A stretch of DNA of 64,000 nucleotides from Tubulanus polymorphus (Eukaryota; Animalia; Nemertea): positions 4,240,231 through 4,304,230 of the forward strand of contig NC_134033.1 of NCBI RefSeq assembly GCF_964204645.1, in the 5' to 3' direction. Positions 1-64,000 of the stretch are shown in pieces (positions within the stretch are counted from its first letter, which is position 1; every line of letters starts with the position of its first letter). The notes beneath the pieces are model-generated. The model made no database searches. It worked only from the letters and a program-made list of their open reading frames with translations, and had not been told where the DNA came from. The position numbers were made by a program, and so were the translations under genes.

Positions 1-3000
1 TCGACCTTAGTGTATTGCATTTTCTTAAACCGAGATTAGAGTGAAAACGTGTATCTATTTACACGTCTATAATTGCGAATCGTAACTAAAACGCTGCATC
101 TATAAAAGGCTACGCTGAGCCTGTTATCTGCTTTAGTAATGTTTGATTACTTGATAAACAGCAAGACATCATTGATTAACAAAATGATGTAATAATAGCC
201 TTTACTTGGGAATTTGACGCCAACGTCGGATGGCAACGGCGGATCTTGGCTCTGATTCAGTGAGGAATGCCCCCCCCCCCCCAAGAATAGGGCATATCGT
301 GATAAAAAGGGGACCCCGAAAAAAAACCAATAGACAAAAATTAACAGTTTTCTTTAGAAATACTTATGAATTTAAACTTCTTTTGGTATCAATATTTCTC
401 GTTTACTCGTAAATTTTCAGCGCAACTTGATAATAATGTCTAGAAGGGGACCCCCGGCCTGCACTCTCTCATTGGAATCACGCCTGGAGAGAGGGTTACA
501 GGGCGAGAGAGGTGATCAGTATATTTGAGAGTTTCTAATGAGCGTCTGTTATGATAACGGCTGAAGGTTTTAGGTCACACGTGGCCTGTGTTGACCACTA
601 GACTGGATAAACTAAAAATAGAAAATTCGCGCTTTGGAAAAGTTCGTTAGCTTTTAATTTTAAGTCTTCTAGTTACACCCACACGATTTCCGTCGAGAGT
701 TCGAGCACAAATATTACAATGAAGTGATTTCATCAAATACAAATTTAGTGACTCAAGGGAAGGCTCAAAACTTCTGGAATCAGTCCCACACGTGGTATCT
801 TATTTATCTAAACGTTTTGTTTATGTTAATCATATATTTGTAGCTTTGTAAACCAGGCCATTTCACGCCTTTTTGATAATGTTAGCTATTAGTAGTTACT
901 ATGTAGCACGTGTATCTTTGTGTGCACTAGCAAAGAACCCATCCCGGTGGAGGCCACTGGTGGCGGTATGATACTATCAGTGAGCCTAAAAATAAACGAC
1001 TGCGACTATGCCGTATAATGTTATAAGACATTGAAGCAGTGGTGATATGTTTTCCGTGTTTATCGCAGTTCCCGCATTTCTTTGGACTGACAAAATTGGC
1101 GTTGGATATATCAAACAGATAGCTATATGCAAAAAGTCGCTAAGATAAATCACGGACTCTAAAACGAATAAATACATTATCTCCACTAACATGAGGCAGA
1201 TGAAGCGGGTTCAGGTCACACGCGTATCTGCCGGCAAGCACACGATGGTTCGACCACACAACTTTTTGAAGCTCGATTTCTCAATTATTGTTGACCGGGT
1301 TGGCAAAATAAATAAAATTTGTGTCTTAATTTTTGTTCACACACACACACAACACCAGCTGAGCGTAGATGCAGCAGTGCATTGACCCATACATGGATGA
1401 ACAAGAAATCATAATCAAAAATATGATTGTCGATAAACGAAATCAGTCATCAAGTACTACGGATATCAATTTTAAAAGAGGAAATGAGTATCATTATATC
1501 AACTATGTGAGAGTCACTGAAGTTGATTCGATACGATTTTTATCAAAGGTTTAGTCTTTTTATTGTAGAAATATATTGCCTTCTCTTACCAGAAAGGAAG
1601 ACTATTAAAAATGCGCCAGATTGGCTAGATTTTTCTCTAGCCAATATAGAAGTATTTCTCTCGACTAGTCGAGACGAGAGTTGTGTCGAGGAAAATCGGG
1701 CGTAACAAAGTCGAGGAGTCGAGAGTAATCTAACCAATCAACATACAGCATAGTCGCGCGCATTTTGACACAACTTTGTTTATTTTTCTATCAGAAGTTG
1801 AGAAATCGAGAATTTGAGACAACTCAATTTCTCTTCAAAAAGTCGAGTGTGTGATGCTAGGTTTACACACACACACGTGTACATTCTAAACTGATCTACG
1901 TAATCAAATATGAAATTTTTCTGTTATTATCTAAATTGTGGATACTTTTCCAAAACTAAAAGAGATCATTTTTCGACTTTCTGGCATATTTTTCTAACCT
2001 TCCAATCATCTCAATGTAAATAAAGATAATTATTATTCTATATCAAACAAATGTTTGCCAGTATTACTGTGTCCGAATAAAGCGAGGTTCCCTTTTATAT
2101 AATGAGATCACATCGTCGAAAACTCAGGCGATTTTTAGATCTATTGAATATATTTCTAGATCTCGGTTATTGTCATTTTTCCCATTGTAGAATCTCTCAT
2201 TTCATGCTTATGTTACTAGATACAAAATCTTAAGGTAACTTACGAGAATCCTCTAATAACAATTCATTAAACGCCTTCACAAATTCTGATCTCGAGTTCA
2301 CTGTCCGCTTTAAACATTCGGGGAGGTTTTCGGTGATCAACTGGGACAGCTTGTAGCGCTTTGTGGTATTCGAAGTCGAAATCTGTGGAAAAAAGGTTGC
2401 GTTATAGAGCTCTGTTCACGTTCACTGTAAGAGAAGCGAAATTTGAACTTACATACCTTCACACATCCAATCGAGCCGGCTTGTTTTATGTCTTTTATAT
2501 GTACAGAGATATCGTTGTCATTAACCAACCATGCGTCGTTTCCGATGAAACGTAAACCCCACGGTCCTTCGACGTTTATATTGCGATCCATCGTCAGGTT
2601 CGTTTTATTTTCGGATACTGAAAAAATATAATAGTAGATATAAAAGGTTCATCCTCTGGAAATCCTATTTCAATGTCTTTGCTATCGGGAAAAACATTTG
2701 TATTTCATTTCATCGTTTTTGTTGAAGAAGAGCAGTTGTTAAAATACAATACATGGGTGTGTTTAGGAGTAGGCCTAGTGATGCTTTTAACAAGGGTTTA
2801 ACAACATAGCCAGGGGGGGGGGGGTTGTCCGTTCGAACGAACGCCCCTTTATAGAAAATGCCCTTAGTGATTTTGGTAATTTTTTTCAGCCAACTTGTTA
2901 CGAATTATTACACGCTTTATTACACTTGTTTGAGGTCAATTGATCATCGCTTTTGCGCATCAATCGAAACACTACTGCCTGAGCTATCGAATATGTAAAA

Positions 3001-5029
3001 GGGTTCAGAGGCACCACTTGAGATGTTCAGTGTAGGCCACATCCTACCAGCGACTCAGCAACAGATTCAAATTCACCACCTGTTGCAAAAATATACGCGG
3101 GAAAAAACCCAAGACGAATGTAGTTAGCAAACATTTTGATTTGAACTATTGAACATCCAGAGTCACTTCTATTAGCGGTGAATAAATGTCATTCTAACAT
3201 TTCAAATGGTTATACTGAAATGCATTTTTTTTTTTTATTGTTTGTGGAATAACTACAGAATTCTGTTTTTAAGCACACGATGCTCGCTTTCCTGGGATAC
3301 AAAACATGCAGAAGTGCCCTTTTTATAATTCAAACAACGCCCATTTCAAAATCCGGGCTACGGGTTTGAAGAAGGCACGATATTGATAACCCATTTACAC
3401 GGACTTGGTCATTCAAAAGTCTGTTAGACTTATATCAGTATCGATACTAAAACCCGTTAATTATAACTAAGTATAGATAAAATCTTACCTTCGAATAGAA
3501 GAATAAGTAAATTCTGCTGCTCAGCTCCAAACGGATATGCTCACTCGATAAAACCTATCGTGCGAATGATTCTGATAACGCGTTGACCTACAACGACTGC
3601 ACAAACTGACAGCAGGATGCACTGTTTTCGCTCAGCATCTGCTACCATCCGCCGCAGTTCGGTAGCTTTGTATATTTTCTGTTCTTGACCTTTTCTCACA
3701 TATGCGTGTTTGGACCGCAAATCTTGGTGTTGGACATTCCAATGTAAAACGTTTCTTCGCGCATAAGCGGTAAAAGCGATAAATTGTTTCCAGATTACGC
3801 ATATCATATAGGCCTCTGAGTTTAATCAAAAGCTTTTACACAATGTCCAGTCACGTATAGAAGAGCAAATTAAAGTACATCTCATAGTTTTAGTTCTCAA
3901 ATGCAGGCGCGGATCCAGACTATCGCACATGCAGCACGTGCGGTAGTTGCAGTTTTCAAATGCCCTTGAAAAATTTATGTTTCGAGGAAAAAGTTTAATA
4001 AAAGGGCACACAATTTGTGCGCCATAATAAGTAATTGCCTTTCTGTACTAGGCCTAAAGCAAAATGTGAATGAAATTGCCCAAATCAAAAAAGGCAATTT
4101 AAGGCATTTTCCTTTACTCAAAAGGGCACTATTACAAAATAGACATTATTGTTGCTCTATAAATTTAATTGAAAAAGGGTAAATTTCACCAAAAATCTAA
4201 AAAAGGCACAAGCAAATTGAATGTTAAGACAGATTTAGTGGCATGATACCAATAAATGGCACTCAAACTCAAACTCGCTCGTTGGGCTTTAATACTGGCC
4301 CTTTTCAAAGTTGGTGCCCTTTTTTCACTGTGCAGTAAGTCGTCACTGAATGCCCTTGGATCCAGGCCTGAAATGGACAGTCACAAAGATTTAAATCATC
4401 TTTCGCTTTTGGGGCTAGATTTCTTTTAGTCACAGGAAACACAAATTATATATTGGTGGTATCTGATGGATCCTGAACGTTTCTCAAATGAACAGCGCAC
4501 GTTTTGAATTTCAGATAAACTGTTAAAACGAACTCACTTTGTCAATGCAAATATCTTTGTGGCCAAAATGAAACTCACTGACGTGTATTTTCAATATTGT
4601 TTGTCCACCCCCCGTCCTTCACGTCATGTTCGTTAAGGCCGAGCGAGCTTCGCCCTTCGTCAGTTTAACATTAACATTTTTATGAACCCCCTCCAGGAAA
4701 AACCATGGCTCCGCGCCTGTGTCTGTCTGTATAAACGCGGTCAGAGTATGCTTACGCCATTTGAATCCATGCATACAATGAGAAATATGAATATAACAAT
4801 TTTAATAAAAGCTGCATGATATTTATATACTTAGGTGAACTCCACAATTTTTAGATATCCGAAACATTGCCCCCCAGTTCCAATCCTCACTGCCCAAGTC
4901 TATTGCCTAACCAATGTGACGATATTATCAGCAGGCCTAGGGTTGGCTGGATTTGAAAGAGCCCCCCCCCCCACTCTCGTCAGCAAAAGTTCCACTCTGG
5001 ACTCAATCGAAAATAAAACATGTCGGGAT

Positions 5030-5439
5030 CAGGGGTGGATCTAGGACTTTTGTAGGGGTGGAGTCCGGGAAAGTAAAAAGGAACCATATTAAATGTTACT
5101 GTAATGACGATGCAACACGCACAACGACATTACATAGACATCCGACCGTTAGGGGCTACTCGACTATAGAAACGTTTTGAAAATTTGTGAAGAATGTGGT
5201 AAGATTTCCACGAAGTTGAACAATGAAATCCATGATAATAATCGTAACATACACAACACCACGACCACAATCACAATACCATCGTATATTCATCATTTTG
5301 CACTTCTGTTTGTGTTCTAATTCACCTTAATTTAAAAATGGTCACTTAGGATTTCTTGGAGTAGACGTTTGTAGGGACCTTCCAATTTATGGAGGGGGGA
5401 TACGGACCCCCTCGGACCTCTCTCAATCCGCCCGGCCTG
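5030..5439. mobile_element. Degenerate CAGGG-type MITE
   Basis: Starts CAGGGGTGGATCTAGG and ends AATCCGCCCGGCCTG. Flanks GGGAT / AGGAT give a 4/5 match to a 5-bp TSD. Confidence 0.55.
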
Positions 5440-5735
5440 AGGATCACCGCCATAAATCTTTATCATCGACAAGGCTGATTTTATTTCTTTAATCTTTAGT
5501 ATCGTGCATCTCTCTGGTTATATTACGGTTGTTTTTTGTGCGCAACTATATTCATAACTCTGAAAATTTGAGAAGAATGTGGTAAGATTTCCACGAAGTT
5601 GAACAATGAAATCCATGATAATAATCGTAACATACACAACACCACGACCACAATCACAATACCATCGTATATTCATCATTTTGCACTTCTGTTTGTGTTC
5701 TAATTCACCTTAATTTAAAAATGGTCACTTAGGAT
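5178..5735 (+). repeat. 175-bp near-perfect direct repeat (5178-5352 and 5561-5735)
   Basis: TGAAAATTTG...GGTCACTTAGGAT occurs twice, with one mismatch seen. Confidence 0.92.
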
Positions 5736-5956
5736 GGGGAATCACAAAACCTATCTTCAGAGCATGGACATTCAAACATTCTCTGGAGTAGTCAAAACTG
5801 TTTCAAAAGTTTAGGACAAAATTAATTCATTCAGATTTCATTTCATTCCGTCACTTATGCAACACTCCAACTTGATATAATCGAAAATATGAAATGAAGG
5901 AGACATGCGCCGTAGCCGTTGTTATGTAACTTTAATCAATATTTTGGTCAGATTAA

Positions 5957-7393
5957 AGGGTAACTGACACTTTTTAAAAGATTTTCTACTTTTTACACTA
6001 AACGATATATTATAGTATACAATAAGGCTAGGTGATTTCATAATTGGACAAATCTTTTCAATCTAGTCAGAATTGATGATTTTGATGTTCGCGCACCTGT
6101 TCAGTGTATACATTGCTTCTGCTGAACGCGTGGTACTGTGTCTATTAATAGAACTACGTCACTAAAGTAACGGCTCGGAAATGATGTCTATAGAAATGAA
6201 TAGGAAATAAGCTACAAGAGCAATTCAACTTAATTTTATACCTATTTGGCATTCGAATTGAGACAAAATGCCTCTTGATTTTGAAAGTCTACATATTAAT
6301 GATTATACTTAACTGTTGAATGGACCATATCCGTTCCAACTAAGCGCAAAAATAGGATTTGAATAGCAATCCATGGCATTTTCTAGTAGACAGCAGGGAA
6401 CACGGATGTTTATATCATCGTTTTGTAATATCATTTAGTGATAGTAAGTAAGATCATGGTTAGATCTAAGAATATTTTGACTAATGAACTGATGATGAAA
6501 CTTAGACAGAATTAGCCGCAAGAATAATTTCAATTCTTTTCTTGAAATATACCTCGTATTGGTAGCGGCTTTGGTCACAAAATAAGAATATTTCCTCATC
6601 CATCCTATTTTAAAACTTAGAAATAACATTTGTGAAAGATTTGTGATGTAATCTATCAAAACTCTTCTGCAGCGTGAAACTTTAATCGAAAAACATTATT
6701 CCTTTGAATATTTGTTGTAAAGCTGTAGAAATTTATGAAAGTTTTTGTAGAGTTTTGAAGTGTTAGTTTTAAAACTAGGCCTACTTAGTCTTAAATGACT
6801 TTGAAAAATAGTAAACGAATATGAATCTATTTATTCTTTAGCGAGATCGAAATCTGTGATTACATAAGACACTGTAGTATGCTTGTGGTGCTGAACTATA
6901 GGTGAACTATGGAGCAGCAGTAACAGTGCTGAGAGCTTAGCATAGTGTACTTTAAAATAGCTTCATAGCAGCGGATTGAAATCTGCATCTTCAATTTGAT
7001 CGATTTAGCCTATTCAAATTACTCATTGATTCTTTGAAATAGGTTTATGCAATAGACAATAGATCCTTTTAACTCCCTGGCCAGTTTCAAAGCTGTAAAA
7101 CAATCTGGCATTGAGATATAACAGAAAATACACGCAGTTTCCTCAAAATTCAACACATTTCTATAGACGCTATTTCTCAGCTCTGCCTGTAATGACGTTG
7201 CAGCGCGCACCTGCTGATTTAGCCGACGCTGAACAGTAAGCGATGTAAACAACGAAATGAGGTCAAAAATCTTGTTACAAAATCACAAATTGCGCGTTAA
7301 CTAAACATTTTGGAACAGAACGGTTGAAGATGTGTGTGTAGATCAATAGAATACATCATATTTTGAAATAAAAAAAAAAGTGTCAGTTACCCT
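5957..7393. mobile_element. Non-autonomous TTAA-targeting DNA transposon (Kolobok-like)
   Basis: Perfect 19-bp TIR AGGGTAACTGACACTTTTT / AAAAAGTGTCAGTTACCCT, flanked by TTAA at 5953-5956 and 7394-7397. No long ORF. Confidence 0.85.
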
Positions 7394-7659
7394 TTAAACA
7401 CGTGGAAATAGAATCTAATACTGCCTTCGGGTCACTTGCACAACACTTGCTCCAAAAACATAGCCATGCGCTCTCCTTATGTGCTTACTTCATCGGCCTT
7501 CAAGGTTTTGAGTTCTTTTCCATTGAATAAATTAGCTTGAACTTCAACTAGTCGAGTTCAAAGACAGTCTTTTTTTAAAAAAAAGATGCACGCTATAAAC
7601 CTATGGCGTGTGGTCTATAGAAAAGTCGTTATCTTCAGAAGGCGGACTCGACAAACGTA

Positions 7660-9660
7660 ACCGGGTGTTTGGATTTCTCCGAATCACCAAATCGCCGAAT
7701 TCAGTTGAAATTCAGTAGGATACATTGATTAATGCAATTTATTAACATTTTTACCGCTATAGTGAAACAAACCTGTTACTAAATGCGTTTAAAAAGCACG
7801 TTGGGGAATTCATCGTTCACGGTTTAGAAATGTTATTCGTGTTACCTGTTAGGAATAATATTTCATACCCAATGTATAAATATAAGTGTGGCCATGCGAC
7901 GGTCAATGATGGCACAAAACTGTATCAAATATAAAGTCCAACGGGGCCTGGCGCAGATCTAGTTTTAGAATACGAATCATCCTTCTATCTAAATAGCAAA
8001 TTTATATTTTGTATTTATTTATTTTAACCGGCTTCAAAACTAACATAAGCATTACTGTGTTATCTAACGAACCGTACATTTGACTAAATATATATGAATG
8101 ATTTAAAGATAGATACTGATTTTTCCCGTATCGACATTTTGAATAGACGCAAACATTTGAACATACATGTAAGCTGTTCAAAACTGCATAACCGCAAATT
8201 TGGCTTTTTGCCTCATAATCAACTGTTTTATCTAGATCTATTTGGACCTTGAATTATATCCGTTTATGTTTATCTCATTTATCGTTAACATAAAAGGATG
8301 GTTTCTTATTATCTGGTGTTAAGTATAAACAAGGACTTCAAACTAGTTTTTCAAATGATATCTAAAGTCTATCATTTTCGGAGTGATGATTGGTCCTCAT
8401 TTTTTAGAATAGCGTTCTCTGTCCGAGGCCAATCTCATTTATAAACTACAGTTAATGGCGGATTTGAAAAATGTTACTTGATTTTCAATCCGCTCAAAGG
8501 TGACTAGATCAATCGCATGCATCGTAGATATATGCTAATGTCATACACCGATAAACCGATGATCGAATGAATAATGAATAATAGTCAGAGTGTATTCATG
8601 TCAATCTTACAACTCTTCTTCAATTAATTGTGTGGCAGATATTACATCAATTTGTGCGTGCAGGATCTGGTTCCTTCAGGAACTTTCAATTTATTGAATC
8701 AAATTCTCAAAAGTAATATATAATCTCGAACTGGATGGAACTGGTGTCACGGTGTATCTTCAGCAGCTCTGAATTTCAATTTGAAAAAATTTAAGATTCT
8801 TTTATAACAATCCCGATCAGAAAATGATTCTAAATCCCGGCAAGAAAAAAGGGCAGCATTCAATTATGAAATGCGAGTTCGACAGTTTATTGATTCGTTG
8901 ATGAAAACTTTTTAGTGGAGTTCTAGTTATGCCTTTTTTGTTTTTGAATGTCATTTGGTTTCTTTCTCAGTAATAATCAACATTGTTCGCGTAGGTTTGA
9001 GATGGCTGAGACCTGTCAAATGAAGCAACACGTGTGTATGTGTACTTTAGTCTCGCCTGTAGTTTTCACAGGGATTAGTCAGACCATATGACCCGTTACT
9101 ACGTTGTATAGCTGACCTGATAACTAAATCTGTTTTCGTAAAAGTTCCCTGGGTTGCTGGGATGATGGGAATAGTTCGTATGCGTGCACAGGTTTCCGAG
9201 GCTCGTACAGGCAGGGTTGTTTAGTTTGAACTTCGCCGAATTACCAGATCGTCGAATCACCGATTTCATTTGAAATTCAATTAAATACACTGATTAATTA
9301 AATTCATTGACGGGACATTTTTACCGGTAAAATGAAGTTATTTCTCAGTGCGTTTTAAAGCACTTGGTGAATTCATCGTTCGCGGCATAAAATTTTAATA
9401 TTTTATATCCATATGTATAAATATTAGTGTGCCCATGCGAGGGGATACAACAATGTAGCAAGTCCAGCCGGGAGAATCTTCCTTAGGATAATTTAGTCTT
9501 TTAGATCAAGAAATTCCTTAGTTTGGGCTAAACTACCACTATTGCAGCAATACAACAAATCTATCATTATGCCGTTTTATCTAGTTTTGATAGTATGCCG
9601 TATCTAGTTTTGATAGTCGGATCGTCCTTATCTCAATAGAAAACTTCATTTTGCATTTAT
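7660..9660 (+). repeat. Diverged dispersed direct repeat (~7660-8020 and ~9210-9660)
   Basis: Colinear shared blocks TCGCCGAATT, TTGAAATTCA, ACATTTTTACCG, GAATTCATCGTTC, TGTATAAATAT.AGTGTG.CCATGCGA and ATCTAGTTTT. Confidence 0.7.
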
Positions 9661-12600
9661 TTGTCTACTAATTGATTGAATAATTAAAATGCCTTGATCG
9701 AATTTGGTGAGTCAGAAAAGCGATCAGGAAGCGTCTACCACAGTTTCGGCAGAAAAAAAAACAGTTTTCGTATTCCTTTGATAACATTTTGAACATTAAC
9801 ACTGTACTCGTAATTACAATTTACTGATACTCTATGTATATTTTGGTGGAAATTGTTCGAACGGATTTTAACTTAAAATGCGTATTACTTAATTGCTTTG
9901 TTCTTTTGATGAAATATTTATGATAGGGCCGAGCTTAAATGACACAGAAATTTCCTGTTTGTAGCAATTGCATTAATCACTTGAATATCTTGTCTGACGC
10001 ACAGCCGTATTAGAAATAGATCAAAAACAAAATACGTTAATCATCGAGTCCCGTATTTGCTAATTTGGAATATGTATCAGCTATAACGTTTCAGCTGCAC
10101 CGCTCACCGCTTAAAATGGCCTGCTATCGCCCATGAATTGACGACGGGCTTTTGAATCAGATCATGGACATTAACTAATTTATACGTCTACGATCAGATT
10201 GACCTCGTACAGTCAAAGATATTTCATCATTCTTCTAACTACACCATATGAAAGTCTGGGGGATGTTTGCAGTTTGGATAAAATAAGATGTTTGATTCCT
10301 TATCAAAAAGTTCTTGAAAACAGATTCAGAGCGCGTACGAAATGTGTCAAACTTAAGTGGATAAACCGTAAACGATGTACAAATAATTATATGTATCGTT
10401 AACATCATCGAGGAAAGGAATTGTTCCATCTTAGATTAATCGGACTGAATCAGTCTGATTACTCCGAGGTTCCATCAATTTGAATTCACTGGTGAATACT
10501 ATAGAGTGACTGACGTATTTAGTATAACAAACCTATTCCAATTTGGATAGGGCTCACATCCACAGGAACCCGCGAGTAAGATTTTTATGGTTGTATAACT
10601 TGCCCCTTCTAAGTATCTGAGAAGTTACACTTGCTAGAAAAGGTCTTGCCAACCTCCAAAAAGTAGTCACATGGAAGGTCTCGACTACAGATATGGCCGC
10701 GGGACTAAGGGTCGGATTCTGCTCGCGGGGGTCTATGGTCCAATTTTAAGCATTGCATATTTAGATTAGACCCCCCTCTATCTGTCTGTGAGGTTTCAGG
10801 GCCCTGTCCGTAATATATGATCGCTTTTAGTACAGTTTTATCGCATACAATTTTTTGGATCGTTATATTAAGTCCACAATGAAACGTTTTGCCTCCATCA
10901 CTAGAATTCACGGAGCGCTAATTATAAAGATAATATCTAATAGCGAAAGTAAGCAGTTTTTTTTGCTTTTGAGTACATATCGTCAAATTTAAAATGTGTG
11001 TATGATTTAGTAATTTGTTACATATTATTACTTTCATGAATATAGATTGAATATGAACGATATAACAGTAACAGTAATTATTCCTTTATGCCTCAGTGAT
11101 CATATGTAAACGGAAGAATTGTCTTATAGAGTTGATTGAGAGAGATGTGATAATGTCCATTATGTGTGCATTTTAGACAAAAAGTACAATATCCAGTTCG
11201 CGTTTTTCCACAGCTAGAATTCATTTTCCTAAGACTTGTCTAAACCATATAGTTAAATCGAATCCCATCTCGTCTAAACTTATTCATCACTAACAAAGGC
11301 TCTCCACAACTACAACATTGGTTTGATAAACTCAGCGAAATATAAACTGAAGCATTATAAGGAGTCCACATACTTCGGTATCAAAATGTGTTTTTGATCA
11401 AGGTTAAATAAAGTGTGGTCGTATTCTTTATTTCTCAGATCGGAACAGGCCCGACAAAAACTAATTCTAAAACAGTAGTATTCACTATTTGAAAAAAATG
11501 TCTCAGTGTTTTGATCTAAATATGATTTGCTGTAGTAACGCACGTTCAGAAAATCTCAACACCGTCAATGCAGTAATTCTAAGCACTTTGAATTCTTGTG
11601 TCGGTATTTTCTTACACAGTTGCTTGCGTATCAAATTGTATCTCAGTCCATGTTTCGATATTATAGAAACCTCATAGGCCTAAGAAAAAAGGAATTCTTT
11701 ATTTCTTGACACTTTGATAGGTAATGGAATGTCAGTGGCAAAATCTGGACTTCGAATGGGCTTAATTCCTATATCCAGAGATTCCAAGTTCCACCTGTTT
11801 TACATAAAATGTATGAGCATGGATGTATAATCCAGGTCAGTGATACGATACGCCTACGGGTGGTGATGAGTTATATCGGTACATATACTTAGTGTAAATG
11901 CGCGGGCTGTTTTGAATTCGCAGTGAGTTGTATGGAGATCGTGAACGAAGGGAGATTGGATTCGAGCGGCCGTATCATTTAGTTTCTCCAGATCGGGATT
12001 AAGGATCGATACGAATTTAATACTTATAGTTTGAGGTGAGTAACTTTTTCACTTATTACGTGTATGTTTTAAGCAAGAATATTTCCTCTATCGAAGAGAG
12101 GCGACAAATGAGTAGCTACACACATAGGCAAAGGGCAAGTGGGATTTCTGTTTTAATAGGAACGTAAGCATACCCGACCGTTCAACATACGACACTTTTT
12201 GATGACCTAATGCATAAACTTGCATTTTTAAGGCAAAACACGGAAATTAAACTGATATTTCAAAAATATTTAAATTTCAAAACTACTTTACGCTTTTACG
12301 CTTTTAAGACTTTAAAAGACTTTACCGCTTTCCAACAATTAAATGCTAGATACTTATAGACAAAAGGGTATCTAATTTTGTGTCAGTTTGGGGTTGGTAT
12401 TACAAATCAGGCGCAGTGGAACATTCATTATGATTAGCGGAAGGTTTTGAGATAAGCAGTGGGTACTATAGGTTTTATTTGACCCGATTATTACTATGTT
12501 GCGTGTACTTCTCTCCTGGGTTTCTACGAGATGTTAAATTTTGCGCCCGGGATAGGATGTTTACACATTTCAGTAATACATTTGAATAAATAAAAATATC

Positions 12601-13914
12601 CAGACTGACATAAATCATTGATATACGATTGATCAACATTTGTATGAGTCAGCCGTAAAAAGGAACAAATGCTCAGCAAAGACGGCACCAGTGATATTAG
12701 TATATGCGTTATAAAAATAATCTTTATTTCACGAATCATTTAAATCATTTTACGTGAAAAAATTGTTTGTCGAAAGATAAAAGGCAGCAGTGGAAGAGCC
12801 ATAGCCGTCCGCAGGCAGTATTGAATAGGGTCTAGAAACATTTAAACCACCACTATAAGTGTTGCTTAGCTTCCTTGATGATTTCACAGATCTGGGAAAA
12901 TCAAAATAGGAAAATCAATCCCATTAGTTAGCTGTTCCTAGATTTGAATGACATGTATTAGGTTTTTAATCTCTCGATGAAAATACATGTGTAATTGGAA
13001 AGATATTTCGTGAACTTCCAGATTAAAATCATACAGGTTAATTCGTGTACTGAAATCCTTATATATAGCGTTTTAAAAATTGTTTTGACTGTTCTTGAAA
13101 GTTGATGAGAAAACACAAAAATACGACTTGGGGAACTAGCTGTGTCTAAATGGATACAAGATATCAAAATGTTTTAGTAATTTAATTGAATAGCTCAATG
13201 TGAATCCTAGCTTTTGTAACTTTTTGAGCCAACAGTTATCAAATAAGGGTTTTTAGTTTAGATTCAGATTGAATGAATAATATTAGATGATACGCTAGGA
13301 CATTAGACTAGGGGAACTAGGATTATAAAGCAAATAAGAATTAGAAAATGTGTAGTTGGGATATCTAGGGACGGCAGTGTATATAGTATAGTGAATGGAT
13401 TATCATTATTAGACAACTCTTGAATATATGGCCTCAAGCCCGGGGAGAGTGCTCGTCAGTGTGAACATCTAAGACTGTTTGGATAACTATTCAGTTTACA
13501 ATTTGTACATTAGCAAAACAATTGCTCTGACTTTGGGTCTGACACATTGACAATAAATCCTCTCAACCTCTTGACACTAAGAAGTTTGGATACAAATTTG
13601 AGAATGTTCACTCGGGGAGCACATCGAACCCTCCAATCGTAGACATTTTTAGGAACTAATTCAACGAATAGTTGCATAATTTGGAATAATGAATTTGATA
13701 AAATGCAATATTGAACGGAGATCAGGGTCACAGCTACTACGGGTCAGTCACTGGAAGATTGAGCAAGAGTAAATAAAAGAACATATAACAGAACGCGAAC
13801 TTAAGCTTGGATTTATTTTTGTAGAGCGGGAATTGAACTATGTAAGTCATTGTTTACATGTGCTAGAATTGTTCTGCTCTATACACAGTTCAATTCTTTC
13901 AAAGGTTGTGTCAT

Positions 13915-14190
13915 AGATGAAAAGTGGCTTTAAGTGTGTAGAGATCATTTATTTTGAGAAGTTTAAGCTGTTTGAAGCGTGGTTCAGAGTGGGCAGTGAA
14001 GTTAGGCTTGGTAATAATTCGGTTAGTTGTTTTAAGTGTAATATATTTTTTGTGTTTATGGTGAGTGACCCCATGATAATAAACCATAGTTTATATGAGG
14101 AAGGACAAGTGCATCGATCGAGGATGAGTTGATTTTGGTTTAGAATTTGACTGCATTTATAGATGATACCCAGGCCTTGTGAAATTATTT
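13915..14190 (-). mobile_element. Degenerate 3' fragment of an L2/Crack (CR1-group) LINE ORF2
   Basis: Minus-strand translation across frameshifts gives ISQGLGIIYKCSQIL..ALVLPHINYGLLSWG..RIITKPNFTAHSEPRFKQLKLLKINDLY, typical of the post-RT C-terminus of these LINEs. Confidence 0.7.
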
Positions 14191-14564
14191 TGTGATCTTT
14201 TCGGTCATATCCACCGATACGCGCGCACCAAAGTCAGTTGCTAAAAGTTTGATATACGCTAGATTTAAGGGATGATATAGTAACGGACTGCGAGAGGGGT
14301 CAACGAGCCTGCAACCTTCTCTACAAATAATTCATTTCACACGTTTTTCCATCATTTCCTTTCTTTAAAAAGCAGAAATATGACGGTGGAAATATGAAGC
14401 TCCAATACACGAAAATGCAAGAATATGCGATTTTTGTTCGTCGGCATCAAATACTTTAGGGCCTATGTATGAGAATTCACTAAACAGGATGAAAATATAT
14501 TTAATTCAGTTTTTGAAGTATATTAGCATTTTGTCGTTCATTTGTCTTAATTTCTATTTTACAG

Positions 14565-17500
14565 CTGACACAAACATGTTTTCTGCTAGTACTCCTAAGA
14601 AATCCAGACTGAGTGTATCAGACCATACTCCAGGTACCTATCATGACCTACTTTTTACTATTTCTATGCATCTACAAATTGTCGTTTTATGAGTAATATC
14701 CGCTGTATTGATTGATATATCGATAGCTACTTTAAACGCATGTTATCAATCTCCTCAGGTTTAACCGCCATTCCGAGTAATGAAACAAACAGCGCCGTTG
14801 AAGATAGTGTTTTTGAGGAAAGCGTCTTCAGTTCAGGTAGATTTTCTAAGGAATTTTCCATAAATGATGTATATTAACATAACTGTGATGCACTCGTACC
14901 ATAAAATGATTTGTTTTTCATGATTCTACTTGTAGCTTTACCCGGCAATCCGTGTGAATCGAAAGATATCCTAAATGAAAGTGTTTTTGAGGAAAGTGTC
15001 ATTAGTGCAGGTAGATATTCTGATATTCCTAATAGGATAATTCACACTTATTCTATATCAAGATACCTGTAAATGACTTTAGCGAAAATGTACTTGTAGT
15101 TCTACCTGGCAACCTGAGTGAGGGAAAAATGTCCTAGATGAAAGTGTTTTTGAAGAAAGCATAATCAGTACAGGTAGATATTCTGATATTCCCAGAAATT
15201 TCTGTTGCATCAAGATCCTGCACGTGCTGTATGTAAACGACCTTTCCTGAAATATACTTTTAGTTTTACCCAGCAATCTGAGTGGAGGGAACGAAGATAA
15301 TAGTGTTTTTGAGGAAAGCGTCCTCAGTTTGGGTAATTATATTGAAGAATTTTTCCAAATAATGTTATTATGATTATGAACCCATGATGTAAAACAACTC
15401 TTTTCATGGATCTACTTGTAGTTTTACCCTCTCATCCGATTGAGGCGAACGATATCCTAGATGAAAGTGTTTTTGAGAAAGGCGCCGGAGCAGGTAGATA
15501 TTGTGATATTCCCAAAATGATAATTTCTGTTACATCTAGATCGAACTATGTGAAATGAAATTTCCTAAAATATACTTGTAGTTTTATCCCATGGTCAAAG
15601 TATTTTTGGAGAATGTGTCATCAGTTCAGGTATACATGTATTATGATTTTCCCTCCCCAGACAATAATCTAAATATTAATTACAGCAACTTATTCATAGA
15701 AAAGAACACTTCCACCAATTAACTTTTAGAGTCACCAAGCAATGCGAGTTGTGAAATGGACAGCAGTGAAGATATAGAATTTGAAGAACATGCGACCAGT
15801 TCAGGTAAAATATATTTTTTTTCAAGGGTTTTTCTGGTTTTCCAACCAACGGCAAAGTGAGAAAATCAATATGGTATTAAACAGAATATTAAAAATTTTA
15901 TCTAATAAGGATGAAATATGAAAGCAAAAGAGTGCAATTATCAATTTTGTTTCATTTGTATTTACCGAATATTGATATCACATTACATGCAGTTGTCTTA
16001 TGCAATTTAGTATGTCGAATTTATTTTCACTTTTAACAGATAGTCAACAACAACCCCTGGAGAGCTCGCTTATCCTTCCTCATTCAAAGTCACGTATAGC
16101 CGAATCTAGCAGTAAGTATAATAGGGGAGAAAATAAGCAATTTCAATTTAGGAATTTATGCAGTTTACATAGTTTGGTTTCAATCGTTTTAAAATATTTT
16201 CCATTAACCCGATGAAGCATATCTCTTTATTATTGCAACGAATTTTCTGATGAAGCCCATAGAAATATAACAGAACCAAACGGGTAGTCTAATATTTCAC
16301 CGTCGCCAATGGGGGCGCCACTGCCATAAACGTCGAGAAATTTACACTCGAGGTTCTGTTAAAAGGGACAGTGTGCATGTATTAAACTTTCAAATAACCC
16401 ATTCCTTCTGTTGATGTTACAGCAGTAGCCTACATGACAATCCCCAATATTTACTGATAGCCTTTACAGTGTATAAGTATGCCATTTGAGAAACGATCAA
16501 TAATTATAAGAGATAATACAGTCAATAAAAGGCGATAAGCTACGCTTTTATATTGTCAACGCGGAGTCCAGTAAATCCGTTGACGGCAGAGATTGCGGCT
16601 ATTGACGGTCAGATATCAAACGGAACTAGAAGCATATCCAATTCCTTTATGTATTTCTATTCGTAAGAAGAATGTTCTCACGAATTTCATTTTCTCTAAT
16701 ATTGAAATGGAAGTTGAAAATCAAAAACAGAGAAATCACAATGATTTTGGAAATATCCATTGGAAACGCATGGTAAAATGCAATTCCATAATCTCTATTC
16801 ATGCATCAATCTCTTTTCAGGATATCCCAAAGAAAGTCTTTTTAACAAAAAAACATCATCGACAACGCTATTGAAATCTCTTCATGTGATCTGTAAAAAA
16901 CATCGTACCGATTTTCTGCACATGGCTGATATAAAGAACCAGTCCTGCGGGAATCCTATTGGTGTCGCAATATTTCGGATCGTCATCAGTTTATCGTGAA
17001 CACTCTGCAAACATGTACGCAGAATACATCGCGCATTAACCTTACTGTCATGGGAAGATCTGTTTGCCAAGGCTGCTGGTTAAATGTCTATGGCATCAGT
17101 AAATCGACGCTTTACAAAATCAAGTTTAAACAGGATAAGTCAGAATGCCCGGAGAATATATCCATCAGAAAATCTAGCCCTGAATTCGTTGAAGCAACTT
17201 CTTGGCTCTCAAAGTATTTGGAAAATACAGCACAATCTTCTCCCGATAAGACTGAAAAATGGCTTCCGCAGATATTCCGAAAAATTGACCTCTACCGGGA
17301 GTACAAAACAGAAAAAAGCGACAACAATGATAGATATGTCAGTCAGTCTACATTTTATCGGATCTGGTCAGAGTTGTTCTCATTTGTCAAAATCAAGAAG
17401 GTAACTTATTACTTCACTTTGCCTACATATTTCAAAAATATATTGACATTTTCTAATATGAATGATGCTTGAATGTTTACAGGGTAGTACATTCTCGAAA

Positions 17501-19525
17501 TGTGACGATTGTGTGAGAATCCAACAATTACTTCAATCAACGCAGAACCCGATATCCCGCAAGGAAATAATGGCAGAAAAACAACGCCACATTTCTACAG
17601 TAATGTAAGTACATGTAAATGCTATCTTCATCGTATCTAATAAGGAGGCTGTTTGAATTTCCATACCGCACTTGGAATGTTGTTCCAATCTCAGTGTTTG
17701 ATAATTTCAATGTTCTTACGTAAAAAACCATCATGTATTTCTCTGCTTCAGGACTGAGAGACTCGCCTATTATGCACGCGTTCGTAGAGCGCAGACGAAT
17801 CCGAACCGTTACGTTAGTTTAATAGTCGATGGTATGGACCAAACGAAGTCATTTCTTCCACATTTTGCCGGAGAAAAAGGAAAGGTGAGCAACTCGTCTA
17901 GCCATCTTATTGTCATTTAACTTACGATTTATCGCAAATTTCCCATAAATCTAATCCAGTTGTATTACCCGGTACACAAACCATTCTATAGAACTGCCCA
18001 GTAATTAACCTCCAATGGCGTACAATGATAATGAACTGTTTGATAATAAACAAAACCCACTGTAAAACATATTTAATCTGCATTATTTATCATAGCCTTT
18101 TTGCACTATATTTTCTAATTACCGGTATTTCTCTTTTCAGTTCATGACAGCTACTAATTTACTAAAAACACACATAACTGGTGTGATAAGTCATGGTCAT
18201 AAACTATCTCAGTCGTATGTCGATTATCATCTTTATCCACACGACAGCAACATGACGATGAATGTTATTCTCAAGACATTATGGCGTATATCTAAGGTAA
18301 GACGAATATAAACAATTTAATACCGGTACACATTTCTATGTCAGCAAATGTGAAAAGAAATGTTAAATTCATTTATTTAATGTTAAATTCATTTATTTAC
18401 TTTTTTAGAATGGTCATCTGCCACCGCATTTGTATTTGCAAGCCGACAACTGTGGCCGCGAAAATAAGAACAAATACGTTTTAGCCCTCTTGCAAATTCT
18501 AGTATAGAAGAAAATATTTAACGAGGTGAGGAATCTGCTAGTTGCAGGCTACTAATAAATGGAGGCTTTCAATTAAGAAGCAACGCAAATACTCACCTAT
18601 GTGTACCTCGGTTCGGTAGAGATTACATATATCGACAAACTTGTAACTAACTACATGTATTGGCAAGTTATGCAGTTTCTACTGCAATAGATATCATTTC
18701 TCATATATATTTCCACGTGGTATATCTTTTGAACTTATAACTTGAATTCAGAACCATACATCGCACCCGTATTATTGTGTGGGTTATGAGATCGAAAATT
18801 CTAAAGACGAACTTTTTCAATCATTTCAGATTCAGTTGAGTTTTCTCTTCGTTGGTCATACGCACGAAGACATCAACCAGCTGTTTAGCGTCTATGCCGA
18901 TAGGTTGAGAAGAGAAGATGCATTCGATATGGCCGGCCTGCTCAAACTGTGCGATGGTATCGAGTTTTGTTGGATATTCGATCTTGGCTTGCTCCACATA
19001 TCGTCAACATGAAGAACCATTCGAAACCAAGGATATTTCTATTTCGAAGGGACAGCCAAGATCAATCCCAAATAAACATGTACTATAGGAGTTCATCAAC
19101 TCAGGAATGGCACTGCATGGAAGGCGGAGTATTGACAAGTATACCAACTGGTACTCCTTCAGTGCTCGATTTAAATTATTCAAACATCGAAATCAAGGAT
19201 ATGAAAAAGAATATGGAGAAATGGAAAAGCTTTTTGCCACAGGAGAAACAAGGCTGGTGGAATGATTTCCTCGATACCATTGAAACTAAGACAGTCAAGC
19301 TAGCAGATTCTGCTGCATGGTACCTTCCATATTTGAAGGCACGGGAAGGCATTGAACAGGATATCAATGAAAGACACGTTGAGATACCGAATCCTTCAGT
19401 AAGTACATGTATATTGCGGTGATTCAAACTGATAGATATCTATCTATTTGGAAGTCAGCTTTTACGCTAGATCGATCTATTCATTCATACATGCACACAT
19501 TCTCTTTCAGATCGTCGTTTCGTGA
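14565..19525 (+). pseudogene. Decayed multi-exon DUF7869 / Sola-like DDD transposase-type gene
   Basis: Exons read manually: 14565-14633, 14759-14836, 14936-15010, 15100-15173, 15264-15332, 15422-15493, 15582-15629, 15730-15804, 16040-16111, 16821-17400, 17483-17604, 17752-17884, 18141-18296, 18409-18525, 18830-19398, 19511-19525. Motifs GRSVCQGCW..YGIS, FSKCDDC..H, IVDGMDQ, HITGVISHG, LYLQADNCGRENKNK, FLFVGHTHEDINQLFS, DIRSWLAP. In-frame TAG at 18505-18507; frameshifts near 15130, 16940 and 18965. Confidence 0.8.
14759..15804 (+). repeat. Tandem exon-intron repeat: seven phase-1/phase-1 micro-exons encoding LPxNP...ESVFEES-like peptides
   Basis: Repeated AGTGTTTTTGARGAAAG cores with repeated TACTTGTAG acceptors and CAG|GTAGAT donors, spaced ~150-180 bp apart. 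Confidence 0.85.
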
Positions 19526-21224
19526 TTTTGAACCTGAATTCGGGACATTTGATTAGTATGCAGCAAAATATATATCTGACAGGTTAGTATTGATGGACCA
19601 CTTTTAATTCAATAATTCACCAGTTTTAGTTCACTTCACTTAGCTCTAGTTTGGTGATGCCCTAATTTGAAAAAAATGACATTTCTACCGAACTATTCAA
19701 TTGCAGAATCAATGTAAAATGCGTGGCGCTTGTATGCCCATTCATTTGTTGTAATAATCTGTCCATAGCCTTCTTCAATACATCTCGTTTTCATAACGTC
19801 ATTCAAAAAGAAATGTACGGAATAAGGCTTATTAAATATTAAAATAAACACTTCCTTAGATAAATTAGCACATCTGCACATACTGCACTTTTTCTGCATT
19901 CTGCTTCCTAGTGGTTTTTTAACTCGGTAGACTGAGTGATATACAATAGTACTGAATTCCAGTTGACTATGAAAAAACTGTGATATACTGCGTGGGTATA
20001 GTGTAGACTGAGCGTTATGTGTAGACTCGACATCGGCCCAAATATGCATATTTCAAGTCTCGCATTTCAAAATCACTCTATCGTCAAAGTATGAATATTT
20101 CTTGTATTTGTAAAGTAGTCTATAAACTGCATTTTATCTTAAGGCCGAATCTAATGTTTCCTTAATCGATAGTTTGAAAGTACGTCTTTAATGCATTTGA
20201 ATTTTCAATAGCATTATTAAAATTTGTTACTTAGGATTATAGGTAATTGTTAGGATCATTCATTATAATATCTGAATCGTTTGAACTTCTATGCGAATTC
20301 AGTTAGCTTATTATCTTTTTTTTTTTACTTTCAGGGACACTATCGAGTGCGCTGGAGAAGATTAATTACTAGTGAAATGCCGATCCCCTAGCTTAAGGGC
20401 TAGAACAGTCGCCTATCAACTTATTTCACGCTGTCCCCTCTCTGGGCCAACTGCACCGCTGATTGCCAGGGAATGAGATGTCCCAGTGACCACGTTTGGT
20501 TCCGCGATGGAACCATGTTAAACAAAGTGTAAATTAGGAGTGTCCTGTTCTACAGCAATTGCTGACCGAAAATACAATGATTGTCACTGGAGACTGCACT
20601 CCAACACAGTTAAAGTGTGAGTTTTACCCTATCGAGAGATAAGCATAATGGAGGGCAGAATAATGCCCCGGAATGACATAAAGGCAGCGCCTGTTGTAAT
20701 GATTTCAATGTATTTATTAATTTTTGCATTTTTAAATAGGTTCTAAAAGTTTTGTTTTTACGTAGCTTAACGGAATAGCATTATGTTTACATAGTCAATG
20801 ATATCCAGGATCAGCCTAATCATTCTGTGTATAAGTCCAATCTGTCCGTGATATTATTTTTTGATGTTCATCCTTATGGATTTTGAATTATAGATTGCAT
20901 AATTATTCGTGATTACAGCATCGTGAATGTACGAGTATAGTAATGTCGTGTAGAATGTTTAAACACTACTTCAGCGGGAATATCTGCTGTTTTTAGAGTA
21001 AATCAAAAACCCTCCAAATGAGTAAATTTTGGTATCATCGAATATTCAATTATAAGTTTTAGTATCATTTAGGCTTTATCATATATTGTACATATAATGT
21101 AATTGGAAACACTATGGTGGCTTTGTCAACTGATTTTGATCCGCATTTAGATTAAGCAAAACACTCAAAACTAACGATTCCTTAAATGGAGGTTTCTTAG
21201 TACGAAATTATGTGAAGCAAACAC

Positions 21225-21815
21225 TAAAATGAGACTCAAGACTCGAATCTAACGACGAATGAGTCCTAGGACGCAATTTAGCAAAGCAGATACTAAAATT
21301 AGTCTTAAGACTCGAATCTAACGATTCAAACCAGTGAAAGTTTTAGAATGAGTCCTAGGACGCAATTTAGTAAAATGAGTCTCAAGACTCGCATCTAACG
21401 ATGAATGAGTCCTAGGACGCAATTTAGTAAAATGAGTCTCAAGACTCGCATCTAACGATGAATGAGTCCTAGGACGCAATTTAGAAAATCAGATACTAAA
21501 ATGAGTCTCAAGACTCGAATCAAACTATGAATGAGTCTTAGGATGCAATTTAAGAAAAGTAGTTACTAATATGAGTCTTAAGACTCGAATCTAACGATTC
21601 CGCGGGTGGGCCCTTTGTAATGAGTCCTAGGACGCAATTTTGAAAACCTGATGCTAAAATGAGTCATTATTGCAGTTCTTAAAATGCATGTTTTAAGACC
21701 CGGTACAAATAATACCTCAAACTAATTTTTGAAAATGCGTCCTGAGACTCAATTTCTTGTATTAACTACAAATACTTGAATCATGTAACCCGATTGATTG
21801 AGTCTCAGGACTCAA
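21225..21815. repeat. Array of alternating palindromic motifs (ATGAGTCTCAAGACTCG / ATGAGTCCTAGGACGC)
   Basis: Six A+B units: A at ~21229, 21298, 21375, 21432, 21501, 21571; B at ~21259, 21348, 21405, 21462, 21531, 21620. Partial or inverted copies at ~21659, 21736 and 21800. Confidence 0.9.
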
Positions 21816-21875
21816 AGCTCTTGATTTTGTATGTAAGATTCTGTTTTATGTGAACTAATAAATGTCATTTCTACT

Positions 21876-24550
21876 CTATAGTCGACGCGATTCATTTGTT
21901 TTTGGGTATGGAGAAGTGTATTCTGTGTTTATATTCATATTGCAGGAATTAGGACTAAAAAGGGAACTAATAAGAAATTCCCTTTTTATTTGGGAAGGCC
22001 TTAAAGGCGATTGTTCTAAAGTGTATTGAATTCGAAATATTGGCATGTACATTGATAACTCAAAATACAAGTCATACTCGAGTAGACTGTACAATACAAG
22101 TCCTGCTACTGCGTTATTTTCACATATTGTTGTTATATGACGGGTTTCTGTAAACGTGGAAAATAAATTGTTCGGTTCATCAAATAACTTGATAATTTGT
22201 GTTAGTAAGATCGATCCCCTTGTGCGGATACCAATAGATTCGGAACATGATGTTTGTCCGATAAATTTAAACAGGAATCGGAAGTAATGATTTATATTTT
22301 TGTTAGAAGGAAAAGAGAAAATAAAGAATATAGTTGAGGAGGTTGATAATCCAGGGAAGTTTGGTGACTGCACGAGTCCACAATCTACAGCGTTCCTTGA
22401 AATTCCACCCATAAACCCTGGAAGCACTTGAATTATCTTTAATTTCTGACATTTACGTCGTAATACAATCATTAGTGGTGAACTCCAGAATTCATATTTA
22501 GTGCGTAATAATTTCAAATGGTTTAATACGAGACTGGTGTTTAACACTTGACTATTGAGACTTATCGCTGAACAGGGATTCATAGCTGTACGATGACATC
22601 TGTCAATTTGATATTCGTGTTCTGATAATACATCTATGTTTTCTATCGGTAGGCGTCGATTTTCAGGTGTTATCACGAGACAGTATGACGTCATCTTGAT
22701 CTGACGTTCTCCTTCCTGTAGAACATAACCGTCACAATCAGTAGGAGCAAACTTGAGGAAACCAGTTACTAGTATATCATCCATGTTGTAAGCGTATGCT
22801 ACTACAGTAACCGGTCCACCTGATGTAATCAGGCTGACGACAGATCGACCGTAGAATGAACCAGGACAATACGGACCATAGCGTCTAGCTGTAAAATTTC
22901 CACCATCAAATATATAAAAACCAGCTCTCTCACAGTTCTCTGATAACACTGTTAGTTTTAAGTCTTTCTCATAGATGTCGATTTTCGAGCTGAATGCAAA
23001 TCTACTGATACGATATTGTAACTTCCGTTTCGGATAACGGGGGAACAGACTGTAATGTTGCACTAAATGATTATTTCCAACCTACAATAGATGCAAACAT
23101 AGAGTAAATCATCGGTATTCAATTAATGTTCATTCCTTATTTTCGTTTGCCATTTAACCGAAAAATATTGCGACTCTGTCGTTAAAGGGTCAATGACTTA
23201 CATTCGATCAGGTTTGATTTCAAAAAATTAGGATTCATGTGAATTTTACACATTCATCGTTGTTAAAGACTGTTAAATCAATACAATAAATATAAAATAT
23301 ATTTTCATGCTGTTTTAACTCACTTTTTTATCTTCCACTTTGACGTCTGTTTCCTTCAATGATTCTATTTTGTATTCGATCGATGTTGAATTCCTCAACG
23401 ATTTTCCGAAAAGATTCTCTGATAACAGTAAACACAATATCACGAGAAATCCGTCAGATTGTACGCCTAACGATTCCAGGAAGTTTTCGCGGAGTAAAAT
23501 ATCAGTTCCGACGACCGTTAAACCTTCCAGTTTATAAACACCGATGACGTCACCGGAAGTGACGAGATCACGTGACCAGTTGAAGACGACGTACTGCAGT
23601 ATTTCAGCTGTGATAGACCAGCAGTATAAGCGTTTAGACTGAGTTATTACGTGCGGCATATCACCAGGAATGAGCACTCCGGATTTATTTTTCCAGATCG
23701 GAATCGATGGATTCGAAATATTCCAATCTGATATCCTATACAATTTTACAAATAGATTAGTTTTGAGAGATAATCCGGCTTGTTTCATTGAAAAAGTGAC
23801 GATAGCTCTGTTAGTTTTCGTGTAAATAGAGATGGGCGGATGTCCGGTTTGTTCCCGTATATTCATTATAGGTTCACTTGTGTTCCATCCGTCATAAATT
23901 TGAACGGTCAAATATAAACCTTGTTTTTCTAATCTTAAGTCTATTTTCTCAAAAGTCAAATTCATTCCGAAACCCTCTGGTAACCCGGACCACTCCAACT
24001 GGAAAAGGTGACAAAATACATTCATGAAAATGGCATATTTGTAACCATTTTCAAAAGTTTGTAATTGTTTTATCCTATTTGAGTAACAATCGTGAACAGT
24101 TTTCAGATGTTTTTCCTCCAAACGATAAAATACATAAACTCGACTTCCTTTCACAACGTCATTTACATCACTCTTAAACATCAACGATAATGAATTACTG
24201 CGGTAAATATCTAATTGTTTTCCAGCACCACACAGTAAGTTATCAGAATCGCTGATGTGAAGATAGTTATCTCTACAGAATATAGACGGCTCGATGTCGT
24301 AGTAAAGTTGGACGCGAAAGGTGCCCGGTAAAGAGCTGTTGAAGAACCAACGACATTCAAAATCGCGCGTAAACGACGGATAATTCGGTGAAACGATGTA
24401 ACCGGACGTAGAATCGAGTGAAAACCACGTATTGTTACACCGTGAACTGACAGTTACAGACGGTTGATCGGTAGAGATCCGATCAGTCGTCTGAACCGAC
24501 GACAGTTTCGTTAGTAGAATGAGTAATAACGTTAAGAGACTGCGCGTCAT
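21876..24550 (-). pseudogene. GRL101-like LGR copy A, truncated within exon 2
   Basis: Exon 1 (24550-23324) is intact. Exon 2 starts at 23081 and matches the paralogs up to ...LEQSPL (~22002), then reads ~40 unrelated codons to a stop at 21876. No exon 3 is found to the left in the window. Confidence 0.88.
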
Positions 24551-24647
24551 GTTGACATTCTCCTCGATCAGTTCAACTCTAAACACGTCGAGTAGATTTT
24601 AATCCAATTAATGTTGGGCGTTTTTCAGTGGACCGAGATAGAGCTGG

Positions 24648-25952
24648 ATGAGTCAGACTACACGGCGCTCACTAAAAATTAAATTCGATAATCTACGAAA
24701 CCGAGTAATGATTAACGAGATTAAAATGAAATGTAAAAATGTTATTCGATATTTTGTGCCGAGTCAGTTTTATATACGTACATACAATTTCAAAACTCTA
24801 AATTCAAAACGTCCTATTTCGAATACTACCTTTAGCTCGCTGTAAGGTGCTGCTCTCCTCATCGTTAGCGGATTTTCTAGATACTAACTTGAGTCGACTG
24901 GCCATCGATTTGTTGAGGAGGCCGTGTTGATTGCCAGACTCGATTCATATCTTTTTATCTTAAAATAGGGATTGATTCTGCTATTCGTTTGATTTTCATG
25001 ATTTGGGGTCCCTTATAAACACACCACACCTGCCGGTAGCGAAACAGGGGTTTTGATTTTGAAATCGGAATTCGAAGTATAGATAAAGTCGTGTGATCGG
25101 CGGTCAAAATTACAGAATTTTTTATTTTCATGTTTCCAGCCCTATTCGTCTGCCCGTTTTGAGAGGCTTTAATGGTGATCGAGCATTAAATAAATTATCT
25201 TCTCTCGCGCAGCAAAACGATCCCGAAAAGGTTAGTAATGTTTTATTGTTGACGTTTCGCCTCGTATCGTAATAGACATCTTCAGGAATATTGAACGTCG
25301 GAATTAAATCATTAGCCGTGATAGTGCTCAACAATGTTGAGGTGATATGAATAATTATTTTGAAGGAAAAATTTTTACAGAATTAATGAATCAGCAAGTA
25401 AATTAAAATTGTAATAATATTAAATGAAGGACGGCTTTGAAACGATAGTTAGAAGCTTATAAAAGAAAGCAGCGATAGAAAAGATGACTTTGATGAAACC
25501 AGGATTGATCATTACAGATAAGGGAAGATTAACAGAGCAATTCTAAGTTCTAAAATAAATTCAGTATAATCTCACCAGTGTCTAATTATTGATAATTGAA
25601 AAAAAATTCAAAATGGGAAAAGAATAAATTTTCTCAGAGGTAGGCGAAGTCGGGTGGACGATGGTTTACAATCACGGGTTAGGAGATATTCAGAAGCCTC
25701 GAGAAATCTGGAGGGACCGCCACAAAATGGCGCTTAGAAACTGGAAACTTCTTTATTGGCTCCGCGGTCGGCGCAGTCTTTAATGTGGGTCGATGAAATG
25801 TATTCATATTTTCAAATATCGTTTATGTGTAATATCTTATCTTAATGTTCGTAAAGTGTTGTGATTATCCTTAACGCTGTGCTATAGAGGAAATAAATGA
25901 TAATTATTGATCATTATTATCTTCACAGTATAGAGATTATCAGTATTATCAT
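24648..25952. repeat. A-B intergenic spacer, near-identical to 55530-55990 plus 59301-60130 (segmental duplication)
   Basis: Direct sequence match over both blocks, including the duplicated 68-aa ORF (25128-25334 and 59306-59512). Confidence 0.9.
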
Positions 25953-28900
25953 CATTTGATTGGTTGTCGTTTTCTGCGTTTATTTCGAGCTCGTATTGAT
26001 TTCATATCGATAGTTAGAATAGTGTAAAGAAGCGGGTTCAGAGTTGAGTTTATCGGCAAGAAAAGAACGGCCAGCCAAGCGGCAACCTGGTTCGGTATCT
26101 CGACCGAAAATACGGCGCAAAACTGGACGATTATTAACGGTAACCAGCAAAATAAATTACACAAATTGATGACTAAACTGCGTCGAGCTAGAACGAGTTC
26201 TGTAGGATCAGCTCTACCCGAACCGGACCTGCTTCCGGATACATACTTGTACATCTGCGCGTACGACATCATTATCAGAGTGAGAATGATCGCGTTTAAT
26301 ACAGCGAATATAGCGAACGAATATTGCCAACCATTGACATCTATAGATATTAAATTCATAGGTAAACAGATACCCGTACTACCGTAAAAATTATCACCGA
26401 AATAAGACGACCGAGACAGCGGCAGAAAGGCGATTAAACTCAGAAATATCCAGCATAAACAAGACAGAATCGAAATAATATTTGAGGATAAAACCGGGTT
26501 ACCGGAAAATGGGTCGATGATATTCGAACATCTGAAACGCGTGAGGAGAAGGAGAAATGTTAAAGAGCCTTCACATGATATCGTCACCACAATTCCGGCA
26601 ACACTGCATAATGAACTACGAGTCCAAGTTTCAGTATTCAGGAAATAAACACCCTTATAAACGTGATCAGTTGCAGCGATCAGAAACAGATAAACAGACA
26701 TCAGCAAATCACAAAGCGCGATATTGATGATGAGGATATCCGACGATTTATTTTGCGTTTCTGACGAAACTCGAATCGACCTAAAACGAAATAAGATAAC
26801 GGTAATATTGGAAAGGAATGTAAAACAAGCGATGATCCAGATAACAGCTGTGAGGACAGTGTTCTCAATGAGGTCTGAACACGATGAGAATTGATCAGGA
26901 TCCGGGAGACACCGGTCAATATTCGGCACCATACAACAGAATTTATACGCGTCCGAAGCGAGAAAATATAAAGACGTCAGATTATCGAAGATATTATTTT
27001 CCGTAGAAATTACCGGAGAATTGTTGGTGAAATCTAGAACTCCCAGTGAACTCAACCCAGTAAACGCGTATCTGGATATTGATTCGATTACGTTACTGCT
27101 GATGTTCAAATATTTCAGCGCTGGTAAACCTCGGAATACGTTACGAGTAAGAATCGATATAGAGAGACCTTGGAGATCCATAACCGGAAGAGACGTCAAA
27201 CCATTGAAGCTTCCATCGTTCAAATATCTCAGCGGATTTCCGGCGAGTAAAAGTTGTTTCAAACTGTTTAAACCAGTGAATGTATTAGCATCTAGTGATA
27301 CTAGGCGATTACACGACAAATCTAATGTATTTAGATTGCGTAGATTAGAAAACGCGTTGGAGACAATGTCAGATAAATCATTACGGGAAATATTGAGTAA
27401 GAAAAGGTACAGAAAAGAGGAAAATGTCGATTCATTGAATCTAACTCGGTTATTCGGTAAAATCAAAACTCGAGTCGACGCCGCAAAAATTCGAGAAATA
27501 TCCGATAAAAAAGTATTTTCACAATCGATGAAACGACCTTGACATTTACAATAGTTAGGGCACGTGACGTCGCAGTAAGCCTCGTCATCCGAGTTATGTT
27601 TACAATTAACGACGCCATCGCAAACTTCCGACTGAGGAATACATCGATGTTCGTCAGCGCATTTAAACATTCCCGGACACGAAAACGTTTCGCAATTGAA
27701 TTCATCTTCTGAATTGGGACAATCTGATCGACCATCGCACACGTGTCTAATCGGTATACAGTAAGACGATGGACATTTCACTGTACCAGCTGCACATTCA
27801 AACTCATTACAATTCAGTAAATGTTCGAGTCTTCTACAAACAGGAAAACCTGTCGACATTCTTTCTAAAATACATCTATCTCTTCTCGCGTAACAATGAG
27901 GAGAATCGAATGAACATCTTTGTTTATCCGATTCGGTACAGAGTGAAGTGAAATTGGTCGTGCAGTAGTTCTCTGTAGTGCAGTGAATTCGTGGTTTGAT
28001 TGTTATATTGGTCGTTACTATTTCATCTTCTTCGAGGTCCCCGCCACAATCTACAACACCATCCCGATACAACAGAGAACTGATACATTCGCCATTTACG
28101 CACAAAAACCCGTTACATTCGTCCGAAGAGCAGCCGATCTCATCGGATTTATCTCGACAATCGACCAGTCCATCACATCGTTTATATTTACCCACACATT
28201 GTCCGTCGTTACACTTAAATTGATCAGAGGAACATGAAATATGATAGCACGAGTTCTCATCCGAGCCATCGACGCAATCTCTCATAAAGTCACAGAAACC
28301 GCTAATCGATATAACCTGTCCATCGTTACAGCGGAACTGACTGTGTAAATTGATATCCGTACAATTGAGTTCATCTTCACCGTGTTGACAGTCGTGTCTG
28401 GTATCGCATACGCGATGGTCGCTGATACATCTTTGATCGTTACATTCAAACTGCCACGATTTACAACCGCTTATAGAAGCTAACTCTTCACCAGTTACAT
28501 CATAGGAACATAGCACGGAATGCGCTTCATCTGTGACATTATCGAAGGCAGTCACTGACCATTTCACTGTTTGAAAATACGTTATCCAATCTCTAATTAC
28601 AACTGGTTTTATTGCCACAATTCTTCCGCTTGTATGATTAGTCAGTATAGCGCCATATTGATGCTGATAGTGGAAAACATTTATCAAATGCTGAATTTCA
28701 ATACTAGATGTTATTATACCTATGTCTCCACCGATTGTAAGACACATTTCTCTAGCTGTTTGGATTGTTAAACGTTCAGTGTGGAGCGTTTGCCAGGCTG
28801 TAAGTATTTGATAGCAATGCGCTTCTATACGAATCCACCCTCTTAGACACGTGGAGTTAAATCGTTCAAAGTTGTTTCGAGTTATTTCAGTTTTATCGTT

Positions 28901-31900
28901 TTGTGAAGAAGTATTTAAATCGTTTCTTTCTGTTTCACAAATGAATGTCGTGTGCGTCTCCTCGATTTGACACGGAAATCGAACCCAGTTCACCGATCCT
29001 CGTGGATTATTCAGTATCATCGCCGTACACGGCATATTGACGTCATTTATCGGTTGTTTTCTTAGTGGAGATATCAATCCTCGAATAACTTCTGGTATCG
29101 TTTCATTAACAGCAGCAGGTTTAAACCATTCTGTGTAACTGAACGGTTTCCCATCAGACCACGAATAATAACCACTGGACTCCTTTTAAAACAAACAAAC
29201 AAACAAATATTTGTTATACAATATTGCAGAAAACTCTTTTTGGATTATTTTCTCTGTGTTCTAATCATTTTTGGAATAACTTCATATCTTGACACATGAC
29301 AAGAATATAGATCATAATCATCAAAGCTCAATTAGATGATTGATATTTGATATGTATTTTACCTGCCATTTCAGTCCAATCATCACAATAAGCGCCGCCT
29401 GTGAATATGCCTCATGAAGCAGTTTTGTAGCGAACAGCTTTTTCACGGCCATCATTTCATGTTGAGAGTTGATACTGAGAAGATGTCCACCATATTTCTG
29501 TTGACAGTAAATTTCAGCGTTCTCCCAATTCAGACGTTCGTGTTTAATGTATCTAATACACGAAACGCCTGAATCTATAAAATCTGATCGGCAGCCATTG
29601 ATTCGATGTTTCAGTAAAGGCGATTGTTCTAAAGTGTATTGAATTCGAAATATTGGCATGTACATTGATAACTCAAAATACAAGTCATACCCGAGTAGAC
29701 TGTACAATACAAGTCCTGCTAATGCGTTATTTTCACATATTTTTGTTATATGACGGGTTTCAGTAAAGGAAAATGAATTATTTGGATCATCAAATATTTT
29801 AATAATTTGTCTTAGTAATATTGCCTCCCTTGTGCGGGTACCAACAGATTCGGAGCATGATGTTTGTCCGATAAATTTAAACAGGAATCTGATGTAATGA
29901 TTTATTTTTTTGTCAGTAGGAAAAGAGAAAATAAAGAATATTGTTGAGGAGGTTGATAATCCAGGGAAGTTCGGTGACTGCACGAGTCCACAATCTACAG
30001 CGTCCCAAGAAATTCCACCAAATGTTCCTGGAATATGTAGACTTTGTTTTAATTTCTGACATTTACGTCGTAATACAATCATTAGTGGTGAACTCCAGAA
30101 TTTATATTTAGTGAGTAATAATTTCACATGGTTAAATACGAGACTGGTATTTAACAATTGACTATTGAGACTTATCGCTGAACAGGGATTCATAGCTCCA
30201 CGATAACAACTGTCAATTTGATATTCGTGTTCTGATAATACATCAATATTTTCAATCGGTAGGCGTCGATTTTCAGGTGTAATCATGAGACAGTATGACG
30301 TCATAGTGATTTGTCGTTCTCCTTCCTGTAGAACATACCCGTCACAATCAGTTGGAACTAATTTTAGTGTACCAGTTACTAGTATATCATACCAGTTGTA
30401 AGCGTACGCTACTACAGTAACCGGTCCACCTGATGTAATCAGGCTGACGACAGATCGACCGTAGTATGAACCAGGACAATACGGACCATAGCGTCTAGCT
30501 GTGAAATTACTACCATCAAATATATAAAAACCAGCTCGATCACAATTCTCTGATAAAACTGTTAGTTTTAATCCGCGTGATAAATACTCATAGATGTCGA
30601 TTTTCGAGCTGAGTGCAAATCTACTGATACGATATTGTAACTTCTGTTTCGAATAACGGGGGAACAGACTGTAATGTTGCACTAAACGATTATTTCCAAC
30701 CTACAATAAATACAAACATGGAGTAAATCATCGGTTTTCAATTAATATTCATGCCTTTTATTTTCCTTTTCCATTTAACCGAAAAATATTGCGACTCTGC
30801 CGTTAAAGGGTCACTGACTTATGTTAGATCAGGTTTGATTTCAAAAAATTACAATTTTTGTGAATTTTACACATTATTTCATCGTGAATAAAACAATTTG
30901 AAAGAGGTGAATTGACCATATCATTTCCATGCCGTTTTAACTCACTTTTTTATCTTCCACTTTGACGTCTGTTTCCTTCAATGATTCTATTTTGTAATCG
31001 ATCGACGTTGAATTCCTCAACGATTTTCCGGAAAGATTCTCTGATAACAGTAAACACAATATCACGAGAAATCCGTCAGATTTTACACCTAACGATTCCA
31101 GGTAGATTTCGCCGAGTAAAATATCAGTTCCGACAACCGTTAAACCTTCCAGTTTATAAACTCCGATGACGTCACCGGAAGTGACGAGATCACGTGACCA
31201 GTTGAAGACGACGTACTGCAGTATTTCAGCTGTGATAGACCAGCAGTATAAGCGTTTAGACTGAGTTATTACGTGCGGCCTATCACCAGGAATGAGCACT
31301 CCGGATTTGTTTTTACAGATCGGAATCGATGGATTCGAAATATTCCAATCTGATATTCTATACAGTTTTACAAATAGATTAGTTTCAAAATGTAATCCGG
31401 CCTGTTTCATTGAAAAAGTGACGATAGCTCTGTTAGTTTTAGTGTAAATAGAGATGGGCGGATGTCCCGTTTGTTCCTGTATATTCGTTATAGGTTCACT
31501 TGTGTTCCATCCGTCATAAATTTGAACGGTCAAATCTAAACCCGCCTGTTCTAATCTTAAGTTTATTACCTCAAAAGTCAGATTCATGCCGAAACCCTCT
31601 GGTAACCCGGACCACTCGAGCTGCAGGAAATGACATATTCTATTCATGCCGATAGCAAATTTGTAACCAGTTTTAAGAGTTTGCAATTGTTTCAGTCGGT
31701 AGAACAAACAGTGGTGAACAGTTTTCAGATGTTTTTCCTCCAAACGATAAAATACATAAACTCGACTTCCTTTCACAACATCATTTACATCACTCTTAAA
31801 CATCAACGATAATGAATTACTGCGGTAAATATCTAATTGTTTTCCATCACCGCACAGTAAGTTATCAGAATCGATGATGTGAAGATAGTTATCTCTACAG

Positions 31901-32172
31901 AATATAGACGGCTCGATGTCGTAGTAAACTTGGACGCGAAAGGTACCCGGTAAAGAGCTGTTGACGAACCAACGACATTCAACACCGCGCGTAAACGACG
32001 GATAGTTCGGTGAAACGATGTAACCGGACGTAGAATCGAGTGAAAACCACGTATTGTTACACCGTGAACTGACAGTTACAGACGGTTGGTCGGTAGAGAT
32101 CCGATCAGTCGTCTGAACCGACGACAGTTTCATTAGTAGAATGAGTAATAACGTTAAGAGACTGCGCGTCAT
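25952..32172 (-). CDS. GRL101-like class C LGR (CUB / C-type lectin / LDLa / LRR / 7TM GPCR), copy B, apparently intact, 3 exons, ~1931 aa
   Basis: Exons 32172-30946, 30700-29363 and 29182-25952, joined by phase-0 GT-AG introns (AAA|GTGAGT, TTGTAG|GTT, CAG|GTAAAA, AAAAG|GAG). Signal peptide MTRSLLTLLLILLMKLSSVQT; CUB motif SGYIVSPNYP; CTL motifs WENAEIYC, IGL, WSDG, FICE; LDLa DCxxxSDE repeats; LRRNT CPNYCKC; LRRs; hinge FCC...PDQFSSCSDL; 7TM with CWLP and NPLLY. Confidence 0.92.
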
Positions 32173-32272
32173 GTTGACATTCTCCTCTATTAGTTTAACT
32201 CTAACTACAGCGAGAAGATTTTAATCCAATTAATGTTGGGCGTTTCCGAGTTAGAGAGAGCGGTTGAGAGGA

Positions 32273-32279
32273 TGAGTCA
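32273..32279. promoter_or_regulatory. AP-1-type site TGAGTCA ~100 bp upstream of the GPCR ATG (also 24649-24655, 40576-40582, 55531-55537)
   Basis: Exact consensus within a conserved upstream block in copies A, B, C and E; TGAGTCC in copy D. Function not demonstrated. Confidence 0.3.
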
Positions 32280-32622
32280 GACTACACCGCGCTCACTAAA
32301 AATTAAATTCGATAATCTACGAAACCGAGTAATGATTAACGAGATTTAAAAAATATAATTCGATATTCAGTGCATAGGCAGTTCTATATTTATATATTTA
32401 TACATACAATTTTAAAACGTCCTCCGTCCAGTGGTAAACCGACAACGCTACTGCGGCAAGCGAGGATTCGGTGATAATCCGCTTGGCGTCGCTAGTGGTC
32501 TCTGATTTACCGCGCTGCGAATTCATTCTTCACAAGAGACCGCGCATGCGCAGTTGTGAAACACCTCACGACTATTAGAAGATCCCAATCTTGATCGTCA
32601 GTAGAATATGGTGGCTTTGTTT

Positions 32623-33360
32623 AACAAGAGGACTTCAAAGTCTTGAGGTTCGAAGAAGCTAAGTCTGATGTATAAATCATAAATTACATAAAAGAAAGGC
32701 AAATTATGAAAAAGAAATTAACATTCCATTAGAGAAGATTGCTTGAAAAAATTAATTTGTTTGCCGCTTGCATTGCGCATGGGTAATGTTATTGTTTACA
32801 TCTGACGTCATCGATAGAATGAGGCAGGCGGCTAAGCCTGAATGTCAATCAACATAATTGGTTCACACTAAATAAAAATTGCTTACTTGAAAAACTATGT
32901 TGTGTATCAATCTGGAATTTACGGCACAATATCCGATGCTAGATACCTCGCTTTAAAGATTTATTTGGTGTAAATCGGATCAAAAATGTTTCAAATATTT
33001 TGTTCATATCTTTTGAAGTGGAGGCCGGTGTCGGTGTCGTGTGTAAGTCTGTACGTACGGGTACTGGCGCTTACAACAGGCGCAGCATTGATGGTGTATT
33101 TATGCGCCAGTAGATGAAATGATTTGTTTAACCGCTAAATCGGCGTTCATTACGCATGCTTTCAAAAATGATATTATTTAATATTCATTTAGATATCTTT
33201 ATCATGATGATTATGATATTCTTAAGACAAGCGAATTTTGTCTGTGGACCTATTTCATTGAGGCGTATCAGGCAATCTGGAAAAGAATCTTCCAATTCTG
33301 TCACGTGACTTCATGACTGCAACTTGACGATAGCTTAGGTTCTCATTCTTCGAACCAAAA
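32623..33360. mobile_element. Helentron-associated (HINE/DINE-1-like) non-autonomous element
   Basis: Insertion absent from the homologous C-D spacer. AACAAGAG end followed by hairpin GACTT-CA-AAGTC and subterminal IR GGTTCGAAGAA (32647-32657), matched by TTCTTCGAACC (33346-33356) followed by AAAA. Confidence 0.6.
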
Positions 33361-33665
33361 GGTAGAATTTTTTTTTAAATTGTAGTTTTTCTATCCGTAG
33401 ATAGTCCAGAGCGTAAGGGTCCAAACGGTCAGAGTTAGGTTGGGTTTAGGGTTTTATAGGGAAAAATTATAGGTACAAATGTTATAAATGTAAATGTAGT
33501 TAAAAGTTGCATAGCCGGCAGTCGAGCTTATGTGTTCAAGTCCCATTTTGAAATGTCAAAACTGATAAAGATAATTATCTAAGAACTACTTTAGTATATT
33601 TAAGTGATGATATCTTAACTGCTGAAAAGTGAACTATCTGCAATAAACCGTTAAGCGGTTTCTAA

Positions 33666-33932
33666 CCGCCATTTTGTTAGGGTACTTTTGTCCTGTATTT
33701 TTGGTCATTTTTTTCTCTTTTTTAGGATCCATTTGTAATGCGATTTTTTTGTAACCGATTTTTATATCCCTTTCATGTCGCATTGTTGCAGAAATGACTT
33801 TTGCATAACTGAAAACTATAGATTCATACGGTTTAAATGTTGTTTAAACTGACAATTTCCATCAATGGGCCAAAGAAACGTGATAAAACATGCATCACAA
33901 TACAGGACAAAAGTGCCCTAACAAAATGGCGG
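33666..33932. mobile_element. Foldback/MITE remnant with ~34-bp terminal inverted repeats
   Basis: CCGCCATTTTGTTAGGGTACTTTTGTCCTGTATT versus AATACAGGACAAAAGTGCCCTAACAAAATGGCGG. Single-arm relatives at ~41415-41605 and ~48953-49195. Confidence 0.7.
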
Positions 33933-34241
33933 CTATAGTAACTGTAAGTTATAGGAACCTTGTTATAACGAGTTCGGATATAAAGATTTATCAGTCATTA
34001 CTAACCGAGAATTTCATCCCAAATCGAATAATTTCAATATATTCACACCGGATATGCCGTTTGACGATGGTCGGCAACTTCGGGGTACGCGATAAAAGAA
34101 GCCCCGTTTGGTAGGCGCAGTCTTTACTGTGGTTCATCGTAATATTTTCAAATATCGTATTATGTGTAAAGTTTAGCTAGCGGTTATCACTAAAGCTGCA
34201 TTGTAGAGGAAATAAGTTATAATCATTCATCAATATTACCA

Positions 34242-37200
34242 TCATTTTATTGGTTGTCGTTTTCTGCGTTTATTTCGAGCTCGTATGGATTTCATATCGA
34301 TAGTTAGAATAGTGTAAAGAAGCGGGTTCAGAGTTGAGTTTATCGGCAAGAAAAGAACGGCCAGCCAAGCGGCAACCTGGTTCGGTATCTCGACCGAAAA
34401 TACGGCGCAAAACTGAACGATTATCAACGGTAACCAGCAAAATAAATTACAAAGATTGATGACTAAACTGCGTCGAGCTAGAACGAGTTCTGTAGGATCA
34501 GCTCTACCCGAACCGGACCTGCTTCCCGATACATACTTGTACATCTGCGCGTACGACATCATTATCAGAGTGAGAATGATCGCGTTTAATACAGCGAATA
34601 TAGCGAACGAATATTGCCAACCGTTGACATCTATAGATATTAAATTCATAGGTAAACAGATACCCGTACTACCGTAAAAATTATCACCGAAATAAGACGA
34701 CCGAGACAGCGGTAGAAAGGCGATTAAACTCAGAAATATCCAGCATAAACAAGACAGAATCATAATTATATTTGAGGATAAAACCGGGTTACCGGAAAAT
34801 GGATCGATTATATTCGAATATCTGAAACGCGTGAGGAGAAGGAGAAATGTTAAAGATCCTTCGCAAGATATCGTCACCACAATTCCGGCAACACCGCATA
34901 ATGAACTACGAGTCCAGGTTTCAGAATTCAGAAAATAAACACCTTTATAAACGTGATCAGTTGCAGCGATCAGAAACAGATAAACAGACATCAGGAAATC
35001 ACAAAGCGCGATATTAATGATGAGGATATCCGACGATTTATTTTGCGTTTCTGACGAAACTCGAACCGACCTTAAACGAAATAAGATAACGGTTATATTG
35101 GAAACGAACGTAAAACAAGCGATGATCCAGATAACAGCTGTGAGGACAGTGTTCTCAATGAGGTCTGAACACGATGAGAATTGATCAGGATCCGGGAGAC
35201 ACCGGTCAATATTCGGCGCCATACAACAGAATTTATACGCGTCCGAAGCGAGAAAATATAAAGACGTCAGATTATCGAAGATATTATTTTCCGTAGAAAT
35301 TTTCCGAGAATTGTTGGTGAAATCTAGAACTCCCAGTGAACTCAATCCAGTAAACGCGTATCTGGATATTGATTCGATTACGTTACTGCTGATATTCAAA
35401 TACTTCAGCGCTGGTAAACCTCGGAATACGTTACGAGTAAGAATCGATATAGAGAGTTCACGGAGATCCATAACCGGAAGTGACGTCAAACCGTCGAAGC
35501 TTCCATCGTTCAAATATCTCAGCGGATTTCCAGAGAGTAAAAGTTGTTTCAAACTGTTTAAACCAGTGAATGTATCAGCGTGTAGTGATACTAGGCGATT
35601 AAACGACAGATCTAATGTATTTAGATTGCGTAGATTAGAAAACGCGTTGGAGACAATATCAGATAAATCATTACGGGAAATATTGAGTAAGAAAAGGTAC
35701 AGAAAAGAGGAAAATGTCGATTCATTGAATCTAACTCGATTATTCGATAAAATCAAAACTCGAGTCGACGCGGAAAAAATTCGAGAAATATTCGATAATA
35801 AAGTATTTTCACAATCGATGAAACGACCTTGACATTTACAATAGTTAGGACACGTGACGTCGCAGTAAGCCTCGTCATCCGAGTTATGTTTACAATTAAC
35901 GACGCCATCGCAAACTTCCGACTGAGGAATACATCGATGTTCGTCAGCGCATTTAAACATTCCCGGACACGAAAACGTTTCGCAATTGAATTCATCTTCT
36001 GAATTGGGACAATCTGATCGACCATCGCACACGTGTCTAATCGGTATACAGAAAGACGATGGACATTTCACTGTACCAGCTGGACATTCAAACTCATTAC
36101 AATTCAGTAAATGTTCGAGTCTTCTACAAACAGGAAAACCTGTCGGCATTCTTTCTAAAATACATCTATCTCTTCTCGCGTAACAATGAGGAGAATCGAA
36201 TGAACATCTTTGTTTATCCGATTCTGTACAGAGTGAAGTGAAATTGGTCGTGCAGTAGTTCTCTGTAGTGCAGTGAATTTGTGGTTTGATTGTTATATTG
36301 GTCTTTACTATTTCATCTTCTTCGAGGTCACCGCCACAATCTACAACACCATCCCGATATAACAGAGAACTGATACATTCGCCATTTACGCACAAAAACC
36401 CGTTACATTCGTCCGAAGAGCAGCCGATCTCATCGGATGTATCTTGGCAATCAACCAATCCATCACATCGTTTATATTTACCCACACATTGTCCGTCGTT
36501 ACACTTAAATTGATCAGACGAACATAAAATATGATAGCACGAGTTCTCATCCGAGCCATCGACGCAATCTCTCATAAAGTCACAGAAACCGCTAATCGAT
36601 ATAACCTGTCCATCGTTACAGCGGAACTGACTGTGTAAATTTATACCCGCACAATTGAGTTCATCTTCACCGTGTTGACAGTCGTGTCTGGTATCACATA
36701 CGCGATGGTCGCTGATACATCTTTGATCGTTACATTTAAACTGCCACGATTTACAACCGCTTACAGAAGCTAACTCTTCATCAGTTACATCATAGGAACA
36801 TAGCACGGAATGCGCTTCATCTGTGACATTATCGAAGGCAGTCACTGACCATTTCACTGTTTGAAAATATGTTATCCAATCTCTAATTACAACTGGTTTT
36901 ATTGCCATAATTCTTCCGCTGGTATGATTTGTCAGTATAGCGCCATATTGATGCAGATAGTGGAAAACATTTATCAAGTACTGGATTTCAATATTAGATG
37001 TTATTATACCTATGTCTCCGCCGATTGTAAGACACATTTCTCTGGCGGTTTGGATTGTTAAACTTTCAGTATGGAGCGTTTGCCAGTCTGTAAGTATCTG
37101 ATAGCAATGCGCTTCTATATGAATCCATCCTCTTAGACACGTGGAGTTAAATCGTTCGAAGTTGTTCCGTGCTATTTCAGTTGTATCGTTTTGTGAAGAT

Positions 37201-40200
37201 GCATTAAAATCGTTTATTTCTGTTTCACAAATGAATGTCGTGTGCTTCTCCTCGATTTGACACGGGAATCGAACCCAGTTCGCCGATCCTCGTGGATTAT
37301 TAAGTATCATCGCCGTACACGGCATATTGACGTCATTTATCGGTTGTTTTCTTAGCGGAGATATCAATCCTCGAATAACTTCTGGTATCGTTTCATTAAC
37401 AGCAGCAGGTTCGAACCATTCTGTGTAACTGAACGGTTTCCCATCAGACCACGAGTAATAACCACTGGACTCCTTTAATTAAAAAAAAAAAAACAAAAAA
37501 AAAACAAACACTTGTTATACGTACATTGCAGAAAACTTTTTGGATTATTTTCTCTGTGTTCTAATCATTTTTGGAATAACTTCATATCTTGACACATGAC
37601 AAGAATATAGATCATAATCATCAAAGCTCAATTAGATGATTGATATTTGATATGTATTTTACCTGCCATTTCAGTCCAATCATCACAATAAGCGCCGCCT
37701 GTGAATATGCCTCATGAAGCAGTTTTGTAGCGAACAGCTTTTTCACGGCCATCATTTCATGTTGAGAGTTGATACTGAGAAGATGTCCACCATATTTCTG
37801 TTGACAGTAAATTTCAGCGTTCTCCCAATTCAGACGTTCGTGTTTAATGTATCTAATACACGAAACGCCTGAATCTAGAAAATCTGATCGGCAGCCATTG
37901 ATTCGATGTTTCAGTAAAGGCGATTGTTCTAAAGTGTATTGAATTCGAAATATTGGCATGTACATTGATAACTCAAAATACAAGTCATACCCGAGTAGAC
38001 TGTACAATACAAGTCCTGCTAATGCGTTATTTTCACATATTTTTGTTATATGACGGGTTTCAGTAAAGGAAAATGAATTATTTGGATCATCAAATATTTT
38101 AATAATTTGTCTTAGTAATATTGATCCCCTTGTGCGGGTACCAACAAATTCGGAGCATGATGTTTGTCCGATAAATTTAAACAGGAATCTGATGTAATGA
38201 TTTATATTTTTGTCAGTAGGAAAAGAGAAAATAAAGAATATAGTTGAGGAGGTTGATAATCCAGGGAAGTTTGGTGACTGCACGAGTCCACAATCTACAG
38301 CGTCCCAAGAAATTCCACCAAATGTTCCTGGAATATGTAGACTTTGTTTTAATTTCTGACATTTACGTCGTAATACAATCATTAGTGGTGAACTCCAGAA
38401 TTTATATTTAGTGAGTAATAATTTCACATGGTTAAATACGAGACTGGTATTTAACAATTGACTATTGAGACTTATCGCTGAACAGGGATTCATAGCTCCA
38501 CGATAACAACTGTCAATTTGATATTCGTGTTCTGATAATACATCAATATTTTCAATCGGTAGGCGTCGATTTTCAGGTGTAATCATGAGACAGTATGACG
38601 TCATAGTGATTTGTCGTTCTCCTTCCTGTAGAACATACCCGTCACAATCAGTTGGAACTAATTTTAGTGTACCAGTTACTAGTAGATCTTGCCAGTTGTA
38701 AGCGAATGCTACTACAGTAACCGGTCCACCTGATGTAATCAGGCTGACGACAGATCGACCGTAGTTTGAACCAGGACAATACGGACCATAGTGTCTAGCT
38801 GTGAAATTACCACCATCAAATATATGAAAACCAGCTCTCTCACAATTCTCTGATGAAACTGTTAGTTTTAATCTGCGTGATAAATACTCATAGATGTCGA
38901 TTTTCGAGCTGAATGCAAATCTACTGATACGATATTGTAACTTCCGTTTCGAATAACGGGGGAACAGACTGTAATATGGCACTAAATGATTATTTCCTAC
39001 CTACAATAGATGCAAGCATAAGTAAATCATCGGTATTCAATTATTGTTCAATATGCCGCATTTTCCTTTGCCATTTAGCCGAAAATATTGCGACTCTGTC
39101 GTTAAAGGGTCAATGACTTATGTTCGATCAGGTTTGATTTAAAAGATTACGATTCATTTGAATTTTACACATTATTTCATCGTTATTAAATAATTTAAAT
39201 TCAATACAAGAAATTAAAGATATATTTTCATGCTGTTTTAACTCACTTTTTTATCTTCCACTTTGACGTCTGTTTCCTTCAATGATTCTATTTTGTATTC
39301 GATCGATGTTGAATTCCTCAACGATTTTCCGAAAAGATTCTCTAATGACAATAAACACAATATCACGAGAAATCCGTCAGATTTTACGCCTAACGATTCC
39401 AGGTAGTTTTCGCCGGGTAAAATATCAGTTCCGACAACCGTTAAACCCTCCAGTTTATAAACACCGATGACGTCACCGGAATTGACGAGATCACGTGACC
39501 AGTTGAAGACGACGTACTGCAGTATTTCAGCTGTGATAGACCAGCAGTATAAGCGTTTCGACTGAGTTATTACGTGCGGCCTATCACCAGGAATGAGCAC
39601 TCCGGATCTGTTTTTACAGATCGGAATCGATGGATTCGAAATATTCCAATTTGATATCCTATACAGTTTTACAAATAGATTAGTTTTCAGATTTAATCCG
39701 GCCTGTTTCATTGAAAAAGTGACGACAGCTCTGTTACTTTTCGTGTAAATAGAGATGGGCGGATGTCCGGTTTGTTCCCGTATATTCATTATAGGTTCAC
39801 TTGTGTTCCATCCGTCATAAATTTGAACGGTCACATGTAAACCTGGTTGTTCTAATCTTAAGTCTATTTTCTCAAAAGTCAAATTCATACCGAAACCCTC
39901 TGGTAACCCGGACCACTCCAACTGGAACAGGCGACAAAATACATTCATGAAAATTGCATATTTGTAACCATTTTCAAAAGTTTGTAATTGTTTTATCCTA
40001 TTTGAGTAACAATCGTGAACAGTTTTCAGATGTTTTTCCTCCAAACGATAAAATACATAAACTCGACTTCCTTTCACAACATCATTTACATCACTCTTAA
40101 ACATTAACGTTAATGAATTACTGCGGTAGATATCTAATTGTTTTCCAGCACCGCACAGTAAGTTATCAGAATCGCTGATGCGAAGATAGTTATCTCCACA

Positions 40201-40473
40201 GAATATAGACGGCTCGATGTCGTAGTAAACTTGGACGTGAAAGATACCCGGTAAAGAGCTGTTGACGAACCAACGACATTCAACACCGCGCGTAAACGAC
40301 GGATAATTCGGTGAAACGATGTAACCGGACGTAGAATCGAGTGAAAACCACGTATTGTTACACCGTGAACTGACAGTTACAGACGGTTGATCGGTAGAGA
40401 TCCGATCAGTCGTCTGAACCGACGACAGTTTCATTAGTAGAATGAGTAATAACGTTAAGAGACTGCGCGTCAT
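34242..40473 (-). CDS. GRL101-like class C LGR, copy C, apparently intact, 3 exons, ~1931 aa
   Basis: Exons 40473-39247, 39000-37663 and 37472-34242, the same lengths as copy B (1227/1338/3231 nt). Canonical splice sites, open frame throughout, same domain order. Confidence 0.92.
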
Positions 40474-41931
40474 GTTGACATTCGATCAGTTTAACTCTAA
40501 CTACGGCGAATAGATTTAATCCAATTAATGTTGGGCGTTTCCGAGTTAGAGAGAGAGAGAGAGCGGTAGAGAGGATGAGTCAGACTACACGGCGCTCATT
40601 AAAAATAATTCGATAATTTACGAAACCGAGTAATGATTAACGAGATTAAAAATGCAATGCGACATTTAGTGCCTAGTCAGTTGTATATGTATATATTTAT
40701 GGATACAATTTGAAAACGTCCTTCGTTCAATGGTAAACCGACAACGCTACAGTGGCAAGCGAGGATTCAGCGATAATCCTACAGGTGTCGCTAGTGGTCA
40801 CTGGGTCACCGCGCTGCGAATTTATTTTTTACAAGAGACCCGCGCATGCGCAGTAATAAACACCACGACCATTTAATGATCGTCAGTAGAAAACGGCGGC
40901 GTTTAAAAAAGTAGATTTTTCTTTACATAGTAGTTATTCTATCTCTAGAGAGTCCTGAACGTAAGGTTATTAGCTTTGCGCTAAGGTCCAATGGGTCAGA
41001 GTTAGGTAGTGTAAGCTTAGCTTTAGGATTAGTTTTTTAACGGGAAAAATTATAGGTACAAATGTAATAAATGTAGTTATAAATGTACCTTGCGTGTTCA
41101 AATCCCATTTTGAAATGTAAACTTCGTGGTCAGTTTATGACGCACGCATAGCAATCCAAGTACTGAACTTAGACGTTCCTTATTTTCCGAGACATCTTTT
41201 TTCTCCTAAAGAAATCAAAAATTTCAGGAACTGTGCGCATAAACGCACCCTTTCAAATGAGAATGACACCCATATACTGGAATACACGCGTAGAAAACAG
41301 CGCCGAAACTAAGAGTGACAATAGACGCGCTGCAGTTAAATAGCTATAGTATGAAAAATTGGGAAGATATCTTAACATTTTAATAATGCAGTTCAGCATC
41401 CTGGATTTTAATACGCGCTTAAAAAAACTGACCGACGATTTTCACATCGCTCTCATGTCGCATTGTGGAAAATTTGAGAGATGTTTTTTGCATCTCTGAA
41501 AACTATAGATTCATACGGTTTAAATGTCGTCAAAACTGTCAAATTCCATCAATGGACCAAAGAAACGTGATACAGGACAAGAGTGCCCTAACAAAATGGC
41601 GGCTATAGTTACTGTATGTTTTTTGAACCTTGTTATAACGAGTTCGGATATAAAGATTAATCAGTCATTACGAACCGAGAATTTCATCCGAATCGGATAA
41701 TTTCAATAATTTTAAACCGGATATGCCGGGTGACGATGGTCTGCAATCTCGGGGTACGCGTTAAAAGAAGTCCCGCTGGGTAGGCGCTGTCTGAACTGTG
41801 GTTCATCGTAATATTTTCAAATACCGTGTTATGTTTAATGTCTGATCGTGTTTTTTGAAAAGTGTAGCGGTTATCACTAAAACTGCATTGTAGAGGAAAT
41901 AATTTATAATCATTCTTCATCAATACTATCA

Positions 41932-44900
41932 TCATTTCATTGGTTGTCGTTTTCTGCGTTTATTTCGAGCTCGTATGGATTTCATATCGATAGTTAGAAT
42001 AGTGTAAAGAAGCGGGTTCAGAGTTGAGTTTATCGGCAAGAAAAGAACGGCCAGCCAAGCGGCCACCTGGTTCGGTATCTCGACCGAAAATACGGCGCAA
42101 AACTGAACGATTATCAACGGTAGCCAGCAAAATAAATTACACAAATTGATCACTAAACTGCGTCGAGCTAGAACGAGTTCTGTAGGATCAGCTCTTCCCG
42201 AACCGGACCTGCTTCCGGATACATACTTGTACATCTGCGCGTACGACATCATTATCAGAGTGAGAATGATCGCGTTTAATACAGCGAATATAGCGAACGA
42301 ATATTGCCAACCATTGACATCTATAGATATCAAATTCATAGGTAAACAGATACCCGTACTACCGTAAAAATTATCACCGAAATAAGACGACCGAGACAGT
42401 GGCAGAAAGGCGATTAAACTCAGAAATATTCAGCATAAACAAGACAGAATCACAATGATATTTGAGGATAAAACCGGGTTACCGGAAAATGGGTCGATTA
42501 TATTTGAATATCTGAAACGCGTGAGGAGAAGGAGATATGTTAAAGAGCCTTCGCAAGATATCGTCACAACAATTCCGGCAACAGCGCATAATGAACTGCG
42601 AGTCCAAGTTTCAGAATTCAGAAAATAAACACCTTTATAAACGTGATCTGTTGCAGCGATCAGAAACAGATAAACAGACATCAGCAAATCACAAAGCGCG
42701 ATATTAATGATGAGGATATCCGACGATTTATTTTGCGTTTCTGACGAAACTCGAATCGACCTAAAACGAAATATAATAACGGTAATATTGGAAGCGCAAG
42801 TAAAACAAGCGATGATCCAGATAACAGCTATGAGGACAGTGTTCTCAATGAGGTCCGAACACGATGAGAATTGGTCAGGATCCGGGAGACACCGGTCAAT
42901 ATTCGGCGCCATACAACAGAATTAATACGCGTCCGAAGCGAGAAAATATAAAGACGTCAGATTATCGAAGATATTATTTTCCGTAGAAATTATCCGAGAA
43001 TTGTTGGTGAAATCTAGAACTCCCAGTGAACTCAACCCAGTAAACGCGTATCTGGATATTGATTCGATTACGTTACTGCTGATATTCAAATATTTCAGCG
43101 CTGGTAAACCTCGGAATACGTTACGAGTAAGAAAAGAAATAGAGAGTTCACGGAGATCCATAACCGGAAGTGACGTCAAACCATTGAAGCTTCCATCGTT
43201 CAAATATCTCAGCGGATTTCCGGCGAGTAAAAGTTGTTTCAAACTGTTTAAACCAGTGAATGTATTAGCATGTAGTGATACTAGGCGATTATACGACAGA
43301 TCTAATGTATTTAGATTGCGTAGATTAGAAAACGCGTTGGAGACAATGTCAGATAAATCATTACGGGAAATATTGAGTAAGAAAAGGTACAGAAAAGAGG
43401 AAAATGTCGATTCATTGAATCTAACTCGGTTATTCGATAAAATCAAAACTCGAGTCGACGCGGCAAAAATTCGAGAAATATCCGATAAAAAAGTATTTTC
43501 ACAATCGATGAAACGACCTTGACATTTACAATAGTTAGGACACGTGACGTCGCAGTAAGCCTCCTCATCCGAGTTATGTTTACAATTAACGACGCCATCG
43601 CAAACTTCCGACTGAGGAATACATCGATGTTCGTCAGCGCATTTAAACATTCCCGGACACGAAAACGTTTCGCAATTGAATTCATCTTCTGAATTGGGAC
43701 AATCTGATCGACCATCGCACACGTGTCTAATCGGTATACAGTAAGACGATGGACATTTCACTGTACCAGCTGGACATTCAAACTCATTACAATTCAGTAA
43801 ATGTTCGAGTCTTCTACAAACAGGAAAACCTGTCGACATTCTTTCTAATATACATCTATCTCTTCCCGCGTAACAATGAGGAGAATCGAATGAACATCTT
43901 TGTTTATCCGATTCGGTACAGAGTGAAGTGAAATTGGTCGTGCAGTAGTTCTCTGTAGTGCAGTGAATTTGTGGTTTAATCGTTATGTTGGTTGTTACTA
44001 TTTCATCTTCTTCGAGGTCCCCGCCACAATCTACAACACCATCCCGATACAACAGAGAACTGATACATTCAATATTTACGCACAAAAACCCGTTACATTC
44101 GTCCGAAGAGCAGCCGATCTCATCGGATTTGTCTTGACAATCAACCAGTCCATCACATCGTTTATATTTAACGACACATTGTCCGTCGTTACACTTAAAC
44201 TGATCAGAGGATCATGAAATATGATAGCACGAGTTCTCATCCGAGCCATCGACGCAATCTCTCATAAAGTTACAGAAACCGCTAATCGATATAACCTGTA
44301 CATCGTTACAGCGGAACTGACTGTGTAAATTTATATCCGTACAATCGAGTTCATCTTCACCGTGTTGACAGTCGTGTCTGGTATCACATACGCGATGGTC
44401 GCTGATACATCTTTGATCGTTACATTCAAACTGCCACGATTTACAACCGCTTATAGAAGCTAACTCTTCACCAGTTACATCGTAGGAACATAGCACGGAA
44501 TGCGCTTCATCTGTGACATTATCGAAGGCAGTCACTGACCATTTCACTGTTTGAAAATATGTTATCCAATCTCTAATTACAACTGGTTTTATTGCCATAA
44601 TTCTTCCGCTTGTATGATTAGTCAGTATAGCGCCATATTGATGCTGATAGTGGAAAACATTTATCAAATACTGAATTTCAATATTAGATGTTATTATACC
44701 TATGTCTCCACCGATTGTAAGACACATTTCTCTAGCTGTTTGGATTGTTAAACTTTCAGTATAAAGCGTTTGCCAGTCTGTAAGTATCTGATAGCAATGC
44801 GCTTCTATACGAATCCACCCTCTTAGACACGTGGAGTTAAATCGTTCAAAGTTGTTTCGAGTTATTTCAGTTGTATAGTTTTGTGAAGATGTATTTAAAT

Positions 44901-47900
44901 CGTTTCTTTCTGTTTCACAAATGAATGTCGTGTGCGTCTCCTCGATTTGACACGGGAATCGAACCCAGTTCGCTGATCCTCGTGGATTATTCAGTATCAT
45001 CGCCGTACACGGCATATTGACGTCATTCATCGGTTGTTTTCTAAGCGGAGATATCAATCCTCGAATAACTTCCGGTATCGTTTCATTGACAGCAGCAGGT
45101 TCAAACCATTCTGTGTAACTGAACGGTTTCCCATCAGACCACGAGTAATAACCTTTGGACTCCTTTAAAAATAAAAAATACACACTTGTTATACAAGCAT
45201 TGAAGAAAACTCTTTTTGGATTATTTTCTGTGTTCTAATCATTTTAGGAATAGCTTTATATCTTGTCACATGACAAGAACATAAATCATAATCATCAAAG
45301 CTCAATTAGATGATTAATATTTGATATGTATTTTACCTGCCATTTAAGTCCAATCATCACAATAAGCGCCGCCTGTGAATATGCCTCAAGAAGCAGTTTT
45401 GTAGCGAACAGCTTTTTAACGGCCATCATTTCTTGTTTAGAGTTGATGCTGAGAAGATGTCCTCCATATTTCTATTGGCAGTAAATTTCTGCGTTCTCCC
45501 AATTCAGACGTTCATGTTTAATGTATCTAATCTACGAAACGCCCGAATCTATAAAATCTGATCGGCAGCCATTGATTCGGTGTTTCTTTAAAGGCGATTG
45601 TTCTAAAGTGTATTGGATTCGAAATATTGGCATGTACTTTGACAACTCAAAATATAAGTCATACCCGAGTAGACTGTACAATACAAGTCCTGCTAATGCG
45701 TTATTTTCACATATTGTTGTTGTATGACGGGTTTCTGTAAAGGTGGAAAATAAATTGTTCGGATCATCAAATATTTTAATAATTTGTCTTAGTAATATTG
45801 CCCCCCTTGTGCGGGTACCAACAGATTCGGAGCATGTTGTTTGTCTGATAAATTTAAACAGGAATCTGATGTAATGTTTTATATTTTTGTCAGTAGGAAA
45901 AGAAAAACTAAAGAATATAGTTGAGGAGGTTGATAATCCAGGGAAGTCCGGTGACTGCACGAGTCCACAATCTACAGCGTTCCTTGTGTTTCCACCCATA
46001 AACCGTGGAATCAGTTGACTTCGTTTTAATTTCTGACATTTACGTCGTAATACAATCATTAGTGGTGAACTCCAGATCGCGTAATAATTTCACATGGTTT
46101 AATACGAGACTGGTATTTAACACGTGACTATTGAGACTTATCGCTAAACAGGGATTCACAGCTCCTCGATAACATCTGTCAATTTGATATTCGTGTTCTG
46201 ATAATACATCAATTTTTTCTATCGGTAGGCGTCGATTTTCAGGTGTGATCACGAGACAATATGACGTCATTGTGATTTGTCGTTCTCCTCCCTGTAGAAA
46301 ATAACTGTCACAATCAGTAGGAACTAATTTTAGTCTACCAGATCCCAGTATATCATGCCAGTTGTAAGCGTATGCTACTACAGTAACCGGTCCACCTGTT
46401 GTAATCAGGCTGACGACAGATCGACCAAAGTATGAACCAGGACAATACGGACCATAGCGTCTAGCTGTGAAATTACTACCATCAAATATATAAAAACTAG
46501 CTCGATCACAATTCTCTGATAAAACTGCTAGTTTTAAGTTCTGCTCATAGATGTCGACCTTCCAGCTCAGCGCAAGTCTTATGATACGATATTGTAAGTT
46601 TCGTTTCGAATGAGCGGGGAACATATGATAGTGCTCTAAACCATTATTGTTAACCTATAATAGATGCAAAATGGAGTTAATCATCGGTATTCAATTAATA
46701 TTCAATGCATGATTTTCCTTTACCATTTAACCGAAAAATAAATTGCGACTCGGCCGTTAAATGGTCAATGACTTATGTGCAACAAGAACGAGTTTGATTT
46801 CAAAGATTACGATTTATATGAATTTTACACATTATTTCATCATTATCAAACAATTTCAAATCAATACAATGAATTGAAGATATATTTTCATGCTGTTTTA
46901 ACTCACTTTTTTATCTTCCACTTTGACGTCTGTTTCCCTCAATGATTCTATTTTGTAGTCGATCGATGTTAAATTCCTCAAAGATTTTCCCGAAAGATTC
47001 TCTGATAACAGTAAACACAATATGACGAGAAATCCGTCAGATTTTACACCTAACGATTGCAGGTAGTTTTCGCCGAGTAAAATTTCAGTTCCGACAACCG
47101 TTAAACCTTCCACTTTATAAACACCGATGACGCCACCGGAAGTGACGAGATCACGTGACCAGTTGAAGACGACGTACTGCAGTATTTCAGCTGTGATAGA
47201 CCAGCAGTATAAACGTTTAGACTGAGTTATTACGTGCGGCCTATCACCAGGAATGAGCACTCCGGATTTGTTTTTACAGATCGGAATCGATGGATTAGAA
47301 ATATTCCAATCTGATATCCTATACAGTTTTACAAATAGATTTGTTTTGAGATTTAATCCGGCCTGTTTCATTGAAAAAGTGACGACAGCTCTGTTAGTTT
47401 TAGTGTAAATAGAGATGGGCGGATGTCCGGTTTGTTCCCGTATATTCATTATAGGTTCACTTGTGTTCCATCCGTCATAAATTTGAACGGTCAAATGTAA
47501 ACCTGGTTGTCGTAATCTAAAATCTATTTTCTCAAAAGTCATATTCATACCGAAACCCTCTTGTATCCCGGACCACTCGAGCTGCAGGAAATTACATAGT
47601 CCACGCATGGTGATAGCAAATTTATAATCAGTTTTAAAAGTTTGTAATTGTTTTAGTTCGTTGGAGATACAGTGGTGAACAGTTTTCAGATGATTTTCCT
47701 CCAAACGATAAAATACATAAACTCGACTTCCTTTCACAACATCATTTACATCACTCTTAAACATCAACGATAATGAATTACTGCGGTAAATATCTAATTG
47801 TTTGCCAGCACCGCACAGTAAGTTATCAGAATCGCTGATGCGAAGATAGTTATCTCTACAGAATATCGACGGCTCGATGTCGTAGTAAACTTGGACGCGA

Positions 47901-48133
47901 AAGGTACCCGGTAAAGAGCTGTTGACGAACCAACGACACTCAACACCGCGCGTAAACGACGGATAATTCGGTGAAACGATGTAACCGGACGTAGAATCGA
48001 GTGAAAACCACGTATTGTTACACCGTGAACTGACAGTTACAGACGGTTGATCGGTAGAGATCCGATCAGTCGTCTGAACCGACGACAGTTTCATTAGTAG
48101 AATGAGTAATAACGTTAAGAGACTGCGCGTCAT
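41932..48133 (-). pseudogene. GRL101-like LGR copy D, pseudogene
   Basis: Exons 48133-46907, 46654-45337 and 45162-41932. Exon 2 has a net ~11-nt deletion/frameshift at ~46076 and in-frame TAG codons at ~45532 and ~45473. Exon 3 has three nonsense codons (44212-44214, 42922-42924, 42430-42432). Confidence 0.9.
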
Positions 48134-49287
48134 GTTGACATTCTCCTCGATCAGTTTAACTCTAACCACAGCGAATAGATTTTAATCCAATTAATGTTGG
48201 GCGTTTCCGAGTGAGAGAAAGAGAGAGAGAGAGTGGTAGAGAGGATGAGTCCGACTACACGGCGCTCACTAAAAATTAAATTCGATAATCTACGAAACCG
48301 AGTAATGATTAACGAGATTAAATATCTTATTCGATATTCAGTGCCTCGTCATTTCTATATTTATATATCTACATACAATTTTAAAATGTCCCTCGTCCAG
48401 TGGTAAACCGACAACGCTACAGCGGGAAGCGAGGATTCAGAGATAATCCTCCAGGTGTCGCTAGTGGCACTGGGTTACCGCACTGCAAACTTATTTTTCA
48501 CAAGAGACCCGCGCATGCGCTGTATTAAACACCACGACTATCAGACGATCCCAATTTTGATTGTTGATAGAAACTGGCGGCTTTTTTGATAGTAGTTATT
48601 TCTATCTATAGAGAGTCCGGAGCGTAAGGGCATGAGGTTTATACCACAGGGTCGAAAGGGTCAGAGTTAGGTTTGGGTTCGAGAAGGCTTAGGTTTAGGA
48701 TCAGTGTTTTAACGGGAAAAACAATAGGAACAAATGTAATAAATGTAGATATAGTTAAAAGTTGCTTAGCCGGCACTCGAGCTTGTGTGTTCGAATCCTA
48801 TTCTGACCTGTCAACTTCGAATTTTCCAAGACGACTAAACACACTGAAAAACTGATAAAGACAATTATCTATGAACTATTTTATTATGTTAATGTGATGA
48901 TACCTTATCTGCTGAAAAGTGAACTATCTGCAATAAACCATTAAGCAAGTGCTAGCCGACATTTTGTTAGGGTACTTTTGTCCCGTATTGTTGGTCATTT
49001 TATTCTCTTTTTTAAAATCCATTTGTGACGCGTGTTTTATCATGTTTTTTTGGGGTCCATTGGTGGAATTTGACAGTTTTAACAACATTTAAACCGTATG
49101 AATCTCTAGTTTTCAGTGATGCAAAAGTCAGCTCTCAAATTTGCAACAATGCGACATGAAAGTGACATGAAAAACGGTGGTCAGTTTTTGACACCGACAT
49201 AAAAATCTATTTTTTGAAAAGTGAAGGGGTTATCACTAAAACAGCATTGTAGAGGAAATAAGATATAATCATTCATCAATAATATCA

Positions 49288-52200
49288 TCATTTTATTGGT
49301 TGTCGTTTTCTGCGTTTATTTCGAGCTCGTATGGATTTCATATCGATAGTTAGAATAGTGTAAAGAAGCGGGTTCAGAGTTGAGTTTATCGGCAAGAAAA
49401 GAACGGCCAGCCAAGCGGCAACCTGGTTCGGTATCTCGACCGAAAAAACGGCGCAAAACTGAACGATTATCAACGGTAACCAGCAAAATAAATTACACAA
49501 ATTGATGACTAAACTGCGTCGAGCTAGAACGAGTTCTGTAGGATCAGCTCTACCCGAACCGGACCTGCTTCCGGATACATACTTGTACATCTGCGCGTAC
49601 GACATCATTATCAGAGTGAGAATGCGTTTAATACAGCGAATATAGCGAACGAATATTGCCAACCATTGACATCTATAGATATTAAATTCATAGGTAAACA
49701 GATACCCGTACTACCGTAAAAATTATCACCGAAATAAGACGACCGAGACAGTGGCAGAAAGGCGATTAAACTCAGAAATATCCAGCATAAACAAGACAGA
49801 ATCACAATGATATTTGAGGATAAAACCGGGTTACCGGAAAATGGGTCGATTATATTTGAATATCTGAAACGCGTGAGGAGAAGGAGATATGTTAAAGAGC
49901 CTTCGCAAGATATCGTCACAACAATTCCGGCAACACCGCATAATGAACTGCGAGTCCAAGTTTCAGAATTCAGAAAATAAACACCTTTATAAACGTGATC
50001 AGTTGCAGCGATCAGAAACAGATAAACAGACATCAGCAAATCACAAAGCGCGATATTAATGATGAGGATATCCGACGATTTATTTTGCGTTTCTGACGAA
50101 ACTCGAATCGACCTAAAACGAAATATAATAACGGTAATATTGGAAGCGCAAGTAAAACAAGCGATGATCCAGATAACAGCTGTGAGGACAGTGTTCTCAA
50201 TGAGGTCCGAACACGATGAGAATTGGTCAGGATCCGGGAGACACCGGTCAATATTCGGCGCCATACAACAGAATTTATACGCGTCGGAAGCGAGAAAATA
50301 TAAAGACGTCAGATTATCGAAGATATTATTTTCCGTAGAAATTATCCGAGAATTGTTGGTGAAATCTAGAACTCCCAGTGAACTCAACCCAGTTAACGCG
50401 TATCTGGATATTGATTCGATTACGTTACTGCTGATATTCAAATATTTCAGCGCTGGTAAACCTCGGAATACGTTACGAGTAAGAAAAGAAATAGAGAGTT
50501 CACGGAGATCCATAACCGGAAGTGACGTCAAACCATTGAAGCTTCCATCGTTCAAATATCTCAGCGGATTTCCGGCGAGTAAAAGTTGTTTCAAACTGTT
50601 TAAACCGGTGAATGTATTAGCATGTAGTGATACTAGGCGATTATACGACAGATCTAATGTATTTAGATTGCGTAGATTAGAAAACGCGTTGGAGACAATG
50701 TCAGATAAATCATTACGGGAAATATTGAGTAAGAAAAGATACAGAAAAGAGGAAAATGTCGATTCATTGAATCTAACTCGGTTATTCGATAAAATCAAAA
50801 CTCGAGTCGACGCGGCAAAAATTCCAGAAATGTCCGATAAAAAAGTATTTTCACAATCGATGAAACGACCTTGACATTTACAATAGTTAGGACACGTGAC
50901 GTCGCAGTAAGCCTCGTCATCCGAGTTACGTTTACAATTAACGACACCATCGCAAACTTCCGACTGAGGAATACATCGATGTTCGTCAGCGCATTTAAAC
51001 ATTCCCGGACACGAAAACGTTTCGCAATTGAGTTCATCTTCTGAATTAGGACAATCTGATCGACCATCGCACACGTGTCTAATCGGTATACAGTAAGACG
51101 ATGGACATTTCACTGTACCAGCTGCACATTCAAACTCATTACAATTCAGTAAATGTTCGAGTCTTCTACAAACAGGAAAACCTGTCGGCATTCTTTCTAA
51201 AATACATCTATCTCTCCTCGCATAACAATGAGGAGAATCGAATGAACATCTTTGTTTATCCGATTCTGTACAGAGTGAAGTGAAATTGGTCGTGCAGTAG
51301 TTCTCTGTAGTGCAGTTACTTTGTGGTTTGATTGTTATATTGGTCGTTACTATTTCATCTTCTTCGAGGTCCCCGCCACAATCTACAACACCATCCCGAT
51401 ACAACAGAGAACTGATACATTCATCATTTACGCACAAAAACCCGTTACATTCGTCCGAAGAGCAGCCGATCTCATCGGATTTATCTTGACAATCAACCAG
51501 TCCATCACATCGTTTATATTTAACGACACATTGTCCGTCGTTACACTTAAATTGATCAGAGGAACATGAAATATGATAGCACGAGTTCTCATCCGATCTA
51601 TCGACGCAATCTCTCATAAAGTTACAGAAACCGCTAATCGATATAACCTGCCCATCGTTACAGCGGAACTGACTGTGTAAATTGATATCCGTACAATCGA
51701 GTTCATCTTCACCGTGTTGACAGTCGTTTCTGGTATCGCATACGCGATGGTCGCTGATACATCTTTGATCGTTACATTCAAACTGCCACGATATACAACC
51801 GCTTACAGAAGCTAACTCTTCACCAGTTACATCATAGGAACATAGCACGGAATGCGCTTCATCTTTGACATTATCGAAGGCAGTCACTGACCATTTCACT
51901 GTTTGAAAATAAGTTATCCAATCTCTAAGTACAACTGGTTTTATTGCCATAATTCCTCCGCTTGTATGATTAGTCAGTATAGCGTCATATTGATGCTGAT
52001 AGTGGAAAAAATTTATCAAATGCTGAACTTCAATACTAGATGTTATTATACCTATGTCTCCACCGATTGTAAGACACATTTCTCTGGCTGTTTGGATTGA
52101 TAAACTTTCAGTGTTGAGCGTTTGCCAGGCTGTAAGTATTTGATAGCAATGCGCTTCTATACGAATCCACCCTCTTAGACACGTGGAGTTAAATCGTTCA

Positions 52201-55200
52201 AAGTTGTTTCGAGTATGTATTTAAATCGTTTCTTTCTGTTTCACAAATGAATGTCGTGTGCGTCTCCTCGATTTGACACGGGAATCGTACCCAGTTCGCC
52301 GATCCTCGTGGATTATTCAGTATCATCGCCGTACACGGCATATTGACGTCATTTATCGGTTGTTTTCTTAGCGGAGATATCAATCCTCGAATAACTTCTG
52401 GTATCGTTTCATTAACAGCAGCAGGTTCAAACCATTCTGCGTAACTCAACGGTTTCCCGTCAGACCACGAGTAATAACCTTTGGACTCCTTTAATTAAGA
52501 AAAAACACTGTTATTGCAGAAAACTCTTTTTGGATTATCTTTTATGTTCTAATCATTTTTTGAACAACTTCTTATCTTTTCACATGACAAGAACATATAT
52601 GATAATCATCAAAGCTCAATTAGATGATTAATATTTGATATGTATTTTACCTGCCATTTCAATCCAATCATCACAATAAGCGCCGCCTGTGAATATGCCT
52701 CATGAAGCAGTTTTGTAGCGAACAGCTTTTTTACGGCTATCATTTCGCATTGAGAGTTGATACTGAGAAGATGTCCTCCATATTTCTGTTGACAGAAAAT
52801 TTCAGCGTTCTCCCAATTCAGACGTTCATGTTTGATGTATCTAATACACGAAACGCCTGAATCTAGAAAATCTGATCGGCAGCCATTGATTCGGTGTTTC
52901 AGTAAAGGCGATTGTTCTAAAGTGAATTGAATTCGAAATATTGGCATGAATTGTGACAACTCAAAATACACGTCATACCCGAGTAGACTGTACAATACAA
53001 GTCCTGCTACTGCGTTATTTTCACATGTTGTTGTTGTATGACGGGTTTCTGTAAACGTGGAAAATAAATCGTTCGGATCATCAAATATTTTGATAATTTG
53101 TGTTAGTAATATTGATCCCCTTGTGTTGGTACCAATAGATTCGGAGCATGATGTTTGTCCGATAAATTTAAACAGGAATCTGATGTAATGATTTATATTT
53201 TTGTCAGTAGGAAAGGAAAAAGTAAAGAATATAGTTTCAGAGGTTGATAATCCAGGGAAGTTCGGTGACTGCACGAGTCCACAATCAACGTTTCTTGTAA
53301 TTCCTCCAAATGACCTTGGATACAGTTGACTTTGTTTTAATTTCTGACATTTACGTCGTAATACAATCATTAATGGTGAACTCCAGAATTCATATTTAGT
53401 GCGCAATAATTTCACATCGATTAATACGAAACTGGTATTAAACACGTGACTATCGAGACTGATCGTTAAACAGGGAGTCCTAGCTCCACGATAACATCTG
53501 TCAATTTGATATTCGTGTTCTGATAATACATCTATGTTTTCTATCGGTTGGCGTCGATTTTCAGGTGTAATCACGATACAGTATGACGTCATTGTGATTC
53601 GTCGTTCTCCTTCGTGTAGAACATATCCATCACAGTCAGTAGGAACTAATTTTAGTCCACCAGTTATTAGTAGATCATGCCAGTTGTAAGCGTATGCTAC
53701 TACAGTAACCGGTCCACCTGATGTAATCAGGCTGACGACAGATCGACCGTAGTATGAACCAGGACAATACGGACCATAGCGTCTAGCTGTGAAATTAACA
53801 CCATCAAATATGTAAAAACCAGCTCGATCACAATTCTCCGTTAAAACTGTTAGTTTTAATCCATAACCTGATAATTCGTACTCATGAATGTCAATTTTCG
53901 AGCTGAATGCAAATCTACTGATACGATATTGTAACTTTCGTTTCGAATAACGGGGGAACAGACTATAATATTGCACTGAATGATCATTTCTAACCTACAA
54001 TAGATGAAAACAGAGTAAATCATCGGTTTTCAATTAATGTTCATACCTTATTTTCCTTTGCCATTTAAACAAAAAATATGACTCATGTTCGATCGGATTT
54101 GATTGCAAAAATTACGTGAATTGTACTTTCGTCGTTGATAAAACACTTTCAAATCAATACAATAAATTAACGATTTATTTTCATGCTGTTTTAACTCACT
54201 TTTTTATCTTCCACTTTGACGTCTGTTTCCTTCAATGATTCTATTTTGTAGTCGATCGATGTTGAATTCGTCAACGATTTTCCGGAAAGATTCTCTGATA
54301 ACAGTAAACACAATATCGCGAGAAATCCGTCAGATTTTACACCTAACGATTCCAGGAAGTTTTCGCCGAGTAAAATATCAGTTCCGACAACCGTTAAATC
54401 TTCCAGTTTATAAACACCGATGACGTCATCGGAAGTGACGAGATCACGTGACCAGTTGAAGACGACGTACTGCAGTATTTCAGCTGTGATAGACCAGCAG
54501 TATAAGCGTTTAGACTGAGTTATTACGTACGGCCTATCACCAGGAATGAGCACTCCGGATTTGTTTTTACAGATCGGAATCGATGGATTAGAAATATTCC
54601 AATCTGATATCCTATACAGTTTTACAAATAGATAAGTTTTGAGAGTCACTCGGACCTGTTTTGTTGAAAAAGTGACGATAGCTCTGTTAGTTTTAGTGTA
54701 AATAGAGATGGGCGGATGTCCGGTTTGTTCCCGTATATTCATTATAGGTTCACTTGTGTTCCATCCGTCATAAATTTGAACGGTCACATGTAAACCTGGT
54801 TGTAATAATCTCAAATCTATTTCCTCAAAAGTCAAATTCATACCGAAACCCTCTGGTATCCCGGACCACTCGAGCTGCAGGGAATTACATATTTCATTTA
54901 TGTCGATAGCAAATTTATCACCCGTTTTAAAAGTTTGCAATTGTTTTATTCGGTAGGACGAACAGTGGTGAACAGTTTTCAGATGTTTTTCCTCCAAACG
55001 ATAAAATACATAAACTCGACTTCCTTTCACAACATCATTTACATCACTCTTAAACGTCAACGATAATGAATTACTGCGATAAATATCTAATTGTTTTCCA
55101 GCACCGCACAGTAAGTTATCAGAATCGCTGATGCGAAGATAGTTATCTCTACAGAATATAGACGGCTCGATGTCGTAGTAAACTTGGACGCGAAAGGTAC

Positions 55201-55426
55201 CCGGTAAATAGCTGTTGACGAACCAACGACATTCAACACCGCGCGTAAACGACGGATAATTCGGTGAAACGATGTAACCGGACGTAGAATCGAGTGAAAA
55301 CCACGTATTGTTACACCGTGAACTGACAGTTACAGACGGTTGATCGGTAGAGATCCGATCAGTCGTCTGCACCGACGACAGTTTCATTAGTAGAATGAGT
55401 AATAACGTTAAGAGACTGCGCGTCAT
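49288..55426 (-). pseudogene. GRL101-like LGR copy E, frameshifted in exon 3 (pseudogene or truncated secreted form)
   Basis: Exons 55426-54200 and 53994-52651 are open. Exon 3 (52488-49288) has a 26-bp deletion at ~52214 (stop at 52198) and a 4-bp deletion at ~49623 in TM5. Confidence 0.85.
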
Positions 55427-56735
55427 GTTGACATTCTCCTCGATCAGTTTAACTCTAACTACAGCGAATAGATTTTAATCCAATTAATGTTGGGCGTTTC
55501 CGAGTGAGTGAGAGAGAGCGGTAGAGAGGATGAGTCAGACTACACGGCGCTCACTAAAAATAAATTCGATAATCTACGAAACCGAATTAATGATTAACGA
55601 GATTCAAATGAAATGTAAAAATGTTATTCGATATTTTGTGCCGAGTCAGTTTTATATACGTACATACAATTTCAAAACTCTAAATCCAAAACGTCCTATT
55701 TCGAATACTACCTCTAGCTCGCTGTAAGGTGCTGCTCTCCTCATCGTTAGCGGATTTTCTAGATACTAACTTGAGTCGACTGGCCATCGATTTGTTGATT
55801 GCCAGTCTCGATTCATATCTTTTTATCTTAAAATAGGGATTGACTCTGCTATTCGTTTGATTTTTATGATTTGGTGTCCCATGTAAACACACCACACCTG
55901 CCGGTAGCGAAACAGGGGTTTTGATTTTGAAATCGGAAATCGAAGTATAGATAAAGTCGTGTGATCGGCGGCCAAAATTACAGAATTTTTTGTTTAAATC
56001 GATGTAATTAATTTTTAGAATGAAAATCCCGCTTAAAAGAGCATAGTGGCAGCAACTTGCGATACAGCTAGCGGTAGTATTTCGCCGTATCTAGAAATTC
56101 CACTGTATCCACAGTTTTAGTCACTGTTGCAGTTTGCGGCGTGGCTCGGTGGATCAAGCTGTTTCACTCAGGACATAATGCTTTCGTGTCAGGACATAAT
56201 CAGCGTCCGATTACTCACAGATCTAACAAATCCTTTCGTCATAGAATACTCGCGGATGCCGGAGTATCTGTACGGATGGATGAGCTGGACATTCAAAAAG
56301 GAACCACACAAAAGGTCATTTTGGAACAAAGCCTGATGCTATCAGCGCTGTGCGACAATTATACCTGTTCAAGAGTTTGAGTCCTGCTGAATGCAGTTCG
56401 GGCAACACTTTAGAGGCTGTTATCCAGTCATGAGGTTCGCACGATCCAGTAGTAGGGTTGCAAAATATTTCCTACGTATCTTTGTTTTCGACCAATTCTG
56501 AAGCCGATAAAATCCATATGGAACTCGTCGAAGAAGGTAAACTACCCAATGCTGTACTTAGAAGGATATTTCAAAACATGGATAATATATAGATACGACT
56601 CGCCATAGAATCATCGCACAACACAATATATTATGAGTTTATGTCGTGCTCCTGTCTTATGTCTGTTATCAACTTTTTTCCCCTTCTCACCCTGTGTCAC
56701 CCGATGAGAATACTGTACATTACGAAGTTAGGAAG

Positions 56736-57670
56736 CAGGGGTGGATCCAGGGGCATATTTTGATTGCCTTCCTAAAGAAATGAGGGCACCCACAAGGGGG
56801 AGCGCGGGGTAACCCCCAGGGGCGGATCCAGGGGGATGGGTAGACAGTATTGGAAGGAAATTTAAGGGCTCCTTTCTGATCTTAGTGCACACCCAGTATC
56901 CAGGTCAATGCGAGCGCCGAAGGCGCGAAGTCCTTAGAGGGGGGTCCCACCCCCAGAAAATGTTGAAAATATGGTACCATTTTTTACCTTTTAGAGGGCT
57001 TCTAGAGGCTAGCAGAGCAATCCAGAATAAACGAATTCGAGACAAGATTTCAACAGATGCGGATAAAAAATGAAGCTGGTGAACCCATGAAAGAATGGTT
57101 GTCGCCAACTTCGCCTAATGCCCCTATAATCTTTAAAAGTGCCCCTTAACAATTATACAGAATATGTCTAAGTGCCCCTTCATTGTTAACAATCGGCAAA
57201 AATTGCCTCGTCTTCACATTTATCCTTATGTCGTGTGCCATCTTCCAAACCAAAAGTGCCCCTAAAATTTTAAAAATTAGGCAAAAAAGTGCCCTTTTCT
57301 TCAACATTTTTTCCGCGTATAGTGCCCTCTTCTAAAGTACGAGTGCCCCTTTAGCCCTCCCTGAAAAGGCAAGGACAAAGTGCCCTCATCTAAAGCATGA
57401 GTGCCCCTTGCAAAAGGAAAGTGCCCTTTTTAATTTATCATGATTAAAGGCTTTACAAATATGATTATCTCTCCTCACTTTCTCGGCAGCGGTATATACC
57501 GATTAATTTTATAATTATGCCCGGATTACGGACACTGAAATAGCGGTTGCTGAAATAATGCCGTCAAAAATATTGCCGGTGAAATTTCGAAGGGCACTTA
57601 AAAATTCGAGACCTCGGGATTTTTTGACTGCCTTCCGGAAGGCATGGAAGGCACCCTGGATCCGCCCCTG
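56736..57670. mobile_element. Non-autonomous TIR element (CAGGGG.GGATCCAGGG termini, 5-bp TSD)
   Basis: Termini CAGGGGTGGATCCAGGG and CCCTGGATCCGCCCCTG. GGAAG direct repeat at 56731-56735 and 57671-57675. About nine internal AGTGCCC repeats at 57138-57428. Confidence 0.85.
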
Positions 57671-58027
57671 GGAAGGTAATTTCTATTCACTCGATTTCTT
57701 ATTAAAACCATCGGAACAGTGGAAATCGGATATGTCGTAGTAGTTGAGACGATAATTATGTTTATAACTAGTCGAAAGGACGTTGTTTGATTTTCATTTC
57801 ATTTATTGTTCATGAAGCTAATTTTGACCGTTATAAAGCGACCAGTTAATGCACAGTCGAATTGTTTCATCTCACTGGATTCCATTGGTTAACTTTGAAA
57901 GGCACAGATTGAGGACGGGTCAATTTTTACCAAATTACCCGTAACGTTCTTAGCGTTCAAAAACGACGATCGTAAAGTTTCTGAGTCTTTGAACTGTGAA
58001 CAAAAAATCAGAAAAACTCGAGTTCAA

Positions 58028-58466
58028 TTACGTCACGTACGTGAATAATTCATTGAGGGTCCACGTATAAACAACCCCCCTTTTGCTATGATTTCTAAGA
58101 ACTAAATCATTTATAATTTTTAACAACTCTTTCTCCACGATTTCGTGAACGTGGGTGCGCCCTCTGATTTGGTAAAAGTAAATTAAGCGCTCATGGCGTT
58201 CGATTCGATCGATTTCCAAAATTTTCTAAAAAGACTTCATAAAACGAGATGATTACGTGCCATTTGTCTATTGAACAACGTAAACGCCTTGACTTCATAA
58301 ACAGCCTGTAAATCAACCATCCACCAATGCATTCCGGGTTTGGCCGCGGTGTGGGTACAGCTACCAGCTCCGTACTTAGTGTTAATACTACCGTCGACAG
58401 CTTTTCGCGCATTTTCTCCTACGGAGCTTTGGTATACCGGTTTGTTCAAAGCGACGTTCCGCAAGG
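58028..58466 (-). pseudogene. F-type lectin (fucolectin/FTP domain) exon, frameshifted
   Basis: NVALNKPVYQSS..A.KAVDG..SCTHT..WWMVDLQAVYEV..LFNR is the F-type lectin signature. The frame breaks after FNR; the remainder, ending WTLNELFTY (resembling LTLCEVEVY), is in another frame. Confidence 0.8.
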
Positions 58467-60129
58467 CTTCGAATATATTATATACAATAAACGAGTACGA
58501 AAATATTAGGATCTAGGTTTTGGAAAATCGGAAAGCGGGGTCTGAGCGGATAAAAGCAGCCTCGGCGTGGGGTTCAATATCGGGGCGTTAGGTATTTTTG
58601 TAGTAATCCGCCAGAAAAGATACGATTTCAAATGATGAGCGTAAAATTGTTAAGTTTTAGCAATTTCCAACAGTCCTGGCAAAAAGGGCGAACCATGAGA
58701 TTAACCCCTAAATCTAGCCCTGCAAACCGACGATGATCATTGCATCGTCGAGCATGCGTGTATTTCATCGATAGAAAAACACTGAAAATGTGTTTGGTTT
58801 AAAGCGATTACAAGATTTTACGGAAGAATAATTTGAAGTAGAAAAATCGAGTTTTGAAAAACGTGTTTATTGATCATTTTGCGACCGTCGAATATCTTGC
58901 AGCAAAATATGAATAATGAATGCGTTGTGTTGAAAGTAATAATAATATTACGCTGAACTTACTGATAACGCGTGCGATCACGATAACGATCGCTAATACG
59001 ATGGATGAGAGCGACTTGTTCCTCTTTTCCGACTTACCCCACCTCACAACTTTAACAGAACTGAATGATGATTCACCAAAATTTCTGGCGTGTTGTAGTC
59101 GAATATTTCACAAAACCGATAGAAGAAGAACCGATATCGCTACTGGAAACTGTTTTATTATTTATACAGTATTTGGTTACACATTTTCTACCCATTTCGA
59201 CGAGAGTTTAACGTTCAACGCCGAAACCATGGCTGGTTCTGCAGTATCGGAATAATAGAAAATATTTCAGCGACTTGCTGGCGACATTTTGTTGATTTTC
59301 TATTTTCATGTTTCCAGCCCTATTCGTCTGCGCGTTTTGAGAGGCTTTAACGGTGATCGAGCATTAAATAAATTTTCTGCTCTCGCGCAGCAAAACGATC
59401 CCGAAAAGGTTAGTAACGTTTTATTGTTGACGTTTCGCCTCGTATCGTAATAGACATCTTCAGGAGTACTGAATGTCGGAATTAAATCATTAGCCGTGAT
59501 AGTGCTCAACAATGTTGAGGTGATATGAATAATTATTTTGAAGTAAAAATTTTTACAGAATCAATGAATCAGCAAGTAAATTAAAATTGTAATAATATTA
59601 AATGAAGGACGGCTTTGAAACGATAGTTAGAAGCTTATAAAAGAAAGCAGCGATAGAAAAGATGACTTTGATGAAACCAGGATTGATCATTACAGATAAG
59701 GGAAGACTAACAGAGCAATTCTAAGTTCTAAAATAAATTCAGTATAATCTCACCAGTGTCTAATTATTGATAATTGAAAAAAAATTCAAAATGGGAAAAG
59801 AATAAACTTTCTCAGAGGTAGGCGAAGTCGGGTGGACGTTGGTTTACAATCACGGATTAGGAGATATTCAGAAGCCTCGAGAAATCTGGAGGGACCGCCA
59901 CAAAATGGCGCTTAGAAACTGGAAACTTCTTTATTGGCTCCGCGGTCGGCGCAGTCTTTAATGTGGGTCGATGAAATGTATTCATATTTTCAAATATCGT
60001 TTATGTGTAATATCTTATCTTAATGTTTGTAAAGTGTTGTGATTATCCTTAACGCTGTGCTATAGAGGAAATAAATGATAATTATTGATCATTATTATCT
60101 TCACAGTATAGAGATTATTAGTATTATCA

Positions 60130-63100
60130 TCATTTGATTGGTTGTCGTTTTCTGCGTTTATTTCGAGCTCGTATTGATTTCATATCGATAGTTAGAATAG
60201 TGTAAAGAAGCGGGTTCAGAGTTGAGTTTATCGGCAAGAAAAGAACGGCAAGCCAAGCGGCAACCTGGTTCGGTATCTCGACCGAAAATACGGCGCAAAA
60301 CTGAACGATTATTAACGGTAACCAGCAAAATAAATTACACAAATTGATGACTAAACTGCGTCGAGCTAGAACGAGTTCTGTAGGATCAGCTCTACCCGAA
60401 CCGGACCTGCTTCTGGATACATACTTGTACATCTGCGCGTACGACATCATTATCAGAGTGAGAATGATCGCGTTTAATACAGCGAATATAGCGAACGAAT
60501 ATTGCCAACCATTGACATCTATAGATATTAAATTCATAGGTAAACAGATACCCGAACTACCGTAAAAATTATCACCGAAATAAGACGACCGAGACAGTGG
60601 TAGAAAGGCGATTAAACTCAGAAATATCCAGCATAAACAAGACAGAATCATAATGATATTTGAGGATAAAACCGGGTTACCGGAAAATGGGTCGATTATA
60701 TTCGAATATCTGAAACGCGTGAGGAGAAGGAGAAATGTTAAAGAACCTTCGCAAGATATCGTCACCACAATACCGGCAACACTGCATAATGAACTACGAG
60801 TCCAAGTTTCAGAATTCAGAAAATAAACACCTTTATAAACGTGATCAGTTGCAGCGATCAGAAACAGATAAACAGACATCAGCAAATCACAAAGCGCGAT
60901 ATTGATGATGAGGATATCCGACGATTTATTTTGCGTTTCTGACGAAACTCGAATCGACCTAAAACGAAATAAGATAACGGTAATATTGGAAAGGAATGTA
61001 AAACAAGCGATGATCCAGATAACAGCTGTCAGGACAGTGTTCTCAATGAGGTCTGAACACGATGAGAATTGATCAGGATCCGGGAGACACCGGTCAATAT
61101 TCGGCACCATACAACAGAATTTATACGCGTCCGAAGCGAGAAAATATAAAGACGTCAGATTATCGAAGATATTATTTTCCGATGAAATGATCCGCGAATT
61201 GTTGGTGAAATCTAGAACTCCCAGTGAACTCAACCCAGTAAACGCGTATCTGGATATTGATCTGATTGCGTTACTGCTGATATTCAAATATTTCAGCGCT
61301 GGTAAACCTCGGAATACGTTACGAGTAAGAATCGATATAGAGAGTTCACGGAGATCCATAACCGGAAGTGACGTCAAACCATTGAAGCTTCCATCATTCA
61401 AATATCTCAGCGGATTTCCGGCGAGTAAAAGTTGTTTCAAACTGTTTAATCCAGCGAATGTATCAACGTGTAGTGATACTAGGCGATTATACGACAGATC
61501 TAATGTATTTAGATTGCGTAGATTAGAAAACGCGTTGGAGACAATGTCAGATAAATCATTACGGGAAATATTGAGTAAGAAAAGGTACAGAAAAGAGGAA
61601 AATGTCGATTCATTGAATCTAACTCGGTTATTCGATAAAATCAAAACTCGAGTCGACGCGGCAAAAATTCGAGAAATATCCGATAAAAAAGTATTTTCAC
61701 AATCGATGAAACGACCTTGACATTTACAATAGTTAGGACACGTGACGTCGCAGTAAGCCTCGTCGTCCGAGTTATGTTTACAATTCACGACGCCATCGCA
61801 AACTTCCGACTGAGGAATACATCGATGTTCGTCAGCGCATTTAAACATTCCCGGACACGAAAACGTTTCGCAATTGAATTCATCTTCTGAATTGGGACAA
61901 TCTGATCGACCGTCGCACACGTGTCTAATCGGTATACAGTAAGACGATGGACATTTCACTGTACCAGCTGCACATTCAAACTCATTACAATTCAGTAAAT
62001 GTTCGAGTCTTCTACAAACAGGAAAACCTGTCGGCATTCTTTCTAAAATACATCTATCTCTTCTCGCGTAACAATGAGGAGAATCGAATGAACATCTTTG
62101 TTCATTCGATTCTGTACAGAGTGAAGTGAAATTCGTCGTGCAGTAGTTCTCTGTAGTGCAGTGAATTTGTGGTTTGATTGTTATATCGGTAGTTACTATT
62201 TCATCTTCTTCGAGGTCCCCGCCACAATCTACAACGCCATCCCGAAACAACAGAGAACTGATACATTCGCCATTTACGCACAAAAACCCGTTACATTCGT
62301 CCGAAGAGCAGTCGATCTCATCGGATTTATCTTGACAGTCAACCAGTCCATCGCATCGTTCATATTTATCCACACATTGTCCGTCGTTACACTTAAATTG
62401 ATCAGAGGAACATAAAATATGATAGCACGAGTTCTCATCCGAGCCATCGACGCAATCTCTCATAAAGTCACAGAAACCGCTAATCGATATAACCTGTCCA
62501 TCGTTACAGCGGAACTGACTGTGTAAATTGATATCCGTACAATCGAGTTCATCTTCACCGTGTTGACAGTCGTTTCTGGTATCACATACGCGATGGTCGC
62601 TGATACATCTTTGATCGTTACATTCAAACTGCCACGATTTACAACCTCTTACAGAAACCAACTCTTCACCAGTTACATCATAGGAACATAGCACGGAATG
62701 CGCTTCATCTTTGACATTATTGAAGGCAGTCACTGACCATTTCACTGTTTGAAAATATGTTATCCAATCTCTAATTACAACTGGTTTTATTGCCATAATT
62801 CTTCCGCTTGTATGATTAGTCAGTATAGCGCCATATTGATGCTGATAGTGAAAAAAATTTATCAAATGCTGAATTTCAATACTAGCTGATGTTATTATAC
62901 CTATGTTTCCACCGATCACATTCAAAGTCACATTTCTCTAGCTGTTTGGATTGTTAAACTTTCAGTGTGGAGCGTTTGCCAGGCTGTAAGTATCTGATAG
63001 CAATGCGCTTCTATATGAATCCATCCTCTTAGACACGTGGAGTTAAATCGTTCAAAGTTGTTCCGAGTTATTTCAGTTGTATCGTTTTGTGAAGATGTAT

Positions 63101-64000
63101 TTAAATCGTTTCTTTCTGTTTCACAAATGAATGTCGTGTGCGTCTCCTCGATTTGACACGGGAATCGAACCCAGTTCGCCGATCCTCGTGGATTATTCAG
63201 CATCATCGCCGTACACGGCATATTGACGTCATTTATCGGTTGTTTTCTTAGCGGAGATATCAATCCTCGAATAACTTCTGGTATCGTTTCATTAACGGCA
63301 GCAGGTTCAAACCATTCTGCGTAACTGAACGGTTTTCCATCAGACCACGAGTAATAACCTTTGGACTCCTTTAATTAAAAAACAAACAAACACTTGTTAT
63401 ACAATATTGCAGAAAACTCTTTTTGGATTTTTTTCTGGTCTTCTAATCATTTCTTGAATAGCTTCATATCTTGACACATGACAAGAACATAAATCATTAT
63501 ATCAAAGCTCAATTGGATGATTAATATTTGATATGCATTTTACCTGCCATTTCAATCCTATCATCACAATAAGCGCCGCCTGTGAATATGCCTCAAGAAG
63601 CAGTTTTGTAGCGAACAGCTTTTTCACGGCCATCATTTCACGTTGAGAATTGATACTGAGAAGATGTCCTCCATATTTCTGTTGACAGTAAATTTCAGCG
63701 TTCTCCCAATTCAGAAGTTCGTGTTTAATGTATCTAATACACGAAACGCCTGAATCTAGAAAATCTGATCGGCAGCCATTGATTCGGTGTTTCAGTAAAG
63801 GCGATTGTTCTAAAGTGTATTGAATTCGAAATATTGGCATGAACTGTGACAACTCAAAATATAAGTCATACCCGAGTAGACTGTACAACACAAGTCCTGC
63901 TACTGCGTTATTTTCACATATTGTTGTTGTATGACGGGTTTCTATAAACGTGGAAAATAAATTGTTCGGATCGTCAAATATTTTGAAAATTTGTCTTAGT
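60130..64000 (-). pseudogene. GRL101-like LGR copy F (5' part outside the window), disrupted in exon 3
   Basis: 3' part of exon 2 (64000-63544) and exon 3 (63368-60130). TGA at 62928-62930 plus a small complex indel at ~62915-62930 that shifts the frame; the downstream 933-aa frame is otherwise open. Confidence 0.82.

What the first reader, a model, noticed from the sequence alone, without database searches (positions are those of the whole stretch)
21876..64000. Tandem array of giant CUB-CTL-LDLa-LRR GPCRs: variable sensor end, constant signalling end
Seen: at least six head-to-tail paralogs (stop-to-stop spacing 8290, 7690, 7356 and 10842 bp) of a ~1931-aa receptor with a ~1,630-aa ectodomain. 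The last ~135 aa (TM5-TM7 and tail) are essentially identical between copies, whereas the N-terminal CUB region differs in discrete patches. Established: GRL101/class C LGRs combine LDLa, LRR and 7TM domains and are expanded in some invertebrates; CUB and CTL are recognition modules. Inference: this is a birth-and-death, diversifying receptor repertoire (innate immune, allorecognition or chemosensory) that couples many specificities to one G-protein output.
Basis: partly seen in the sequence, partly recalled or inferred. Interest (0 to 1): 0.85.

Follow-up and report, generated by a model that had tools for sequence, protein, structure and literature searches.

The report
Giant GRL101-like receptor gene array
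A ribbon-worm chromosome segment holds six head-to-tail copies (two intact, four broken) of a gene for a 1,931-residue cell-surface receptor from a family of roughly 400 copies, in which short outer loops vary while the signalling end stays constant; it is a larger and more elaborate case of receptor-family expansions already described in snails.

Summary
Spacings of 8290/7690/7356/10842 bp, a 1,931-aa three-exon model and the CUB / C-type-lectin-like / 6 LDLa / LRR / rhodopsin-7TM layout are all reproduced. The genes lie on the minus strand.

Amendments:
- Only B and C are intact. D, E and F carry frameshifts or stops.
- "A" is the 5' half of a gene split in exon 2 by a 29.6-kb transposon.
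- The first CUB is conserved. The variable patches are short loops at aa 155-262, 411-455 and 570-760.

The genome is most likely Tubulanus polymorphus. The family has about 370-420 loci on at least 10 contigs. The 7TM is closest to relaxin receptor RXFP1, so this is GRL101 / type C LGR.

Evolution is duplication, decay and pervasive recombination between paralogs. One B/C tract of 1.15 kb is near-identical.

- The constant tail has omega 0.09 at ordinary dS, which indicates purifying selection.
- Ectodomain omega is 0.3-0.6.
- Site models nominally favour omega >1 (LRT 74), but my simulated nulls with recombination reach similar values. Only aa 396-475 clearly exceeds its null.

Diversifying selection is therefore suggestive, not shown. 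Expression and function (chemosensory or immune) remain untested.

The scan had already found this family in other windows of the same genome. Smaller GRL101 expansions are published for snails.

The parts
25952..32172 (-). Gene B, intact, 1,931 aa. Exon 1 is 30946-32172, intron 1 is 30701-30945, exon 2 is 29363-30700, intron 2 is 29183-29362, and exon 3 is 25952-29182 including the stop.
   Evidence: It is the only model with consensus GT-AG sites and an open frame.
34242..40473 (-). Gene C, intact, 1,931 aa. Exon 1 is 39247-40473, exon 2 is 37663-39000, and exon 3 is 34242-37472.
   Evidence: Projection of the B model keeps all frames open and all splice sites GT/AG.
41932..48133 (-). Pseudogene D. 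Exon 1 (46907-48133) is open. Exon 2 (45337-46654) has an 11-bp deletion. Exon 3 (41932-45162) has three in-frame stops.
   Evidence: The ORF list is fragmented here, and one search reports 2 TGA and 1 TAA.
49288..55426 (-). Pseudogene E. Exon 1 (54200-55426) and exon 2 (52651-53994) are open. Exon 3 (49288-52488) has a 26-bp and a 4-bp deletion.
   Evidence: The repeat spacing shifts from 7356 to 7352, and the ORF is truncated at 49611.
60130..64000 (-). Pseudogene F, which runs off the window. Exon 3 (60130-63368) has a 5-bp insertion at 62925. Exon 2 starts at 63544. Beyond the window only aa 1-246 of exon 1 match.
22002..24550 (-). Copy A, the 5' half of a split gene. Exon 1 is 23324-24550 (open) and exon 2 codons 1 to about 362 are at 22002-23081. 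The rest of exon 2 and exon 3 lie 29.6 kb away, before the window start.
   Evidence: B 29615-31000 matches window 22002-23378, and B 29101-29619 matches window coordinates -8111 to -7603.
1..22001 (.). The larger part of a 29,604-bp transposon that interrupts exon 2 of copy A. It has a 5-bp target duplication (TAAAG) and terminal inverted repeats of 338 bp. Its right inverted repeat is at 21664-22001.
   Evidence: Junctions and inverted repeats at 95.6% identity. Weak HTH_7 and DUF7869 ORFs at 16996-17472 and 18949-19422. The terminal repeat is found at about 20 places, in pairs 27-29 kb apart.
29227..30376 (-). Recombination or gene-conversion tract shared by B and C. Its partner in C is at about 37527-38676. 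It covers codons of about 518-855 and most of intron 2.
   Evidence: 76 of 78 informative sites group B with C inside the tract, against 109 of 282 outside. Max-chi2 is 84.5, and 0 of 200 permutations reach it. Nucleotide distance is 1.2-1.4% here, against 11.7% in aa 131-290.
31387..31710 (-). Hypervariable loops of the second CUB-like module in gene B, aa 155-262.
   Evidence: Alignment of 14 intact copies. The family-wide consensus has no majority residue at these positions. The sites are recurrently variable in two subgroups.
29993..30697 (-). The exon 2 variable region of gene B. The hottest loops are aa 411-455 (30563-30697) and aa 628-645 (29993-30046).
26018..26845 (-). The seven-helix signalling domain of gene B, aa 1635-1910. 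The last 135 aa (TM5-TM7 and tail) are at 25955-26359.
   Evidence: 7tm_1 hit, hydrophobic segments with CWLP and NPLLY, RXFP1 as best solved match at 7e-50, and omega of 0.15 and 0.085.
26873..28465 (-). Six LDLa modules (about 27548-28465) and the leucine-rich-repeat block (about 26873-27424) of gene B.
   Evidence: Pfam results.
55609..60129 (.). Long spacer between E and F, which explains the 10,842-bp spacing. It contains an interspersed repeat of about 800 bp at 56817-57613.
   Evidence: The whole spacer is 95% identical to the spacer between two paralogs at C9:3.187-3.191 Mb, in inverted orientation. The 800-bp core has 2,405 first-look candidates genome-wide at 95-98% identity.

Best explanation
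The region is part of a lineage-specific family of about 400 genes for type C leucine-rich-repeat GPCRs (GRL101 / relaxin-receptor type), most likely in the nemertean Tubulanus polymorphus.

Each gene encodes, in order:
- a signal peptide
- CUB and CUB-like modules
- about 235 residues of cysteine-containing sequence with no recognisable relatives
- a divergent C-type-lectin-like domain split by intron 2
- six LDLa modules
- an LRR block
- a rhodopsin-type 7TM

Shown here: the family grows by tandem and block duplication. It loses members to frameshifts, stops and a transposon hit. Its members exchange sequence by recombination or gene conversion, so each gene is a mosaic. The 7TM, especially TM5-TM7 and the tail, is held constant by purifying selection. 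Amino-acid change is concentrated in short loops of the outer modules, at the same positions in different subfamilies.

Inferred: the outer modules capture varied extracellular ligands. By analogy with RXFP1, the LRR/LDLa part relays binding to one conserved G-protein-coupling core. The family would then be a germline-encoded sensor repertoire. Chemosensory use is the more likely reading, by analogy with apple-snail GRL101 genes expressed in tentacles. Immune recognition is the alternative, by analogy with the Biomphalaria cluster linked to schistosome resistance.
For: - Array and gene model.
- Domains.
- Genome identity: contig C9 is 16,481,795 bp, the same length as the contig of a T. polymorphus protein.
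- Family size: first-look candidates number 380 for exon 1, 369 for exon 2 and 424 for the last 135 aa. All 102, 95 and 150 scored matches are strong.
- Type C LGR: RXFP1 (7TMW) at 7e-50, ahead of LHCGR, FSHR, TSHR and LGR4. Biomphalaria 'GRL101' at 4e-114.
- Gene death.
- Mosaicism.
- Selection gradient: omega is 0.085 in the last 135 aa at dS 0.09, 0.15 in the 7TM, 0.36-0.39 in LDLa and LRR, and 0.5-0.6 in the variable regions.
- Recurrent hot positions: sites with 3 or more states in one subgroup have dN 0.20-0.27 in the other, against 0.04-0.05 elsewhere. Their dN over flanking dS is 1.3-2.0.
- Site models: LRT is 74 in aa 131-290 and in aa 396-475, and non-significant in the 7TM, aa 291-395 and aa 761-855. 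Aa 396-475 exceeds all 25 null simulations.
- Published precedents: PMC6573481 reports 29-132 GRL101 genes in tandem with tentacle expression. PMC12297450 reports 12 clustered CTL-LDLa-LRR GPCRs.
- Architecture elsewhere: an unidentified eukaryote contig has an 835-aa CUB ORF followed by a 1,068-aa LDLa-LRR-7TM ORF, colinear with this gene.
Against: - No ligand, tissue or expression data exist for these genes. All four public runs were kept as contigs, and none is on record as RNA. The only hint of spliced transcripts is zero depth over both introns in two of the runs.
- Mean omega is below 1 everywhere. Variable patches also have raised dS (0.2-0.28), which fits old variants or imported tracts as well as selection.
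- Null simulations without positive selection reach LRT 79 for aa 131-290, so that signal is not significant once calibrated. One of 32 nulls reaches the full LRT, and 4 of 32 reach the gap-trimmed value.
- The acidic residue of the E/DRY motif is missing, with FRC aligned to RXFP1's EKY. G-protein coupling is therefore assumed, not shown.
- Four of the six units in this window are dead, so this particular array is decaying.
- Structure models were too poor to place the variable loops (pLDDT 36 and 49).
Confidence: 0.72

Rival explanations
1. Concerted evolution plus relaxed constraint only. The loops vary because they are unconstrained surface segments. Old or imported sequence tracts make them look hypervariable. 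No selection for diversity acts, and much of the family may be drifting towards pseudogenes.
For: - Omega at cross-validated hot codons is 1.0-1.6 against their own dS, with intervals that include 1.
- dS is raised in the same patches.
- Null simulations with recombination give LRTs up to 79.
- 42% of the close gene models are broken, and about a fifth of 150 exon-3 frames are truncated.
Against: - Exons 1 and 2 are open in nearly all of the roughly 200 scored copies.
- The framework residues and cysteines between the loops are invariant across 54-95% identical paralogs.
- dN at hot sites is 1.3-2.0 times the dS of adjacent codons.
- Aa 396-475 exceeds every null replicate, even after removal of gap-adjacent columns (34.3 against a null maximum of 26.2).
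Confidence: 0.3
2. The receptors serve innate immunity or allorecognition rather than chemosensation.
For: - CUB and C-type-lectin modules are common in recognition proteins.
- A cluster of CTL-LDLa-LRR GPCRs lies in a schistosome-resistance region of Biomphalaria sudanica (PMC12297450).
Against: - Nothing in the sequence distinguishes immune from chemosensory use.
- In that paper the validated variants lie in a neighbouring Zn-RING-IAP gene, not in the receptors.
- The largest published expansion of this receptor type, in apple snails, is expressed in tentacles and labial palps (PMC6573481).
Confidence: 0.25
3. They are ordinary endocrine receptors for an insulin/IGF-like or relaxin-like hormone, as has been proposed for single-copy GRL101.
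For: The 7TM and LRR are closest to relaxin receptor RXFP1. GRL101 has been proposed as an IGF receptor in animals where it is single-copy (bioRxiv 10.1101/2021.04.15.440029).
Against: About 400 copies, roughly 1,000 extra N-terminal residues and hypervariable loops do not fit a receptor for one hormone.
Confidence: 0.03
4. The tandem copies are an assembly artefact or uncollapsed haplotypes.
For: The copies are 93-97% identical, which is a range where assemblers can err.
Against: - The copies sit head to tail on one contig with different spacings and different spacers.
- Each copy has its own lesions, and divergence between copies is segment-specific.
- Hundreds of further copies lie on other contigs.
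- Contigs from a public run that also covers the introns match copy B at 99% or more in 310 of 490 pieces.
Confidence: 0.02

Closest known systems
GRL101 of Lymnaea stagnalis and type C LGRs (relaxin receptors RXFP1/2)
   Same: LDLa modules, then leucine-rich repeats, then a rhodopsin-type 7TM. RXFP1 is the best solved match for the 7TM (7e-50). A Biomphalaria protein named GRL101 matches exon 3 at 4e-114. CWxP and NPxxY are present.
   Different: [quoted passage not shown]
- Six LDLa modules, against twelve in Lymnaea GRL101 (as described) and one in mouse 'GRL101' as described in PMC6267866.
- Only two introns.
- About 400 copies, against the single copies reported in ambulacrarians.
- FRC in place of the E/DRY triplet.
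- Orthology to Lymnaea GRL101 was not tested by a tree.
Biomphalaria sudanica SudRes2 cluster of CTL-LDLa-LRR GPCRs (PMC12297450)
   Same: A C-type-lectin-like domain in front of LDLa, LRR and 7TM. Tandem cluster, with truncated and missing members between haplotypes.
   Different: Twelve genes in 440 kb, against hundreds here. No CUB modules are described. One LDLa is described, against six here. The phylum is different.
Ampullariid (apple snail) GRL101 expansion (PMC6573481)
   Same: Lineage-specific burst of tandemly duplicated GRL101-type GPCRs, read as environmental sensors.
   Different: 29-132 genes per genome, against about 370-420 candidates here. Expression in tentacles is shown there and unknown here. 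The giant CUB/lectin front end, the recombination mosaic and the loop hypervariability are described here only.
Vertebrate V2R and olfactory receptor families (analogy from general knowledge, not homology)
   Same: Large tandem families with many pseudogenes. A variable ligand-binding part is attached to a conserved 7TM.
   Different: Unrelated ectodomains. V2Rs are class C GPCRs. No evidence here for one-receptor-per-cell expression.
Unannotated homologue on ENA contig ERZ24900295:ctg5357l (L064)
   Same: An 835-aa ORF with CUB that ends inside the lectin-like domain at the same point as exon 2. It is followed by a 1,068-aa LDLa-LRR-7TM ORF that is 36% identical to exon 3.
   Different: Exons 1 and 2 are fused. 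Identity in the front end is only 21-26%. The organism is unknown, and no array is visible within 10 kb.

Membership tests
Type C LGR / GRL101-like GPCR | Rhodopsin-family 7TM most similar to relaxin-family receptors | tested here: met
   7tm_1 at 1e-16. RXFP1 at 7e-50, against LHCGR at 3e-27 and LGR4 at 1e-13.
Type C LGR / GRL101-like GPCR | Leucine-rich-repeat ectodomain directly before the 7TM | tested here: met
   LRR_8 at 1.5e-36 with 6 stretches, exon-3 residues 587-770.
Type C LGR / GRL101-like GPCR | One or more LDLa modules N-terminal to the LRRs | tested here: met
   Ldl_recept_a at 3e-37. Six stretches in all: one at exon-3 residues 240-274 and five more downstream.
Type C LGR / GRL101-like GPCR | Orthology with Lymnaea GRL101 in a phylogeny of LGRs | not tested
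Only pairwise scores are available.
Class A GPCR able to signal | Conserved micro-switches: E/DRY, CWxP, NPxxY | tested here: inconclusive
   CWLP (1867) and NPLLY (1904) are present. Arg3.50 is kept, but the triplet reads FRC where the RXFP1 chain has EKY.
CUB domain | Match to the CUB profile above the curated threshold | tested here: met
   First module: 40.3 bits against a 21.4 cut-off. Second module (aa 150-272): Pfam E of only 0.14, and fold matches to CUB domains at Z 6.6-7.7, which is within the noise range. Third module (exon-2 residues 235-365): only the 'CG..SPNYPG' start motif.
C-type lectin-like domain | Match to the Lectin_C profile over the whole domain | tested here: inconclusive
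   Pfam gives 20.8-21.9 bits, below the 22.6 cut-off, and covers only profile positions 2-36. It is not detected in paralogs where exons 2 and 3 are fused. However, 36 phmmer hits (best 6e-13) and PDB-profile hits (2.8e-5) all fall on true lectin domains. The WIGL-like and W.W.DG motifs continue across intron 2.
Birth-and-death multigene family | Tandem duplication with pseudogenes | tested here: met
Birth-and-death multigene family | Copies diverge independently, without homogenisation | tested here: not met
   The nearest relative changes along the gene. There is a B/C tract with 76 of 78 informative sites. The 5' and 3' ends are equally similar within and between clusters 11 Mb apart.
Repertoire under diversifying selection | Codon class with omega above 1 after allowing for recombination and dS variation | tested here: inconclusive
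   Nominal LRTs are 74, 74, 25, 23 and 21. The calibrated result is 0 of 25 nulls reaching the value for aa 396-475, and 1 of 32 for aa 131-290 (4 of 32 after gap trimming). dN at hot sites over flanking dS is 1.3-2.0.

The most novel reading that the evidence does not exclude
The roughly 400 genes form a germline recognition repertoire. A handful of short hypervariable loops in CUB-like modules are kept diverse by selection and are reshuffled among genes by gene conversion, with pseudogenes possibly serving as donors. The promoter-proximal end and the signalling end are homogenised across clusters on the same chromosome. This would be a GPCR-based counterpart of variable-loop receptor systems, not described for any LGR.
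Probability: 0.25. Interest if true: 0.7.

Novelty: new variant of a known kind. Interest (0 to 1): 0.5.

Why it matters
Nemertean sensory and immune receptors are almost unstudied. If these genes are expressed, the family would probably be one of the largest receptor repertoires of the animal. Its scale of about 400 genes of 6 kb each is more than 1% of a 268-Mb genome.

It would also extend the published snail GRL101 expansions to a second phylum, with a much larger front end.

The window gives a practical warning as well. Standard site-model tests (PAML M2a/M8) return p of about 1e-16 here, yet simulations without any positive selection, but with recombination and uneven divergence, reach similar scores. 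Claims of diversifying selection in such arrays need recombination-aware calibration.

Tried and rejected
- Structure prediction. AlphaFold2 on exon 2 (pLDDT 35.7) and exon 1 (49.1), using 21-paralog alignments, was too poor to use. Only aa 150-272 reached 70-85. The fold search gave Z below 8, with CUB domains among cupins and other jelly rolls, so it is only weakly indicative.
- Remote homology for exon 2. The ESM Atlas feature search for exon-2 residues 1-375 scored 0.78, below the noise level, although it listed CUB-like families. hhalign of the exon 1 profile against the exon 2 profile found only the CUB start motif. An exhaustive phmmer search of exon 2 against 1.84 billion representatives found nothing for its first 350 or so residues.
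- Withheld records. Records of the window's own genome appear to be withheld from the protein collections. Absence of T. polymorphus hits therefore says nothing about annotation.
- Expression. The four public runs are Logan contigs of unrecorded type. No exon-exon joint was listed. A 2015 run guessed to be RNA had no contig at 97% or more.
- Other scans. tRNA and Rfam scans of the window were empty.
- Rejected readings: uncollapsed haplotypes, a hormone receptor, and gene conversion alone as the cause of the constant tail. dS in the tail is 0.09, as high as elsewhere, while dN is 0.008.
- Searching the joined model. The joined 1,931-aa model was never sent to a search or fold tool. Searches were made exon by exon by reference, or with natural paralogs whose exons 2 and 3 form one open frame (L061, L062). 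Exons were concatenated only inside scripts, for codon counting.
Full report
**What is there**

The window is G000:C9:4240231-4304230 of a 268-Mb, 77-contig genome. Contig C9 is 16,481,795 bp long. The organism is therefore most likely this palaeonemertean.

All genes are on the minus strand.

For copy B, the only combination of consensus splice sites that keeps the frame open is the following:
- exon 1, 32172-30946
- a 245-nt GT-AG intron
- exon 2, 30700-29363
- a 180-nt GT-AG intron
- exon 3, 29182-25952

The product is 409 + 446 + 1076 = 1,931 aa, and both introns are in phase 0.

**Domains**

- Exon 1: a signal peptide, a clear CUB (40 bits) and a second CUB-like jelly roll at aa 150-272. 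The second module has a Pfam E of 0.14, AlphaFold pLDDT of 70-85, and fold matches to CUB domains at Z 6.6-7.7, which is within the noise band.
- Exon 2: about 235 residues with conserved cysteines and no detectable relative in 1.84 billion representative proteins. Next comes a module that opens with the CUB start motif CG..SPNFPG. Last comes the first half of a C-type-lectin-like domain.
- The lectin call is sub-threshold in Pfam (20.8-21.9 against 22.6 bits). It is supported by 36 phmmer hits and by PDB-profile hits, all on genuine lectin domains. The WIGL-like and W.W.DG motifs run across intron 2.
- Exon 3: six LDLa modules, an LRR block and a rhodopsin-type 7TM.
- The 7TM is closest to relaxin receptor RXFP1 (7e-50), ahead of LHCGR, FSHR, TSHR and LGR4. 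A Biomphalaria 'GRL101' matches at 4e-114. This places the gene among type C LGRs.
- CWLP and NPLLY are present. The E/DRY triplet reads FRC.

**State of the six units**

| Unit | State |
|---|---|
| B | intact |
| C | intact |
| D | 11-bp deletion in exon 2 and three in-frame stops in exon 3 |
| E | 26-bp and 4-bp deletions in exon 3 |
| F | 5-bp insertion in exon 3; beyond the window only a partial exon 1 match |
| A | 5' half of a split gene |

Copy A is not a short copy. Its homology to B stops at window 22002, at exon-2 nucleotide 1085. It resumes at exon-2 nucleotide 1082 at a position 29.6 kb away, before the window start.

The intervening 29,604 bp carry a 5-bp target duplication (TAAAG) and 338-bp terminal inverted repeats at 95.6% identity. 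The terminal repeat occurs at about 20 places in the genome, in pairs 27-29 kb apart. So a giant transposon split this gene.

In total, four of the six units are dead. Among 24 close gene models, 10 are broken.

**Family size**

Six-frame searches of the genome gave these first-look candidate counts:

| Query | First-look candidates | Scored, all strong |
|---|---|---|
| exon 1 | 380 | 102 |
| exon 2 | 369 | 95 |
| last 135 aa | 424 | 150 |

The matches lie on at least ten contigs. Across the family the last 135 aa stay 80-100% identical, while exons 1 and 2 fall to 56-65%.

**How the copies evolve**

Fourteen intact copies were aligned codon by codon. Exons were joined only inside scripts. 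Amino-acid divergence among the nine closest copies is as follows:
- 2-4% in the first CUB
- up to 24-26% in short patches at aa 155-262, 411-455 and 570-760
- 0-2% in the last 150 residues

Nei-Gojobori omega by region:

| Region | Omega |
|---|---|
| exon 1 | 0.48 |
| exon 2 | 0.54 |
| LDLa | 0.39 |
| LRR | 0.36 |
| 7TM | 0.15 |
| last 135 aa | 0.085 |

In the last 135 aa, dS is 0.09, as high as elsewhere. The constant tail is therefore due mainly to purifying selection.

dS itself ranges from 0.007 to 0.28 along the gene and is highest in the variable patches. Introns differ by 13-15%.

The cause is a mosaic history:
- Over aa 1-395, B is closest to a paralog 1 Mb away in inverted orientation.
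- Over aa 396-855, B is closest to its neighbour C.
- Over aa 856-1650, B is closest to a third gene.

A block at window 29227-30376 groups B with C at 76 of 78 informative sites. Max-chi2 is 84.5, and 0 of 200 permutations reach it. The first 130 codons and the 7TM are as similar between clusters 11 Mb apart as within a cluster.

The 4.4-kb E-F spacer is 95% identical to a spacer in the inverted cluster at 3.19 Mb. Whole blocks have therefore been copied.

**Is the variation selected?**

- Positions with three or more residues in one subgroup are also the fast positions in the other. Their dN is 0.20-0.27, against 0.04-0.05 elsewhere.
- At those positions omega is about 1.0-1.6 against their own dS, and intervals include 1.
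- Against the dS of adjacent codons, the ratio is 1.3-2.0.

I wrote a GY94 M1a/M2a test with a separate tree for each segment. Results:

| Segment (aa) | LRT |
|---|---|
| 131-290 | 74.5 |
| 396-475 | 74.0 |
| 661-760 | 25.4 |
| 571-660 | 22.5 |
| 1-130 | 20.8 |
| 291-395, 761-855, both 7TM halves | non-significant |

The chi-square p-values for these LRTs are not trustworthy here. I simulated data under M1a, with no positive selection, adding shuffled relationships between blocks and uneven block depth:
- For aa 131-290 the null had a median LRT of 24 and a maximum of 79. One of 32 replicates reached the observed value, and 4 of 32 reached the gap-trimmed value of 49.
- For aa 396-475 the null had a median of 7.5 and a maximum of 26. 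The observed 74, or 34 after removing gap-adjacent columns, exceeds all 25 replicates.

Diversifying selection is therefore plausible for some loops but is not established.

**Expression**

The only public runs that hold the sequence are stored as contigs of unrecorded type. Two of them have no depth over either intron while covering the exons. One covers the introns at low depth. This hints at spliced RNA from the family but does not prove it, and it cannot be assigned to B or C.

**Comparison with what is known**

- Apple snails have 29-132 tandem GRL101 genes expressed in tentacles (PMC6573481).
- Biomphalaria sudanica has a cluster of 12 CTL-LDLa-LRR GPCRs in a schistosome-resistance region (PMC12297450).
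- In ambulacrarians GRL101 is single-copy and has been proposed as an IGF receptor.
- An unidentified eukaryote contig carries the same two-part architecture. The CUB/lectin front end is therefore older than this expansion.

The nemertean family differs from these in scale, in the extra front end of about 1,000 residues, and in the documented mosaic evolution. Earlier follow-ups of this scan reached similar readings on other windows of the same genome. I rate the finding a new variant of a known kind.

Noticed in passing
window 1-22001 (whole element: C9:4232629-4262232; L063 plus the window): A 29.6-kb transposon with 338-bp terminal inverted repeats, further subterminal repeats out to about 850 bp, and a 5-bp TAAAG target duplication. 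It sits inside exon 2 of a receptor gene. Its terminal repeat occurs at about 20 places in the genome, in pairs 27-29 kb apart, so it belongs to a small family of giant elements. Its only long open frames give a weak HTH_7 hit and a DUF7869 hit.
   Followed up: partly
window 56817-57613: An interspersed repeat of about 800 bp in the E-F spacer. It has about 2,400 first-look candidates genome-wide at 95-98% identity, which suggests a young, very abundant element.
   Followed up: partly
window 55609-60129 and C9:3187053-3191479: The whole 4.4-kb spacer is 95% identical to the spacer between two paralogs 1.1 Mb away in inverted orientation. Parts of it recur in the A-B spacer (window 24818-25922). 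Multi-gene blocks have therefore been copied between clusters.
   Followed up: partly
L061:2384-7207 and L062:2200-6837 (C9:2.85 and 2.93 Mb): In some paralogs, exons 2 and 3 form a single open frame of 1,545-1,607 codons. Either the intron was lost or it is read through in frame.
   Followed up: no
window 26587-26595 (aa 1727-1729 of gene B): The E/DRY triplet at the end of TM3 reads FRC. The arginine is kept and the acidic residue is lost, which could alter activation or basal activity.
   Followed up: no
L064:6107-13207 (ENA ERZ24900295:ctg5357l): An unidentified eukaryote contig in a metagenome assembly has an 835-aa CUB ORF ending at the same point in the lectin-like domain. It is followed by a 1,068-aa LDLa-LRR-7TM ORF. 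This is the same architecture with exons 1 and 2 fused.
   Followed up: partly
window 32173-32322 (upstream of the gene B start codon): The 150 bp upstream of the start codon are well conserved between copies (6% difference), while sequence further upstream is not (about 20%). This may be a shared core promoter or 5' UTR.
   Followed up: no
window 29183-29362 and 30701-30945: Two public runs of unrecorded type cover the exons but have zero depth over both introns. A third run covers the introns at low depth. This hints that the first two are RNA and that the family is transcribed and spliced.
   Followed up: partly
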